Of a DNA stretch of 64,000 nt, positions 1-64,000 are shown piece after piece. Made by a program: the position numbers and the translations under genes. This DNA is from a virus: the IMG/VR virus record IMGVR_UViG_3300021962_000026, one strand, 5' to 3'. The notes under the pieces were generated by a model that was given only the letters and a program-made list of their open reading frames with translations, was not told the origin of the DNA and searched no databases. The stretch's first letter is position 1; each line of letters opens with the position of its first letter.

Positions 1-630
1 AACCGCTTTGTTCACTTAGAAGTTCGTGTAGACTTTGGTAGTTGGTTTGACTGGGCTGTAGAAAACAAAGTACACGAAGATGTTGTAGGTTATGTAAGTT
101 TTGCTAAAGCAGACTTGTGCAACTTCGACCCACGCTCCAGTGGACGCTCGTTTGCTACTCCTCGTAGTTGGACATTTGTAAGCGAGTTCCTAGAAGATGA
201 CGACATCACTGACTCCGAACTTACTGACCTCATTAGTGGTTGCATAGGCGAAGGCACTGCTCTTAAGTTTATGGCACACCGCAAGATTGCCAAGGACATG
301 CCCGAGCCTGGTGCTATCCTTGCCGGCAAAGTTAAGGACCTTAAGATTAAAGAGATCAGTGCACAGTATGCTCTTACAGTAGGCATGTGCTACGAGCTTA
401 AAGATGCTTATGAGGACTTTGGCAAGAGCAAGGATTCCAAGAAGTGGCACGAAATGGCTGACAACTTCTTCCGTTTCACAATGGATAACTTCCCCACTGA
501 AATGGTTGTTATGGGTGCACGGATGGCAATTACTAACTACAACTTGCCGTTCCAGCCTAACAAACTAACTAACTTCCAGGAGTTTTTTGACCGCTTTGGT
601 AAGTATGTTGTTAAAGCAATGGAGGACTAA
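1..630 (+). CDS. MoxR-like AAA+ ATPase, C-terminal part (5' end outside window)
   Basis: Frame is open from base 1 (NRFVHLEVRVDF...FATPRSW). NRF arginine-finger and TPRSW sensor-2 motifs are typical of phage MoxR/AAA_5 ATPases. A VWA partner lies at 3191. Confidence 0.8.
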   Translation, partial: NRFVHLEVRVDFGSWFDWAVENKVHEDVVGYVSFAKADLCNFDPRSSGRSFATPRSWTFVSEFLEDDDITDSELTDLISGCIGEGTALKFMAHRKIAKDMPEPGAILAGKVKDLKIKEISAQYALTVGMCYELKDAYEDFGKSKDSKKWHEMADNFFRFTMDNFPTEMVVMGARMAITNYNLPFQPNKLTNFQEFFDRFGKYVVKAMED

Positions 631-818
631 TGAAAAAACTAATCTTTTTTCTTGCCTTTATAATTATAGGGCATGTGTTAATTGCAACTGCGGTATCAGG
701 ATGCACTCTAGAAAAACAGTGTACCCTAGGATGTGCTGACGAAGATCTTATCCTACCGCCCAATGTATATCAACGTCCTACAAAGGAAACAAAAGATGCA
801 CTCACTAACCCTCGCTGA
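630..818 (+). CDS. small membrane/secreted hypothetical protein
   Basis: MKK plus hydrophobic stretch plus VSGC (lipobox-like); GGAGG RBS; start overlaps upstream stop. Confidence 0.55.
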   Translation: MKKLIFFLAFIIIGHVLIATAVSGCTLEKQCTLGCADEDLILPPNVYQRPTKETKDALTNPR

Positions 819-1065
819 AGACTTTGCTCCATGGTGGAACATGTCAAAATATCATTCACGAGAAATTGAAGCAAAGAAGTTTGGTAACCAAACTGTTAAA
901 ACTCGTCATGCCAGCAACTCAGGTTGGCCTGGCCCAGAGAAAGATGTAGACTACTGGGTAGAACTAGACAATGGTTTTGCTGTAGGGTTCCGTCATGGTC
1001 GCAGTGAAAGTGGCATACGCAGAGCTAAGTTTGCTGACTTTCCTGTTGTAAAAATGGTTGACTAA
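796..1065 (+). CDS. hypothetical protein
   Basis: Track ORF 733-1065; ATG at 796 preferred because AAGGA lies just upstream. Confidence 0.55.
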   Translation: MHSLTLAEDFAPWWNMSKYHSREIEAKKFGNQTVKTRHASNSGWPGPEKDVDYWVELDNGFAVGFRHGRSESGIRRAKFADFPVVKMVD

Positions 1066-1086
1066 AACTGTACCCTACAGTATATT
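1058..1086 (+). promoter_or_regulatory. sigma70-type promoter with palindrome in spacer
   Basis: TTGACT-17 nt-TATATT; ACTGTA-CCC-TACAGT inverted repeat at 1067-1081. Confidence 0.55.
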
Positions 1087-1158
1087 AAAGAATAACGTCC
1101 ATACCAAGGACTTACACAACCTGCCGACTTTATAACTGGCTAAAAAAAGGAAATTATT

Positions 1159-2412
1159 ATGAATTTCGCGTCGAAGTTTATAGCGATGCATCCACATCTG
1201 GGTGCAGAAATTACACAACATCCTAATGTTGCATTACCATATGCTACAAAAGCAAATAAAAAATACCGCACAACCAAAGATATTATTGTATCGCTTGAAG
1301 AACGGTTTAACACCGCTATCGGCGACAATGCAGATGATGTAGAGTTCTTCCGTGCACTCGGAAAAGAATTCCGTGATCGCAATCCTGAATACACCAAATT
1401 TACTGATATGTATCCTGATATGCCTGCTATGCCTAGCAGTCTTAAGGACCGTGTTAAGTTAGGTCAGATGCTTATAAACGCTAGCATCCAACGTGAGCCG
1501 GATCCAGAATGGGTAGTAAGCATTGTAGGTAAGTTTGATCCGTTCTTTGTAAACCTAATTAGGTTGTACCCAATCAAAGATGGCGTGTATGCAATATGGG
1601 ACGGTCAGCATACCAGCCTTTCCTTACTTTGCATTGCTATGTACGCATTTAATATGAGCTTGGAAGAAGCACTTGAACTTGAAGTTCCTGTTGCAGTGCA
1701 TCCTGGAAAGAATGTAGCCAAATTACGCAAACGGTTTATTGGCATACATGACAACACGATGACCAAGCCTTTGGACAAGATCGACTTGTATATGCAGTAT
1801 GTTTATGCAGTGCGTAACAACGGCGACCAAGACCCATGGAGCATGCGATTCGAAGAAATACAGTGTGCACTAGAAGAGTTTAACTGCTTCTTTACACATG
1901 AAAAGTTCGGTGATACTCACGAGGCTGGTGCTATTTCACGTCCTACAGAAATTTACCCAACTGGTAAAGATGTTACTAAGTGGAAGAGCAGTGTACTACG
2001 CCGTGTATTCCAGTACCACAGCATTAGCAATCCTAATGCACCAGTACAGCCCTTGGAAATCGACAACATGGCACACATATTCCGTGCATGTGATCAACAG
2101 GGCATACAAGTTGATGACCAGTATGTACGGGACTTTGCCAAGTACTTGGGTGCTGTAACCGGAAACACCTGGCAAAAAGGTTACAAGAAAAACGGCCAAT
2201 TTAAAAAGCATAGCATGGTAACCAGTGCATATCAGAGCTGGTGGAAGAGACAGCCACAGAACGTTCGTGATGCTTTTTCTACTCGCTGTAATCAAACGGA
2301 GGTAGCACCTACCTGGATTTGCCAGGCTATTGCAAACGCTGGCTTCCCACATGAACTACCAATGTTTATTGGACGGTTTAGCTACAAGTTTGAAGCACGG
2401 GAGTTATCATAA
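1159..2412 (+). CDS. ParB/Srx-like (DGQH-motif) domain protein
   Basis: IQREPD...FDP...YAIWDGQHT, typical of the ParB-N/DndB-like fold; AAGGA RBS. Confidence 0.6.
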   Translation: MNFASKFIAMHPHLGAEITQHPNVALPYATKANKKYRTTKDIIVSLEERFNTAIGDNADDVEFFRALGKEFRDRNPEYTKFTDMYPDMPAMPSSLKDRVKLGQMLINASIQREPDPEWVVSIVGKFDPFFVNLIRLYPIKDGVYAIWDGQHTSLSLLCIAMYAFNMSLEEALELEVPVAVHPGKNVAKLRKRFIGIHDNTMTKPLDKIDLYMQYVYAVRNNGDQDPWSMRFEEIQCALEEFNCFFTHEKFGDTHEAGAISRPTEIYPTGKDVTKWKSSVLRRVFQYHSISNPNAPVQPLEIDNMAHIFRACDQQGIQVDDQYVRDFAKYLGAVTGNTWQKGYKKNGQFKKHSMVTSAYQSWWKRQPQNVRDAFSTRCNQTEVAPTWICQAIANAGFPHELPMFIGRFSYKFEARELS

Positions 2413-2849
2413 TGTCCTTTCGTGATCCTAATATGGACCTTCTAAAAGAAGGTGTTGCACTTCGTAACGCTCGTAAAACTAGATGTTCTAACCCAGGGTG
2501 TAATAATTTTCTTACACCCTACCAGGGACCTGGAAGCGACACGTTGTGCAGAGAGCATCAAAAAAATCTAGCAGATTATGGTGGCCTTGCGACAATGAAA
2601 AAGGAGTATAGCCAGCATCGAGAAACACATTGTAGCCACTGTGGTTATACTCCATTAACTGACCCTAGGGTACAGGAAATTGAGGATCCTAAAGTTAAAA
2701 ACAGGTTAATGCGTACATTGTTAACTGTAGATCATATAGACGGAAATCACAGTAATAACAATCCAGAAAATTTACAGACACTGTGCCCTAACTGTCATTC
2801 TATAAAAACTGTAATTAACGGAGATACTTTTACTCCAAGTAGGCAATAA
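2412..2849 (+). CDS. Zn-binding HNH endonuclease
   Basis: CSHC...LTVDHIDGNHSNNNPENLQTLCPNCH; translationally coupled to the upstream gene (TAATG). Confidence 0.85.
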   Translation: MSFRDPNMDLLKEGVALRNARKTRCSNPGCNNFLTPYQGPGSDTLCREHQKNLADYGGLATMKKEYSQHRETHCSHCGYTPLTDPRVQEIEDPKVKNRLMRTLLTVDHIDGNHSNNNPENLQTLCPNCHSIKTVINGDTFTPSRQ

Positions 2850-2860
2850 GGAGACGATAA

Positions 2861-2992
2861 ATGAAAAGGGCGGACCGTATGGCTCGCAGCAAAGCAGCCC
2901 GTCAACGCAGGAGATCTCTAAGAGAAATTGTAGTAGAGCGCACACTATCCTACTATAGCAAAATGAGAAGACTGCGAAAGAAAAAGAAATGA
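2861..2992 (+). CDS. 43-aa highly basic protein (not in ORF track)
   Basis: AAGGAG RBS; MKRADRMARSKAARQRRRSLREIVVERTLSYYSKMRRLRKKKK; ATGA overlap with the next ORF. Confidence 0.65.
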   Translation: MKRADRMARSKAARQRRRSLREIVVERTLSYYSKMRRLRKKKK

Positions 2993-3144
2993 GGGTTCAC
3001 TATTATGAAGTTTATTGTGATGGTGAATATCTTGCTATTGTAAGAGCCCTCAATGAAGATGATGCTATAGAGCAAGTATGGAAAGCAAACAAGTTAAGAC
3101 TTAGAGGACCAAAACGTCTGTATATTGCTAAACAGGTTGGTTGA
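2989..3144 (+). CDS. 51-aa hypothetical protein (not in ORF track)
   Basis: MRVHYYEVYCDGEYLAIVRALNEDDAIEQVWKANKLRLRGPKRLYIAKQVG; ATGA-coupled to the upstream ORF. Confidence 0.55.
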   Translation: MRVHYYEVYCDGEYLAIVRALNEDDAIEQVWKANKLRLRGPKRLYIAKQVG

Positions 3145-3168
3145 CAAATCTTGTATCTGTGTTACTAT
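3141..3168 (+). promoter_or_regulatory. sigma70-type promoter
   Basis: TTGACA-16 nt-TACTAT with TGn extended -10; AGGAG RBS and the 3191 start follow. Confidence 0.6.
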
Positions 3169-3190
3169 ATAAGAGTACTAGGAGTGATAG

Positions 3191-4477
3191 ATGTCTACAA
3201 CTACAGCCAATAAAAAGAATATAAGCCTTCCAGTAGGATTTGAAACAGATCCTGCAGAGGATGCTCTCGCGAGAGAAAAGTTAATTACTGCTAGGGTAGG
3301 CTTGTTGCTTAAAGCAACCTTTTTTGGCAACATGGCAACTAGACTCCCGCTAGTAAATGCAGACGACTGGTGCCCTACAGCGGCAACAGACGGCCGCTTC
3401 TTTTATTACAATAGTAAATTTGTTAACATGCTCAAGAAAGGAGAAGTAGAATTCCTTTTTGGGCACGAAGTACTGCACAATGTTTACGAACATCTAGGCC
3501 GCAGCAAACTAAACAAACATGAACCTCAACTTGCTAACATTGCAGCAGACTATGCTGTTAATGGTGATTTAGTTAAGAGTCGAATTGGTAAACTAATTAC
3601 CACTGTTCCTGCTCTACATGATACAAAATATTATGAAATGAGCATGGAAGAAATATACGACGATCTCGTGGAGAACGCCGATAAAATTGACATGGATCAA
3701 CTTATAGACATGCTGCTAGATGAACATCTAGACGGCGATAATGATGGAGATGGTGGACAGCCACAGGAAGACGAAAACGGCAATCTTAAAAGCCGCAGCA
3801 AACCCAAATACAGTGAGGAAGAGCGTAAAAAGATCCGTGACGAGATCAAGGAAAGTCTTATTAATGCAGCCAAACAAAGTTCAGGTGCTGGCGATATTCC
3901 TGGTGGCGTAAAACGCATTATCAAAGACCTAACTGAGCCTAAAATGAACTGGCGTGAGCTGCTTGCCCAAACTATTGAAAGCACTATTAAAAGCGACTAT
4001 AGTTTTATGCGTCCAAGCCGTAAGGGTTGGGGTATGGATGTCTTTTTGCCAGGTATGGTTCCCGAAACAACTATTGATATTGCCCTTGCGCTTGACATGA
4101 GCGGCAGTATTAGTGACGCTATGGGCAAGGAAATGCTCAGTGAAGTGCGTGGTATTATGGAACAGTTCCAGGACTTCCGTGTAAAGGTATGGTGCTTTGA
4201 TACTAAAGTATATAACTATGCAGAGTTTACACCACACAATATCGACGAGTTTGAAAACTATGAACTAGCAGGAGGTGGTGGTACCAGTTTTGAATGTAAC
4301 TGGGACTTTATGAAAGAACAGGACATACAGCCTAACCGTTTTGTTATGTTTACAGACGGTTATCCTAGTGGTACCTGGGGCGATGAGTTTTACTGTGACA
4401 CTGTGTTTATTATACACGGTCCAGATCATATAAAACCACCGTTTGGTAACTTTGCATATTATGACAGCAAACATTAA
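3191..4477 (+). CDS. DUF2201-type metallopeptidase (HExxH) plus VWA domain protein
   Basis: TAATDG, GHEVLH, NIAADYAVN, acidic linker, MIDAS DMSGS, GGGGTSF, FTDG. Confidence 0.85.
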   Translation: MSTTTANKKNISLPVGFETDPAEDALAREKLITARVGLLLKATFFGNMATRLPLVNADDWCPTAATDGRFFYYNSKFVNMLKKGEVEFLFGHEVLHNVYEHLGRSKLNKHEPQLANIAADYAVNGDLVKSRIGKLITTVPALHDTKYYEMSMEEIYDDLVENADKIDMDQLIDMLLDEHLDGDNDGDGGQPQEDENGNLKSRSKPKYSEEERKKIRDEIKESLINAAKQSSGAGDIPGGVKRIIKDLTEPKMNWRELLAQTIESTIKSDYSFMRPSRKGWGMDVFLPGMVPETTIDIALALDMSGSISDAMGKEMLSEVRGIMEQFQDFRVKVWCFDTKVYNYAEFTPHNIDEFENYELAGGGGTSFECNWDFMKEQDIQPNRFVMFTDGYPSGTWGDEFYCDTVFIIHGPDHIKPPFGNFAYYDSKH

Positions 4478-4763
4478 AGAACAAATAATTGCTAACCTAA
4501 AGACAGTATATGATCCAGAAATAAGTGTTAATGTATACGACCTGGGTCTAATATATGACATAGAGATAGCAGATACGGAAGTAACGATTACGCACACTCT
4601 TACCAGTGCGTTTTGTCCTTTCGCGGATGAAATTGTGAACGACATTCGTACAGCAGGCGAAGTTTCTGGCATAGAAAAAGTTCACGTAAATACTGTATTC
4701 GATCCTCCATTTAGTATAGATATGGTTCCCGAAGAAGTAAAGTTAGAGATGGGCTGGCTATAA
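4461..4763 (+). CDS. SufT/PaaD-like (DUF59) Fe-S cluster assembly protein
   Basis: LKTVYDPEISVNVYDLGLIY...TLTSAFCPFA...FDPPF; ATG at 4461. Confidence 0.9.
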   Translation: MTANIKEQIIANLKTVYDPEISVNVYDLGLIYDIEIADTEVTITHTLTSAFCPFADEIVNDIRTAGEVSGIEKVHVNTVFDPPFSIDMVPEEVKLEMGWL

Positions 4764-4771
4764 GGAATAAC

Positions 4772-5893
4772 ATGGAACTAACTTCAACACAAAAGCATTG
4801 GAATAATGCTACACTAAACTATGACCTTGAAAGATTTAATTGGCCTGCATGGGCATTATCTGTTATCCAAGAAATTGCTCCTCAGGTTACTGAACTAGAA
4901 ACACTGCACGAAGTTCTAACACCTAATGAAATTGTTAGAGTCTCTCAGCATGTGCAGAACAGTTGCAGTCGTAAAGACTTTATGGAACGCTTTGATGCTT
5001 TTGTTGCTGAGTATATCCCACAACGTATTAATAACAAGCGATACATGATACAACGACAAGGAACTCTTCGTGTAGTTATTCCTGATCAAGCACGAGTAGG
5101 CAGAAGGTTACAATTCCATCAGGGAATCTTTGTAGGCAATGGCAGAGGGTGTAGAACTATTTGGACACCGTTTACTGAAGCTCGTGACACTAACACAATG
5201 TGGATGGTAGATTTAGAAAATAGTAGACGTATTACAAAAAATTTTGTTACAGAAAAATGGGATTTAGTAAAGTTCGAGGATGAGTGTTTACGGGTAGCAT
5301 TTCCTGTAACACTAAAACCAGGTCAGAGCCATTTATTTTTTCAAGAGATGTTACATGGTAATGTAAACAATCAAGAAGGTTATACTCGTGTTAGCATGGA
5401 TATGCGTATCCTAATTGAAGGAGAGGAGTACGGTCGTAGACATCCAGGCGGCTTCATGCGATTGCCCGGTGATCATGAAGTAGCAGAAATTGGAGACTAT
5501 ACTGGCAAGAGTGCAATCACATATGCTGGTTGGGCTAGTGATTTTAGCCGCAACATTCCATTACCAATGCAACGTGCAATTATCGACCAGTATTGTGAAA
5601 AAAACAAAATTGCATATACTAATTATGAATTTGAAAATGACCATTGTGACTGGCAACCTTCCCTGGAGTATTTTATAAAACAACGCCCTAACGTTATTGT
5701 ATTAAATAGCATGTATTCATTAACAGACGACACTGTAAGACGTGAAGAAATTTTACAAGTAGCAGTTGATTGCGGAGTAGAATTACATTTTGCTAATGAA
5801 CACACTGTCTTAAGAACACTAGAAGATATAAAAAAGATCAAAACATATTTGGACTTTGCTGTTGCTAAAAAAGATCCTTATGTTTGGGAGTAG
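4772..5893 (+). CDS. 2OG-Fe(II) oxygenase (StrG-like) fused to a 'sporadic carbohydrate cluster'-like domain
   Basis: N-half FHQG...IWTP...LHGNVNN...TRVSMDMR; C-half IPLPMQRAIIDQYC...IVLNSMYSL...LHFANE. Confidence 0.65.
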   Translation: MELTSTQKHWNNATLNYDLERFNWPAWALSVIQEIAPQVTELETLHEVLTPNEIVRVSQHVQNSCSRKDFMERFDAFVAEYIPQRINNKRYMIQRQGTLRVVIPDQARVGRRLQFHQGIFVGNGRGCRTIWTPFTEARDTNTMWMVDLENSRRITKNFVTEKWDLVKFEDECLRVAFPVTLKPGQSHLFFQEMLHGNVNNQEGYTRVSMDMRILIEGEEYGRRHPGGFMRLPGDHEVAEIGDYTGKSAITYAGWASDFSRNIPLPMQRAIIDQYCEKNKIAYTNYEFENDHCDWQPSLEYFIKQRPNVIVLNSMYSLTDDTVRREEILQVAVDCGVELHFANEHTVLRTLEDIKKIKTYLDFAVAKKDPYVWE

Positions 5894-5896
5894 TAC

Positions 5897-6355
5897 TTGA
5901 AAGACAAACATAAACGAGCACATATGAAAGCAGCATTTGCTTATGCTGAGTGTAGCACTGCAAAGCGTCTCCAAGTAGGCTGTGTAATCGTAAAAGACAA
6001 TCGTGTTATTAGTATTGGCTACAACGGCATGCCCAGTGGCTGGACAAACGAGTGCGAGAATACTATAACAGAAAAAGTATCCAAGATTGAATACGAAACA
6101 CGATTGGTTACCAAACCAGAAGTACTCCATGCAGAATCCAATGCTGTTGCTAAACTGGCCCGTAGCAGTGAAAGCGGAGAAGGTGCCAGTGCTTTTGTAA
6201 CACATCAGCCCTGTATGGAATGCGCCAAACTATTATACCAAAGCGGCATCAAGAAAGTGTACTATGTGCATCCCTACAGACTTGCTGATGGACTTAAATT
6301 TTTACGAGAATGTAATATTCCGGTAGAGCAGATGGATAAACTTTGGTATGCATAA
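5897..6355 (+). CDS. dCMP deaminase
   Basis: VGCVIV...IGYNG...HAESNA...PCMEC zinc deaminase motifs. Confidence 0.92.
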   Translation: MKDKHKRAHMKAAFAYAECSTAKRLQVGCVIVKDNRVISIGYNGMPSGWTNECENTITEKVSKIEYETRLVTKPEVLHAESNAVAKLARSSESGEGASAFVTHQPCMECAKLLYQSGIKKVYYVHPYRLADGLKFLRECNIPVEQMDKLWYA

Positions 6356-7316
6356 AATAAGTATATTCAACGATTCGTCGAATTATAAATTTTATGATTA
6401 CCAACTGTTTTTAGTTAAAGAACAGTCTGACATTGTTACTTTTATTCATTGGGATCATGACTTTGACAAAGATATCCTGGATTGGGTTGACTCATTGTGT
6501 GTGAAAGTAAATAACCTTTATCGTAAGTATTATAGATTATATAGTTTTTGCCATTATCCAAATTTATTCACTAACAGGTTTCCAAACTTTGATTATGTTT
6601 ATAAACCCGAATTAATTTTTTTAAACTCTCAAAAATTTATAAATTTTGATGAAATACCTAATTTGAGACAAGTTAAATTAGAAAAAACTTTTTGTTTGCT
6701 TAATAATAGACCTACACCATGGAGGAAAAATTTATTTTGTTTTTTTAGAGACAATAACTTGTTGGATATGTCCTATGCTAGTTACAATAATAGTGCAAAT
6801 AGACACCGATCAAAAGATAACTTTATAGAAGAACCATATAAAAATTTTATTGAAAATAAAGTATATGAGGACGCAAATTTAAGCATAGGGTACTATTATC
6901 CTGTACATAATTTTTTATTTGATGTTTGTGCAGAAACATATATTGAAGATTACATTGGGCTAACAGAAAAAAGTATTAAACCATTCTTATGGGGCTATAT
7001 TCCGCTTATATATGGCCCAGCTGGTACTTACAGATATCTTAAAGATTTAGGATTAGACGTGTTCGATAATATCATTGATACTAGTTTTGATAATGAACGA
7101 AACCATAATACACGCATGTGGCGTTTTCAGCAAGAAGTTTTACGATTAAGCAAGATACCTTTAAACAACTATGACATAATGCAATTAGAATCTAGATTTC
7201 ATAATAATAGAAATGCATTTTTAAAAAATGCTAAACACTGCTTACAAACATTAGATTGGATCGAACAGGAAACTAGATTTTTAATACATAATAAGGAACA
7301 GTATCTTGGATTTTAA
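6348..7316 (+). CDS. putative glycosyltransferase (GT10-like 'TEK' family)
   Basis: AET...LTEKSIKPFLWGYIPLIYG...LKDLGLDVF...IIDTSFD; very AT-rich. Confidence 0.5.
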   Translation: MHKISIFNDSSNYKFYDYQLFLVKEQSDIVTFIHWDHDFDKDILDWVDSLCVKVNNLYRKYYRLYSFCHYPNLFTNRFPNFDYVYKPELIFLNSQKFINFDEIPNLRQVKLEKTFCLLNNRPTPWRKNLFCFFRDNNLLDMSYASYNNSANRHRSKDNFIEEPYKNFIENKVYEDANLSIGYYYPVHNFLFDVCAETYIEDYIGLTEKSIKPFLWGYIPLIYGPAGTYRYLKDLGLDVFDNIIDTSFDNERNHNTRMWRFQQEVLRLSKIPLNNYDIMQLESRFHNNRNAFLKNAKHCLQTLDWIEQETRFLIHNKEQYLGF

Positions 7317-7331
7317 TCGGAATATAGTTAA

Positions 7332-8072
7332 ATGACTACGCGGCTGTTTTTTATCGGCGTAAACCATATGTATGATGCTATTAATGTTTTACAGCATGAT
7401 AATTTATTATTAGACATAGACAAAACAATTATCTATTATGGCCCCCCTGATTTAGATTTTGACATGTTAGGGCGATTAAATGACGCTGGTATAGACACTA
7501 CAAATTTTTCTGTTTGTCAGGATGTAGAGTTAATAAACACTACAAATTATCATACAGAATTTTATAAATTTGGAGGTTGGATAGCTCAACAGTTCATTAA
7601 ATTATTAGCTATCGATGCTTGCAGTAATGAAAAAATATTAATACAAGACTGTGATGCACATTTATTAAAACCATACAATTTTTTTGACAATACAAATGCA
7701 CAACCTTTAGTGATACCTAATGAGACACATAGTCCTGGGTATTACACTTATATCGAAAAAATTTTAAATATTTCTAGACAAACACAAGATTGTTTTGTTA
7801 CAGAGTTTATGCCTATAACAAAACAATCTTGGTTGAATATGATTCATAGAATAGAAAAATTACACAACACCAATTGGTTTGATGCAATATATAAAATATT
7901 TGATAATGATTTTACAGGAAAGCAAATTTGGTTTAGTGAGTACGAATTACTAGGTAATTGGCAACTGTATGAAAACCCTAATATGAGTATGTTTCCTCAA
8001 ATAAGATATGAATCTGCTAATTGGTTTGATAATCCTGACACAAATGTATATAATTGTTATGCAAGGAAATAG
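7332..8072 (+). CDS. DUF6492-like, GT-A-fold putative glycosyltransferase
   Basis: GWIAQQFIKL, QDCD (DxD), FSEYELLG. Confidence 0.6.
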   Translation: MTTRLFFIGVNHMYDAINVLQHDNLLLDIDKTIIYYGPPDLDFDMLGRLNDAGIDTTNFSVCQDVELINTTNYHTEFYKFGGWIAQQFIKLLAIDACSNEKILIQDCDAHLLKPYNFFDNTNAQPLVIPNETHSPGYYTYIEKILNISRQTQDCFVTEFMPITKQSWLNMIHRIEKLHNTNWFDAIYKIFDNDFTGKQIWFSEYELLGNWQLYENPNMSMFPQIRYESANWFDNPDTNVYNCYARK

Positions 8073-8095
8073 AGTACTTTTTACCGGAATATATT

Positions 8096-9340
8096 ATGTT
8101 TGACATTTTCTGCATGCAGATTACAAATGATGAGGTGGATCTGCCAGCCCATACACAATATACTCGTTGGAACGGAACACACCTAGACACAATACGCAGG
8201 TGTATTAATCGTGCTAGAACAGAGTTTGTATGGATAGTTGCTGACTGTTGCGACTACTCAGACTTTGATTTTAACTGGCAACCAGTGCCCTGGGAAGCAG
8301 ATCAAATACACTGTTGGGCAAGCGGCAACCAACAATTTGGTGACACCTTTCTCGTCCCTGTCAGGGCTTTCAAGAAGCAAGAAGCAGGGCTTAAACTCCT
8401 AGAGTGGTATGAGCACATAAACTGGCACAGTGAGCCCAGTGTGCCTCGTAGAGAGTGGCCTACTGTTACTAGCCTAGAAGAACAAACCAGTCTGTATGCT
8501 TGGCATAAACAAACACCTGCTACTATTGATTACGAACCTAGTTTGTGGAAAAAACGCGATTTACATGCATTTACAAAAAGTGGTAGCGTACTACTAGTGC
8601 CAAGAGACTGTAAACAGCATTTTCAGGAACAATTTTACGACTATCCATACATCTTGCGTCATAATGAGTATCAAGTAACTGAAAACCTACTTGATGTAGT
8701 ATACTTGAGTAATGGTGAAAAAAACGCCAATAAAAACTGGGAGATACTAAAAGATATCTGTCCTAGAGCAAAGCGTATAGATGGTGTTACAGGCAGAGCA
8801 CAAGCATACAAAGCCTGTGCAGAGATAAGTGAAACGCCCTGGTTCTTTAATGTGTTTGCTAAGTGTATTGTGCAGCCAGACTTTGACTTTGACTGGCAAC
8901 CAGACTGGCTACAAGGACCCAAACACTGGATATTCCATAGCCGCAATCCTGTTAACGGATTAGAGTATGGACACATGGGTATTATTGCATACCATAAACA
9001 AATGGTATTAGATGCTACAGAATGGGGTCTGGACTTTACATTAAGTGCAAAGCATAATGTAATACCTGTAGTAGGTAGCATAGCAGACTTTAACACTACG
9101 CCTTACGAAACTTGGCGCACAGCCTTTCGTGAGTGCGTTAAACTTACTCAGAATGCAGACATTGAAAGTCGTTATAGACTAAAACAATGGAGTAATGTCG
9201 GTAATGGTGCCCATGGTGAGTGGAGTGTACTAGGTGCTCAAGATGCTATCAAGTATGTACAAAATGGAAACGACTTGCAACTAACTTTCGAGTGGGCTTT
9301 CCTCAAAGAACTGTTTGATAGCAATTATAATAAAGTCTAG
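8096..9340 (+). CDS. two-domain glycosyltransferase-like protein
   Basis: C-terminal domain (DVVYLSNGE...RIDGVTG...NGLEYG...WRTAFRECVKL) is paralogous to 29023-29949; ATG at 8096 preferred over TTG at 8054. Confidence 0.55.
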   Translation: MFDIFCMQITNDEVDLPAHTQYTRWNGTHLDTIRRCINRARTEFVWIVADCCDYSDFDFNWQPVPWEADQIHCWASGNQQFGDTFLVPVRAFKKQEAGLKLLEWYEHINWHSEPSVPRREWPTVTSLEEQTSLYAWHKQTPATIDYEPSLWKKRDLHAFTKSGSVLLVPRDCKQHFQEQFYDYPYILRHNEYQVTENLLDVVYLSNGEKNANKNWEILKDICPRAKRIDGVTGRAQAYKACAEISETPWFFNVFAKCIVQPDFDFDWQPDWLQGPKHWIFHSRNPVNGLEYGHMGIIAYHKQMVLDATEWGLDFTLSAKHNVIPVVGSIADFNTTPYETWRTAFRECVKLTQNADIESRYRLKQWSNVGNGAHGEWSVLGAQDAIKYVQNGNDLQLTFEWAFLKELFDSNYNKV

Positions 9341-10267
9341 TTCTTCATCTGTAATATAAGGATCAACTGGCAGTGCTAGTTGTGTATTGCAATTCTTTAT
9401 AGCCTGCGGCGTATCTGCTAACGGATGTTCATATACACGTTTGGTTTCTATTCCATGATTTGCAAGGTGCTTTTCTAGTTCTGGTCGTTGTGCTGTATCT
9501 ATTACAAACTTACTAATTTGACCATACGGGTCAGTTACACATTTAACTAAATCGCCAATTTCATCTATGTACTCAAATGCAACTTCTTGACGACGTTCCT
9601 GCCAGAATGGAAAAAAGTCTAATTTAACTAATAACTCTGCACATTCGCGTTCGCTAGGAATACTATTGCCACCTATATCTCTGCCATGTCTGCGTAGTTC
9701 TCTAACATTATTAGCAATTACTACGTCGTTCGTTACTACTGCACCAGCATTACCCCAGTTTGGTAATGCTTTGGTAGGATCAAAACTGTAAGATGCAAAC
9801 TCGCCCTGTAATGGTGCACCAAAGTGTTGAGCACCATCTTCATAAACAATATGATTAGTTGATATGTTTTCCGTATTTCCAAACAATCCAACCCATACAA
9901 CATGATCTGTCGTAATATCTTTCCAATTTATTAAGCCGTTGGGTTTTACGTCAGCAGGGACAGGAAGGTTATAACTTCTTTGGATACTATTTCTTGTTGC
10001 TATAAAAGTTTGACTCGGATAACTAATTCTTGTATTTGCATCTAGCCCACATGCTAGTAGACCTAAATATAATGAATCACTTCCGCTACCAGTCATGACG
10101 CAGTACTCTGCGTCTGCTACATTTGCGATTCTGTTTTCTAATTCTTGTGTAAATGGTCCTAACAGGTGTCTGCCTGTTTTATAAACTTGTTCTGCTTTAA
10201 GAGTTAACGGACCCTGTAACTCTTTATATAATCTATCTAAATTATGGAGACGTATCTTCGTCTTCAT
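9281..10267 (-). CDS. DegT/DnrJ/EryC1/StrS PLP-dependent sugar aminotransferase
   Basis: GSGSDSL, TFIAT, EDGAQHFG, SFDPTKAL (PLP lysine), LALPV. Confidence 0.85.
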   Translation of the reverse strand: MKTKIRLHNLDRLYKELQGPLTLKAEQVYKTGRHLLGPFTQELENRIANVADAEYCVMTGSGSDSLYLGLLACGLDANTRISYPSQTFIATRNSIQRSYNLPVPADVKPNGLINWKDITTDHVVWVGLFGNTENISTNHIVYEDGAQHFGAPLQGEFASYSFDPTKALPNWGNAGAVVTNDVVIANNVRELRRHGRDIGGNSIPSERECAELLVKLDFFPFWQERRQEVAFEYIDEIGDLVKCVTDPYGQISKFVIDTAQRPELEKHLANHGIETKRVYEHPLADTPQAIKNCNTQLALPVDPYITDEELDFIIIAIKQFFEESPLES

Positions 10268-10478
10268 CTTCGCTGGGCTCTACGGGTTTTACTGTTTGGT
10301 TATGAACGATAATTTGTTCTTTTAAATCATCTATGCCAATTTCGCCATTTTCTATCATATCTAATGCCTGTACACTTGTTATTTGCAATGTCCTACTTAA
10401 CATTGCTGCATAGTGAACAAGCTCTACCCTTGCCATTCCTGTTGTTGTAACAATTTTATGAACGTCTACAAAAGCCAT
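10242..10478 (-). CDS. hypothetical protein
   Basis: ORF packed in the operon; acidic C-terminus. Confidence 0.55.
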   Translation of the reverse strand: MAFVDVHKIVTTTGMARVELVHYAAMLSRTLQITSVQALDMIENGEIGIDDLKEQIIVHNQTVKPVEPSEDEDEDTSP

Positions 10479-10481
10479 TGT

Positions 10482-11171
10482 CTACTCCCTATGCTCTTTT
10501 ATTTTACCCATTATGAATTCTGAAATTACCTTATGCCCAAGTTTGTTAGGATGGGCTATGCATGGTCTTATAAACTTCTGAACGTCAGAATTATTAGTTT
10601 CTAACCAATATGTAAAATCTCCAACATGCGGAAACTCAACAAACCAGTTTTTTTGATCAAAACATTGCTGAACAATACATTTATCTTTAGGCAAAAGCCA
10701 AGCACTTTCTGGTATTAAATCCCAGAATTTACTCTCACAATGTTGACCCCCGAACATGTTTATAAAATAGGCTTTTATGTTATTGATTTTACATATTGAA
10801 TATAAAAGTAAACATAACTGACTAGTTAATAAATCATCATTTACATTATTACTTAAACTTAAAAGGCACTTGTCAATATAGCCAGGTAACTTCTGAATTC
10901 CATTGCTTCCATTGATATAGTTGCCATTATTATCAATCCAATATCGTCTAGAAGGATCGGTTAAACAAAAAACAGCAGTTTCTATGTTTAGTAAATTTTC
11001 TACTAACTGATGTGCAAAGTAATCATTGCTACCGCCTGAATATCCCAAGTTCAAACTTCCAGGAAAATAACTAGGAAAAGCAAACTCTGGTGCGTCACTT
11101 CCGTCTAGCTCATTGGCTTCACATCCAGCTACCCAACTATCACCAAAAAAAGCTACACGTCCTAAATCCAA
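10482..11171 (-). CDS. SGNH/GDSL hydrolase-like protein
   Basis: FFGDSW, NLGYSGGSN, HPNKLGH. Confidence 0.7.
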   Translation of the reverse strand: MDLGRVAFFGDSWVAGCEANELDGSDAPEFAFPSYFPGSLNLGYSGGSNDYFAHQLVENLLNIETAVFCLTDPSRRYWIDNNGNYINGSNGIQKLPGYIDKCLLSLSNNVNDDLLTSQLCLLLYSICKINNIKAYFINMFGGQHCESKFWDLIPESAWLLPKDKCIVQQCFDQKNWFVEFPHVGDFTYWLETNNSDVQKFIRPCIAHPNKLGHKVISEFIMGKIKEHRE

Positions 11172-11187
11172 TATACTTTTCCCTTGC

Positions 11188-11451
11188 TTATTTTAACCAT
11201 TTAAGAGACCAAAAAACCATGTCATCCTGATTTTCGAAACTCATTACTGCCATTCGGTCTGTAGTAAACCACCATCCCCATCTGCCAGTACAATTTTCTT
11301 TTGTCCACTCTATACTTGGATAACTTACTCCAATATCCCTAACAGGAACATTAAAAGTATATTTGTTGTTATATCCACACCCCGGGCCATAATCACTGCC
11401 CGGGGATGGATACGATTTATCACCATCGGTTATAGAGTAGGTTAAACCCAT
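11188..11451 (-). CDS. hypothetical protein
   Basis: Translationally coupled to yhhQ; Trp-rich C-terminal half. Confidence 0.55.
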   Translation of the reverse strand: MGLTYSITDGDKSYPSPGSDYGPGCGYNNKYTFNVPVRDIGVSYPSIEWTKENCTGRWGWWFTTDRMAVMSFENQDDMVFWSLKWLK

Positions 11452-12107
11452 TAGCCTTTGGCAGTATCGTTTAACTTACCTTTTAGGTAGTTAAGTAGGA
11501 TACCATAAGCTGGGAGGAATACAATCAAACCTACAACAATCTTTGTAAGTGTATTGTTCTGGGCAACCACGCTCCAGTTTTCACCAATCCAACTTAGTTT
11601 ACCATCTGGTCCTGTTGACCCTGCAAACGCAACATAGAAGAAGGTATAAGTGTCAATAATGTTAGCAACAATAGTTGATATTGCTGGCGCTAACCACCAT
11701 GCTTTTGCTCGTTCACGAATTGCTTGGAATACATATACGTCAAGCATTGTACCAATTGCATAAGCAGTACCACTTGCAAAACCTACACGGTATGCATGCT
11801 CATCACCAAGTGCTAGTAGCACTAGTACTGATGCAATAATGGCTGGAATAATTGCCATTGCTACAACAGCACGACCCGCTTCTTTACCAACCATACGCAC
11901 TGTGAGGTCAGTTGCTACAACTACGATTGGAAATGTAAATGCCGCTGCTGCCAATGGAAAACTTCCAAAGATTGGCAATTCAGCGCCAGGGAACAGATCG
12001 AATCTAATTGTAACCAAGTAATTACTCAGTGCAATTACTAATGTGTGTAGAATGACTAAATTTCTCACTAAAGTCTTATCTACACCGTCTAGTAGTTTTG
12101 AAAACAT
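11451..12107 (-). CDS. yhhQ: queuosine-precursor (preQ0/preQ1) transporter, YhhQ/VUT family
   Basis: IALSNYLV, AFTFP...ATDLTVR..G...GR, LDVYVF, WWLAPAIST..N.IDT..F..VAF, YGILL; about 6 TM helices. Confidence 0.88.
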   Translation of the reverse strand: MFSKLLDGVDKTLVRNLVILHTLVIALSNYLVTIRFDLFPGAELPIFGSFPLAAAAFTFPIVVVATDLTVRMVGKEAGRAVVAMAIIPAIIASVLVLLALGDEHAYRVGFASGTAYAIGTMLDVYVFQAIRERAKAWWLAPAISTIVANIIDTYTFFYVAFAGSTGPDGKLSWIGENWSVVAQNNTLTKIVVGLIVFLPAYGILLNYLKGKLNDTAKG

Positions 12108-12111
12108 TTTT

Positions 12112-12786
12112 TTATCCTTGTAAATCTTGCATTAATGGAAATATTGCTGCTATCACTTTGGCACAGGCGTGTGCTATTTCCATATGCTCTTTTTGTGTGC
12201 CATTTGCACCACGCAACTCAATGTAGTGCACCCAACTTCGTAATGTACCGTTCATGTACATACGGCTAACTGTATTGCCTTCTGGCAGAACAGCTCTGGC
12301 TTGCTCTTTAGCAATACCATTTTCAATAGCCCACGCATATGCTTGTTTAGCTTGCATTATGACTCTAAGTTGCTCTTCTTCCCACCGTTCGTGGATATAA
12401 CTGTTATCAGTATCGATACTATTCTGACGATTTTTAGTATCTTGTAAACGAGCTTCCCTAGTAACAAACTCTAGATCCTTTGTAGGATCAGCATAGCGTT
12501 GACTAAATTCCTGGAAACTAAAACTACGATGCCGCAGGATTTGTCTTGCAATATCTCTTGTAGTTTCGATTTCCATGCATGCACTGACCATTTCTAATGG
12601 TGACCAGTGTGCATGTTTAATTAGATATTTTATTAACTTTGCGCTCGTCTCCGTGTTTAACTGACCACTAGGGTTGCTAACTCTAGCACAGAACGCAATT
12701 AGGTCCTGCACGTCTGCATCAGCAAGATCGTGTTCAGTTAAAAACTCTGGAGCGGCTTGGCTATAACTAACCAGGCTAACTTTCAT
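12112..12786 (-). CDS. thyX: flavin-dependent thymidylate synthase
   Basis: HWSPLE, RQILRHRSFSFQEFSQRY, KEQARAVLP. Confidence 0.97.
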   Translation of the reverse strand: MKVSLVSYSQAAPEFLTEHDLADADVQDLIAFCARVSNPSGQLNTETSAKLIKYLIKHAHWSPLEMVSACMEIETTRDIARQILRHRSFSFQEFSQRYADPTKDLEFVTREARLQDTKNRQNSIDTDNSYIHERWEEEQLRVIMQAKQAYAWAIENGIAKEQARAVLPEGNTVSRMYMNGTLRSWVHYIELRGANGTQKEHMEIAHACAKVIAAIFPLMQDLQG

Positions 12787-13421
12787 TATGCAGTAGCCTT
12801 TGGTCGTCCACGCTTCTTAGGAGCTAGACTTGGATCTAGATCCTGTGCTTGGGCTAATAGCCTGTTAATTTCTTCTGTAAGAACATTAATCTGTGCTTTC
12901 ATGCCATCAGCTTGTTTAAGCAAGTCTTGGGCAATATCAGCGTCAGTTAACACACCAGGTGTTGGTGCTGTTCTAGCTGCCGCTGCGGCTTCTCTACCTG
13001 CCCGCTGCTTTGCTGGATCAGCCATGCCTGATGTAGCATCTAGTTCTGCTAGTCTACTAGCAGCATCGCCACCTGCTTCCATGTCACGAATGATCTGGTT
13101 AATTTCGTCTAACCTAGCACCCTGACCACCTGGGCTTGGTGTCATAATAATGTCCTGTGTACGAACTTTTTTCATCCAACCTTCTCTGTGCATTTTATTA
13201 AGAAGGTTAGAACCATCTCTGCCAACTACACGGTGTAGTGCGTCGCCGAGATGTTTGGCTGCTTGTCCAGCATTACTTTCAATACATTTCATAACATCAT
13301 CATGAAATGCTGTTGGCAACTGCTGGGGGTATGCTACTAGAGCCATGTGTTCTTCTCCGGGAATTTCACGGAAAACAACTACAACTCTGGATTGACCCTG
13401 TCTGCCTACATGTTTAAGCAT
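12786..13421 (-). CDS. hypothetical phage protein with coiled-coil and basic tail
   Basis: 211 aa; C-terminal PKKRGRPK. Confidence 0.7.
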   Translation of the reverse strand: MLKHVGRQGQSRVVVVFREIPGEEHMALVAYPQQLPTAFHDDVMKCIESNAGQAAKHLGDALHRVVGRDGSNLLNKMHREGWMKKVRTQDIIMTPSPGGQGARLDEINQIIRDMEAGGDAASRLAELDATSGMADPAKQRAGREAAAAARTAPTPGVLTDADIAQDLLKQADGMKAQINVLTEEINRLLAQAQDLDPSLAPKKRGRPKATA

Positions 13422-13707
13422 TATCTGCTTCTCCTGCTTCTGCGGTTTCTTCTACCGCTTCATCTGCTTCTTCTGCTGCCGCGGCTGCGCCTGGAGCAGG
13501 TCTAGCACCATTAGCAATTAAAAACGCCATTAGTCGATTGTACAATACACCAACTGCTTGCATTTCATTAGCCCTAATAGCACCGCGTTGTGCAACTGCT
13601 TCTAGAACATTTGCCATAAGATTTAAGTCAGCAACGCCTAGTGAAACTGGTGCTTCTGCTGTCTCAGCAGCAACGTCTTCTACTGCGTCGTCTACTTGAT
13701 CACTCAT
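13414..13707 (-). CDS. acidic hypothetical phage protein
   Basis: AAGGAG RBS; 8-nt overlap with the downstream gene. Confidence 0.7.
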   Translation of the reverse strand: MSDQVDDAVEDVAAETAEAPVSLGVADLNLMANVLEAVAQRGAIRANEMQAVGVLYNRLMAFLIANGARPAPGAAAAAEEADEAVEETAEAGEADNA

Positions 13708-13769
13708 TGAAATATACTCCTTATCGATAAGTACTGTAGTATAACATTATTATTATACTAGGTTTGGTA

Positions 13770-14243
13770 ATGATTCGCAATTTATTTTTTGCCTTTTTTA
13801 TAGGTTTTTTTATAAATTCTTCAGCATATGCTGAAGAAAAACTTGAGCAACAAAAGCAAGATCTGTTTGAATTAATGGAGGCAGGCCTCCAGTGTCAATC
13901 AACGGCTGCTGTTGCTTTAAATTACTATAATATTTACCTGGGTTTCAAACAGGGTTTAGAAAAAATAGATGTAGAAAATTACGAAATGCCCGGTCCAGTT
14001 GCTGGTATTAAACCCATGTTTGATGGTTATGAAGACTTGCTTGGTAAAATTAAAAATGCTCTTAAACAAAATCATGGCGTGCAGGCTGATCAAATTGAAT
14101 TTATGCGATATATGGAACTAAAAGATATGCTAAATTCTAATGCAGCACATAGCAAACTTAAACCTGAATTTATAAGAGATATTTTTCTAATGCTTCAGGA
14201 GTGTCACCAAAAACTTCCTGGCAGACGGGCATTGTTTGATTAA
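13770..14243 (+). CDS. secreted hypothetical protein
   Basis: Signal peptide MIRNLFFAFFIGFFINSSAYA; two Cys. Confidence 0.6.
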   Translation: MIRNLFFAFFIGFFINSSAYAEEKLEQQKQDLFELMEAGLQCQSTAAVALNYYNIYLGFKQGLEKIDVENYEMPGPVAGIKPMFDGYEDLLGKIKNALKQNHGVQADQIEFMRYMELKDMLNSNAAHSKLKPEFIRDIFLMLQECHQKLPGRRALFD

Positions 14244-14266
14244 TATACTCAGTTAATAATATTACC

Positions 14267-14274
14267 TATAAATA
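14267..14274 (+). promoter_or_regulatory. T4-type late promoter consensus
   Basis: Exact TATAAATA in the intergenic gap, ending 4 nt before the ATG at 14279. Confidence 0.45.
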
Positions 14275-14278
14275 TATT

Positions 14279-14983
14279 ATGACAATATGTGTGGAATATC
14301 CCCAGGGTAGCGGCGGAACTTGGTTAAGTCATGTTATCTACTGTATAATAAATCAGGCGGAATTTTCCAAACAATCAGTCAATTGGCATGATACTAACAC
14401 AGTGCCTAGTTTTCATGATGTTCTTGTTGAGGATATATCTGATGCTAATATTATTAGCATTACAAGTTCTAATGCAAAATTTAACTTTTGGTCCAATTAT
14501 GTTTATAAAAGAATAAATTATGAATTGGAGTCTAGACAATACAAAAATATATTACTTCCTGTTGATCCCTATTCGTCGAACTCAACTGCTGAACAAGATT
14601 TTGAATGGATCTGTAACCAGTGTAAATTTATCATAAACTATCAGTCTGACTATACTAATATTGAATATATTGATCTGTTTACCAATACTTCACAAGCGTG
14701 TGATATTTTAAACCATTTCCTTGCTTCGTTAAATTTACCAACATGCTCATATACAGAATTTGAAGTATATGTTGAAGTATATAGGCAATCAGTAAAGCCA
14801 ATAAATTTATCAATTAAAAATGACTACTTCTATGTATGGGCAATAGCTATATGTGAGTTTTATGATCGCATTCCTAGTTTTAATATTTTTGATAATATTG
14901 GAGAACCTATATACAAAGAATGGATTCAGGATAATTTAGACTTTGTTATGGATAAAACAAAAGAACTAACATATCTTTTATGA
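14279..14983 (+). CDS. sulfotransferase-like (P-loop) protein
   Basis: N-terminal YPQGSGGTWL resembles the 5'-PAPS-binding loop; IEYIDLF resembles the YEDL motif. Confidence 0.45.
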   Translation: MTICVEYPQGSGGTWLSHVIYCIINQAEFSKQSVNWHDTNTVPSFHDVLVEDISDANIISITSSNAKFNFWSNYVYKRINYELESRQYKNILLPVDPYSSNSTAEQDFEWICNQCKFIINYQSDYTNIEYIDLFTNTSQACDILNHFLASLNLPTCSYTEFEVYVEVYRQSVKPINLSIKNDYFYVWAIAICEFYDRIPSFNIFDNIGEPIYKEWIQDNLDFVMDKTKELTYLL

Positions 14984-16486
14984 ACAAACCTTAACTCCAT
15001 ATTTCTTTTCAAAACGGTCTGCATCAGCACGATCATTTACCATAGGCTCGCCACGGATGTTAAGACTAGTGTTTAGTAGCATCGGACAATCTGTAAGTAC
15101 ATACCATTTTTCTAGTAAATCTCTAGCACCAGTTTTATCATTTCGCCCTACTGTTTGAACTCTACTAGTTCCATCAGCGTGTACAATAGCAGGGAATTTA
15201 TCCTTTTTAGTACACACATATGTATTTTGCATGTATGGATTATTGTCAAATGGTGGCATTGAAAAATAATCATGTGCATGCTCTTCTAAAATCATTGGAG
15301 CAAAGGGCCTAAACTTTTGCCTGCGTTTAATTTCGTTTACACGATCTTTGATATCAGGACCTCTTGGATCTGCAAGTAAACTACGATTACCTAGTGCTCT
15401 AGGTCCAAACTCTGCTCTGCCACTTGCTACCCCTACAATGCCAGTAGTTTGTAGTTCACTTATTATTTCTTCGCTAGGATATGTGCCTGGAATATTAGTA
15501 CCCAAATAAGGTCCCTGCCAGTTTAATTGTTTGCCATATGCAAGAGCAGCAGCACCTAAACTACTACCACAATCTCCCGGATTTGGCATAATCCATACTT
15601 TATTCCACAGGTCTCGTATTTCACTATTTGCTACACAATTAAGTGCAACGCCGCCCATAAAAACACAGTTGTCTATGCTTGTATTTCTTGCAATTTGCTC
15701 CATAAATGCCCGTACTGTATGTTCAGTAATTAACTGAGCAGCATTAGCTAGCTCTTCATTTGTGTAAGTTTTACCAAACACTGTTTCTATTCCAGTATGG
15801 AAATTTCGTCTAAATGTTGGCTTCCAAACATCATCTATAGCCATTTCATATACATCACGATAGGCTGCTTTGCTACCATAAGCAGCCATACCCATTAGTA
15901 TATACTCCTCTTCCATAGGTTTTAAACCTACACGGTCTGTCATTGCACTATAAAAAAGACCTAGACTGTGTGGGTATATCTGTCTGTAAATTCGTTTATA
16001 TTTGGCATGACCCTTTTTATCATAATAGGCCTGCCAGGCTGTCATAGTATCCCATTCGCCAATAGCATCTATTACAATTACTATTGCTTCATCAAAAGGA
16101 CTTGTTTGGAATCCAGCAGCAGCATGACTCTTATGGTGACCATATGTTCGTAAATTGTTTAAAGGTAACCCATCTATTCCAGAATCTGTAAGGATATATG
16201 GATATAAATGTTGTCGTGGACTTTTATCAGTAAGTGTTTTACGCCACTCGCCACTATATAGTTGTCTTGTCTTTTTTAACCATGGCCGTTCATACCAGGC
16301 TATTTGACTGGGCTGTCCATAACTCAATGCTTCTGCCATTATGCCAGCGTTAAGTTCTGCATCGTTTTTCTTTTTACTGTAGCGTTCACTATGGGCGGCA
16401 AATAGTATGTTGCCAGAATCATCTATAACGCTGACACCAGCGTCATGAAAGCCGGCACTTACACCCATGTATGTTTTTTGGCTCAT
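14978..16486 (-). CDS. O-carbamoyltransferase (NodU/CmcH/TobZ family)
   Basis: GFHDA, HHKSHAA, DAIGE, GGVALNC, EFGPRALGNRS, FRPFAP, LLNTSLN. Confidence 0.95.
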   Translation of the reverse strand: MSQKTYMGVSAGFHDAGVSVIDDSGNILFAAHSERYSKKKNDAELNAGIMAEALSYGQPSQIAWYERPWLKKTRQLYSGEWRKTLTDKSPRQHLYPYILTDSGIDGLPLNNLRTYGHHKSHAAAGFQTSPFDEAIVIVIDAIGEWDTMTAWQAYYDKKGHAKYKRIYRQIYPHSLGLFYSAMTDRVGLKPMEEEYILMGMAAYGSKAAYRDVYEMAIDDVWKPTFRRNFHTGIETVFGKTYTNEELANAAQLITEHTVRAFMEQIARNTSIDNCVFMGGVALNCVANSEIRDLWNKVWIMPNPGDCGSSLGAAALAYGKQLNWQGPYLGTNIPGTYPSEEIISELQTTGIVGVASGRAEFGPRALGNRSLLADPRGPDIKDRVNEIKRRQKFRPFAPMILEEHAHDYFSMPPFDNNPYMQNTYVCTKKDKFPAIVHADGTSRVQTVGRNDKTGARDLLEKWYVLTDCPMLLNTSLNIRGEPMVNDRADADRFEKKYGVKVCS

Positions 16487-16584
16487 TTGTAAATAAACGG
16501 ATCTCTTTTGCGTAGTTCTTTTAGTCTCTTACGATACTGTCTTTCAAGTTTAATTCTGTTAATTAGTTTACGAATCCATCTCAT
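16483..16584 (-). CDS. 33-aa basic peptide ending DPFIYK (not in ORF track)
   Basis: MRWIRKLINRIKLERQYRKRLKELRKRDPFIYK; bridges the rSAM stop and carbamoyltransferase start (ATGA overlap). Confidence 0.7.
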   Translation of the reverse strand: MRWIRKLINRIKLERQYRKRLKELRKRDPFIYK

Positions 16585-17845
16585 CTGGTATACCTTTCCA
16601 CCATTCCTGTGCTTCTGTGCACAGTGTATCTTCAAATCTCATACCACCTCGCAAATCGTCTAATTTGCTCATTCTTTGCTTTGCTCTTACTCTTGCTGAT
16701 TGATATGTATCTGGATACTCTTCCTCAAATGTAGGACGTTCCAATAGGTTTGTTAGTACACTATGTAAAGCGCCGGTAGTTTTTGGGACTATACTATTAA
16801 TTATCTTATTTAAAATGTCACGTGGAAGAAAAAGTGGACTCATTGCAATGTCTGGTGTAAATGCAAAGCAAACTTTAGCAAGTATTTCCACTCCTAGCTC
16901 TTGTGCAAGTTTAGTAATGTTTTCTATCTCAGACAACCCTGGTGTAGTTAGTGTAAAGTCTAACCTCATCTGTCTAGGATGTCTGCTATATTTTAATCCA
17001 CGTTTAAAATTATCTACAAAGGTGTTATAGTTTAATCCCGTGCGTATATATTCTCCAACCGGACCTGTTCCATCTATGCTGGCACATATTTGCCAGTCTC
17101 TTATATTACTCAAGATATCAGCATACAAGTCCGTGCCTTTATAGTTAACACGGCTTAAATTTGTGTTATATCTCGCATATAGTCTAGGCCCGTCCCCTAA
17201 TTCTACTATGCGTTTCATGTACCGCCAGTGCTGTTCATACATCAGTGGTTCGCCACCCACCCAGTATATTTCTTCTATACGATGTTCTTCTACTGCCTGA
17301 GCAAACTCTGCTTCTATTTGAGTATCCTGATAGTTGCTAATTTGTTTTTTAACACTGGGTTCCATCCAGGGTTCTATTTTTCCCTGTTTGCGGGCTTCTG
17401 TTTCCCAACTGCTACTAAGCATAGGACCACACATGCGGCATTTAAAGTTACAAAGATTGCTGAAACGGTAGTCCCAGCTTACAGGTTTCATAGTTGTATA
17501 ACCTGAGTCGTCTGTTGTCTCGGCTATTTGTTCATATTTGTGTCTGAATAAATGCCAGAAATAATCACGATAGACATCAGTGTTAAGTAACTTCTTATCA
17601 CATACTTCACATTCTGGTGGTAAGTCGCCTGCTAGCATCTGACGCCTTACACGGCGTACATGCTCTCCGTTCCACCATTCATCTAGTGTTTGTGGCTTAT
17701 ACTCATTAGTGCCATCAGCAGTGTCTATGTACTGGCGAAAGTTCTGTGCAGGTTCTCTACTAGCGCAACACAATCTACGCTCAGTTTGTGGACTCAAATA
17801 GGTATGAGTCCAGGGTGCCATGCAAAGGTTATCTGGCTTAGTCAC
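16568..17845 (-). CDS. N-terminal twitch-domain radical SAM protein
   Basis: CMAPW...LCC...CEVC; CNFKCRMC; GGEP. Confidence 0.9.
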   Translation of the reverse strand: MTKPDNLCMAPWTHTYLSPQTERRLCCASREPAQNFRQYIDTADGTNEYKPQTLDEWWNGEHVRRVRRQMLAGDLPPECEVCDKKLLNTDVYRDYFWHLFRHKYEQIAETTDDSGYTTMKPVSWDYRFSNLCNFKCRMCGPMLSSSWETEARKQGKIEPWMEPSVKKQISNYQDTQIEAEFAQAVEEHRIEEIYWVGGEPLMYEQHWRYMKRIVELGDGPRLYARYNTNLSRVNYKGTDLYADILSNIRDWQICASIDGTGPVGEYIRTGLNYNTFVDNFKRGLKYSRHPRQMRLDFTLTTPGLSEIENITKLAQELGVEILAKVCFAFTPDIAMSPLFLPRDILNKIINSIVPKTTGALHSVLTNLLERPTFEEEYPDTYQSARVRAKQRMSKLDDLRGGMRFEDTLCTEAQEWWKGIPDEMDS

Positions 17846-18623
17846 AGAATTCTACCCGGTCTAATTCTAGTGTGCCTGGAAATTCCATTATACTTTTGAA
17901 CAAGTTTGCATCTTGAACTTTGCCAATAACTGCTGCGCCGGAATAATATTTAATTTTTTGTTCACCATGTAGATTAACAAAATCAGGATCATTCTTTTTA
18001 AATTCAGAAAGTATTTTTTCTTTGCTAATTTCGGAAATACTTTGCACTAACACTATACCGGGCTTGATAATATCATGAAAACGACAGGTAGTAGAAAGGG
18101 AACTAAAATCATTCTCGTTATATATTTGTAATGGATTATGACCCACATAAGGATTAAGCAAAATTAGATCACCATAAGAACATTGTTCTGTAAACTCAAA
18201 GGATTCAGGAAGTTCAACTGATTCATCAGTTAACCATTCTATTTGGAAAGGGCTAGTTTGTCGTCCTGAATTTCCAAACTGTATAGCATGTAAACAATGG
18301 TGCAGATTATATATTAATGTGTCATGTTCTTCTGGGATGTCATCATGCGAAAATTCACTAAAGAAATTTTCTAAATCTTTGTGCAATTTGGTTGCAACAC
18401 TAATATCATAATGATCTGACATCCAGTTCCAACCCAATACTCTCTTGGCTTCTTGTGCTAACTGTAGTAGATATGCTGGTGTGTATATTGCAGTATCCTG
18501 ATAAAAAGGTAGTTGAGTATTATTGATTTTTTTTGTCAGATTGTAATACAATGATCCAGATTCTGTATCATTGACTAAAACCTTTATGTCTGGTTGGTCA
18601 AAAAGTTTAATTATTATATTCAT
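17838..18623 (-). CDS. hypothetical protein
   Basis: 261 aa, AT-rich, LHHCLH motif; 8-nt overlap with the rSAM gene. Confidence 0.65.
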   Translation of the reverse strand: MNIIIKLFDQPDIKVLVNDTESGSLYYNLTKKINNTQLPFYQDTAIYTPAYLLQLAQEAKRVLGWNWMSDHYDISVATKLHKDLENFFSEFSHDDIPEEHDTLIYNLHHCLHAIQFGNSGRQTSPFQIEWLTDESVELPESFEFTEQCSYGDLILLNPYVGHNPLQIYNENDFSSLSTTCRFHDIIKPGIVLVQSISEISKEKILSEFKKNDPDFVNLHGEQKIKYYSGAAVIGKVQDANLFKSIMEFPGTLELDRVEFCD

Positions 18624-18630
18624 TACTTTA

Positions 18631-19629
18631 TTAACCGTTTATAAACTCTAGTATTTGCTCTTTCATTTGAGTATTACGCTTGTCTATTACATCAAAAAAC
18701 TTATTATAAAAGTAGTCATAATTATAGTCAACTAGATCCTGTTGGTTTAGGTCAAAATCAAAATTTCTTATTAAGTTTTTAGTGTATTCTACTCTTTCAA
18801 AGTCCCACTCTTCGTCCCAATTTATACCAAAATGATCTTCAAATGTTTCAAATCCCAATCCACGTAACCGGGCGTAACTTAGTCTTTGTCCTATCATTAT
18901 AAACATGCACTTTGATACTATTGGTTTTATAGTTTTTTCTGTAATGTATCCTTGAAGTTTATTGTCTATACTATCACATAAACTTTCTGTAACCCATATT
19001 AATTTACAGTCATTGTATATGTGATTATTAGAAGTCCAGCCATGGCCATCTACCTTTTGTATAGGTATTTTATATTTGCATTGATAGTTTGGATTAATAG
19101 GATCCTCTAACCAGGTATATTGTAAATTTTTATAATTATCTAATAATGTCTTTAAAATTTCTTCTTTATGCCAGTCTGGTCTGCCATTTAAACAACCAAA
19201 ATTGAACTGTCGATCTGCCAATGGCTTTCTATACTGCTTAGAAAACCAATCAAATGAAAGTTTTGTATACCAATGCATGTGTTCCATATAAAAATATGTA
19301 GTATTGTTTGAATTTATTGTGTCGCCTGTGTGTTGACTAGTAATTATAATTTTTCTACCAGGAAATTGATTTATACGCTCTAGCCAATTATGATCCGCAG
19401 CCTCACCTAGATTAGTTATAATATAGGTATCGTAATTGGATGGCGGCAAAGATTGACTCCAATCTCCTCTTATTGCGAGAAAAGTGTTTTGTTTATCCCT
19501 AACATTTGCTAAAAAATTTAAATCATTGCCACATTCAAGAGGAGTAGAACCCATTAATTTATCAGAGCTAAAGTTAAAGTCTGTTAGAGGACCGTAAAAA
19601 GTGTCAAATTTACTAAATGTTGGTGGCAT
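18631..19629 (-). CDS. putative glycosyltransferase (GT10-like 'TEK' family)
   Basis: CLNGRP...VTES...ITEKTIKPI...LRGLGFETF. Confidence 0.5.
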   Translation of the reverse strand: MPPTFSKFDTFYGPLTDFNFSSDKLMGSTPLECGNDLNFLANVRDKQNTFLAIRGDWSQSLPPSNYDTYIITNLGEAADHNWLERINQFPGRKIIITSQHTGDTINSNNTTYFYMEHMHWYTKLSFDWFSKQYRKPLADRQFNFGCLNGRPDWHKEEILKTLLDNYKNLQYTWLEDPINPNYQCKYKIPIQKVDGHGWTSNNHIYNDCKLIWVTESLCDSIDNKLQGYITEKTIKPIVSKCMFIMIGQRLSYARLRGLGFETFEDHFGINWDEEWDFERVEYTKNLIRNFDFDLNQQDLVDYNYDYFYNKFFDVIDKRNTQMKEQILEFING

Positions 19630-20188
19630 TTTTTTCTTGATAATATTCTGCTATCTTGTTATGTACAGTTTGATCTGTGATGTGAAAATAAGGTCTGAAT
19701 TGTTTACTATCGCCATAATCCCATAGGTTATATTGACTACGATACTGATCATACTTGCTAAAGTATTTGTTTACAGTACCAAACTTTCTATGTTCAAACC
19801 CACCTTGATCAAAAATAAATGGTATATTACTATCAACCAAACGTTGAAGAACACTTTCTATTATACACTTGTTTCTGTAAATTTCCAAGTCTAAATTAAA
19901 AAAATGTTTAGCATGCTGTTCTACAATCCGTTTTTGATTTTCATCTAGATTGCTTGTTGATAAATTATGCAGTGTGTAACTGTCATTGTTGTATTCAAAT
20001 CTTACACAAGTTGTAAATAGCACAATAATAAAACTAGCATGTTCTAACGCATGGTCTACTTGTTGGCTAATTTGTAAATTAGTAGCACAGTGTCGTGCTA
20101 ATGTTTTGCAAGGCATAAGTTCTACCCAAGGCACTATTTGGCTCTGAGCATCAGTGCATGCAAAACTATCACCACATACATAAATCAT
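19613..20188 (-). CDS. SGNH-like protein
   Basis: VCGDSF, LARHCATN, C-terminal His (PYFHI). Confidence 0.55.
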   Translation of the reverse strand: MIYVCGDSFACTDAQSQIVPWVELMPCKTLARHCATNLQISQQVDHALEHASFIIVLFTTCVRFEYNNDSYTLHNLSTSNLDENQKRIVEQHAKHFFNLDLEIYRNKCIIESVLQRLVDSNIPFIFDQGGFEHRKFGTVNKYFSKYDQYRSQYNLWDYGDSKQFRPYFHITDQTVHNKIAEYYQEKNATNI

Positions 20189-20841
20189 CGCAAGTATGCC
20201 TCAATACTATCAAATATTTCCGCTTGTGTATAACTATATGGCTTTAAATCATAATAATCACCGGGTCCTAAATCACTAAAACTAATATCTGGCACAAATC
20301 GTTCTAGTAAATCTCGTGCTAGTATTGGCTCGCTACAAACATTTACTTCCTTATCTGTTGTATAAATCCAATCTCGTAAATTGTTTAAATCTAACCATTG
20401 TAGTCTATGATTTGGATTAATTTTATCAAGCCAAACTCTGTTACGAATATCGTAAAGTATATTTTTTGTAATAGATTTATGAATTAATCCTGGTAAACGG
20501 ATAATACTATAGTTTTTATTTTTTTGAACGCTCTGTTCTAATTTTAATCTGTTTGCGCCGTATACAGTGTTAGGTTTTACTTGTGTGTCGCCTGTGCTAA
20601 AAAGTACAATTTTATTACTATAAGTATTATTTAAAATATCTATTAGTCTATCTACACTAGCAGTGTCCTGATCAGGATTATTATGGGCTTTAATTCTATT
20701 ACCACTTGGCGCTGCACACCATATGGTATCCCAGGATATATTTTGTATATCCCCAATATTACTACTAGTAAAAGTGTATGCAGGTTTAACTATACTGCTT
20801 ACAATTTTTCCTACTAGGCCGTTACCTATTAGTGCTTCCAT
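20185..20841 (-). CDS. NAD-dependent epimerase/dehydratase-like (short SDR)
   Basis: ALIGNGLVG, FSTGD, YGANRLKLE, IIRLPGL. Confidence 0.65.
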   Translation of the reverse strand: MEALIGNGLVGKIVSSIVKPAYTFTSSNIGDIQNISWDTIWCAAPSGNRIKAHNNPDQDTASVDRLIDILNNTYSNKIVLFSTGDTQVKPNTVYGANRLKLEQSVQKNKNYSIIRLPGLIHKSITKNILYDIRNRVWLDKINPNHRLQWLDLNNLRDWIYTTDKEVNVCSEPILARDLLERFVPDISFSDLGPGDYYDLKPYSYTQAEIFDSIEAYLR

Positions 20842-21976
20842 AACCAATTAATTCCGCTACTTCAGGATGAGTATCTGCAAAACTTACCTCCCTGTGTTCG
20901 TCAGTTACTCTTATCTTTTCAATGATTCGATCAGTAGTAACTTGTGGATCTAACAGCATAAAGTTCTTAATACTCCGAATTTGATTTGCAAATTTGCCGT
21001 GCATTACTATTGCTTTGTCCAGTCGTTGTAAGTGTTTTATATATGCTTTTTCCGGCAAGTTTTTTAAACTATATTCTTCGGGATCATGCATAAGGTTAAA
21101 ATGTACGTCATCTATACCAGAGGTTTTAGCCCAGGTTAATATGTCCTGCATGTAGTAAGTGTTTTGTAAATTCCACGTAATACACAACTGAAAACTAAAT
21201 GGATAACCTTCATCACGCATCTTTAAAAATCGTTTGATATTATTATTAACTGTACTCCATTTAGCACCATCTCTTTCATATTCAAATCGTTTTTCAGTAT
21301 TATCAATACTAAATGCAATCTGTACATGTTTGAAATGTTTCCATACCTCGTGCTGTTTAGGGAACTGGGTACCATTGGTATTGTAGTGTATGTCTATGTC
21401 TTTAGCATAACCCAGATCAACTGCTCGCTGTAATAAATCAAAATGCTGCTTGATAAGGAACGGCTCGCCACCCGTAAATTCAAAGTACTTTATGTTGGGC
21501 AATAGACTATCCAAATTGTCCCAGAAGCCGGGACTCTTTCTAGGCCACTGCCCGTCTTTAAGCCATTGCTTTGCTACATGCTTATCGCCATAATGTTCTA
21601 TTTGTTCCTGTGCCCACTTGCTGCTACTCCAACTGCCGCAAATACGACACTTTAGGTTGCATATATTGCCAAGTTTTAAATCTAAAAATATTAGATTAGT
21701 CTCGTAGGGTATATGCTTGAATTTTTCCAACATATACTCTCGTTTGCTTTTTTTGCCTGAATCTTCTTCCATCCAGCAGCGTTCACATGCATTGGGTTTA
21801 TCGCCACGCTCAAACACTTCTCTCAGGTTATTCATGTATTCGCCAGTAAACACTTCTTCAAGTGTATGGGTGCGTAGATTTACCTCAGGTATTTCATCTT
21901 TGTATAAACAACATGGCCTAACACCACCAAGCGGTGTTGTCTCTAAACTTATCCAGGGTAGTATGCATTTATGCAT
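20822..21976 (-). CDS. N-terminal twitch-domain radical SAM protein
   Basis: CILPW...PCC...CERCW; CNLKCRIC; TGGEP; YNTNG. Confidence 0.9.
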   Translation of the reverse strand: MHKCILPWISLETTPLGGVRPCCLYKDEIPEVNLRTHTLEEVFTGEYMNNLREVFERGDKPNACERCWMEEDSGKKSKREYMLEKFKHIPYETNLIFLDLKLGNICNLKCRICGSWSSSKWAQEQIEHYGDKHVAKQWLKDGQWPRKSPGFWDNLDSLLPNIKYFEFTGGEPFLIKQHFDLLQRAVDLGYAKDIDIHYNTNGTQFPKQHEVWKHFKHVQIAFSIDNTEKRFEYERDGAKWSTVNNNIKRFLKMRDEGYPFSFQLCITWNLQNTYYMQDILTWAKTSGIDDVHFNLMHDPEEYSLKNLPEKAYIKHLQRLDKAIVMHGKFANQIRSIKNFMLLDPQVTTDRIIEKIRVTDEHREVSFADTHPEVAELIGYGSTNR

Positions 21977-23267
21977 TTTGCAATCTCACTAATTCAGGAA
22001 AAACTTCGTAAAAACTTTCTGTTCTTACATTATCTAATTTTTCTGTGACTTGATTAAATTTACTTAAATGTTTTGTGTTGTCTTGTGCGTTCATGAACTG
22101 TATTGTACTTTTAAATCCATTAGTAGCCCGCTGTAAATGATCCTGAGGAGATAACCAATTAATGTGTTCCTGTAATTTAGCAGTAACTTCCTGTTTCATG
22201 TCTGGGGGCAAGCAGTCTATACGATACCATTCGGGGCTCTGTAGTATGTTAACATTTAAATCCTGCGGCTTTAATAGTCCACGTTCTATCCAATCTCTGT
22301 GAAAGTCTGTTACATGAAAAACATTCATTAAACTAACAGTAGGACTAATATAAAAATCCACGTTGGGGCAGGTCTCTAGCATGCGGTATCTATTTTCAGT
22401 TATTTTATCCCAGTTACTTCCTTTACGCATAAGTTCTGCTCTTGCGCCACTTGCGTCTAAACTTGCACCAATGCTTACACTGTCAAACAATTTCCAATAG
22501 TCTAGTACATCTAGATCTTTGTACATTGTTTCATTAAAGTTTGTGTTATAGATAAGTTTAACATCAAAGCGTTCTCTTGCAACAAGTTCCTTTAAAATAT
22601 TATAATGCTCTTGCATAATAAGAGGTTCGCCACCAGCAAAATATATCTGCTCTATGTGATCTATATGCGGGATCATCTGTTCCCATATATCTGTTTTATT
22701 TCTGCCAGCCCATTCTATTCTCTGATGGGGAGGTTTTGTTCCATACATTTTAACATGATCGTCATACCATAAACTACTAAACATAGGTCCACAACTGCGA
22801 CACTTTAAATTACACTGATTACTAAAACGTATATCCCAGTAGACTATTTTGAAGTCGGGATCTATTCCCTGATCTACCTTGCCTATGTGATGTCCAAAGT
22901 GCTTGTTACTGCTATTACGCATACTGAAAAAGCCCTGCTCTTCTTGTTCATAGCAGCGTGTACATTCTTTACAGGGCCGTTCATTAAGCATATTATCTCG
23001 CATCAGTTTGTATTCATCACCGTGCCAGATATCCTCTAGTGTGTTTGTACGCATGTTGCCAATTGGATAGTTCATTTCTCCTAAACAGCAAGGATATGCT
23101 TCTCCCGTAGGGAACCCATGTATATGCGTCCAGGGAATCATGCAAAAGTATTTGCTTTCCATAAGTCGCTTTTGCTGGTCTTCTCTGAGATCTTCTAACT
23201 CTACAAAAACAGGTCGTCTACTGTTGTAATCATAATTTTCATAATATTTCTTTTGTTTGTCTGTCAT
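21969..23267 (-). CDS. N-terminal twitch-domain radical SAM protein
   Basis: CMIPW...PCC...CTRCY; CNLKCRSC; AGGEP. Confidence 0.9.
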   Translation of the reverse strand: MTDKQKKYYENYDYNSRRPVFVELEDLREDQQKRLMESKYFCMIPWTHIHGFPTGEAYPCCLGEMNYPIGNMRTNTLEDIWHGDEYKLMRDNMLNERPCKECTRCYEQEEQGFFSMRNSSNKHFGHHIGKVDQGIDPDFKIVYWDIRFSNQCNLKCRSCGPMFSSLWYDDHVKMYGTKPPHQRIEWAGRNKTDIWEQMIPHIDHIEQIYFAGGEPLIMQEHYNILKELVARERFDVKLIYNTNFNETMYKDLDVLDYWKLFDSVSIGASLDASGARAELMRKGSNWDKITENRYRMLETCPNVDFYISPTVSLMNVFHVTDFHRDWIERGLLKPQDLNVNILQSPEWYRIDCLPPDMKQEVTAKLQEHINWLSPQDHLQRATNGFKSTIQFMNAQDNTKHLSKFNQVTEKLDNVRTESFYEVFPELVRLQNA

Positions 23268-24616
23268 AGTGTGTTATACCATTTTACAAACTCTGGAAAA
23301 GTTTCTGTAAAGTTTTTGTTCCTACGTTTGTCATATTGAGAGTAAAAATTCTTAAAGTCATTATATAGTTTTGGCATGTCAAAAGAGTTACTATGTGGAG
23401 TTTTCTCTGTACGCAGGTATGTAATTAGTCTTTCTAGTTGCCCACGTTCGAACTTATGCATGTCTAAACCTCTAGTATTGAACAAAAACTCTAATGCGTC
23501 TGCATAACGATTGCGAAGTATAGGCGGAAGGACAAGTGGCGATTGAAAACTTGGGAAACGTAATATATTTAAACTAATTACGCCAAAATGACTGCCAAGT
23601 TCCGTTCTCATGTCTAATATATTGTTAATTAACTGAGGAAGTGTTTCTAAACATAAAGCATTTATAGTCATCATACAATGTGTATTCATACCAGCTTTAC
23701 TTAATTTGACAATATTATTCCACCAATAGTCATAGTTTAAACCATCACGTATATACTCTGCTCTGGCTCCAACACTTTCACAACTAGTGTAGATATCTAA
23801 ACTAGGCAAGTATTCTCGCGCCTCAACTAGTTTGTTTATAAATTCAGGCTTGCCTCCCAAATTACTATTAATAGCAAGTTTAGTTTGACTTTTATCTACG
23901 TTATCTTTAAACCAATCTATAAGCCTCCATAAGTCTGGACTCATTGTTGGTTCACCACCAGTAATGCGTAACTCTCTAAGAGTTCTATGCAAGTCTGATT
24001 CCCACCATTTAAAGAAGGCTTCTACATAAGGATTGCGATCTGCCAGCCCATATACTTGGCTACTATTGTGAAGGTGAGTATAGTGATTCCTGCCATCACT
24101 AATAAGGCTTTGATAACTGCCATGTTGTTTTAGGTCTCTGACCCAAGTACTACTAAAACCGGGGTTGCAATAACTGCAAGCAAAATTGCAAGTACGATCA
24201 AATGCAATTTCGAGAGTCCTGAGGTCGACGTCACCATCATACGGGCTATTTCTGGCGGCATGTAATTCATCCTGTGTGTATATGTTACTCTTATATATAC
24301 GATCACTAACAAAATTAGGGCCCATATCCTCGATTTTCCAGCAATATTCACAACCAGCAGGGCGTTCTCCACATTGCATTTGTCTACGTTGTTCTTTTTT
24401 CTCAGGGGTATTATGTAACAATTTAGGATTTGCTTCTACAGCAACAGGATCTATTTTGTGTGGCAGTGGATGATGGCAACTAGTAGTCATGCCAGAACCT
24501 AACCAAATAGTAGCGTTGTACCATTTAGCACCGCAAAACGTAGGAGACAATTTGTCAAGTACTTGTTGTTTATAAGTTAAATCGTCCCAGCCCTGGTCTG
24601 TTTTTTTGTTATTCAT
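23264..24616 (-). CDS. N-terminal twitch-domain radical SAM protein
   Basis: CGAKW...SCHHP...CEYCW; CNFACSYC; TGGEP. Confidence 0.9.
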   Translation of the reverse strand: MNNKKTDQGWDDLTYKQQVLDKLSPTFCGAKWYNATIWLGSGMTTSCHHPLPHKIDPVAVEANPKLLHNTPEKKEQRRQMQCGERPAGCEYCWKIEDMGPNFVSDRIYKSNIYTQDELHAARNSPYDGDVDLRTLEIAFDRTCNFACSYCNPGFSSTWVRDLKQHGSYQSLISDGRNHYTHLHNSSQVYGLADRNPYVEAFFKWWESDLHRTLRELRITGGEPTMSPDLWRLIDWFKDNVDKSQTKLAINSNLGGKPEFINKLVEAREYLPSLDIYTSCESVGARAEYIRDGLNYDYWWNNIVKLSKAGMNTHCMMTINALCLETLPQLINNILDMRTELGSHFGVISLNILRFPSFQSPLVLPPILRNRYADALEFLFNTRGLDMHKFERGQLERLITYLRTEKTPHSNSFDMPKLYNDFKNFYSQYDKRRNKNFTETFPEFVKWYNTL

Positions 24617-25106
24617 TAAAAAACCCTTTTTTTATTTCTTCTAGAATATCTTTGCTACTTGTCATACCTACTGGTTGATGTACTTTACTAAATTTTTGAT
24701 GGTACCATGGTACACTAGGAGTAGTAAATTCATTATACACTAATTTGCCATTATGACCAAGGTATAAGTTGTTTTTCCATTTAATGACGTCATTATTATT
24801 ATGCCATTCCTCCCAGGGCGGTAAGTCTGGATATTGTATACAGTTGTATATTTCGTTTTTAATATCCACCTCATTTATATAAAGTTTTTGAAGTTCAAAA
24901 TAGGTATCAGAGTCTGTGTTATAATTTTTTCCATAATGCACTATTTCTATAACGTGACGGCCATCTGATAAATCACAATCAATAGATATCGATCCGGGTT
25001 TGTAAAGTTTATGGTTAGCATAAATTTTTCCATCCACAAGTACTTTTATCAAGGGTATTCCCGACACAGTAAAATCAAATCTAAAATTAGTACGTTCCAT
25101 TAGCAA
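24609..25106 (-). CDS. hypothetical protein
   Basis: 165 aa, beta-rich; overlaps both neighbours. Confidence 0.6.
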   Translation of the reverse strand: MLMERTNFRFDFTVSGIPLIKVLVDGKIYANHKLYKPGSISIDCDLSDGRHVIEIVHYGKNYNTDSDTYFELQKLYINEVDIKNEIYNCIQYPDLPPWEEWHNNNDVIKWKNNLYLGHNGKLVYNEFTTPSVPWYHQKFSKVHQPVGMTSSKDILEEIKKGFFNE

Positions 25107-26559
25107 TTTTCTCGTAACTTACCTTTAACCTTTTTAAATGACTGTCCGCATTCCAAACATGGTAACCTAATTCTACTACATGCTCTTGTAACTCAATACG
25201 TCTGCGTATACGTTCTTTTAAAGTTAACTCGGGATTGTCTGGCATAAGCCAGTTTATACCAACGCGATCTCCGGGTAGACCCAAATGCATTAAACCTAAT
25301 TCAGTCATTTCATTATATAAGGGAGTACCCTCGTCTACACTTAGCGTAGCACCCAGGTTTAGACCAGTAATTGTACCGTTTAAAGCATACTTTCTAAAAT
25401 TAGTAAACATATCTAATGTTTGTTGATGATCCTCTATACGCTCTGTAGGATATCCGCAAATCATACTAAAAAAGCAATTTAACTGATTCTTGTCTAGTTG
25501 ATCAATTACAGCCGCTAGTTCTGCCGTAGTAAACTTTTTACGCATATGTTCTCTAACACGGTCACTTCCAGTCTCGACTCCTATCATGACATGAGAACAC
25601 CCAGCCTGTGCCATTAATTGATAATCTTCTGGTATTTGTTGTTTTAAGTTTCTAACTATGAATTGTCCATTAAATCTAAAGTAAGCGTCTGGTAAATTAT
25701 TTTTTTTATAATATTCAATAAGTGTAATCAGTAAATCCCTAAATGCTTTCATACTTCCATTAATTAAGCTATCAGTAAAGGTAAATTGAGTTACCCCGTG
25801 CTTTTCATAGTTTGCAATCATTTCTTGTGCTAATACATGCCCGCTACGAAATGTAAATTTTTTCCAATGTTCATGTATATCACAAAAAGAACATGCCCGA
25901 ACACATCCACGACTTCCGTTAATAGGAAGTAACTTTTGGTTATTATCATACTGATAATTTAAATCTATTAGATCATCATACACTGGAAATGGTATAGTAT
26001 CTAAACTTAGTTGTTTAAAATTGTCATTATTGATACCTGGATATTTCTCGTTTCCAGATAATAATTCTACAAGTGCTAATTCACCATCGCCTCTTATAAA
26101 ATAATCTATTTGTTTTAAATTAAGCATTTCAGCACCAAAGTCATTGTATATGCTGGCTATGCCATTTGTACTAATACCGGCCCCACCTATAACTATTTTA
26201 CCATGGTATTTTTGTTTCAATTTTTTCGTAAACAGTCTAGTAGCTAACTGACACATCATAGTAAAAACACTGATACCAACAAACTTAGGATTTATTGCTA
26301 TAACATCTTCTACCCATAAATCCAGAATCTTATCTACTTTAGCTTCTATCTCGGGTTCATTATGCATAGCTTCGCTAAAATAATCAAAAAGTTTAAGATA
26401 ATCGTCGCCTGCTTTATTATATAGGTCTAAATTTAGGTCTAATATTTTACAACTAAACCCAGCATCAATAACACTACCCATAAGCTGACTCGTACCAGCT
26501 GGAGGATATTGCAAACCACTTATAGGAATATTAATAAGTAAAATATCCATATTATCCAT
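25087..26559 (-). CDS. cobalamin-binding (class B) radical SAM protein, probable methyltransferase
   Basis: PPAG...DLNL...VGIS...IVIGG...GDGE (B12 domain); SRGCVRACSFC; IGVETGS; GYPTE. Start at 26559 or 26550 rather than 26640. Confidence 0.88.
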   Translation of the reverse strand: MDNMDILLINIPISGLQYPPAGTSQLMGSVIDAGFSCKILDLNLDLYNKAGDDYLKLFDYFSEAMHNEPEIEAKVDKILDLWVEDVIAINPKFVGISVFTMMCQLATRLFTKKLKQKYHGKIVIGGAGISTNGIASIYNDFGAEMLNLKQIDYFIRGDGELALVELLSGNEKYPGINNDNFKQLSLDTIPFPVYDDLIDLNYQYDNNQKLLPINGSRGCVRACSFCDIHEHWKKFTFRSGHVLAQEMIANYEKHGVTQFTFTDSLINGSMKAFRDLLITLIEYYKKNNLPDAYFRFNGQFIVRNLKQQIPEDYQLMAQAGCSHVMIGVETGSDRVREHMRKKFTTAELAAVIDQLDKNQLNCFFSMICGYPTERIEDHQQTLDMFTNFRKYALNGTITGLNLGATLSVDEGTPLYNEMTELGLMHLGLPGDRVGINWLMPDNPELTLKERIRRRIELQEHVVELGYHVWNADSHLKRLKVSYEKIANGTY

Positions 26560-26737
26560 ACTTTTCTTTATATGCCTCTTCGAATCCTGCTTCCCATTGA
26601 TAGCACTCTGTATTATACCACATTCTTCTAAAATAGTCATTATACATGTCTAGCACAGTCATGTCTGGCCAAGTATCTGGTATTAATTGACCCTTTGTTA
26701 TCCAAAATATTCTATTGTATTCTCTATTTGTTCGCAA
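26552..26737 (-). CDS. 61-aa aromatic-rich hypothetical protein
   Basis: Overlaps both neighbouring rSAM genes; 4 W, 7 Y, 3 F. Confidence 0.6.
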   Translation of the reverse strand: MRTNREYNRIFWITKGQLIPDTWPDMTVLDMYNDYFRRMWYNTECYQWEAGFEEAYKEKYG

Positions 26738-28085
26738 GGTATCTACACTCGTTCCAAAATTCTATCATTTCAGGAAATGTTTTTTCAAAGTTAGTTCCGC
26801 GTCTACGGTCGTGTTCACTAAAAAACCTATAAAAGTCCGCTCTTTTGTGCTCTATATTGTTTGTGCCTTTTTGCATAAACTGAAGATCACGACGCATCTT
26901 TAAAACTTCGTAATCTTTAAAGCCGTGCATTTCGTCCAGGTTGTTGTTCATAAAGTTTATACAATCCCACAAGCATTGCTCATATGCTTTAGGAAGTATC
27001 TGTATGTTTTGCCAGTCTGGTGTATACAATAGTGGAGTATCAAACCAAATACGCTGATAAGTCTTTGTATATGTTTTACGCAAATATAATATGTATTCAA
27101 GTAATTGCTCTAATCCATTAATACTTAAATTGTTCATTGTTATAATAAATGTAAGACTTGAACGCTCTGGAACCTCCCGAACAAAACGCTCAACCCTATT
27201 TATGGCAAGGTCAAAGTCCAGTCCGTGACGTATGTATTCTGCTTGTGGACCCCAGGTATCTAAACTAACAAACTGCATAAAATGTTCTACGGTACCTGGT
27301 GCCTGTGTTAGGCGTTTTACATAGTCCAAATACTTTTCAAATACACGATCGTCAACACTAAAGTTGCTTGTAACATTTAGGTGTAAGTCTGACTTTGGAT
27401 TTTCAAGCACATAATCAAACACTCTATAGGTATTGGGATCCATTGTAGGCTCACCACCTGTCATACGAAAGTGTTTTAGGTCTTTATACAAGTCTGGCCA
27501 CCACCGCCAGAAGGCTTCCCTATATGGATTGTTTTCTCTATTAGGTATAGGCTTACGCTCGCCTGTAAAGTGTGCTGGATCATTATGTGGTGTGCGGGTA
27601 GGATAAGCGCCGTGTTCTTTGGCTTCTTGTTCCCAGGTACTGCTGAACTGTGGACTACAATAACTACACTTCAAATTACATGCATGATTAAAGTTTACTT
27701 CCACATAACTGGGGTTAACATCTGCTTGTGGGTTTGCTACTATATCCTCAAATGCTTCCATAGCCCAGGGCTCGCCACTACGATAATGGCGGTCACTTAA
27801 ACTACCGTTTTGTTCTATGTTCCAGCAATAGTTACATTCAGTGCACTTTATGCCATCAATCATTTCAGCACGCCTTTGTTTTTTATGTGCTGTATTGTGC
27901 AGGGCACTGGGATTATCTGCAAGTGGCTCAGTTGGTATGCGGTGTAGTGGAGGATGATAGCAACTGTTTGTGTGCCCAGTAGTTAGGTGTAGGCTTACTT
28001 GCTTCCATTTAGCCAAGCAGAAACTGCCGCTAACACCGGCTAGTCGTGCTTTTGCTAGTTCTGCATCTGCTAGATAATCACTCAC
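26724..28085 (-). CDS. N-terminal twitch-domain radical SAM protein
   Basis: CLAKW...SCYHP...CNYCW; CNLKCSYC; TGGEP. Confidence 0.9.
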   Translation of the reverse strand: MSDYLADAELAKARLAGVSGSFCLAKWKQVSLHLTTGHTNSCYHPPLHRIPTEPLADNPSALHNTAHKKQRRAEMIDGIKCTECNYCWNIEQNGSLSDRHYRSGEPWAMEAFEDIVANPQADVNPSYVEVNFNHACNLKCSYCSPQFSSTWEQEAKEHGAYPTRTPHNDPAHFTGERKPIPNRENNPYREAFWRWWPDLYKDLKHFRMTGGEPTMDPNTYRVFDYVLENPKSDLHLNVTSNFSVDDRVFEKYLDYVKRLTQAPGTVEHFMQFVSLDTWGPQAEYIRHGLDFDLAINRVERFVREVPERSSLTFIITMNNLSINGLEQLLEYILYLRKTYTKTYQRIWFDTPLLYTPDWQNIQILPKAYEQCLWDCINFMNNNLDEMHGFKDYEVLKMRRDLQFMQKGTNNIEHKRADFYRFFSEHDRRRGTNFEKTFPEMIEFWNECRYLANK

Positions 28086-29029
28086 TTCTTATCTCGTCCA
28101 ATGCCTTCGCCTCTTATCTCGCGTAACTTTTTACGATTACTTTCCAACCTGTCTAGTATTGTGCTATAATCTATTGGATTTGATAGATATTTTTGCAAAC
28201 TATTAAAAACTTTATCTACTCGAGTATAACCACTTACACTATCATATGATTTGTCTAGTATGTCTTCAAATATATCGAATCCTAATCCTTTTAAATTTTT
28301 CTCATATTCAGGACTACCTATTATCAAAAACAATCTACCATAAGCAATAGGCCTAAGTGTTTTTTCCGACATAAAAAAAGTATCTGACGCAGTGCTTGTT
28401 TCACAAACAACTTCTATACTTACATTTCGGTAAACATTCTCCCAAAACTGTATGTCCTTAACATTTCCTAAAATAATAGGCGGTTTAATATATTCGCCAA
28501 TATCGCTATAGGGAAATAGATGTTTAATTGCTTGCCATTTGTCATTATGTTCACAAATAAATTGTGTAAAATCACTTTGATGTTCGGAAATAGATTCAAT
28601 ATCTAAGTGACAGGTTCTAATACTATTTTGTGCACTACTAATACTAAATGCATAAAGACGTTCATTTGTAGCCCTTCCTATTAGTAGAGCATAATAATTT
28701 TTTTCAGGAATAGTTACAGTAGTAGGCATAAAATCTGACGATTTCCGCCAAATATTCATATCAGTTTTATTAAATACATGCTTAAAAATTTTACTTTTTA
28801 CAAGTCTGTCAGTAGACCTAACTGTTATTCTATCATAGGGTATAGACAATTTATCTGCACACTCTTTAACTACTTCTTCTAGGCCAGACTCTACAATATC
28901 AAAACCCTCATTGTATTGTTCTAGAACAATAGGATAACCTTTGTAATGAATACTCGCTATTTCCAATGCTAACAAATGTAAATCTCTAGTATGATTAGCG
29001 CCTAAATATTTTCTAAGGTCAATTACCAT
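28082..29029 (-). CDS. putative glycosyltransferase (GT10-like 'TEK' family)
   Basis: VVCET...MSEKTLRPI...LKGLGFDIF...LDKSYD. Confidence 0.5.
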   Translation of the reverse strand: MVIDLRKYLGANHTRDLHLLALEIASIHYKGYPIVLEQYNEGFDIVESGLEEVVKECADKLSIPYDRITVRSTDRLVKSKIFKHVFNKTDMNIWRKSSDFMPTTVTIPEKNYYALLIGRATNERLYAFSISSAQNSIRTCHLDIESISEHQSDFTQFICEHNDKWQAIKHLFPYSDIGEYIKPPIILGNVKDIQFWENVYRNVSIEVVCETSTASDTFFMSEKTLRPIAYGRLFLIIGSPEYEKNLKGLGFDIFEDILDKSYDSVSGYTRVDKVFNSLQKYLSNPIDYSTILDRLESNRKKLREIRGEGIGRDKK

Positions 29030-29949
29030 CCCTCCACCTTCCTAATAACTTCTATTTCTGTAGTCATAGGATCATATGCATGATAGGTTTGACTATAATA
29101 GTGTTTGAAGAATTTACTTTGTTGTGGATTATAATCTACAATAGGAAGTTCTAGTATGCGTCTAAGTTTTGCACCATACTCTGTGAAATTACTATCCAAC
29201 CATTCTTGTTCACGTTCCCACAAACGGTCTAGTGCAGCAAAGTCTCTTACTTCATGCCAGTCCCAGTCTGTGAGCATAAGCATATAGGTGCCTTGCCTAG
29301 CACCATACATTGCTTCAAATCCGTAGTCCGCATCAGCACCAACACTCTGCCAGACGCACAATTTATCAAAGTTCTTAGCGTGTACTTGTTGCTTGAATTC
29401 TTCCAGTGTAGGCTTGCGTCCTTTGTTAAGACACATCTTGACGCCTTCTCTAAATCCTGCTCTCCATGCATGTTTAGCATCACCGTTGGGATAGGTAGTG
29501 CTGTACACATTGTTCATGGGCAGATACTTGTCATCAAAGCAAAACTCTACAACAGTTTCGTCAGTCCCATCAGTTGCTTCATGAGTTTGCATACTGTTGA
29601 CAAACTCTCTTGTCCAGCAACTTAGTCCACCGTTGCCATACATAAGTCCATTTACTGCATTACGGGCTTTCCAACGAAACACACAATCACTATACTCAGG
29701 CTTAATATCTAATTGAATATCAAAGAAGGATTCGTCTGGTATATTGTCACCATCTATAAGAACAAAGCGTTCTGTATCACTAGCCGCGGCTGCTGCCTTA
29801 TGTGCTGCATCACTGCCTTCAACGCCATCTACTCGCTTTGCCCAGGGTACAATGTTTTGTATCTGAACCCAGAATTCTTCCTTTTGTGGCTCGTCATAAC
29901 TTAGATAAATGCAGTCTAAGTCTGCAATGTCTATTAGCGATCCAGCCAC
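29023..29949 (-). CDS. GT-A-fold glycosyltransferase-like protein
   Basis: LSYDEP, RVDGVEGSDAAH, LIDGD (DxD), YGNGG, WRAGFREGVKM. Confidence 0.6.
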   Translation of the reverse strand: MAGSLIDIADLDCIYLSYDEPQKEEFWVQIQNIVPWAKRVDGVEGSDAAHKAAAAASDTERFVLIDGDNIPDESFFDIQLDIKPEYSDCVFRWKARNAVNGLMYGNGGLSCWTREFVNSMQTHEATDGTDETVVEFCFDDKYLPMNNVYSTTYPNGDAKHAWRAGFREGVKMCLNKGRKPTLEEFKQQVHAKNFDKLCVWQSVGADADYGFEAMYGARQGTYMLMLTDWDWHEVRDFAALDRLWEREQEWLDSNFTEYGAKLRRILELPIVDYNPQQSKFFKHYYSQTYHAYDPMTTEIEVIRKVEGW

Positions 29950-30164
29950 TCGTGTAACCTTGCTACATTAGAATTACTATCTGTAAGCACACGAATACCA
30001 CGGGCATATATTGTACGATCAAGTTCGTATTCATCTTCCAAGGATTTTTCACAGAATTCCTTTAGTTGTGTAAACAATGCTTGATTATCTTCTAGTTGGT
30101 CCCTTGATATTAAATCACCCTTTTGCACTATATGTGGTAATGGAACAAATACTTCATTTTCCAT
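29934..30164 (-). CDS. hypothetical protein
   Basis: AAGGAG RBS; overlaps neighbours. Confidence 0.55.
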   Translation of the reverse strand: MENEVFVPLPHIVQKGDLISRDQLEDNQALFTQLKEFCEKSLEDEYELDRTIYARGIRVLTDSNSNVARLHEWLDR

Positions 30165-30960
30165 TATTATACTCCTTAATTAATCGTTGACGTTCTTTTT
30201 TAAGTTCTTCTTTTTGTAGATCACTTAAATTAACATCTAAATTTGTATTACCTATATCAATATTAAAACTAAAACTCCAGCGTTCACCCTTGCTACGGAA
30301 AGGATGGACACTATGTGGTAACCATGCAGGGAAAAAGTAAATGTCTCCTACTACAGGCTTTCTACGAAACATATGTATTGCACCAGACAGTGGCCGGCCG
30401 TCCCAAAAATTTATCATACCTGCACTTGGGTCATGATCCTCTCTTAGCCATTCCTCTTCAATATCTTCAGGAAGTTTTAAGTATCCTACTCCACTCACCT
30501 GTCCTACATGATGATGCGGTGGATTAAAGTCACCTGCTACACTTATATTACCCCAAACACCGTGTATGCTTACTACTAGATTAATGTGTTTAAGGTTGTC
30601 TTCTACCATTTCTATATGCAGGGGAGTAGCAACATCTTTCTGACATTCCCATATACCATAGGTGTTTGCTAAGAATATTTCACTTGCGCCCTGGTTAATG
30701 CACTCTTGGAACATTCTTAGGTTGCTGCCCAAATGTTCAGCAAGTATATTGAACTCTCTCTTGTTATTACCTGCTAGAGTCCATGCGTTGTCTTCGTGCT
30801 GTTCTAGTTCTTCCTTGGCACGTTGTTGTTCAAAAATATCACAAAGTACTTTTTGCAACTCTTCTGACATTTTTCCCTGTACTATACTTGGTCCGAATGG
30901 CCTTACTACTCTAAAGTCGTCGCTTGGCTGTGCCATTGGCATGTCACTAACTGTCTGCAT
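30154..30960 (-). CDS. putative 2OG-Fe(II) oxygenase
   Basis: GDFNPPHHH...SGVGYL...FFPAWLPHSVHPF...ERWSFSFN. Confidence 0.8.
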   Translation of the reverse strand: MQTVSDMPMAQPSDDFRVVRPFGPSIVQGKMSEELQKVLCDIFEQQRAKEELEQHEDNAWTLAGNNKREFNILAEHLGSNLRMFQECINQGASEIFLANTYGIWECQKDVATPLHIEMVEDNLKHINLVVSIHGVWGNISVAGDFNPPHHHVGQVSGVGYLKLPEDIEEEWLREDHDPSAGMINFWDGRPLSGAIHMFRRKPVVGDIYFFPAWLPHSVHPFRSKGERWSFSFNIDIGNTNLDVNLSDLQKEELKKERQRLIKEYNNGK

Positions 30961-31264
30961 CTATTTCCCTTTTGCAAAAGTATGGATTGTTGTTCGCAAT
31001 CTCTGCTGGTGTTGCTGTCCAATACACATGGATACTAGTATCTATTTTTACAAGTTTTCCATCTACTACACGCATTTTATCTGGACGTATTTCTGTCTCG
31101 TCTGCAATGACGATGTATGCATCTTCCCACGCCTCAAGTTTGTTTACATGTTGTTTGTCAATTACTTCACCAGTATCTTTATTATAGCGCAACCTAACTT
31201 CAAGTTCAATTTTCTTACGAGGATTATTTAAGTTAAGCAGGGCTTGTTCTAATTCTGTGCTCAT
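30947..31264 (-). CDS. hypothetical protein
   Basis: In-operon ORF. Confidence 0.6.
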   Translation of the reverse strand: MSTELEQALLNLNNPRKKIELEVRLRYNKDTGEVIDKQHVNKLEAWEDAYIVIADETEIRPDKMRVVDGKLVKIDTSIHVYWTATPAEIANNNPYFCKREIDADS

Positions 31265-32075
31265 ATCTGTCTATCAATTCTGGAGTGCAAAATGTTTTGT
31301 CATAGTAATGAAATGGATACTGTTGTGCATAGCCACCAACTATTAAGTCAAAGTTATCAGTAAGTGTCCAGGGTACTGCATCTTGCCATTTCATACTGGG
31401 CGACCAGTTGTTTATTACTGGCTTCATGTGTGTAAATGTTGGATAACTAAGTGTATTTACACAAGGTTGACCAATACATGATTGAGCAATAGCATATAAA
31501 ACATCAGTATCAGGTTTGTCATAGATACTATACTTAAGAACGCTGTCACGTAAAACAGGCCAATGTTGTATCGCCGTTTCAATAGCACGGCAGAAGTCCA
31601 TACTAGTCCTACTGTACCTAAAATATGAAAAGCCGTTATAAGAATCATCAAGATTGTTGGCATCAAAAAACTTCCTATAATATCGTGTTTGAGCAATGCG
31701 TCCCTGGTAATCTCTTACCTTGTTAGTATAACATACATCCTGCAATCTGCAACCAGGCCACCAGTGATCCAAACTGCGTGGTATAAGCATATCACTTTCT
31801 ACTTTGAATGTTTCCTTAAAAGGAGTTACACGCATTATCCAGGCTTCATTATAAAAAGGCTCTGTGCGTGGTACTGTAATAATATGATCAAACACTCGTC
31901 GCTGTTTATCTGTAATACTATCTAGTGATTCATCGTCAACAACTACAGCAAACCTATTGTGCTTGCAAGTTGCTTTGATGCTTAGAGCAAGCAGGTAAGC
32001 AAGGTCAACATAATTCGTGTCTGCACTATTTTGTGCAAAGGTTAACCAGCCCTTGGGTTCGTCCTTTGGTTGCAT
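31233..32075 (-). CDS. glycosyltransferase-like protein (GT8-like GT-A fold)
   Basis: LALSIK, FDHII, TPFKETFKVESDM, TDVLYAIA, FTHMK; paralog of 32770-33555. Confidence 0.6.
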   Translation of the reverse strand: MQPKDEPKGWLTFAQNSADTNYVDLAYLLALSIKATCKHNRFAVVVDDESLDSITDKQRRVFDHIITVPRTEPFYNEAWIMRVTPFKETFKVESDMLIPRSLDHWWPGCRLQDVCYTNKVRDYQGRIAQTRYYRKFFDANNLDDSYNGFSYFRYSRTSMDFCRAIETAIQHWPVLRDSVLKYSIYDKPDTDVLYAIAQSCIGQPCVNTLSYPTFTHMKPVINNWSPSMKWQDAVPWTLTDNFDLIVGGYAQQYPFHYYDKTFCTPELIDRYEHRIRTSPA

Positions 32076-32087
32076 TACATTTTTTCC

Positions 32088-32792
32088 TTAGAAAATGCCT
32101 TTTTCTTTCATATAATCATATATTTTTAAATGTCCATGTCTGTTCATATGAAGACCGTCTGGACGAAAATATTTCTCTATCATAGGACTAGATTTATTTT
32201 TATACGCTGTTAGATAATTTCTATGATTGAAACTATCATCTGCTAAGAATTTTAAAAAATTTTCATTCCTAGAAGTTACTTCTTTTACACTCCACATTTG
32301 ATTGATGCATCTAGGAAAAACTTGATCGGGTATTAGCCAAGTTGGCAAATATTCTATTACAGGAATTAAGTTATTATATTTTTTTATTGATTCTAAGTTA
32401 ATAGGAAAACATCCTCCTAAGCAATGAATTCTTTTATTAGTTTCATTTAACTCTTTGTATGCCTGATCTAATAGAGTTTTTTCTAGTGTCAAAAAATCCT
32501 CAATCGAATCAATCCCTTTATAAAAAAGATTTGATTTTGCCCTGCATTTATTCCATCTTTCTCTAAGGGGATCACTTTGAAACCATATAATTCTATCATA
32601 TATATTGGGCTGTTCTCGTATTAATACCACTTGACTATAATTATCACCACCACCTTGACCTATATTTGTAACTGTATGGCCATCGTTCTGTAAATATTCA
32701 GTTAAACCACGATGTAGCACTACATACTCGCGTTCTGAGTTTTCTCCCCATTCGCCCTGACTCCAACTGTCACCTGCTATTAGAATATGCAT
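32088..32792 (-). CDS. SGNH/GDSL hydrolase-like protein
   Basis: IAGDSW, NIGQGGGDN, DGLHMNRHGH (DxxH). Confidence 0.7.
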   Translation of the reverse strand: MHILIAGDSWSQGEWGENSEREYVVLHRGLTEYLQNDGHTVTNIGQGGGDNYSQVVLIREQPNIYDRIIWFQSDPLRERWNKCRAKSNLFYKGIDSIEDFLTLEKTLLDQAYKELNETNKRIHCLGGCFPINLESIKKYNNLIPVIEYLPTWLIPDQVFPRCINQMWSVKEVTSRNENFLKFLADDSFNHRNYLTAYKNKSSPMIEKYFRPDGLHMNRHGHLKIYDYMKEKGIF

Positions 32793-33555
32793 CCATTGCT
32801 CCATATATTTCTGGATCCTGCAAACAGGCTTTGTTCATACAGTGTAGATTTACTCCTTTGAGTTTAACAGCATTAAACTTATCACCATCAACATAGCGTA
32901 TCTTTAGTTCATCATCCTTTACTGCATATATACTATCCACAGTGCTTAAACTTGCTAGTGGGTGGTTAAAGTATGTGCCACTGGAATAGCCATTCATAAG
33001 TTGGTGTGCTATAGTTAAACTAAAATCGTTGCGATATTTGCCAGCAGTAAATCCCCAAAACTTTGCATAGTAACGCCAATTTGCTTGTACATTTTTCATC
33101 ATTTCAAATATGTTATAGGCTAGGTCGCATTTGCGGAAATAAACGACCGTAGCCCATAACATTGGATGGCCAGCTCTAGTCATCCAGCGATCATGTTTAA
33201 AACTATCCGTGGAGGTGACGTCCCAAACTTGATCATAACATAAAAACTCGTTGTTGCTACCAAAATATTGTTTTAAATTGTCGTTGAATGTGAGATAGTC
33301 TACATCTATTAGTAGTGTTTCATCATAAGGACTTAAATCATATGCAAGTGTTCTATCACTATTATACCAGGGTACAGTAACAACTTCGCCTGCATGCCAG
33401 CGAAATGCTCTAGTATTGCCTGGACGTGCTTCACCTATGTGTATATGTGTGTCTATCCCTAAATGTTTTTCTACAAGTTTTGCTGCTAAACGAGCAAAAC
33501 CAATGTAGTCTATTGTTTCATGTGGTGTGGCAAGTAAGAGTGCACCCCTACCCAT
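32770..33555 (-). CDS. glycosyltransferase-like protein (GT8-like GT-A fold)
   Basis: AYDLSPYDETLLIDVDY (DxD), WATVVYF, YRNDF, HCMNK. Confidence 0.65.
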   Translation of the reverse strand: MGRGALLLATPHETIDYIGFARLAAKLVEKHLGIDTHIHIGEARPGNTRAFRWHAGEVVTVPWYNSDRTLAYDLSPYDETLLIDVDYLTFNDNLKQYFGSNNEFLCYDQVWDVTSTDSFKHDRWMTRAGHPMLWATVVYFRKCDLAYNIFEMMKNVQANWRYYAKFWGFTAGKYRNDFSLTIAHQLMNGYSSGTYFNHPLASLSTVDSIYAVKDDELKIRYVDGDKFNAVKLKGVNLHCMNKACLQDPEIYGAMDAYSNSR

Positions 33556-33952
33556 TTACTCGTTTCCTCAAATCACTTGTACTAAAGCGGTGTTCTCTTT
33601 TATTAAAATAAAGTTCTATACCTCGTTTAGCGCAAATAGCTCTGCCAGTGAATCTTCCGTCCTTGTATTCTTCTCCTATAATACGAACATGGATATTGTA
33701 CATTAACAATATGTCTTCTAAATCAGCTTCAGTAGCATATGGAATAATTTCATCAACATAGCTAACTGCTTTTAGTTGTGTATAACGCTCTACTACTGTT
33801 TGTACTGGTTTATTCTTTTCAGGCCTGTCAATACTAGGGTCTATTTGTAGCCCGCATATTAGATAATCACATTGATCTTTAGCTTCACGCAACATTATTA
33901 CGTGACCAGCATGCAATAAATCAAACGAGCTACAAGTAAAACCTACTCTCAT
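33548..33952 (-). CDS. TagD-like (glycerol-3-phosphate) cytidylyltransferase
   Basis: FDLLHAGH (HxGH), ICGLQ, YVDEII, RFSTS. Confidence 0.88.
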   Translation of the reverse strand: MRVGFTCSSFDLLHAGHVIMLREAKDQCDYLICGLQIDPSIDRPEKNKPVQTVVERYTQLKAVSYVDEIIPYATEADLEDILLMYNIHVRIIGEEYKDGRFTGRAICAKRGIELYFNKREHRFSTSDLRKRVNG

Positions 33953-34275
33953 AGTTGTTCTACACGCCTAACTTTTCGCAGTTCTTCATGTTGATTGTGC
34001 CAATCATTCATAACTTCGTACCAGCGTTCTCTACATTTTGCGAGCATATCCGCAGTATCATCTATACGCACAGGATTGTCATAATTGTCTATGAGATATA
34101 AGATATGCTCATCACCCCAGGTACTGAGCAATGCCATTAGTTCAACTGTGATGCGAAATTGGCCGCCGCTATGTGTAATAGTTAAACGCTGTTCTTGTTG
34201 TTCTTTAAGAGCCAGACGTTGGCGATTATGATCCAGACGTTGGCGAGCAAACTCTTCATAGGATTCTATTGTCAT
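33949..34275 (-). CDS. hypothetical protein, first gene of the enzyme operon
   Basis: 108 aa, directly downstream of the promoter at 34282-34310. Confidence 0.7.
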   Translation of the reverse strand: MTIESYEEFARQRLDHNRQRLALKEQQEQRLTITHSGGQFRITVELMALLSTWGDEHILYLIDNYDNPVRIDDTADMLAKCRERWYEVMNDWHNQHEELRKVRRVEQL

Positions 34276-34281
34276 GTTGTC

Positions 34282-34310
34282 AGTATAACAGGGGCTTTCG
34301 CCCCTGTCAA
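34282..34310 (-). promoter_or_regulatory. near-consensus sigma70 promoter
   Basis: Minus strand TTGACA-GGGGCGAAAGCCCCTGT (17 nt)-TATACT. Confidence 0.7.
34288..34307 (-). terminator. GC-rich hairpin, possible terminator of the structural operon
   Basis: ACAGGGGC-GAAA-GCCCCTGT, 8-bp stem with GNRA loop; weak U-tract. Confidence 0.5.
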
Positions 34311-34360
34311 CTTATATAAATTTAAATATGAAGTTTGACCCTAATAATAAGTTTAAAATA

Positions 34361-35290
34361 TTAACCGATTGTATTAGTTACTGTTGACCAGGTTGGAGTT
34401 CCCCATGAAGCACTAATATAAGTAGTATTTGGTCTCTGGTAATTGAAATAAGCATACTTTGTTCCGTCTACTTGGTCAAGAACATTATAAACATTTTTGT
34501 TATAGCCGGTTTGGTCTGCTGCATCATCAACCCATTGCCATTGGAAATCCATAGTAGTTGCAGTTCCTGCATTTGGTGCTAAAATTGAAAAATCAATACG
34601 GTTAGCAGTATATGGACCAGTGTTTTCATACTGTCTGAACACAACGCCGTTTGGACTATCCCAGTAACCTGCGTTAGTTGTGTTAATGTTTACTGAACCA
34701 CTACCACCACTCTTTCCGCTTGTGGTATTGTACATGTAATATGTACCAACTTCACTGGCAAGGTTGTTCCATTCGTTTGCTTTACTATCACTGGTATGGC
34801 CTGACAAGTCTGTTGTGAAGTAGCAGCGTCCGCCTGCGTTCCAGAAATAACGAGCAGCGTTTGCACTAGCAAATGTAAGTCTTGCTCTTGCTGTGAATGT
34901 GCCCTGGAAGTTACCAGCGTTTGAAATTGTTCCTGTTACCGCTGCACTGTAACCAGCTGCCACACTACCAACACTGGTTTGTGCGTTGGTAATTGTTGTA
35001 ATGTCACCAGCCATAGTGCTAAACACGCTAATTGTGTTGCCTGCGCTTGGGTTACTAGTAGTATCAATAGTAATACTGCCATCTGTACCATAATGATCAC
35101 TAATTGCTCTAATAGTGTTCATAAGTGATGACCATTGTGCCGCTGTTACTGTATTACCAGCACTAACAGTGGACAATGCAGTTTGTCCTAAGCCTTTATT
35201 TCCGGAGCCAGTGCCCCAAATAGCATTAACACTATCTACAAAGCCATTGTAGTGTGCTGCTTCAATTGTACCACCTGCACTATATGCCAT
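34361..35290 (-). CDS. virion structural/tail-associated protein
   Basis: MAY start, G/S/T/N-rich, ARYFWNAGG; follows the fibre genes. Confidence 0.65.
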   Translation of the reverse strand: MAYSAGGTIEAAHYNGFVDSVNAIWGTGSGNKGLGQTALSTVSAGNTVTAAQWSSLMNTIRAISDHYGTDGSITIDTTSNPSAGNTISVFSTMAGDITTITNAQTSVGSVAAGYSAAVTGTISNAGNFQGTFTARARLTFASANAARYFWNAGGRCYFTTDLSGHTSDSKANEWNNLASEVGTYYMYNTTSGKSGGSGSVNINTTNAGYWDSPNGVVFRQYENTGPYTANRIDFSILAPNAGTATTMDFQWQWVDDAADQTGYNKNVYNVLDQVDGTKYAYFNYQRPNTTYISASWGTPTWSTVTNTIG

Positions 35291-35308
35291 AAGTTCAATT
35301 CCCCTGCT

Positions 35309-36991
35309 TTAATTTATTGTAACGAAGGCTTCGATTGTGCCTTCATCCTCAGTTGTTTTGGTTTCGATTGCACGACCAATAACGTTAAAGCTAGTTGCTT
35401 CTCCGGGTTGTGCTGCTCTTGCTAGACCATTTCCTGCACTAACAAGTCTCTCACCTTTATTTATTAAGCCTACTACTCTAACTGGCACACGGCCCGCAAC
35501 AGCAACTGGTGCTGATGTTTCGCCACGCAAACCTGCGTTCATCATATAGGCTGGTTTATGGCTAATTACGCCAAATACTTGATCACTTAGCTCTTCATTT
35601 ACTCGAGTAATTTCTTCTACACCACCAAGAGCAACAACTGTTCCTGCTTCATAGATCGCATCTGCCTGGAAGCGTTCTGCAACGTCAGCGTATTCTGCTG
35701 AACTTGCTGTACCTGAAAATATACTTGTTGTTAGTGTATTAGTGCTAGGATTGTAAGTAAGACCGGTATCAGTCTCTATGCCTTGTCCACCAGTTGCACC
35801 ATCAACGAACGTAATGTACACAGTTTCGTTTGTAGAGTTGTTTGCTGTTGCTGTAACATTTGTTGCTGTAGTTGCAGTAGTTGCTGATGTTGCTGATGTT
35901 GCACTAGTTGCAGTATCTGCATTACCTGTCAAGTTACCAGTTACATTACCAGTAAGCGTTCCTACAAGGTTTGTAGCAGTAATAGTTCCACCATTTGTAA
36001 TACTGTTAGTACCTAAATTAATAGGACCAGCCATTGTGCCGCCAGCTAGTGGAAGGTAAACTGAAACGCCACTACTTACTTGGCTATCAACATATCCTTT
36101 AGTAGCAGCATCTGAACTTGCAGTAGGTGTAGCAAGTGCACTAATTTTTTTGCTGCTAACATCTACTGTACCAGTACCATTAGGAGCAAGAACAATGCTA
36201 CCATTTGTATTTGTATTTGTTAATACTGGATTGCTACTACCGTTAATTGTAATTGTTAAATCACTGTCAACACCAACTACTACGCCAGTGTCATTTAAAA
36301 TACTAAGTACGCCGCTTGTGCTGTCACTTGCATTACTACGCAAATAGTTTGCTGCCGCAACACCACCAAGAGCGTCTGCATCGGTTGCTGTACCTTGTAG
36401 TTTAGCACCTGTTACTGTTGTACTAAGTTGAATGCCTGGTTTAATTGTAGTAAACCCGCTTAAAGCTGCCTGTGGAGTAAATTCTGTATCTTTACTTACT
36501 GTACCAACAACGACGTTACTAACATATAGTTTTACAACTACATGGTCAGCAGCAGCATTATCAGTTACAACTTCAACAATGGCACCTGAAGTTCCTGAAC
36601 CGCTAGTAAATGCTGGACCAATTGTAGTAAAACTACTGCCGTTATAAACTTTTAATTGTCCGTTTGTAGTATCCCACCAAAGATCGCCAGTTACACTGCC
36701 AGAAGGTGTTGTAGCACTTGCTGTACTTGAACTGACGGTTTTGAATGCACTACCTGTATAAACCTTAAGTAGGTTATTTGTTGTATCCCACCACATTTGA
36801 CCTGCAAGAGGTGAACTTGGTGCGCTAGTGTTAGCGAAATTTTCGAGCAGTTTTACATAGTTTTCGTTAAGGAATTCACCGTAACCTGCATAGTTTTTAC
36901 CAATTAGAACTAGATCTGTTGAGGTATCAATTGTACCATCTGAAACAGTTGCTAAAACAGATCCGTTGGTTTTATTTACTGTATATGCCAT
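35309..36991 (-). CDS. tail fibre protein with C-terminal autocleaving chaperone (peptidase G2-like)
   Basis: N-terminal LIGKNYAGYGE...LLENFA, GQMWWD/GDLWWD repeats, DAATKGYVD stalk motif, YADVAE...AGRVPV. Confidence 0.8.
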   Translation of the reverse strand: MAYTVNKTNGSVLATVSDGTIDTSTDLVLIGKNYAGYGEFLNENYVKLLENFANTSAPSSPLAGQMWWDTTNNLLKVYTGSAFKTVSSSTASATTPSGSVTGDLWWDTTNGQLKVYNGSSFTTIGPAFTSGSGTSGAIVEVVTDNAAADHVVVKLYVSNVVVGTVSKDTEFTPQAALSGFTTIKPGIQLSTTVTGAKLQGTATDADALGGVAAANYLRSNASDSTSGVLSILNDTGVVVGVDSDLTITINGSSNPVLTNTNTNGSIVLAPNGTGTVDVSSKKISALATPTASSDAATKGYVDSQVSSGVSVYLPLAGGTMAGPINLGTNSITNGGTITATNLVGTLTGNVTGNLTGNADTATSATSATSATTATTATNVTATANNSTNETVYITFVDGATGGQGIETDTGLTYNPSTNTLTTSIFSGTASSAEYADVAERFQADAIYEAGTVVALGGVEEITRVNEELSDQVFGVISHKPAYMMNAGLRGETSAPVAVAGRVPVRVVGLINKGERLVSAGNGLARAAQPGEATSFNVIGRAIETKTTEDEGTIEAFVTIN

Positions 36992-37019
36992 TGTTTTTAA
37001 ATCTCCGCGGACTTTAAAT

Positions 37020-37027
37020 TATTTATC
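37020..37027 (-). promoter_or_regulatory. late promoter (NATAAATA)
   Basis: GATAAATA about 30 nt upstream of the fibre start; same motif at 41233 and 58385. Confidence 0.55.
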
Positions 37028-37048
37028 ATGCTTTATAATGTAGGTACA

Positions 37049-37711
37049 TTATAAACCACTTAGATTAGTCAAAGTTTGAATTCTAATAGTATAGTCTATT
37101 TGTATAAGTCTATTCAAACTTTTTTGTACTGGATGGAAAATTACATGGGTTAACAATTTTCCTGTGTTAACTGTGCCAATCCAGCTCTTAAGACCTAGTT
37201 CATCGAATGTATATGTGTCATTAAAATTACTAGTATTATCAAATGCTTGTTGATCGTTAGGCTCGCCGTAATCAAGCAAGCAACTAACAACGATGTCAGT
37301 ATATACTTGGCCACTCACATGACTAACTGTAAGTTTGTTTCTACCTGCGTCAGTATTCAAACTTGAATTATCATCCACAACTTTATAATAGGTTTGGTTA
37401 TAAAGGCTAGCGTTCTGCCCACTGCTATTAGCAGGCAAGTATGTAATAACACCTGTAGGATCAACGTTTGTACCGCCGTTACCAAATGCCATTTCATGAA
37501 TAAAGCCTGTTGTTTTATTTGCTACACTAAGAGCAAGGGCTTCACTCATGTTTTCATAGTGAATAGCATTTCGTTTGTTTACAAATTCCTCGCCTGAATC
37601 AGGATCAAAGATACGAATATGTCCTTCCATTAGGACACCTCCCTTTTCTCTGAGGGGAGACTCTGGCTGGACTTGTTGTTGTTTTACTTCCATGTCTTTA
37701 TCTTCCTGCAT
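37049..37711 (-). CDS. baseplate/tail-collar-like structural protein
   Basis: FGNGGT, FDELGL...LLTHVIFHPVQKS; lies between the fibre genes. Confidence 0.55.
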   Translation of the reverse strand: MQEDKDMEVKQQQVQPESPLREKGGVLMEGHIRIFDPDSGEEFVNKRNAIHYENMSEALALSVANKTTGFIHEMAFGNGGTNVDPTGVITYLPANSSGQNASLYNQTYYKVVDDNSSLNTDAGRNKLTVSHVSGQVYTDIVVSCLLDYGEPNDQQAFDNTSNFNDTYTFDELGLKSWIGTVNTGKLLTHVIFHPVQKSLNRLIQIDYTIRIQTLTNLSGL

Positions 37712-37717
37712 ATTATA

Positions 37718-40700
37718 TTATACCTTTAACATACATTCAACAAGTTTTTCACCTGTATCTGTATTTGTTTCTAATGCTATACCTACTCTATCACCTGTTG
37801 ATGCTACGCTAGCAACTCCATTATCGTCAGCTCTAACAACTTGACCTTTTTCAACTGGACCTACAATTCGTACTCTAACTCGTCCAACTAGCGCAACTGG
37901 TATACCACCTTCTTGTTCACTGTTCATTAAATAGGCCGGATTTTCACTAACTACGCCAGCAGGTACATCTATGCTATTGCATTGTGTAACTTCAAACGCT
38001 CCGCCTACTTTTAATACGGTTCCTGCTGCATAGCCGGCATCTGGAATGTACATTTCTGCCAAGTCAGCGTATTGTGCAGTGGTCGCTGTACCACTAAACA
38101 CACTGGTTGAAAGTGTATTTGTACTTGGATTGTATGTAAGTCCAGTACTGTCAACCTCAATGCCTTGAGCACCACTTGTGCCATCAACAAAAGCAATATA
38201 AACTGTTTCGTTAGTTGCAGTATTGTCTGTTGTTGTAACATTAGTAGAGGTAGTTGCTGTAGCACTGTTACCAGAACAGGCTGCTGCGGTAGTTGCGGTT
38301 GTAGCATTGCCTGATAATGCGGCTGTAATAGTACCTGCACTAAAATTACCACTACCATCGCGGAAAACAATAGTACTTGCTGTATTTGCATTTGTAGCAT
38401 TTGATGTAACTGTAAATGTTGCACCTTCTGAAGCAGCACTACCACTGAGACCGTTACCGCTTACTGCACCAGCAGCAACATAATTCCCTGTTGTGTCTGT
38501 TCCCAAAGCAACTGAGTTAGCAGCGATTGTTGTAGCAAATGACAAGTTACCTGAACCATCAAATGTACCACTAGTACCTGTAACGTCACCTGTTAATGAA
38601 ATTGTTCTGCCTGTAGCCCATTTGGTTGCTGTAGCGGCATTACCACTTAGTGCACCATTAAATGTATCAGCAGTAATTCTACCAAGTGAGGGATTATATG
38701 TTAATCCTGCATCATGATGAACTGCCGTAACAGCACCACTTGTAATATCTCCAAAATATAGTTGCTCTTCAGCATTTGTTGTTGTGTCACTAGTTGTTGT
38801 AGCGCCAGCAGCAGCCCAACTTAATGTGCCAGAGGCATTACTAACTAGTGCATAACCACTTACTGCTGCATCTGCATTAGGAAGTGTCCAGGTTATATTA
38901 CTTGCTACAGTTGCAGGAGCCTGGAATGCAACATAATTGCTACTATCTGCATCGCCAAAACGTAAATCACTTTGTGCAGTAAGCAATGTGTCGCTTTGTA
39001 GTTGTATAGTGCCTGTGCCGCTAGCTGCTAGTTCTAGACCTTCATTACTGTTGATTGCTTTAATTTCTGTGCCACTGATTTCAAGTGATCCAGTTTTTAA
39101 GTTTTTAACTTCAAAGTTACCGTATTCAAAGCCCAAACTGCCTGTGTTGATTGTTCCTGTGGGTTCTGGTGTATAGTTTCCTACTGCTTTCCAAGTTCTT
39201 TCGCTTTGATCCCAGTATATACCAACGTGAGTATAACCATACTTTCCTGTGCCGTTGTTTTCGTTTGCCCAAAAACCTGCATCTCTTGCAATTGGTGCCG
39301 CAGTGCCTGACCATACATCACCTGATGTGTGTCCAGTTGTGGCTGCAAACTCTATGGTAATATTATTGTCTAGACTTTGTTGCGATCCTGTAATACTAAC
39401 ACCTGTTGCTTCTGTTGTGCTAAAGTTGTCTTTGGACCATTCAAATGTGTCAGGTGTGCCAGTACCATCAATGCGAACATAATAAGTTGTTGAGGTTGCA
39501 CCTTCAAAGTAACCTTTAAATGTGCCGTCATCAAGTCCGCTGCCTACAAAGTTTGTGCCACTATCGCCAATAGCATCACCACCGTTTAGGTAAATGAAGC
39601 TATCTGCAATACTAAGGTTTTGTGAATCTACTGTGGTAGTTGTACCTGTAACTGTTAAATCACCACCTACTGTTAGGTTATTAGTAACAGTAACATTGTT
39701 TGGTAGTCCAATAGTAATTTTATTGGGACTAACTGTAGTTTGGATTTCGTTTGCAGTACCCTCAAAATCTATAGTGTCACCAGTTGAAACTGTATCATTA
39801 GAACCACCATCTGCTTGTAGTGTAAAGATTGTAGTTCCACTTGACAATGCACTGTCTACATAGGCCTTTGTTGCTGCATCTGTGCCTGCTGTTGGAGTAG
39901 CCATGTTGGTGACTTTGTTAGCACCCATATCCACTGTTTGACTTCCAGCAATAGTTAATCCATTTAGTGTGCCAACACTTGTAATGTTTGTTTGTGCTGC
40001 GGTACCTAGTGTGCCTATAATAGAGGATGATGCTGACACAGTAGTTGCTGCAACTGTATCAATATATGCTACTGACCATTCATTGCCACTTGCGCCCAGG
40101 GTGTAACTACTATCCGCATTAGGTTCTAAAGTGCCATCAATTAATACAGAACCTGTGCCATTTGGTTTTAAAATAATGTCACTGTTTGTACTTGTATTTT
40201 CAATAGTGTTTGCTGCACTGTTGATCTTAATGTTGCCAAACTCTGGTGAACTAGCCAGTGCAATATTAATGTAGTCTGCGTTTTGTGTTAATACTACATT
40301 GCTATCGCTAGTAATACTTCTCATCTGGAATGTAACGCCAATTTTTGTCTTAAATAAGCCAACACTATCTGCTACAGCCTGGTTTTGCATTTGGTTTGCT
40401 TCACCGCCTGCTGCACCAGGAAGTTCTGCAAGTTCTAGTCTATTATTAGCAGCAACCCAAGTTAGTCCATACCCGTCTGTTGTTGACCCAAGGACAACAT
40501 CGCTTAAATCATCTATACTTGCTGCGGCAATACGAGCATCTGCTCTAGCATCAGTATAGTACATTGTACCGCTGCTGCCTGTTGCGGCTGGATCCTCCGG
40601 CAAGTCTGCTGTATTAACCTGATTAGCGCCTGTACCAAAATCAATATGTGTATCGTTTACGCCATTAGCATCAATAGTAATTGTTAGTGTATCGCCACTT

Positions 40701-41206
40701 TGTGATGTAACAATACCACTACTACCTGTTACTGTCAATGTATCGCCTAGATCTATAGCATTGCTTCCGCTGTTAGCAGCAACAAAAAAACTACTGTTAC
40801 TAATACTAGAGTTAGGAATATTTGCAAGTTCAATAATACCTGTACTGTTATCATATGTAACACCACTTGCTGTTGTAGCACTTATATGTGCACGAACTTC
40901 ACTCGCAGCCGGGCCAATATATGTTATGACACCTGTTGAGCTGTCATAACTTAAACTACCATCTCCGCCAGTGTCAGCGACACTTATGGCTGCTCTAGTT
41001 CTAGCATCAGTATAATAAAGATTAGTATTTTCTGTTATATTTGCGGTTGTAATGGTTACAGCATTGCTATCAGCAGATAAACCATTTATAGTTTTGATAT
41101 AATTTGTTTCAAGAGCAGTGGTTCTTGAGTTTAGATCAGTGAAGTTCCCGTCCATTTGTGCATGGGTTAAAGGTTGACTTCTACTGCTTCTTAATACTAT
41201 TGCCAT
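37718..41206 (-). CDS. long tail fibre protein with C-terminal chaperone
   Basis: LTHAQMDGNF N-terminus, NLYYTDAR repeats, DAATKAYVD, A/T/G/S-rich shaft, YADLAE...LVGRVRV. Confidence 0.8.
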   Translation of the reverse strand: MAIVLRSSRSQPLTHAQMDGNFTDLNSRTTALETNYIKTINGLSADSNAVTITTANITENTNLYYTDARTRAAISVADTGGDGSLSYDSSTGVITYIGPAASEVRAHISATTASGVTYDNSTGIIELANIPNSSISNSSFFVAANSGSNAIDLGDTLTVTGSSGIVTSQSGDTLTITIDANGVNDTHIDFGTGANQVNTADLPEDPAATGSSGTMYYTDARADARIAAASIDDLSDVVLGSTTDGYGLTWVAANNRLELAELPGAAGGEANQMQNQAVADSVGLFKTKIGVTFQMRSITSDSNVVLTQNADYINIALASSPEFGNIKINSAANTIENTSTNSDIILKPNGTGSVLIDGTLEPNADSSYTLGASGNEWSVAYIDTVAATTVSASSSIIGTLGTAAQTNITSVGTLNGLTIAGSQTVDMGANKVTNMATPTAGTDAATKAYVDSALSSGTTIFTLQADGGSNDTVSTGDTIDFEGTANEIQTTVSPNKITIGLPNNVTVTNNLTVGGDLTVTGTTTTVDSQNLSIADSFIYLNGGDAIGDSGTNFVGSGLDDGTFKGYFEGATSTTYYVRIDGTGTPDTFEWSKDNFSTTEATGVSITGSQQSLDNNITIEFAATTGHTSGDVWSGTAAPIARDAGFWANENNGTGKYGYTHVGIYWDQSERTWKAVGNYTPEPTGTINTGSLGFEYGNFEVKNLKTGSLEISGTEIKAINSNEGLELAASGTGTIQLQSDTLLTAQSDLRFGDADSSNYVAFQAPATVASNITWTLPNADAAVSGYALVSNASGTLSWAAAGATTTSDTTTNAEEQLYFGDITSGAVTAVHHDAGLTYNPSLGRITADTFNGALSGNAATATKWATGRTISLTGDVTGTSGTFDGSGNLSFATTIAANSVALGTDTTGNYVAAGAVSGNGLSGSAASEGATFTVTSNATNANTASTIVFRDGSGNFSAGTITAALSGNATTATTAAACSGNSATATTSTNVTTTDNTATNETVYIAFVDGTSGAQGIEVDSTGLTYNPSTNTLSTSVFSGTATTAQYADLAEMYIPDAGYAAGTVLKVGGAFEVTQCNSIDVPAGVVSENPAYLMNSEQEGGIPVALVGRVRVRIVGPVEKGQVVRADDNGVASVASTGDRVGIALETNTDTGEKLVECMLKV

Positions 41207-41232
41207 GGCGTTATCTCGTTCATTGTTATTCG

Positions 41233-41240
41233 TATTTATT
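41233..41240 (-). promoter_or_regulatory. late promoter (NATAAATA)
   Basis: AATAAATA about 27 nt upstream of the 41206 start. Confidence 0.55.
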
Positions 41241-41258
41241 GTGGTTTATAATCTAGTA

Positions 41259-44200
41259 TTATAACTCCAACTCCTCCACGTATCCTGGATCTACATAGCC
41301 ATCTTCTATATATTTTGGACTATTGTTTTCTGCTATAAAGTTAGGCAATGCTGCTTCGCATGCTTTTAAGAATGCAGCGTTTACACTGACACTGCTTTGC
41401 AAACCATTGCCATCTGCTGCACTACTGTTACCAACAGTGTACCAGGTTTTTGTATGTGTATCAGTAGCAGGTAACCTTTGATTATCTGTTGTATCGTAAA
41501 CCTGAGTTCCTTTTAGATGAGTTGGTGCCCAGCGAGTCCCCATAGTGCTGCGTCTAATGTTTGTAACATAGTTGTCTTCATAACTGATTTCCCAGTATGT
41601 TATACGTTCGTTACCAACATAAATTACACCTGGTTTATCGCCTGTTGGATTTGCAAGTGGTAGTTTGCGAGCATCCTCTACATAAATTTTGGTATCACCT
41701 GCGAGTAAGTCTTGTGAAAGTTGGGTTTGTCCGTCGTTACAAAGTCTAAAGTATTCGTAGTTACCCAACATATCGTTAACCATTCTATAACCTATAGTTG
41801 GTTCTATTTTGTTTTCACTAAAGTGTGTAACTATGATTTCACTGTTTGCATTTACAATTTGACTGCTTAAATCTATTCTACCATTATTATCAATAGTAAA
41901 TTCACCTGCATGTAATCTTATACCATCAAGTGTTACCCAGAGATTGTTTCCGCTTGTAGGTGTTCTATCAAGAGTATACTTGTTAAGAGCAAGACCAGTT
42001 AGTGCTTCAGCGTCAAAATCTCCGCTATCGTATCCTACTTCATCGAACTCATCAATTGATGCAACTAATTCACTACCCTGACCAATAAACACCTTTGTTT
42101 GTATTCTTAAGGGATCGTGATTGTTAAATGATGTTACATAAACTTTATCGCCTGTAACAAAACTTACACTTGGATCTATTCTTAAATCACCAGCATCAAT
42201 ATAAAACTCATTTCTATTTTCTACACTAACAATTAATGTATCACCTGAATTATAAGCACTAAGCAAGTTGACTTGATAAACGGCAGTACTAGTTGCATCA
42301 ACTGTCTCTGTAATTGTATAATCTTGTATGTAAGCAAGATTTTGTGTAACATTGTTAGTCTTGTCAAGTCGTGTTACGCTGATGTCACCAGTACTTGTAT
42401 TGACTGCTGTTTCTTGAGCAGTGTGTGGTACTAGATATGAAAGTGTGCTGCCATCTAGAGTGTAATATTCACTATTGGCTGGACGCAATCTTTCAGTACC
42501 AAGTTCTACTATAATATTACCAGTAAGCGGATTAGCAAAATCATCGTCAAATGCTTGATCTAAATTGTAAATGTATGTACCACTTGTTAGTGTAATTTCC
42601 TGGGTTTGGCCATATGTAAATGCTGGCTTATCTTCACTTCTGTTGCTTACAAGTACATGTATTACTGCACCATCACTAGGCGCTGAATAAAAAGTTAAAT
42701 TAACAACTAAATTTTGCTGAGACGTTGTAACATCTGTAGGAACGCCGTCTACTAATACTATTAGTTGTGTAAAGCGTCTATATTCTAAACCAAGTGTAAA
42801 TTGTAATGTGCTGCCGTCGCCAATAATAACTTCTTCATGAGTTAATTTTTCTCCAGTAACACCATAACCATAAATTCTAATGTTTGTTCCACTAACAGGG
42901 GTACTTGCAAAACTTATTGTGCGATATTCATAATCTACTGTAAAGTTAAATATTCTTGTGCTGCCTTGATATACCACCAAGTAATCAACTAGTTCTTTTC
43001 TTGTTTGAGATCCGTATGAAAATTTGTTGTTAAGCCCGTCTGCAATATAAGTTCTGCTTACTGTTTTAAAACTGTTACCATCGCCGAGGAAGTCATCACT
43101 TGGGTCAGTGTATACTTCCATGTCAAGGTTGTCAAAAACAATACCAGGCACAAACTCTTCTGGAGCATGACTGTTGTAGACATCAACAAATTTGCCGCCA
43201 TCTACATCTATATCCTCTGGTCTAGTTCCCAGTGCTAGATCACTAAATGTACTTTTTATAACTGTATCTAAACCACTTACAGTAGTCAATCCATCAGTGT
43301 CTATTTCAAAATCATCAAAAGCACCAACATCCCATTGTGAACTGTCGAAACCAGGCTCTTTATCGAACCCTAGTCCACTAACCTTATTAGCCAAATACCC
43401 TGTTCCTGGCTGTAGTAGTTCTAGATCATCGCCTATCATACCCACACTAGGGACATAGTAAGCACCAATACGATCTGCTGCACTGGTTAGGTTTTCATCA
43501 GCATATGGAACAAGCACTGTAGCACCTGTAGTATCTTCTACACTAAAGGTCGTACCAGTCGTAAACCCGCCTACTTTATTAACCTGATACACTTCCTGAA
43601 TCTTTGTAGTAGTATTGTAATAAGCAACTAAATCATTATTGGCATAAGTTGTGCTAGCAGCCCAATCTTTAACAGTCGTACTATATGTTATTCTATCAAA
43701 TTTTAGTGTTGTATCAAACTCTCTAACCTGGTCATTTTTAAGTCTAGGTGAAAGTTTTAAGCCAGTGCCTTGCCCAGTTATAGTAATTGTTGGATTCTTA
43801 GTATATCCGCTACCCTTGTTAGTCATTGTTACTCTAACAATGCCGCTGCCATTTGTGACAGCAATAGCAGTAGCCTGTGTACCACCAGCAACATCAGGTG
43901 CACTAATTGTTAATACAGGATTGTCCAGGAATCCAGTGCCTGCACTAACTATAACAATGCTATCAACATAATAAGTGTAATTTTGACTCCAGGGTTGGTT
44001 TAGGCCCTGTGTTCTAGTTATTTCATCTCCACCATAGTCTCCACTTGGCTTACGGAAATATTCCAGGCTGCTATCATAAAAACTATGCAAGTCAAAGTCA
44101 GTTACATCGCCATTCCAGTTGTCGACGCCATCATACTTTGCTACATATTCCCTTATAGTTGTATGATAAGGTTTGACTTCATTAATATATTCCTCAACAA

Positions 44201-47200
44201 AAGTGCTATTGTCTAACTGATAGGTTGGATACTGGTCTAGATCTCTAATTTTATGAAGTACTCTTATGAAACTAGTTTTTAACAACCAGTCAGGATTACC
44301 AACATTGACTTCATGTAATGCATATTCAACCATTCTAAAGAACAGTATGTTAGCATTGAGTGCTAGTTCACCTGTAAATATTTCATTAAATACTGCTGTT
44401 GCTATCGTTCTTACTTCTTGGTGTGGAACTCTATCAAAGTTTGCAAATTCAAACACACCAGTATCGAAACCAATAAAACTGCCAGTTTCTATATTGTTAA
44501 AATCATACACTGTATCTAATATTTTAATTGTGCCTTTTTCAATAATAACTTCTGTCCAGATAGTACCATTGTACTGGAACAGACTAAAATTACCATCATC
44601 ATTGCTTAATACTTTGGCAATGTCACCACTAGCAGCACTTGTAAGTGTTAATAAATCTGGTTCTGTACTTACTGTATATTTTGGAATAGTTGTATTATCA
44701 AAACCTGTAGCATACCAGGTCACATAATCCCAGTAACGAGCAGTATTATACCCTTGAACCCTTGTTAGGTTCCATGTACGAGTATTATCGGTTGCAATCT
44801 GTAATGTATACAAGGACCAATTATCATTATTAGTTTCGTCCTTTTCTACAAGAACTTTATAACCTGCAGGCAAAGTTAGGACTGCTAAAAAGTCTCTTGT
44901 TTCTACATTTGGTACTTTTTTGTCATATGTAAGACTGGATGGCTGTGGATCGCTTGCAAACAAACTTGTAAGAACAAATTGTCTTGCAATAGGTCTGCTT
45001 GCAAATATATTATTGCAATAATTTACAAAAGTTTTAAGAGCTGCTTGTCTATTAACAAACATTGTTTGTCGTGGACGAATTGCTATGCCGTATCTTTCTC
45101 CAGCACTTAGCGTTGCATCAGGAACTACTGCTCCAGTTTTGTCAGCACCTGCTAAACTATCAATAAGTTTTGCTTTAATGTTTGCTGGCAATATTTGAGC
45201 ATCATCTCCTTCACTTACTAATTCAAATTCGCTGTGAACAATGCCTTCATTTTTTACTACATCATAGTTAATACTTAGAACAGTATTTCTATCTGCCCAG
45301 GAATTGGACATATTGTTCATAACAAAGGCATTTTTATCTATAATGCTAATATATTTTGTACCCGTACTCATTGGATTTTCAATAAGTTGTCTTACACCTT
45401 CAGTACTAATCTGTCTGCGTTCGTCGTTAGGGAATGTAGTTAAGCCTGTTACCCAATAGTAATATCTGGTAACACTAGTATTTGTAATGCTGTTATATTG
45501 TAAACTTACACTGTATGCACTGTCGTCTGTATGCTTTGGAGTTCCAGGTAAACCACTGGCAACATGTAGGCTAGGAGGTACTGTACTTTCTGTCCATTCG
45601 TAAATATCAATGCTACTGCCAGGGAAGAATTGATTCCAGTGTTGGCTTCTATATTCTAAGTCACCTTGCTCATATTCTATGACTCTACAGGTGCTCAAAT
45701 CCCACCATAGTCTACCAACTTTTTCATCATTCCAATTGTTATTTTCAGCATAGGTTACTTGATCCTGAATTGTACTTACATTGTATACAGCAGGATCAAT
45801 AGGAAGAATATAGTCTAGTTCGCCTTGTGCAATGCCAGGCAATTTATTTTTGTAAATGTCAACAGTGTCTATAAAGTCTTGTATTTCATTTGTGGTCTTA
45901 TCATAAGTAACAATTCTGTTAATAACATCAATATCAACTTTGGGTGTTTGTACACGATATTTGTTCCAGGTATCAGTATTGTTTGTATTCTCAAATAAGT
46001 AAAAACTTCCTGCGTTTGATAGCCATATATCATCTGCAGGACTGCCAACAAATATTCTGCCTGCATTTATTGCTACACTGCCACCGAACTCATCAAGTGT
46101 TCCAATATTAATGCTTCTAAGTTGTTGTCCAAATGCAAATTTTGGCGGATTGGCACTGCTTTGTGGATTACTAATTGTATTGCTACTGTCAAGTAAGTCG
46201 TATACATAAGCAGCTCCACTTTGTGAAACTTTATCAATAAATTTAGTGCTGTTTGCATCAAATGTAGTTAGTGGCTCGTCATATGTTACGCTAGAAGTGT
46301 TAGTATCTATGTCAAACTCTGCTGGCAAAAGTGTAGTTGCTCTGTCACTGCTAATTACTAATCGTTGTTTGCCTGCACCATCAACTGGAATAAACTTATC
46401 CATTTCCACTACACGACCAAAATTTTCATTCTCGCCAGCAAAAGGATGGTTTATCTTTTGTGCAAATTTAAATGGTCTAACTTCTGCTAACGCTCTAAAT
46501 GTTGTGCCAACGCCTGGTCTTACTTTGAGTTTTTTGTTGGGTACAGTACTTGTAGAAGTAATTTTAACCTGGCCATTTGTAGTAAGGGTTGCATTTATAT
46601 TAACTAGGTCTGTGCTTGTATTAATAGGAGTTGCAAAACGAGCAGGGTCAGCACTAGTATTAAAACTCATGGTAACTTCAAAATCATCTACGCTAATACT
46701 ATCAAATTGTGTAGTAAAAGTTGATTTGTTGGTGCTCGTAGTAGTAACTTCACCGAATCTTAAACCTTCGTCTATGAATACAAAAACACTTCCTGTATTT
46801 GGGTTTGTTTCGTCTTCGCCAGGACTACCCACAGTTGCTATAGCACCGTATGCATCTAATGCAACACTATAACCAAAGTTTTCATTATCTTGTGGCGTTT
46901 CACCACTAACAATAGCATCTTGTTGAGTAAATATTTGCATTTCAACAAAACTACCAGTGTATACTCTAATGTTAGTTCCCAGAGCAGGAATATATCTAAA
47001 ACTGATAGTATTGCCTACTACAGTATATCTGTTTTCACTACTATCACTATCAAAACCACCAAAGGAGCCTGTTGCAAGAGACTGTTTTACACCATCTACT
47101 TCTATGTAAAAATTGTCTGGCAGGGTTGTGGTTGCTGTAAATTCATGTGATGTCCCATTGCCTGTAAATCTTTCCACAATGTGATGGAACATATATGCAC

Positions 47201-50200
47201 TGCCTGCATCAGTTTTGCCATCTACATCACTATAAGGTGCACCTACAATTAATGTTTCACCTGTAGTATCAACATCTAAACTAAAGCCAAATTGGTCTCC
47301 TGAAAGAGTAGAAGATCCTGTAACGCTTCCCGAATAATTAAAGTAACTTTGTCTTCGAACTACTAAACTAAGACTTGCAGCAGGCGCAGTTGTAAATGTT
47401 AATGTAGTTCCAGAAACTGTCCAATCTTTAAATGGCAAGTATTCTTTGCCATTCCCATCTTTAATGTAAAGTTGGTATGAATTGTCTGCTGCTGTATCTA
47501 GTGTAAATGCTGTAGTGCTATTATCGCCAGTAAATGTTTGGCTTGTAACTTTTGATGATGCAACTTCTACAAGGGTATATATATGAACTTTATTTTCGCC
47601 AGGAGCACCAACAAACAAATATCTGTCGTCTTTACTAATTGAGACACTGTAACCAAACTTAGCAGCAGCACCTGGACTTGGAAGTCTTATACTTTGTGTA
47701 AGATTGGTAAAGACACCTGTGTAATCACGCTTGTACATGAATACATAGCCAATGCTACTTTCACTACTTGGCGCACCTACTGCTAACCATTCCGTACCTG
47801 CTGCTACGGCGAAACCATAAGCGTCTATACTGGTTCTAATGTCTTGGGCTACTATAGATGTACCAGGATTAAATACGCCATTGCTATCCCTGCTGTAAGG
47901 GTATACCACGCCAACTGATTGTTCTGGAGAGCCAACAAACAAACTTAAACTGTCATCAGTGATTGCTAAACTTGTACCAAATTTACTATCACCTACAGAT
48001 TCAATATTGTATGATACATTTTTATAGTTCCACGGAGTGCTCTTTTTAAATGTAGCCCAGTTCTGATTCTCATCATAATCTACCCAGGCAAGTTCGTTTT
48101 CTTGCCAACCATAGGGAGGTGTGAAGGTTGCAATATTACTTGTGTTAGCGAATCTACTGCTTGTTAATTTGTAAATTGCAATTACTAAGCCAGTTATTTC
48201 ATCTATTTCAACATCATCATCTACTCTTATTGTAAATTGGGTAGATCCATATGTACTATGTACTTGTTTAGCACCGCCAATTATTTGGTCTGCACTTTTA
48301 ATTACAATATAATCATCTTTAACTAGGGTGTGTGTTCTATTAGTAGTATAGGTAATAAAACCTGTACCTGATTGGTTTAAACTTATAATTTCGGCATTTA
48401 TCTCTGTAACACGATAAATGTCCCAGTCTAGATTGCCCTTGGCATTCCATATTGTTGTGCCTCTGCCAATTGTAGCAATATTAGCAGTAATTTGATCTAA
48501 ATTGTTTTCTAAATCAAACACAGTAAGGTCGGCGTCATCTATACGGACATGTCCCGCACCAATTATGTCTGTTTTCTTTACATTGCTTGTTCTAGTATTA
48601 AAAATGTTTTTATCATACTTGTTTGGAATCTTTAGCAGGTCGCCTGAGTAATATGCTAATCCCAATCCTGACCCAGTGTCTCCTGCATTAAGCAATTCTA
48701 CTGTTACTTGATTTTCCTGTGCACGAGCTTCATCAACAATAAGTTCAATTACCTGGTTGCTGTCTATGCTACCAAATGCACCAGCCCTAAAGCCCCATTC
48801 CTCAAAAACTTCTATCTCTTGGTTTAGATTTGTTAGTTCCGCAGTAGTTAATCTATCAATAACATTCTTGGTACCTTTGTTACGCACCATTCCCTGATAG
48901 AACTTAACCTGGCTAACATCGTCTAAGCCCAATTGATCTAGATAGTCTCTAGGTCTAAAACCAATTTGACCCTTGGCAGCCTTATCTGTGCTGCTTTCCA
49001 AATTACTTTTATCAAAGTCGTAAAAATCTGTAAATCTATCTGCTTTCTGTGTTATATTAGGCAATAAACCTGTTTTCATATCAGTTACTGGACGCCAATT
49101 GTTAAAGTTAAACTTTGTTTCCCCAGTATGATTATCTACAGCAGCATATAGTTTTTTGTTATGATTTACAATGTCGCCTTTTTTATAGTCAGTATTTTCT
49201 ACCCAAACATCAAATTTGTTTGCATTGTTAATAAAGCCTGGACTATGTAGTGTACCGTTCCAAGGATTACTCTTGAAACCAACAAACTTAATTCTTGCTT
49301 GTCTGTTACCAAGTTCTGGTTGGTAAATTACATCATTAAAGATAGTTGTGTTGTCTACAACAAGATAGTGTTCGTATTGAATAGGGTCTAATTGAGCACT
49401 ATAGATCTGATTTGTATCTGCATTAACCGTAACTACACTCAAGTTATCTATTCTACTTACATTGTATTCAGTTGCTCTAAGAGCCTTATTGCTTGGATTT
49501 TTAATGTTTCCTGTTTTAGCAAGGTTATCAATAGTAGTAAATGGTCTATTAACTCTTATTTCGTTATTAGCTGGACTAATACCAATTACGCTATTAACTG
49601 GCCAGCCCTGTTGATCCCATAATAAAAATTCTTTAATAGCAAGCGCAAAGTCTTTAGTCTCATCATTGCTATTTTTATCCTCAAATATAAATCCTTTTGC
49701 AACAAGATAACGCTGATAGGCTACCATGAAGTCACATAGTTGTTGCTTTGTTGGTATTATTGTACCATAAGGAATATTACTAATGAATTTTTGTGAGTCT
49801 TGATATACTACAGTAGTAGTATTACCAACTGTAACTGTAATATTGTTTGGACTCTTTAGGCTTGGTATAATTTTAAAGAATGGATTATCAGTATCAAAAC
49901 CAGTAACCTCATAACCATTAACTCTCTTTGTTACATTTACGCCACTGTATGTAATTCTTTCTAGCGGTGTACTTTTGTTTAAGTAAAGATTTAAGTTTTC
50001 GTCCGGCACAAAGATATTGTTACTAGTACTACTTGGAGTAGTGCTTTCAATTATTAATTTGCATTCTGCTAGGTTTGTATAACCTGCAATTGGATGAACT
50101 AGTTTTAGTTGTAAATTTTGAACTCTTGTTTGTAGATCGCCAATACTTAAACTTTTAAATTTAAGATAACTTTCTAGGAATTGATTATACCCTTCTACGC

Positions 50201-53200
50201 GGTTAACGCTAGTAGTTGTGCCTATAGTTGTACCATTAAGTTTGTAATCACTTATTTTATGTCTATAAGATTTATTTTTCTGTAGTATTTGATCATAACC
50301 AGTGTTTTTTTCAACAAGGTTAGCATCCCATAATAGTGCAAAATATTTTGCTGGACGTTTTAGGGCTGCTAGAATTTGTACAACAAAAGGCCATTCACTG
50401 CTACGTTTCCATGCTGCTTCTACAGGCGCAGTATCGCCAATTCTCCAATCATTTGCGGTGTTTGTTTCAAAACTTCCCTGGGTCAGAAATTGTCCAGGAG
50501 GTATGAGTTTTCCTTGATCATCAACTGGGATAAGGTTTGTAAGTCCTGGTCGCTTCCATAAATCATTTGTTGTATAGGCGGAATCTTCATCTGCACTCTG
50601 AAATCTCTTACCATCTTCTAGATCCTGCCAGAGTACATAGTTACCTCGTGTATAAGGTGCTCTACCATATCGTGTGTCCCAATAACTTGGCTTTTCATAA
50701 AATCCAATCATCTCCCAGGGAGTTAAATGTGGAGTTTCAGTGTCATATAGCCAACGATATATTGCACGCCAATATCCTGGCAATCTACTATTTTTGTCTT
50801 TTGTAGTTGCATAATTATAATTCCAGGTAAATTGATTTTCAATTTGGTGCTGTGTATTTGTTATATAATCTAGTTGATTTTTGTGTGCCCAGGTAGCAAA
50901 ATACTTTCCTATTATATTATTGTCTAGTGCAAAATCAGCTAGTGTATCTCTAAAATATCCACTGGATATTTCTAATATATTAAAAACATCAGGATTGTAA
51001 TTAGTTTTAATATTGTTATAAACTCTGGTTTCGTATTCAAGTATTATACGGTCACGCAAATCTTTATAGGCTACCCAACGGCTACCATCATGACCAACTA
51101 TAACTGGAGTATAATTTTTATATTCTTCATAAGCGTCAGTGTCTATAGCGCCATGTGCCTGATTAGTTGAGGGCATATAGAATATTCTATCTGTACCTTC
51201 AAACTTATGAGGATGTGATTGGCCAGCGGAATCGGCCGCTGCTGCCGCTGCACTAGTTGTATAAAGTGGATAATACCAGCCAGTTTGTCCTTGGCTACGC
51301 TGAACATAACGACTATCACTGGTACCATAAATTTTAAATGGACCAGTACCTGAACTTGTGCCAGTCTGATAAGTGTCATCAAGGCTTATGCTTGGTTGAA
51401 ACTTTGGATATAAGCCCAGTTTAGATGGTGTAGGGGGTACAAAACTACCATTTGTATTAGCATACTCAACAATTTCTATAACATCACCTACTGCAAGATC
51501 GATCTTATCATTGAGTGTTACACTTGCTTGTACAGTATCAAAGGTATAGTCTTTGCCATAAACTAGTTGAGTCTTTTTTCCATCCTCGTTTAGATATACT
51601 AGGACACCCTGGCTACTAACACTTGTTAAATCAAATTGTGTAGTAAACTCAAATGTTCTTTCTGTAGTTTGGTCAAGAGTAATATTAGTTACAGTTTTTT
51701 CACTTCCCCAAGGTAGCATATCTGTATAGTAAAATGGGAAATCACTGCTTTTACTGCCAACCATAAAAGTTAAGATTGTATCAAGAGCCCCGCTTGGATT
51801 TCTGAGATCTATATCTAGTTTGTCCAGATTATCTAAGAGCCTGTTTTTGAATCGTGTGTATTCCTCTAATGAATACTTCATGCTGCTAACAAATAGATTA
51901 TCATCCATTGTTAACAAGTAGTGAGCCAGGGTACCACCTGCACTATGTTGTAGGATTTTACCACTGTAATTTTTGTAAGTTAAGTCTCTAGCATTGTTGG
52001 AACCTAAACTTTTCCCAGTAAATCCAGCAATGTTTCTTGTTATCTCAATAAAATGGTTTCTGCATTGACCTAGTGTTAGTGTCTCAAAATCTGCATTATT
52101 AGCATTGTTCTCTAGGTTACTGGCAACTTCATAAAATCCCAGTGGGTTTACAGTGTCACTGTATACTCTTATAAGAACAACATCATCTGTTGCCAAAGCA
52201 CTGTTAAATGTAACATAGAATTTGTCGTTTTGTGCTAACTGACTATATTTGTCTGCTGTTTGGAATGTACCATTTACAAATACTTGTAGTGTGACATCTC
52301 CAATTATTTCCTTGGGCTCACTGCCAATTTCAAAAACATATTTTTCTGAATCGACGATGTGCTGTATTTGCTGCCACTGTCTACTTTCATGTTTTACTTT
52401 AGTCCAACCATTATGTAAAGTTCTGGTTGTTCCGTTATATTTGTGGGCGTGCCCGCTTTTTATAATGACATTTACACTGCCTGTACTACTGGTGTACTGG
52501 AATTTGTCAGTTATGTAGTTGTTTTCAAAAACAATGTCACCAACATTAGCAATGTTTTTGTAAGTTAGACCAAAACCTAGGATTGTGTCAGCACTTGCAT
52601 TATTATTTCTTTTGTAACTAAAAAGTTTATTGCCAGTAAAGTTTGTGCTGGCATATTTTGTTGTGTCACCAAAACTTACATGATCGCCATCAAATACATC
52701 AAATAATGGTTCTTGATTTAACTTAGTCTTTTGTTGCGCTAGTTTCCAGATATTATTGCCTGCGCTGTCCGTTGTATAGTAAAATACTTTACCCTGGTTA
52801 GTCGAACCTAGACTACTTAAAACGCTATCATTGATACTAACTGTATCAATTTTTACAAGGTTAATAATTGGAGCAGTAGCAATGTTAGCATCCTGATCTA
52901 TATGATCTACACGATAAATGTTTTGACGGATATCAGGATCTGCACTAAAGATAATCGTAACACCAGGTGTTAACTCTATTCCGTCACTATAGTAACCTAG
53001 TGTGCCATTAACATTACTGAAAGCATCAGTTTGTACAGTATCAATAACTGTGACTGGTGTTTTGCTCGTTATGCCCATGTTAAACAATTTTAGGCCACTG
53101 TCAAATTCTATAATAGGACGTTTTGCTCTTGCCGCATCATCAATAATTGTATTAAAATTATTATAACTTGCAGTAGCAGTAATTACATTACGGTGGAACC

Positions 53201-54830
53201 AACGATTACCGCGGCTCCATGCATTGTTATCACCACTGCTACGATTTATAACAATATAATCTTGATTTACAGGACTATTAAGAGTGGATTCAAAATTGCC
53301 CTCATCATATAATGTACTATCATAAGGAAGATTCGCACTCTTTACATAACTTTCTGGTGTTACTAAATCATCTACAGCAACTAATTTTATAGCAGATCCC
53401 ACTCCCTCAACATAATACCTATTATTTTGATATAATGCCGGAGTTACACTGGTGTCAAACTCTACCTTAAGACCGTTTGTAAATGCTACACCGTTAGGGC
53501 TAGTATAAGTCTCTCTACCTAGAACATCATTTACAAGGTCTATAGTAGAACTTGCACCTTGATCAACAAGTATAATTTTACCGTTGCGATTAACATCTGC
53601 ACCGTCCTGATAAAAAAGTTCACTTTGACCAGCAGTTATATTAGGAATTAATCTTAAGAAACCTTCTGGATCTTTATAAAATTCTCTACTACCATATGCA
53701 GTACCCTGACTGACATAAACTTTGTTTCCCTGCGTAATACTTTGAATAAGGCTTAACTGAATTGTGTCTACACCATCTACTGCATTCACATCTAAACGGA
53801 ACACACTGTAGCGTTGTTCATGTGTTAGAGCAGTAACAGGATCAAATGTTCCGGCACTGCCCTCTACAGTACCGCTATCATAGCCTTCAGCGTCAAAATT
53901 TGCACCCTGGTTCCAACGAGTCTCGTCCAGGGTATCGTTTATCATAATTATATCTTTGCCATCGAGTTGTGTAAGATTGTCTATGCCCGTTGGATATGAT
54001 GCAAGAAAAGCACTTAGTGTTTGGTTATGCAACTCACTGTATGTTAGTTCTGTTGCTAAGTCAACTACTGCATCAGTAGTCATATCTGTAAAGTTACTCT
54101 GAGCGTCTGCTAGTGGAACTCTAAATGTTACTGTGCCAGCGTCTTCGCCATTGTTAATTACTCCTAGCACTTCTCTTGTACTAATATTTTTCTGTTGGCT
54201 ATCTATTCCTGACAAGCCACGCTCTGTTTGAATCCAAAAAGGAATGCCAGGTTGATCTACTCTAAAAGTATATTCACCTCCTCTAGCAAGATAAAGAGTA
54301 GGATTAACACTAGCAGTTGCACTGTCAAATCTGTATACAGTTTCACTTGCTGATCTAAGTACGGTATAATCTTGAGTAGAATCTACTGTGCCAGCAAAAA
54401 CATTAACAGCGTCTGGACCTGAGGGTAACCAAAAATACTCACCGTAGTTAATTAATTTGTCAAAGTCAATAAAACTACTCCAATTATAAAATTCTTGTCT
54501 GTATAGTTTGTCCTGATTGGCTGTTTGTCCGTTATTGTAATTAATTGTGTTTAAAGCATCAATAATACTACTAACACTCTTGATGTCACCTGTACTATCC
54601 TGATAAACTACACCAGGCTCTAGCTGATAATTTTGTCTTGTGTTATTAATTTCAGTAAGGTATGTGTCTTTACTAGTAAAGTTTTCAGCATTTTTTCTAC
54701 CAATAAATCCACTGAATTTTCTTTTTGTTTCCTCACTGATCAATTGATCAAGTGTGGCATTTAAAAACTTAGTGTTTTTAGAGGTTCTAAAAACTTCAGG
54801 TAAAAGTATACTACTTTTTCTCACGGCCAT
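41259..54830 (-). CDS. giant (4523 aa) baseplate wedge protein (gp7-like) with FG-GAP propeller
   Basis: Directly downstream of the gp6-like gene; several FG.S.A...VGAP repeats at about 45990-48000; NEVKPYHT motif; FTGDNSTTAF-type Ig-like repeats. Confidence 0.7.
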   Translation of the reverse strand: MAVRKSSILLPEVFRTSKNTKFLNATLDQLISEETKRKFSGFIGRKNAENFTSKDTYLTEINNTRQNYQLEPGVVYQDSTGDIKSVSSIIDALNTINYNNGQTANQDKLYRQEFYNWSSFIDFDKLINYGEYFWLPSGPDAVNVFAGTVDSTQDYTVLRSASETVYRFDSATASVNPTLYLARGGEYTFRVDQPGIPFWIQTERGLSGIDSQQKNISTREVLGVINNGEDAGTVTFRVPLADAQSNFTDMTTDAVVDLATELTYSELHNQTLSAFLASYPTGIDNLTQLDGKDIIMINDTLDETRWNQGANFDAEGYDSGTVEGSAGTFDPVTALTHEQRYSVFRLDVNAVDGVDTIQLSLIQSITQGNKVYVSQGTAYGSREFYKDPEGFLRLIPNITAGQSELFYQDGADVNRNGKIILVDQGASSTIDLVNDVLGRETYTSPNGVAFTNGLKVEFDTSVTPALYQNNRYYVEGVGSAIKLVAVDDLVTPESYVKSANLPYDSTLYDEGNFESTLNSPVNQDYIVINRSSGDNNAWSRGNRWFHRNVITATASYNNFNTIIDDAARAKRPIIEFDSGLKLFNMGITSKTPVTVIDTVQTDAFSNVNGTLGYYSDGIELTPGVTIIFSADPDIRQNIYRVDHIDQDANIATAPIINLVKIDTVSINDSVLSSLGSTNQGKVFYYTTDSAGNNIWKLAQQKTKLNQEPLFDVFDGDHVSFGDTTKYASTNFTGNKLFSYKRNNNASADTILGFGLTYKNIANVGDIVFENNYITDKFQYTSSTGSVNVIIKSGHAHKYNGTTRTLHNGWTKVKHESRQWQQIQHIVDSEKYVFEIGSEPKEIIGDVTLQVFVNGTFQTADKYSQLAQNDKFYVTFNSALATDDVVLIRVYSDTVNPLGFYEVASNLENNANNADFETLTLGQCRNHFIEITRNIAGFTGKSLGSNNARDLTYKNYSGKILQHSAGGTLAHYLLTMDDNLFVSSMKYSLEEYTRFKNRLLDNLDKLDIDLRNPSGALDTILTFMVGSKSSDFPFYYTDMLPWGSEKTVTNITLDQTTERTFEFTTQFDLTSVSSQGVLVYLNEDGKKTQLVYGKDYTFDTVQASVTLNDKIDLAVGDVIEIVEYANTNGSFVPPTPSKLGLYPKFQPSISLDDTYQTGTSSGTGPFKIYGTSDSRYVQRSQGQTGWYYPLYTTSAAAAAADSAGQSHPHKFEGTDRIFYMPSTNQAHGAIDTDAYEEYKNYTPVIVGHDGSRWVAYKDLRDRIILEYETRVYNNIKTNYNPDVFNILEISSGYFRDTLADFALDNNIIGKYFATWAHKNQLDYITNTQHQIENQFTWNYNYATTKDKNSRLPGYWRAIYRWLYDTETPHLTPWEMIGFYEKPSYWDTRYGRAPYTRGNYVLWQDLEDGKRFQSADEDSAYTTNDLWKRPGLTNLIPVDDQGKLIPPGQFLTQGSFETNTANDWRIGDTAPVEAAWKRSSEWPFVVQILAALKRPAKYFALLWDANLVEKNTGYDQILQKNKSYRHKISDYKLNGTTIGTTTSVNRVEGYNQFLESYLKFKSLSIGDLQTRVQNLQLKLVHPIAGYTNLAECKLIIESTTPSSTSNNIFVPDENLNLYLNKSTPLERITYSGVNVTKRVNGYEVTGFDTDNPFFKIIPSLKSPNNITVTVGNTTTVVYQDSQKFISNIPYGTIIPTKQQLCDFMVAYQRYLVAKGFIFEDKNSNDETKDFALAIKEFLLWDQQGWPVNSVIGISPANNEIRVNRPFTTIDNLAKTGNIKNPSNKALRATEYNVSRIDNLSVVTVNADTNQIYSAQLDPIQYEHYLVVDNTTIFNDVIYQPELGNRQARIKFVGFKSNPWNGTLHSPGFINNANKFDVWVENTDYKKGDIVNHNKKLYAAVDNHTGETKFNFNNWRPVTDMKTGLLPNITQKADRFTDFYDFDKSNLESSTDKAAKGQIGFRPRDYLDQLGLDDVSQVKFYQGMVRNKGTKNVIDRLTTAELTNLNQEIEVFEEWGFRAGAFGSIDSNQVIELIVDEARAQENQVTVELLNAGDTGSGLGLAYYSGDLLKIPNKYDKNIFNTRTSNVKKTDIIGAGHVRIDDADLTVFDLENNLDQITANIATIGRGTTIWNAKGNLDWDIYRVTEINAEIISLNQSGTGFITYTTNRTHTLVKDDYIVIKSADQIIGGAKQVHSTYGSTQFTIRVDDDVEIDEITGLVIAIYKLTSSRFANTSNIATFTPPYGWQENELAWVDYDENQNWATFKKSTPWNYKNVSYNIESVGDSKFGTSLAITDDSLSLFVGSPEQSVGVVYPYSRDSNGVFNPGTSIVAQDIRTSIDAYGFAVAAGTEWLAVGAPSSESSIGYVFMYKRDYTGVFTNLTQSIRLPSPGAAAKFGYSVSISKDDRYLFVGAPGENKVHIYTLVEVASSKVTSQTFTGDNSTTAFTLDTAADNSYQLYIKDGNGKEYLPFKDWTVSGTTLTFTTAPAASLSLVVRRQSYFNYSGSVTGSSTLSGDQFGFSLDVDTTGETLIVGAPYSDVDGKTDAGSAYMFHHIVERFTGNGTSHEFTATTTLPDNFYIEVDGVKQSLATGSFGGFDSDSSENRYTVVGNTISFRYIPALGTNIRVYTGSFVEMQIFTQQDAIVSGETPQDNENFGYSVALDAYGAIATVGSPGEDETNPNTGSVFVFIDEGLRFGEVTTTSTNKSTFTTQFDSISVDDFEVTMSFNTSADPARFATPINTSTDLVNINATLTTNGQVKITSTSTVPNKKLKVRPGVGTTFRALAEVRPFKFAQKINHPFAGENENFGRVVEMDKFIPVDGAGKQRLVISSDRATTLLPAEFDIDTNTSSVTYDEPLTTFDANSTKFIDKVSQSGAAYVYDLLDSSNTISNPQSSANPPKFAFGQQLRSINIGTLDEFGGSVAINAGRIFVGSPADDIWLSNAGSFYLFENTNNTDTWNKYRVQTPKVDIDVINRIVTYDKTTNEIQDFIDTVDIYKNKLPGIAQGELDYILPIDPAVYNVSTIQDQVTYAENNNWNDEKVGRLWWDLSTCRVIEYEQGDLEYRSQHWNQFFPGSSIDIYEWTESTVPPSLHVASGLPGTPKHTDDSAYSVSLQYNSITNTSVTRYYYWVTGLTTFPNDERRQISTEGVRQLIENPMSTGTKYISIIDKNAFVMNNMSNSWADRNTVLSINYDVVKNEGIVHSEFELVSEGDDAQILPANIKAKLIDSLAGADKTGAVVPDATLSAGERYGIAIRPRQTMFVNRQAALKTFVNYCNNIFASRPIARQFVLTSLFASDPQPSSLTYDKKVPNVETRDFLAVLTLPAGYKVLVEKDETNNDNWSLYTLQIATDNTRTWNLTRVQGYNTARYWDYVTWYATGFDNTTIPKYTVSTEPDLLTLTSAASGDIAKVLSNDDGNFSLFQYNGTIWTEVIIEKGTIKILDTVYDFNNIETGSFIGFDTGVFEFANFDRVPHQEVRTIATAVFNEIFTGELALNANILFFRMVEYALHEVNVGNPDWLLKTSFIRVLHKIRDLDQYPTYQLDNSTFVEEYINEVKPYHTTIREYVAKYDGVDNWNGDVTDFDLHSFYDSSLEYFRKPSGDYGGDEITRTQGLNQPWSQNYTYYVDSIVIVSAGTGFLDNPVLTISAPDVAGGTQATAIAVTNGSGIVRVTMTNKGSGYTKNPTITITGQGTGLKLSPRLKNDQVREFDTTLKFDRITYSTTVKDWAASTTYANNDLVAYYNTTTKIQEVYQVNKVGGFTTGTTFSVEDTTGATVLVPYADENLTSAADRIGAYYVPSVGMIGDDLELLQPGTGYLANKVSGLGFDKEPGFDSSQWDVGAFDDFEIDTDGLTTVSGLDTVIKSTFSDLALGTRPEDIDVDGGKFVDVYNSHAPEEFVPGIVFDNLDMEVYTDPSDDFLGDGNSFKTVSRTYIADGLNNKFSYGSQTRKELVDYLVVYQGSTRIFNFTVDYEYRTISFASTPVSGTNIRIYGYGVTGEKLTHEEVIIGDGSTLQFTLGLEYRRFTQLIVLVDGVPTDVTTSQQNLVVNLTFYSAPSDGAVIHVLVSNRSEDKPAFTYGQTQEITLTSGTYIYNLDQAFDDDFANPLTGNIIVELGTERLRPANSEYYTLDGSTLSYLVPHTAQETAVNTSTGDISVTRLDKTNNVTQNLAYIQDYTITETVDATSTAVYQVNLLSAYNSGDTLIVSVENRNEFYIDAGDLRIDPSVSFVTGDKVYVTSFNNHDPLRIQTKVFIGQGSELVASIDEFDEVGYDSGDFDAEALTGLALNKYTLDRTPTSGNNLWVTLDGIRLHAGEFTIDNNGRIDLSSQIVNANSEIIVTHFSENKIEPTIGYRMVNDMLGNYEYFRLCNDGQTQLSQDLLAGDTKIYVEDARKLPLANPTGDKPGVIYVGNERITYWEISYEDNYVTNIRRSTMGTRWAPTHLKGTQVYDTTDNQRLPATDTHTKTWYTVGNSSAADGNGLQSSVSVNAAFLKACEAALPNFIAENNSPKYIEDGYVDPGYVEELEL

Positions 54831-57800
54831 TAGTAACTATAACCTCCTGCACCAGTAATTCTTGTAGTACTTCCGCCTACACTTATATTAGTAGTTGTTT
54901 CCACAACTGTGTTAGCACTGCCAGTAGATACACTTTCAACTCTAGAAATGTCAGCAGTTGAATTAATGACTGCACCACTTGCTTGTAGTTGAGCAGCAGT
55001 AATAACATCAATTATTTGTACATCGTTTACTGTTGCAGCACTAATAAAAATTTCGTCTCTACTACTTGCAATTTGATATAAACTACCAAAACCACTTGTG
55101 CTATTTTTAGGAACAATAATTATACTTAATACATCTGGAGATAGTGTATTGTGTAGATAGGCACTAAGTTCACTAAAATAGAAAGTGTCACCAAAGTCCC
55201 AGTTATCTAGAGAAAAGTAATTGTTAATTGCTTCTACTACTCTTGCTTTAATTTCATTATCACTTACAAGTGTGCTAGTGTTTTTAACAATTTTAAAGTT
55301 TGCTTGCAATTCTGCGTCTGCCTTGTCGCCAAATAATGGTCTGTAGTTTACGCTATTGAAAATAATAGCATCACTTACACTCTTGTAAGTTTCCAAACTT
55401 CCATAACTATCTCTTAATTCGTTAGTGCTAGGTTTTACTGGTTTGGTTACACTACCAGTAATATCAGTAACATAATTGCGATAGTCTGTGTCATACTGTC
55501 GTGTTAACAAATACAAATCAATAATGTTGCTTGGTGCAGGATCAATGCGTCTATTATTAGGTGCATTGTGAGTATACTGGAATAGTATATTAGATCTGCC
55601 TACCTTTGTAATATATTCCGTTGTTTCTGTTAAAACTTTTGTGTTAGCACTGTTAACACTTAGGATATAAAATTTTCCAGTTGAACTGGTATAAAAAACT
55701 TGTCCAGCACTATAGGTTTCTTTAACTGCGTTTGCCGCAGTTAGTGTAGTATAATAACTTTCTACTAACGTATTAGAAACAGGCTCAAGTCTAGTATAAC
55801 CATAATTGTCAAGGAAAGTTTTGTAAAACACTATTTTGGAGGCACTGTTAACATTTGGTCCAACTACTTTGTCAAAAACATCAGGATCATCAATAGCGTT
55901 ATCGCTGTCTTGATCCGGAAAAGTAATTTTTATACGTTCTGTTAGTACAAAACCGTCTGCTTCTACAACAGTATCATCTACATGCATTACATAGTTTTGT
56001 GCAAAGGGACTATTACTATCTGGCAAACTGTTAACTTTGAGCATAACAATTTTATCACGGATAGTTTTGCCAGTACGTGGATCAAAAATCTTTAAGTCTT
56101 TATCAAAATAAAAACGGGTTTCTAAATAACTTTCAAAAATGTAATCTAATTGTCTGTATTTTACAGTATATGTTTCGCCGTCGTTGGTTAACAGGAAGTA
56201 CCAACTAGCATCTAAATTGTTACCTGAAGTATCTCCAGCATACTGTGTGCTAAAGGCAGTGGATTGGTTAAGGTTAACGCTGTTAATAACAGTCCAGGCC
56301 TGTGTATCCTGATCATAGCGTATACCCAATGTTTTATAATCACCTATATCTGCTATTAATGCCTGCCTAACTGCACTGGTTAAACTTGTATTCCAGGGAA
56401 TAATAATTGTATCTAATTCTGCTAGGTCAGGTATAACTTCAGTAAGTGTAACAGGACCCAAGCCACTATCCAAATTACCAGTTCCCTGATTTGTGCCATC
56501 CTCAACTAGGTTACTACAAGTTGTCCACAAATATGTTTTAGTGTTTAAATCGCCGGCGCTGCCTACTATAAGATTGTTGTTAACATCGAACACATATCCA
56601 GTGGGTGCATTAAATTTTATTAAACTACCTTCCTTAAAGTATTTCATGTTACTACTTGTAAAAGTAGATACTTGTTGTGGGTTTCCACTGCTATTTTTAA
56701 AGTAACCAGTACATACGCCAGTACCTATAGTTGATTGTTCCCAGGTAATACTTAATCCACTTACATCTATTCTTGGTTGTTTATCCAAGAAATAATGTAA
56801 CATGCTTTTACCCTGTATAATTCGTTCAAATTGTGTACTTATTACATTACTAATATCACTGTCTGTAATAAAGTCAAATGTAAAGGTAGGAAGCAATGAA
56901 TCTTTGTAAATTATTCCGTCTTCTGCAAAAATGTTTGTGCTAGAATATTTTCCTGTAGTATCTCTAACATCCAAATATCTACTAATACCACTGCTTGTAC
57001 GGTTAACTGCCTTACTCTTTACTACACTGTTAAAACTTGTAAATGGTAAAATCTGATAATCTTCGCCAGTTACCATACGATCCTGAGTATAATATTGCTG
57101 TTGTGCTCTTGCTTTAATGTCGTTTAGGTTTTCTCTAGCAATAGCATTAGCAACAGTTTGTTTTAAACTCATGTTAAGAGTTAGTGTTTCAACCTGTGCA
57201 CTATGGCTCAAATAGGGCAATGTAATTGTTACATTGTTCATATCCTGTGGACTTATTTTATATGTGAAGCCATTTCCTGTTCTAAAGTAACATCTGTAGT
57301 TGCCTTGTGGAATATCACTAAATACACCGTCGCCAAATACAAGGCTTATTCTGTCGCCTGCACGGCTTTGTACATTGTACAAACTCTTGATGTTTTTACT
57401 TAAACTATTAAAGATAACATTATTACCACTAATAGCAGGAACTTTTGTCCATAGTGTTTGCTCATTGCCATTACTGTCTAGTTCATACAACCAAATATCA
57501 TTATTGTCAACACCAGCAACATCTATTTCTACAACACGATTTGGTAATGCTTCATCAATACTAAAGTCTACAGTCTGTAGATTGCCCTGTTTAAAGTAAA
57601 AGAAGTAACCAGTATTGTTACTGTTAAAACCACGTGCATCGTTTTTGTAAATTGTATTAAGTGTGCTACCTGGCTTTGGTGGAACTTCATACAAAAAGTC
57701 TGTTCCACTATAAGTTCCATTAACAATTTCAAAGTTAAATGTCTGGCCGCCTACAGTATTTGAATAATCAAAAATACCCACTGTGTTGGGTATAGTGCTT

Positions 57801-58366
57801 AAATTATATTCTTCAATTTTAATGCCGCCAACTGTAGTTCTTAAACTAGGAGCACCAAAACGCTGTGTCTTTACAGTTGCACTGTTCATTACAGTTGTAA
57901 ACTGCTCTAGGAAGTCTGGGTTTGTTTCGTCTGCCCAAAAAATTTCTGTATTAGCAAGGTTATTGCCATTACTATCAAATATGTTTTCTGTTGTTTGAAC
58001 ACTGTCTACTTTCAACATACCTCGAGCAATTTGTGCTCGTTTGGGTGTATAGTTAAGCATTCTAGCAAGGCGGAGAATACTATCTCTTCGCTCTGCTGTT
58101 TCTAAAAAGTTTTCTCTAGCATTTAAATCTGATCTGAAGCTAAGGCTTTGTGCAATATATGCAATAAGATCTATGAGCGCAACATACTCTGAACTTTCAA
58201 TAAAATCGTTAAAGTCTTCAGGGTAGAACTCTCTGAGATAATCCACCATTGCTTTACGGATAGTCTGAAAGTCATAGCTCTGAAAGTCTATTTCTTTAAA
58301 ACTTTCATAGACTTTTGTCCAGTCTTCCGTAGCAAATAAGTTACTTGATCGTGTTGTATGCGCCAT
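54830..58366 (-). CDS. baseplate wedge protein (T4 gp6-like)
   Basis: YDFQTIR...ENFLETAERRDSILRLARMLNYTP; LVFGDG; QDRMVTGEDY. Confidence 0.85.
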   Translation of the reverse strand: MAHTTRSSNLFATEDWTKVYESFKEIDFQSYDFQTIRKAMVDYLREFYPEDFNDFIESSEYVALIDLIAYIAQSLSFRSDLNARENFLETAERRDSILRLARMLNYTPKRAQIARGMLKVDSVQTTENIFDSNGNNLANTEIFWADETNPDFLEQFTTVMNSATVKTQRFGAPSLRTTVGGIKIEEYNLSTIPNTVGIFDYSNTVGGQTFNFEIVNGTYSGTDFLYEVPPKPGSTLNTIYKNDARGFNSNNTGYFFYFKQGNLQTVDFSIDEALPNRVVEIDVAGVDNNDIWLYELDSNGNEQTLWTKVPAISGNNVIFNSLSKNIKSLYNVQSRAGDRISLVFGDGVFSDIPQGNYRCYFRTGNGFTYKISPQDMNNVTITLPYLSHSAQVETLTLNMSLKQTVANAIARENLNDIKARAQQQYYTQDRMVTGEDYQILPFTSFNSVVKSKAVNRTSSGISRYLDVRDTTGKYSSTNIFAEDGIIYKDSLLPTFTFDFITDSDISNVISTQFERIIQGKSMLHYFLDKQPRIDVSGLSITWEQSTIGTGVCTGYFKNSSGNPQQVSTFTSSNMKYFKEGSLIKFNAPTGYVFDVNNNLIVGSAGDLNTKTYLWTTCSNLVEDGTNQGTGNLDSGLGPVTLTEVIPDLAELDTIIIPWNTSLTSAVRQALIADIGDYKTLGIRYDQDTQAWTVINSVNLNQSTAFSTQYAGDTSGNNLDASWYFLLTNDGETYTVKYRQLDYIFESYLETRFYFDKDLKIFDPRTGKTIRDKIVMLKVNSLPDSNSPFAQNYVMHVDDTVVEADGFVLTERIKITFPDQDSDNAIDDPDVFDKVVGPNVNSASKIVFYKTFLDNYGYTRLEPVSNTLVESYYTTLTAANAVKETYSAGQVFYTSSTGKFYILSVNSANTKVLTETTEYITKVGRSNILFQYTHNAPNNRRIDPAPSNIIDLYLLTRQYDTDYRNYVTDITGSVTKPVKPSTNELRDSYGSLETYKSVSDAIIFNSVNYRPLFGDKADAELQANFKIVKNTSTLVSDNEIKARVVEAINNYFSLDNWDFGDTFYFSELSAYLHNTLSPDVLSIIIVPKNSTSGFGSLYQIASSRDEIFISAATVNDVQIIDVITAAQLQASGAVINSTADISRVESVSTGSANTVVETTTNISVGGSTTRITGAGGYSY

Positions 58367-58384
58367 AAATGTAAACCTTTTTAG

Positions 58385-58392
58385 TATTTATG
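58385..58392 (-). promoter_or_regulatory. late promoter (NATAAATA)
   Basis: CATAAATA about 19 nt upstream of the gp6-like start. Confidence 0.55.
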
Positions 58393-58412
58393 AGTTATTT
58401 TATATGGGCATA

Positions 58413-58784
58413 TTAAGTAACAGTACCATCTTGTCTGTTAAAATTAATTAATAGGTTTTCGACCTGATTTGTTTTTACATACAATAACTCTATTTGGCAC
58501 TGTATTCCATGTTCATATTCTACTAATACAAGGTTTTTAAGTGCTACTCTAGGATCGCTTTTTATAGTGGTAGTAACTTCCTCAATTAATAAATTCTTTA
58601 CTTCTTCAGTAAGGGGTTCCATTACCAAATCCATAACACTACTTCCGTAAGCAGGATTCATAATTTTTTCACCCTTGCGTATTGCAAAACTGTTAAGTAG
58701 ATCTCTTTTAATAAGGTCACTGTCTACTAAGCGGGAATTTTTAAACTCACCTTCTAATGTGCTAAAGCCACGATATAAACTCAT
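58413..58784 (-). CDS. baseplate wedge subunit (T4 gp25-like)
   Basis: LIKRDLLN...RKGEKIMNPAYGS...EPLT...DPRV. Confidence 0.9.
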   Translation of the reverse strand: MSLYRGFSTLEGEFKNSRLVDSDLIKRDLLNSFAIRKGEKIMNPAYGSSVMDLVMEPLTEEVKNLLIEEVTTTIKSDPRVALKNLVLVEYEHGIQCQIELLYVKTNQVENLLINFNRQDGTVT

Positions 58785-58794
58785 CTCTATCCTC

Positions 58795-59619
58795 CTAGTA
58801 CTTAATCTTTCCTGCTCGTACTTGTCTATAAAACTCTAGTACAAAGTCCTTGCCACGCAAATCTGTTTGTGCTTTAAACTTATTTAATGCTTGAGATCTT
58901 GCTGCTCGTCGTGTTGTTAGATATTCAAGTGCATTTGCCTGTCTTTCTGCTGGACTAAGATTATAATCTACCCTATAACGAGGTGTTGACAATGTAACTG
59001 ATTGCAAATTTGCTTTTTGGTTTTCCCAAAAATAATTAAGCATAAAATCAGGAGATTTATTTAATTGGTCCAGTGTACCTGCTTGGGCAACAGTGCTATA
59101 TCCTTTTTGAAACCAGGGTATAAGTTGGCTGGTCATATCAGTGTCGTTAGTTGTCTGATATACGCCCATGCTAGGCCTAGGAGATATATTTTGTCCCTGT
59201 CTAAATTGTAACACTGCGCGACTTCCAAATCCTTTTGCTGCTACCAGTAAACCTGCAATGTCTGCTTCAGGATCGTCTGGCTGTATACCGCCGTTCAGAC
59301 TAAGTTCTTCATACAAATCTCTTAGTTCTACAGTGTTTAAATTTTCTTGAATTTGGGAATTTGCATAAAAGTCTTCTCTGCTTAATATGTTAAGTTTCCC
59401 AGTCCATACTCTTGGGTTTGCTAGTTCTCCATTGAACACTGCATAGGATTTTACAAATCCATTTTTCTTTAGTATGTTTATATTAGCACCATATTTTCCG
59501 ATTGCTCTACTTGTTGGGTGTTGATATCTAGATTGGCCTGCACTTCCAATAAGATCTACAATGGCAGTCTTTATTACTGCTACTGTCTCCTCGTGTAACT
59601 TTTCTATGGATACTGTCAT
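58795..59619 (-). CDS. baseplate-associated protein with degenerate lysozyme-like domain
   Basis: IGKYG...WTGK...FYANSQIQE...IAGLLVAA; lies between gp5-like and gp25-like genes. Confidence 0.4.
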   Translation of the reverse strand: MTVSIEKLHEETVAVIKTAIVDLIGSAGQSRYQHPTSRAIGKYGANINILKKNGFVKSYAVFNGELANPRVWTGKLNILSREDFYANSQIQENLNTVELRDLYEELSLNGGIQPDDPEADIAGLLVAAKGFGSRAVLQFRQGQNISPRPSMGVYQTTNDTDMTSQLIPWFQKGYSTVAQAGTLDQLNKSPDFMLNYFWENQKANLQSVTLSTPRYRVDYNLSPAERQANALEYLTTRRAARSQALNKFKAQTDLRGKDFVLEFYRQVRAGKIKY

Positions 59620-59631
59620 AATTTTATCCTT

Positions 59632-61245
59632 TTAAGTGAATATACTTGAACCACTAAAATTATTTACTCTACTTTTTACTGCACTTAACCCCTGACTGCT
59701 AACCTTAACTGGCTGCTTGGGTTTTGCTACACTAAGATTGCCACTATCAGGAACATCAGTTACTGAAACAGTTCTTAAAATAGTTGCCTGAGTAACATTT
59801 CCATGTTGATCGTAAGGTTCATGAGTTGGCACGCGATCTACAGTTGTGTTAATTGCATCTTTATCTTTTACATAAAACCCTAGGTTATCTGTTTTAACGT
59901 CATTTAACTTTTTAATTTTTACACTGTTTTGTTTTTTAGCAGGAGACGCACTGCCATTCAAACTTATGAGACTTGCTTGTAGATTCATAGGGCCACTGGA
60001 TTGTATATTAGTGCTAGAACTGCCTGACATGTTTAAAACACTGTCGCTTTTAATATTAATACTCTTACCACCATAAATCATACTATCGCCATCGCTGTAC
60101 ATATTTGCGAGTTTTTTGCCTTCTAGTATTAAACTTCCGCCACTAACCATCTGTATTTGCTCGCCAGCATGAAACTTTATACTTTCATCTGCATGAAAAT
60201 TCATGCTATTGCTACGCAAATTAATGTTGGTTTGACTGTATATGTCCAGTTGGCCATTGCTGTCTATCTGTACCCAAACATTGCCCTGACTATTACTAAT
60301 ATAAATTACACCTTCAGTGTCGTGTAGTAATACTTGATGTCCGGCGGCACTACGCAAACGCACAAGATTGTTATTGCCTTCTAAATCGCCATCATCCATC
60401 ACAAAGGCATGGCCATGCTTTCGTGCTATTTTGCCTTCTACTGCTCGAGCATCTGCGTTAGACAAATCGTCACCACTGGCTAGTTTGCCTATTATATCAG
60501 GTCTGTCCTTAATATCAACACCGTCTTTGTCTGTTTTTCTACCTTTAGTACTAATACCAAAAACTTCCGTAGGTGTTTCACGCATTGCGTTACTGCTAGT
60601 TAAGCCACGCACTTCGTCTTGATCTAGGCCTTGTACTTTTAATTGTATTGCTCGATCTACGTCTACCCCACGCTGTACTTTGTTAAAATTAGTTAGTTTG
60701 TTTACATCGTTGTCTTTATCGTTAAATTCTAGGCCTGGTGCTTTGTTATGTCTTACTAAAACCTCTGTGCCAGCTTTTTCAAAATTACTGGTCATTGCAC
60801 TCTCAGGAAGTGTTTGCATCATATATACATCTGGAGCACATGCAAACCAGAAGCCATCCTGGTTTCTGCCTTCTGGGAAAAAGCAAAGAACACTAGTGCC
60901 AACATCAGGACAGGGATAAATTATACCACCTGTGTTTTTAACACTTGTAGCATTGTTGCCACTGCCTTGTAATTCTGTACGACTGTAAAAAGGAGTTGCG
61001 TATCTAACCTGACGCCACTTAGTGGGATCGTCCTCTAGTCTTTTACTATCCTGAGTGCCAGTATTTCCAAAGGTTGGCACAAATACTTGCAGCACACCCA
61101 TAGCACTAGGATGGGCATTAGTCTTAACTATGCCTAATACTATACCACGCTCTTCTCTTATTCCTTTGGCACGCTCAGTTTGGTAATCAGCATCACCACC
61201 GCTACGTCCACTAGAATATTGTCTTGCTTGAGTTGGGCCAGCCAT
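59632..61245 (-). CDS. baseplate hub/central spike protein (gp5/VgrG-like)
   Basis: OB-fold (PDVGTSVLCFF), GHAFVMDDG...LRSAAGHQ, beta-helix repeats, PTHEPYDQH tip motif. Confidence 0.8.
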   Translation of the reverse strand: MAGPTQARQYSSGRSGGDADYQTERAKGIREERGIVLGIVKTNAHPSAMGVLQVFVPTFGNTGTQDSKRLEDDPTKWRQVRYATPFYSRTELQGSGNNATSVKNTGGIIYPCPDVGTSVLCFFPEGRNQDGFWFACAPDVYMMQTLPESAMTSNFEKAGTEVLVRHNKAPGLEFNDKDNDVNKLTNFNKVQRGVDVDRAIQLKVQGLDQDEVRGLTSSNAMRETPTEVFGISTKGRKTDKDGVDIKDRPDIIGKLASGDDLSNADARAVEGKIARKHGHAFVMDDGDLEGNNNLVRLRSAAGHQVLLHDTEGVIYISNSQGNVWVQIDSNGQLDIYSQTNINLRSNSMNFHADESIKFHAGEQIQMVSGGSLILEGKKLANMYSDGDSMIYGGKSINIKSDSVLNMSGSSSTNIQSSGPMNLQASLISLNGSASPAKKQNSVKIKKLNDVKTDNLGFYVKDKDAINTTVDRVPTHEPYDQHGNVTQATILRTVSVTDVPDSGNLSVAKPKQPVKVSSQGLSAVKSRVNNFSGSSIFT

Positions 61246-61261
61246 TTAGTATCCTTTACAA

Positions 61262-64000
61262 TTATTTAAATAAACTTGTTACATCTAATCTATTAAAAAC
61301 ACTAGCAGGTGCTTCCTCTTGAAATGTTTGTACAACATTTTGAGTCAACTGTTGTGGACTATTAGTGTTTGCAATAGATTCAAATTTATTAGCTAGTGCG
61401 CCTGCATCAGAACCATTTAAAACATTTGCAACGCCTGTGCGTTTAATTACGGAAAGCGGATCTTTACCAGCACTTATTTGTTGGAATGCATCACTAAAAG
61501 TGTCTATTCCAAATTTTCTTTCCATAGCAGCTACACTAGTTTCATTACGCCCAACTCTGCCTTTTACAGGCTGCATTTTGGTGCGGAAAGCAGATAATAC
61601 TTGAGTAAATACTCCGCCCTGGAAACTAGACTTTACACGCAATACTCTATACACACCATTAAACTGACTACTACTATATTTTTCATCTTTAGTCAAATCC
61701 ATTAAGCCTGTTACAGGGTCATAATCTGTAGGTGTTTTTAAATTAATCTGTATGTAAGGCGGAGTTAAATCGTAATTAATTGTTCCGTCCGGCATAAAGG
61801 GAGTATTAAACACCTTTCCTCCGTTGCCTTGTGGTTGATAAAGAGTATCTGCACTTGGAAAATATGCTGGATCTCCAAGTATATCCAGTTCAATGTTTAC
61901 TAGATCAATACCACTATGCATAACAGTACTAAAGAAATCTTTCTTTCTTTTGTTGTCTACAGTTTCATCATTGACAATGCCCTGATCTTGAGTTGATACA
62001 TCCTTTATCTGAGCATGTATATCCTCAACATTTTTCTCATCAGCACTGTCCGGTGTTCCTGTTCCCAGCGTTCTCCTGTCATAATATGCAGCATTAAAGT
62101 CAAGTTTAAGTCTCTGAACTTCAGTATTTTCTCCACTAAAGATGTAATTGTAAACTTTATGTACACCAGAGCCTTTAGGTGCAGATTTTTTAGCCCAGGG
62201 AAAGTCTTCATAGTGTACTGTATTTAAAATTACATTATATTTTACATGAAATTTGTATCTGCCATCTTTAGAGTCCCAACCAATAAACTCAGTAATTTCT
62301 GGAATAATTTTAAACCACTTTAAACCTTCACTTGTTGCACCAGTACCTTCACTTGATTCTTGATTAATTAAATTTCCATCTATATAATTACTAGCAACAA
62401 TAACATAATTAATTAGACTAGTTATACTAGTGCCAGCATTAATTTTAAACAAATTGTTATTTTTATCTACAGAAACTTTTCCCTGCACTGCACCAGCAAT
62501 AGTTTTATAAGCCTTTTCATTTGCTTGTGGGGTGTTAAGAGCGTCGAATTTTTCTGATTGCACTTTAGAATTGCCAATTTCAGGTGCAAATTCAAAACTA
62601 ATTTTTTCCTCAATATTAGCCGACGCAGGAGATGTTTGTCCTGTTTTTTCGTCTTTGATAGGTTTTGTTTTTTCTTTGTAAAAATTGTTCATTGCATCTT
62701 GGAGAGTGGTGTTAGCTTCTCCAAAGACTGTTTTTTGTGCAGCAACTTGACCAGACTGGCCAGAAAGTTCATCAGTTACAGTTTTTTGTTCAGTTACCTG
62801 CTTCTGAACACTTGCTGCTCCAGTAAAAACATCTTTAACTGTACCAGCACTAACCTGTACTGTTACTGGGATAGTACCGCTAATACTGTTAAACACATCA
62901 TGATGATAGGGTATTGCTTTGCAATAATAAGTTGACCCGCTCTCAGTTACATTAAATCTTAGTCTAGTAATCTTAATAGGAATGTGCTTGGGTTTTATAG
63001 CACCTACTATTTCTGCTCCTGTATCGTCATAACCTTTAAATGTGAGCCTTAACATATAGGGTGCGTTAATATAATTTTCTTTTTCTTCTAATGCAGTTGT
63101 TGCTGCATTTTTTAATCTTTCTAACAGAGTTACACCATTGGGTTCTCGTATTTCAAAGGTAACTTCTATAGCATTAGTATTGGTTGACCTTTGACTAGGA
63201 CCTGTTGCTAAATTAGTAATATTTAGGTTATCTATAAAAAAATCTAGATTAAAATCTTCCGATATATCTGGTCCTAAGCCACCACTTCTTACTACAGGTA
63301 CTGCATGATTAGCAAGTATACTACTTACATCTTGTGGAGATTGCAGAACTGAAACATATCTTTTAGGACTTAATAAAAAAAGTTCAATGTTATATGTAAA
63401 GGATGCAAAGTCACTAAGTTGATTTAACCTAGGCTCTATTGTAATATTGTCAATATCACTAGTAAGACCTGAATTGGTACCTTGAGCATTAGCAGGCAAA
63501 GCATTTCCCTGTGCTTGAACAGTATTTGGTGCTGCTGATGGTGCAGCGACTTGTGAATCTTCGCCTGCGCCTATGTCACTGTTTGTGCCTGCGTTGGATG
63601 TTATAGTCGTACCTGGCACAACAGCAGATTGAGCAGGGCCAGCTCCGGGCTCTGTACTACTAACTGTAGCAGTGCCTACTTGACTTGGTGTTGCAGTTGG
63701 AACAGAACTGGGTTGTGCTGTACCGCCAGTAGTGTTTGGCAAAACTTCACCAGCTGGCCCAGCAGTAACATTTGTGCCAACAGTTCCGGTTCCTCCAGCA
63801 CCCGTTACTGGCGGAGTTACTGTTATTGCAAGTGGCGCTGGTGTAGTTGCAGGGTTTTGTAGTATTTCTACAGGCTCAAACACTTCTCCGTTTGCTTGTA
63901 AATTGAGTAAAAATGCTCTAACACGGTTTATTTCATAAACATAGGATTCCAGATTACTTAAACTACCTAATTTAAAATCATCCTCGAGAGAAAGAACTCC
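61262..64000 (-). CDS. probable baseplate hub protein (gp27-like); 5' end outside window
   Basis: Frame is open from base 64000 (GVLSLEDDFK...GEVFEP). FEIREPNG, LDILGDP and FNGVYRVLRVKSSF.GGVFTQ.L are hub-like motifs; upstream of the gp5-like gene. Confidence 0.6.
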   Translation of the reverse strand, partial: GVLSLEDDFKLGSLSNLESYVYEINRVRAFLLNLQANGEVFEPVEILQNPATTPAPLAITVTPPVTGAGGTGTVGTNVTAGPAGEVLPNTTGGTAQPSSVPTATPSQVGTATVSSTEPGAGPAQSAVVPGTTITSNAGTNSDIGAGEDSQVAAPSAAPNTVQAQGNALPANAQGTNSGLTSDIDNITIEPRLNQLSDFASFTYNIELFLLSPKRYVSVLQSPQDVSSILANHAVPVVRSGGLGPDISEDFNLDFFIDNLNITNLATGPSQRSTNTNAIEVTFEIREPNGVTLLERLKNAATTALEEKENYINAPYMLRLTFKGYDDTGAEIVGAIKPKHIPIKITRLRFNVTESGSTYYCKAIPYHHDVFNSISGTIPVTVQVSAGTVKDVFTGAASVQKQVTEQKTVTDELSGQSGQVAAQKTVFGEANTTLQDAMNNFYKEKTKPIKDEKTGQTSPASANIEEKISFEFAPEIGNSKVQSEKFDALNTPQANEKAYKTIAGAVQGKVSVDKNNNLFKINAGTSITSLINYVIVASNYIDGNLINQESSEGTGATSEGLKWFKIIPEITEFIGWDSKDGRYKFHVKYNVILNTVHYEDFPWAKKSAPKGSGVHKVYNYIFSGENTEVQRLKLDFNAAYYDRRTLGTGTPDSADEKNVEDIHAQIKDVSTQDQGIVNDETVDNKRKKDFFSTVMHSGIDLVNIELDILGDPAYFPSADTLYQPQGNGGKVFNTPFMPDGTINYDLTPPYIQINLKTPTDYDPVTGLMDLTKDEKYSSSQFNGVYRVLRVKSSFQGGVFTQVLSAFRTKMQPVKGRVGRNETSVAAMERKFGIDTFSDAFQQISAGKDPLSVIKRTGVANVLNGSDAGALANKFESIANTNSPQQLTQNVVQTFQEEAPASVFNRLDVTSLFK

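Follow-up and report, generated by a model that had tools for sequence, protein, structure and literature searches.

A separately promoted operon of radical SAM and putative sugar-modifying enzymes in a giant T4-like phage

Layout and promoter of the operon

The window analysed here, a 64,000-nucleotide stretch of DNA, belongs to an uncultured giant T4-like phage that carries a 19-kb operon on the minus strand (34275–14978), with satellite genes at about 4443–11171. Genes below lie on the minus strand unless stated otherwise. Start and stop codons overlap throughout the operon, the only gaps measuring 204 nt and 83 nt. TM-like segments and signal peptides are lacking in all cluster proteins; elsewhere in the window, YhhQ and the secreted ORF 13764–14243 are the only proteins with such features. 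The window contains no flippase or GtrAB-type membrane parts and no membrane-associated glycosyltransferase (GT), polymerase or ligase. The tight operon, the soluble enzymes and the missing flippase and GtrAB, all claimed in a preliminary description, were thus borne out. At least 574 IMG/VR stretches contain the cassette, as do complete phage genomes of 320–354 kb. Its gene order is kept in related loci L002–L007, L013–L016 and L020–L021, while the cytidylyltransferase, B12-dependent radical SAM and 2OG oxygenase genes are variable and missing from most relatives.

A near-consensus sigma-70-type promoter (34282–34310; TTGACA, 17 nt, TATACT, with TG before the -10) precedes the operon; nothing else in the window matches TTGACA-N15-19-TAWAMT. 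Its spacer is a GC hairpin, and both hexamers and the covarying stem are kept in L002, L003, L004 and L013. The ATG lies 6 nt past the -10, so the mRNA would be leaderless. Upstream of the operon no T4 late-promoter motif TATAAATA occurs, the single copy in the window being at 14267; the promoter resembles the host-RNAP (early) type more than the late type.

Genes of the operon and its satellites

Five paralogous N-terminal-twitch radical SAM enzymes (rSAMs), the number originally proposed, belong to NCBIfam NF033640 (298–405 bits, cut-off 170). Subtype B comprises 26724–28085 (CNLKCSYC, 324 bits) and 23264–24616 (310 bits), which are 31% identical; the latter shares 49% identity with the sole rSAM of Ralstonia phage RsoM2USA. 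Subtype A comprises 21969–23267 (405 bits), 20822–21976 (333 bits) and 16568–17845 (298 bits). The most conserved member is 21969–23267, with 7118 database proteins at E ≤ 1e-10 and an N-terminal domain that aligns with the BtrN twitch domain (E 0.002). The expected B12 rSAM (25087–26640; Pfam Radical_SAM E 2.9e-16) has a class B architecture and is variable. Its B12-binding domain scores 27.3 bits (E 3.4e-6), under the Pfam cut-off of 32.1, and its NCBIfam matches, to the PhpK family and a RiPP C-methyltransferase, are sub-threshold only. A 165-aa protein (24609–25106) travels with it, the sole ortholog adjoining the B12-rSAM ortholog in L006. The satellite SufT/DUF59-type Fe-S assembly protein (4443–4763, plus strand; Pfam FeS_assembly_P E 2.7e-16) is likely a helper for the six Fe-S enzymes; in L013–L015 this family comes directly after the carbamoyltransferase.

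To our knowledge no reaction has been assigned to any N_Twi_rSAM member, so that a sugar substrate is suggested solely by the neighbours. A Bacteriovorax N_Twi rSAM locus contains GT1, carbamoyltransferase, DegT, ABC-2 exporter, PMT_2 and PqqD genes, and in Bdellovibrionota genomes N_Twi rSAMs adjoin relatives of 29023–29949 and 8054–9340, described below. Linkage of these rSAMs to a GT-A-like protein and a carbamoyltransferase is found in both phages and bacteria.

Among the sugar-activating genes, the cytidylyltransferase and the DegT aminotransferase were confirmed. The former is a variable nucleotidyltransferase of RfaE domain II/TagD-like type (33548–33952; Pfam CTP_transf_like E 1.4e-13, domain-level NCBIfam matches) with no ortholog in the related loci examined; the latter is a DegT/DnrJ/EryC1-family sugar aminotransferase located in the satellite (9281–10267; Pfam E 4.1e-33). 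The eight GT-like proteins of the preliminary description fared unevenly. Core protein 31233–32075 is GT8-like, with a profile match to glycogenin-1/2 (E 1.3e-5, positions 5–104), and core protein 32770–33555, with a conserved D84-x-D86 (DxD) motif, is its paralog (hhalign 96%); each has orthologs in nine loci. The core protein 29023–29949, with an invariant D66-G-D68, is GT-A-like at middling fold scores: residues 4–148 of its AF2 model (pLDDT 70.6) match NDP-sugar-transferase folds at Z 6–7.4, and the top Foldseek rows are GT-A, yet at E ≥ 0.055. Its paralog is the C-terminal half of a 428-aa satellite protein (8054–9340, plus strand; 34% identity, 166 aa) with orthologs in L003–L006 and L016; in L003, L006 and L016 the DegT gene is paired with this type of gene at the carbamoyltransferase end of the cassette. 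Satellite 7332–8072 (plus strand, low-GC stretch) encodes a DUF6492 protein (Pfam E 6.1e-9), unrelated to the GT8-like family by hhalign. The remaining members, 28082–29029, 18631–19629 (low-GC stretch; GC 0.313 at 18–20 kb) and satellite 6348–7316 (plus strand), are paralogs in one unnamed family with the motif ...ET...ITEKT.KP.... At E ≤ 1e-3 this family numbers 13,577 representatives, and a sample of 75 included none with a Pfam family; an atlas lead to GT10 (0.79) and GT-B rows that are weak (Z ≤ 4.8) and come from a poor structure model suggest that it is possibly a GT-B/GT10-like transferase. Fold or motif evidence is thus weak for several of the GT-like calls.

The other tailoring calls stood in part. 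Of two proposed 2OG oxygenases, 30154–30960 is a variable 2OG-Fe(II) enzyme (Pfam 2OG-FeII_Oxy_5 E 2.5e-18; ortholog only in L003), and a 2OG nature of 4772–5893 was unsupported. Of three proposed SGNH proteins, the variable SGNH/GDSL-like 32088–32804 (GDS...DGxH; invariant G11 D12 S13 and D216 G217 H219; no Pfam match) and its satellite paralog 10482–11171 (hhalign 90%, E 1.4e-6) have GDS and DxxH motifs and weak, non-significant PDB profile matches to SGNH enzymes; the third, a putative SGNH protein of 191 aa (19613–20188), has just the N-terminal GDS motif and was negative against this family by hhalign. The supposed SDR epimerase, a 220-aa protein with an N-terminal GxxGxxG (20185–20847; orthologs in L002, L007 and L020), matched RmlD_sub_bind at E 0.009 only and nothing in the PDB, and was not upheld, although its motif makes a short Rossmann (SDR-like) enzyme possible. 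A sulfotransferase-like assignment of 14279–14983 likewise found no support. The operon also encodes a conserved 108-aa protein as its first gene (33949–34275; orthologs in eight related loci, no Pfam or PHROG match), a conserved 105-aa protein (30947–31264; orthologs in L007 and L013–L015, no family match) and a 261-aa ORF (17838–18623) for which the fetched loci contained no relative.

The last operon gene (14978–16486) encodes the anticipated carbamoyltransferase, a NodU/CmcH/TobZ-family O-carbamoyltransferase (Pfam Carbam_trans_N and _C) with orthologs in all phage loci. Its closest PDB matches are the sugar/small-molecule O-carbamoyltransferases NovN (E 6e-47), GdmN and TobZ. Yang et al. 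2021 (PMC8670742) showed that 5hmC in DNA is converted to 5-carbamoyloxymethylcytosine by a TobZ-like enzyme from a phage, and that this enzyme occurs together with dCMP deaminase, MazG-type genes and homologs of TS. With this precedent, the carbamoyltransferase, GTs and rSAMs could instead decorate hydroxymethylated pyrimidines of the phage DNA, which would fit the early-type promoter, a dCMP deaminase gene near the cassette in the window (5897–6355), L016 and RsoM2USA, and the setting of the RsoM2USA module amid DNA-metabolism genes in a genome with two TS-family genes and an NTP-PPase. However, by an inferred mapping of residue numbers, the window enzyme has the same residues as TobZ at G421 and R423 (its G366 and R368, in RALGNRS), where the 5hmC carbamoyltransferase reads C and T. 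ThyX fills the thymidylate synthase slot in the window, and four cassette-bearing relatives (92–100% complete) have a single ThyA-type (PF00303) gene each (349–361 bits); the one copy read, from G007, has the canonical PFNIASY motif. No C5 DNA methylase was found in these four relatives, nor any Tet_JBP match, the latter absence being weak because control genomes gave none either. Cellular N_Twi rSAM contexts are also glycan-type rather than DNA-type. DNA hypermodification, an alternative in the preliminary description, lost weight through these tests and is now very unlikely.

An unannotated, basic 33-aa peptide (16483–16584) ending in RKRDPFIYK overlaps an rSAM stop and the carbamoyltransferase start. 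All phage versions of the module include it (33 aa in clade A, 39 aa in clade B, 36 aa in RsoM2USA), and it is more conserved than the module enzymes. This peptide might be the substrate of a RiPP-like pathway that cross-links, glycosylates or carbamoylates it; alternatively, the product could be a free aminoglycoside-like metabolite. SPASM/twitch rSAMs are typically peptide maturases, and the twitch rSAMs here have weak NCBIfam matches to sactipeptide, ranthipeptide and cyclophane maturases; their similarity, together with the conserved small peptide and the PqqD gene in Bacteriovorax, also fits a peptide-modifying system. The set of twitch rSAM, DegT, B12-rSAM and carbamoyltransferase would mirror aminoglycoside tailoring by BtrN, BtrS, GenK and TobZ. 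Such a pathway is nonetheless improbable: the peptide lacks Cys, Ser and Thr and shows no recognisable division into leader and core, it was not found in cellular N_Twi loci, neither an RRE nor a PqqD domain was detected in the window, and a scaffold-forming enzyme such as 2-deoxy-scyllo-inosose synthase was not found.

Relation to the fibre genes

Throughout the close clade the cassette comes immediately after the fibre genes (37049–37711, 35309–36991 and 34361–35290 in the window). This bears out the fibre linkage claimed earlier, but the operon is more than a read-through continuation of the late fibre operon, because its start is marked by a conserved promoter of its own (TTGACA-N17-TATACT), with a leaderless ATG and a hairpin that covaries. 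The expected fibre synteny holds across the whole close clade but not in more distant phages. A homologous core, meaning rSAMs, carbamoyltransferase, DUF6071/SGNH-like protein and DPFIY peptide, lies beside PhoH/RNaseH in the marine T4-like clade (clade B) and among DNA ligase and helicase genes in RsoM2USA, where the carbamoyltransferase, rSAM, DUF6071 and peptide remain but no recognisable GT is adjacent.

Mycobacteriophages provide documented cases of virion glycosylation (Freeman 2023, as cited in PMC12619734). Here the product could be placed on Ser/Thr-rich tail-fibre or baseplate proteins whose genes lie immediately upstream, and would then alter host recognition or shield the fibres. 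This agrees with the constant adjacency and with soluble enzymes in the cytoplasm, where virions assemble. The adjacency may, however, only mark where cargo lands, since the fibre-adjacent region is a known hypervariable slot of marine T4-like phages (PMC7029224), and the core lies away from fibre genes in clade B and RsoM2USA. The operon's own promoter, the hairpin boundary after the fibre genes and the lack of a late motif upstream also count against this reading; the promoter type suggests host-RNAP early-type expression, a poorer match to virion decoration than late expression. We retain virion glycosylation as a tentative reading.

The LPS-type genes that marine myophages carry have been proposed to remodel host glycans. 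Here, a change in the host's nucleotide-sugar pools or in the precursors of its surface polysaccharides while infection proceeds, perhaps as a barrier to superinfection, would suit the early-type promoter and the surface-glycan machinery (ABC-2 exporter, PMT_2) near a cellular homolog, as well as the published interpretation of pelagimyophage GT8-rich host-recognition clusters, which carry rSAM cassettes beside tail fibres (Zaragoza-Solas 2020, PMC7029224). We consider this unlikely, as the window lacks the membrane-associated GT, flippase, polymerase and ligase, a lytic jumbo phage would be spending 19 kb and six Fe-S enzymes on a surface that it destroys, and conservation of the invariant phage-specific peptide would be left unexplained.

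A probable sugar-based decoration and its acceptor

The gene content supports the soluble cytoplasmic pathway for sugar building and tailoring that was first proposed. We favour, at slightly better than even confidence, cytoplasmic assembly and subsequent editing of a sugar-based decoration by the separately promoted operon and its satellites. The pelagimyophage clusters noted above speak for it, as do the sugar-type neighbours of cellular N_Twi rSAMs; weighing against it are the weak evidence for several GT-like calls, the variability of the cytidylyltransferase, B12-rSAM and 2OG genes, the early-type promoter and the RsoM2USA module with no GT beside it. Judging from family membership, the nucleotidyltransferase and DegT aminotransferase would provide activated or aminated sugars, and the GT8-like and GT-A-like transferases would place them on an acceptor. 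The five twitch rSAMs might each perform a different hydrogen abstraction on this scaffold; candidate reactions are oxidation, epimerisation and deoxygenation, as catalysed by BtrN, NeoN and AprD4 on aminoglycoside sugars. The optional B12-type enzyme could add a methyl group, while the 2OG oxygenase, SGNH-like proteins and O-carbamoyltransferase would finish hydroxyl groups and the SufT-like protein would aid Fe-S cluster loading.

Our leading guess for the acceptor, itself tentative, is a phage-made protein, virion fibre or other; next in rank come the invariant DPFIY peptide, glycans of the host and a free metabolite. Glycogenin, which the GT8-like proteins resemble, is a protein-Tyr glucosyltransferase, and in Elusimicrobia N_Twi rSAMs are fused to TPR or Sel1; both hint at a protein acceptor and lend some support to virion glycosylation.

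The operon behind the fibre genes

The window derives from an uncultured jumbo myophage. Its baseplate wedge protein (54830-58366, minus strand) matched PHROG 10646 (E 1e-293), and the closest cultured phages for this protein, all at 33-37% identity, were Sinorhizobium phage Phosso, Agrobacterium phage Atu_ph07, Pectobacterium phage CBB, Cronobacter phage GAP32 and Salicola phage SCTP-2. The phage belongs to a 300-350 kb lineage, and a near-identity search of the cluster DNA against GenBank phages returned no match. Baseplate and fibre genes lie upstream of the operon, including a single ORF for a 4523-aa protein (41259-54830, minus strand) between the wedge gene and the fibre genes. Its FG-GAP repeats and CBM_5_12-like stretch mark it as a presumed giant fibre protein, or one attached to the baseplate.

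The block from 34275 to 14978 (minus strand) is a genuine, widely conserved and separately promoted operon. It comprises 22 ORFs and one unannotated 33-codon ORF (16483-16584, minus strand), all overlapping or abutting except at gaps of 204 and 83 nt. Gene order was fixed in at least 12 related contigs, the largest of 343,664 bp: fibre genes, promoter, a 108-aa protein, two GT8-like proteins, a 105-aa protein, a GT-A-like protein, five radical SAM (rSAM) enzymes, the 33-aa peptide and a carbamoyltransferase. Variation among these contigs affected the B12-rSAM, 2OG oxygenase and cytidylyltransferase genes as well as several small ORFs. Complete relatives of 320-354 kb carry the cassette plus additional genes of the N_Twi rSAM family scattered over the genome (7-13 matches per genome at E <= 0.001, 6-12 above the family cut-off), and none of 14 control genomes reached that cut-off. 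Two contigs binned with a Haliscomenobacter MAG (L020, 148 kb; L021, 183 kb) also contain the full phage cassette behind fibre genes and are therefore of phage origin despite their bacterial bin; their placement there may point to a Bacteroidota host or be an artefact.

The interval separating the last fibre gene from the operon contains TTGACA and TATACT, 17 nt apart, with a TG before the -10 element. The spacer is a GC hairpin and the ATG follows 6 nt past the -10. Four related contigs (L002, L003, L004 and L013) keep both hexamers, an ATG 6-8 nt further on, and the hairpin, in which compensatory changes occur. With a conserved promoter and hairpin of its own, the operon is thus a separate transcription unit, and its start, as predicted from these elements, is of the host-RNAP type and probably leaderless. 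The T4 late-promoter motif TATAAATA has a single copy in the window, at 14267-14274 and immediately ahead of the ORF at 14279, where shuffles would give 9.6; this T4-type core is depleted rather than used. No copy was found upstream of the operon, so the motif is of no use for timing operon expression. Its near-absence, together with the operon's own host-RNAP-type start, weakens the case for co-expression with the late fibre genes.

Radical SAM paralogs and sugar enzymes

The five proteins described earlier as twitch rSAMs (16568-17845, 20822-21976, 21969-23267, 23264-24616 and 26724-28085) all matched N_Twi_rSAM (NF033640), with scores of 298, 333, 405, 310 and 324 bits against a curated whole-protein cut-off of 170. 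They are tandem paralogs of two subtypes. Their cluster motif reads CNxKCRxC or CNxxCSYC (residues 106-152), and an alignment of 14 rSAM sequences showed invariance of C152, C156 and C159 (CX3CX2C) as well as of the SAM-binding G212-G213-E214 (GGEP). Four further invariant cysteines (C42, C61, C102 and C105) precede CX3CX2C in an N-terminal twitch-like domain. A Pfam SPASM match at residues 4-105, ahead of Radical_SAM, places the predicted twitch domain N-terminal to the core, and this domain can be aligned with that of BtrN, the sole PDB sequence match (E 0.002). The five paralogs are NF033640 members with a predicted N-terminal twitch (single auxiliary cluster) domain. They resemble the BtrN-type sugar rSAMs (BtrN, NeoN, AprD4 and GenK) in having a twitch-type auxiliary cluster domain, here predicted from sequence, whereas the twitch of BtrN is C-terminal and similarity beyond that domain is negligible. 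For NF033640, neither a member nor a reaction has been characterised; the window phage has expanded the family to five tandem paralogs, and a literature search for the accession found no paper naming it. Two loci of an Elusimicrobia MAG encode tandem proteins of 560-1130 aa (L024 43-15757, six genes; L026 182-8030, three genes), each a long TPR array fused to an N-terminal-twitch rSAM domain, and a third locus (L023) encodes a Sel1-repeat fusion.

The two-domain carbamoyltransferase (Kae1-like N and YrdC-like C domains) exceeded the Pfam cut-offs for Carbam_trans_N (118.9 bits) and Carbam_trans_C (169.6 bits). The conserved EFGPRALGxRS motif is present as EFGPRALGNRS (residues 359-369), and PDB matches included NovN (E 6e-47) and TobZ (E 6e-33). 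The protein is assigned by these matches to the NodU/CmcH/TobZ O-carbamoyltransferase family. Pfam and NCBIfam likewise bore out one 2OG oxygenase (2OG-FeII_Oxy_5), the cytidylyltransferase (cytidylyltransferase-like) and, in the satellite block, the DegT aminotransferase, which is accompanied there by DUF6492, a dCMP deaminase, ThyX and a YhhQ-type transporter. The proposed B12 rSAM scored 60.5 bits for Radical_SAM; its B12-binding domain, at 27.3 bits, stayed under the cut-off of 32.1, and its matches to the NCBIfam subfamilies PhpK, RiPP C-MT and BchE fell far below each cut-off. As in aminoglycoside pathways with TobZ, rSAMs share the cluster with enzymes of the DegT aminotransferase and TobZ carbamoyltransferase families and with a putative B12-rSAM; unlike those pathways, the cluster has no aminocyclitol scaffold enzyme and its carrier is a phage.

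The core of the preliminary description therefore stands, while some of its calls at the edges (GT, SGNH, sulfotransferase, SDR and second 2OG) found no confirmation. Because Pfam and PHROGs yielded no GT-like, SGNH, sulfotransferase or SDR assignment on window ORFs, these calls were examined separately; on 20 unassigned ORFs PHROGs gave nothing useful. Among the eight proteins called GT-like, the profile of 31233-32075 matched glycogenin (GT8) at E 1.3e-5, across about 100 positions only and with no match to Pfam Glyco_transf_8. Its paralog 32770-33555 (hhalign 96%) has a DxD motif; 31233-32075 itself reads E93-x-D95. The model of 29023-29949 (pLDDT 70.6) suggests an N-terminal NDP-sugar-transferase fold, with matches to GT-A and nucleotidyltransferase folds at VIA Z 6-7.4, a middling range for that tool, and Foldseek E of at least 0.055; PBCV-1 A64R is among the matches (Z 6.7, rmsd 4.2, 135 aligned), and D66-G-D68 is invariant. 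One half of 8054-9340 is paralogous to this protein. Three more (28082-29029, 18631-19629 and 6348-7316) form one ITEK-motif family of 13,577 database representatives at 50% identity, many of them tandem two-domain proteins of 700-850 aa, with a Pfam match in none of 75 sampled relatives. The AF2 model of 28082-29029 (pLDDT 45) had GT-B folds in its top rows at Z no higher than 4.8, and an Atlas feature pointed to GT10 (0.79); a GT-B/GT10-like nature of this modelled family is only a lead. PDB profile searches with the 29023, 32770 and 28082 families gave no significant match. An hhalign comparison of DUF6492 with the GT8-like family was negative.

Two of the three claimed SGNH proteins (32088-32804 and 10482-11171) are SGNH-like paralogs with the expected motifs. 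Of the SGNH/GDSL hydrolase scheme, with block I (GDS), blocks II/III (G, GxND) and block V (DxxH), the GDS and DxxH motifs are invariant in the 32088-32804 family, whose PDB SGNH matches reached E 0.045-2 only; the related slot in L016, a related contig, matched DUF6071 and Lipase_GDSL_2 weakly. The third, 19613-20188, contains GDS only, and hhalign did not place it in the SGNH-like family. PDB sequence searches gave nothing for the sulfotransferase-like 14279-14983, the halogenase-type 2OG call at 4772-5893 or the SDR call at 20185-20847.

Products and candidate acceptors

Related modules occur well outside this clade. The set of a marine T4-like clade (L079) comprises a B12-rSAM, PhyH, a carbamoyltransferase, seven rSAMs, DUF6071, a glutaredoxin and a GT1, and adjoins PhoH and RNaseH, not fibres. 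In Ralstonia phage RsoM2USA, the sole cultured phage with the minimal module, a carbamoyltransferase (46% identity) and a single rSAM of subtype B (49%) are encoded together with three DUF6071 genes, beside DNA ligase and helicase genes. Linkage to fibre genes is a property of the close relatives and is not seen in these two phage versions. Among bacteria, N_Twi rSAMs adjoin relatives of 29023-29949 and 8054-9340 in Bdellovibrionota, share a Bacteriovorax locus with GT1, a carbamoyltransferase, DegT, PqqD, an ABC-2 exporter and PMT_2, and are fused in tandem copies to long TPR or Sel1 arrays in Elusimicrobia. As a whole, these neighbourhoods suggest chemistry of the glycan type, possibly with protein acceptors.

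On balance, the operon's enzymes probably assemble a sugar-based decoration in the cytoplasm and edit it by radical chemistry. In agreement with the earlier claim, no cluster protein contains a TM-like segment. The mycobacteriophage capsid and tail glycans, PBCV-1 A64R and the Mimivirus fibril sugars likewise depend on soluble virus-encoded GTs and sugar-modifying enzymes without membrane machinery; unlike the window cluster, those systems are not known to use an rSAM or carbamoyltransferase. A virion protein, the acceptor favoured in the preliminary description, is the leading candidate target, though less likely than not. In marine T4-like myophages, a hypervariable block by the tail-fibre genes contains GT8-type GTs, LPS-type sugar genes and rSAM cassettes (PMC7029224, PMC5332604), and one such genome has 12 rSAM genes (Zaragoza-Solas 2020, PMC7029224; Nishimura 2017, PMC5332604). 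The window shares putative GT8-like GTs, sugar genes and rSAMs by fibre genes with this host-recognition cluster; host glycans are an unlikely acceptor in our estimate. The two papers note rSAM cassettes and GT8 beside marine myophage fibre genes in passing only, as gene lists with no N-twitch family, fixed order, promoter, DPFIY peptide or carbamoyltransferase link, and the paper on the 'moraphage' lineage does not mention radical SAM genes (PMC12619734).

All three phage versions of the module, and none of the cellular loci, encode a small basic peptide ending in DPFIY(K/EE). The counterpart of the window's 33-aa peptide in RsoM2USA is an unannotated 36-codon ORF ending in KQDPFIYK (L001 20892-21002, MG752970.1 ~125,891-126,001, minus strand) between two DUF6071 genes. 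The window peptide has no Cys, Ser or Thr, Pfam and NCBIfam detected no PqqD/RRE family in the window ORFs, and a complex prediction for the peptide with the carbamoyltransferase (score 0.01) neither supports nor opposes binding. That the product is itself a peptide or metabolite appears improbable.

DNA was considered as acceptor because the cassette has a dCMP deaminase nearby. Yang et al. 2021 (PMC8670742) demonstrated carbamoylation of 5hmC in DNA by a TobZ-like enzyme from a phage, and found this enzyme together with TS homologs, MazG-type genes and dCMP deaminase. The window enzyme is similarly TobZ-like, two-domain, phage-encoded and near a dCMP deaminase, with 35% identity to the 5hmC enzyme across a conserved 74-residue core. 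At TobZ positions 408/421/423 (numbering inferred from alignment offsets), however, it has V353/G366/R368, compared with W/G/R in TobZ and I/C/T in the 5hmC enzyme; it is TobZ-like at two of these three differential positions and keeps the TobZ-type G and R within RALGNRS. Each of four relatives that are 92-100% complete has one PF00303 gene (349-361 bits), with the canonical PFNIASY motif in the G007 copy, and none has ThyX, a C5 DNA methylase or a Tet_JBP match; the Tet_JBP absence is weak, as that search was blank in control genomes too. The window has ThyX only, in the slot held by ThyA in complete relatives, an apparent non-orthologous replacement. Co-occurrence with a TS-family deoxypyrimidine hydroxymethylase was thus absent from the window and complete relatives. 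The result is not uniform among relatives, since the only TS-family gene of G006, the closest long relative (302 kb, 85% complete), is divergent (L166, G006:C1:140020-140748; 189 bits; PCW and PFALQQY vs PCH and PFNIASY). Given two TS-family genes plus an NTP-PPase in RsoM2USA, the minimal module of that phage could still act on DNA. For the window cassette, we consider a DNA acceptor very unlikely.

A bolder version of the sugar-decoration reading, rather unlikely as a whole, is a new viral post-translational chemistry that joins GT8 priming, rSAM C-H functionalisation and carbamoylation in a decoration without cellular counterpart. The glycogenin-like GT8 would attach a priming sugar either to a phage protein or to the invariant Tyr in the DPFIYK peptide; each of the five N-twitch rSAMs would then perform a distinct, unprecedented C-H functionalisation of the glycan, with carbamoylation following. 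The outcome would be a surface decoration on giant aquatic phages that has no cellular counterpart.

No reaction is known for the N_Twi family, whose members number in the thousands. Here at least five tandem paralogs stand in fixed order by recognisable sugar enzymes, which makes the cassette one of the better-framed settings for working out N_Twi function. The rSAM at 21969-23267 had 7118 database relatives (E <= 1e-10) and at least 574 related IMG/VR stretches, and one protein of the marine T4-like version (clade B) was present in 213 collection blocks. Given this abundance in aquatic viromes, the product is an unrecognised and probably common trait of large phages. A location on virions would matter for host recognition and environmental phage survival; any other location would make it a new auxiliary pathway, at the price of six Fe-S enzymes and a dedicated helper for Fe-S assembly.

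Other features of the window

A YhhQ/Vut_1 (preQ-type) transporter directly follows ThyX (11451-12786, minus strand), and the dCMP deaminase (5897-6355, plus strand) lies near this pair; the related phage fragments contained no TGT/DpdA. A 159-aa ORF (13764-14243, plus strand) with a clear N-terminal signal peptide encodes the sole predicted secreted protein in the region. An HNH endonuclease (2412-2849) and a DUF2201 metallopeptidase/VWA-like protein (3191-4477) are also encoded on the plus strand. A relative of the latter (36% identity) adjoins an N_Twi rSAM in a Dojkabacteria MAG (L061), and a MoxR/DUF58 pair borders the rSAM locus in a Bdellovibrionia MAG (L076). G+C content is 0.36-0.42 in the window except at 6001-8000 and 18001-20000, where it dips to 0.31. 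Both stretches match variable ORFs (6348-8072 and 17838-19629) for which most relatives have no ortholog, a pattern suggestive of recent cassette acquisition.
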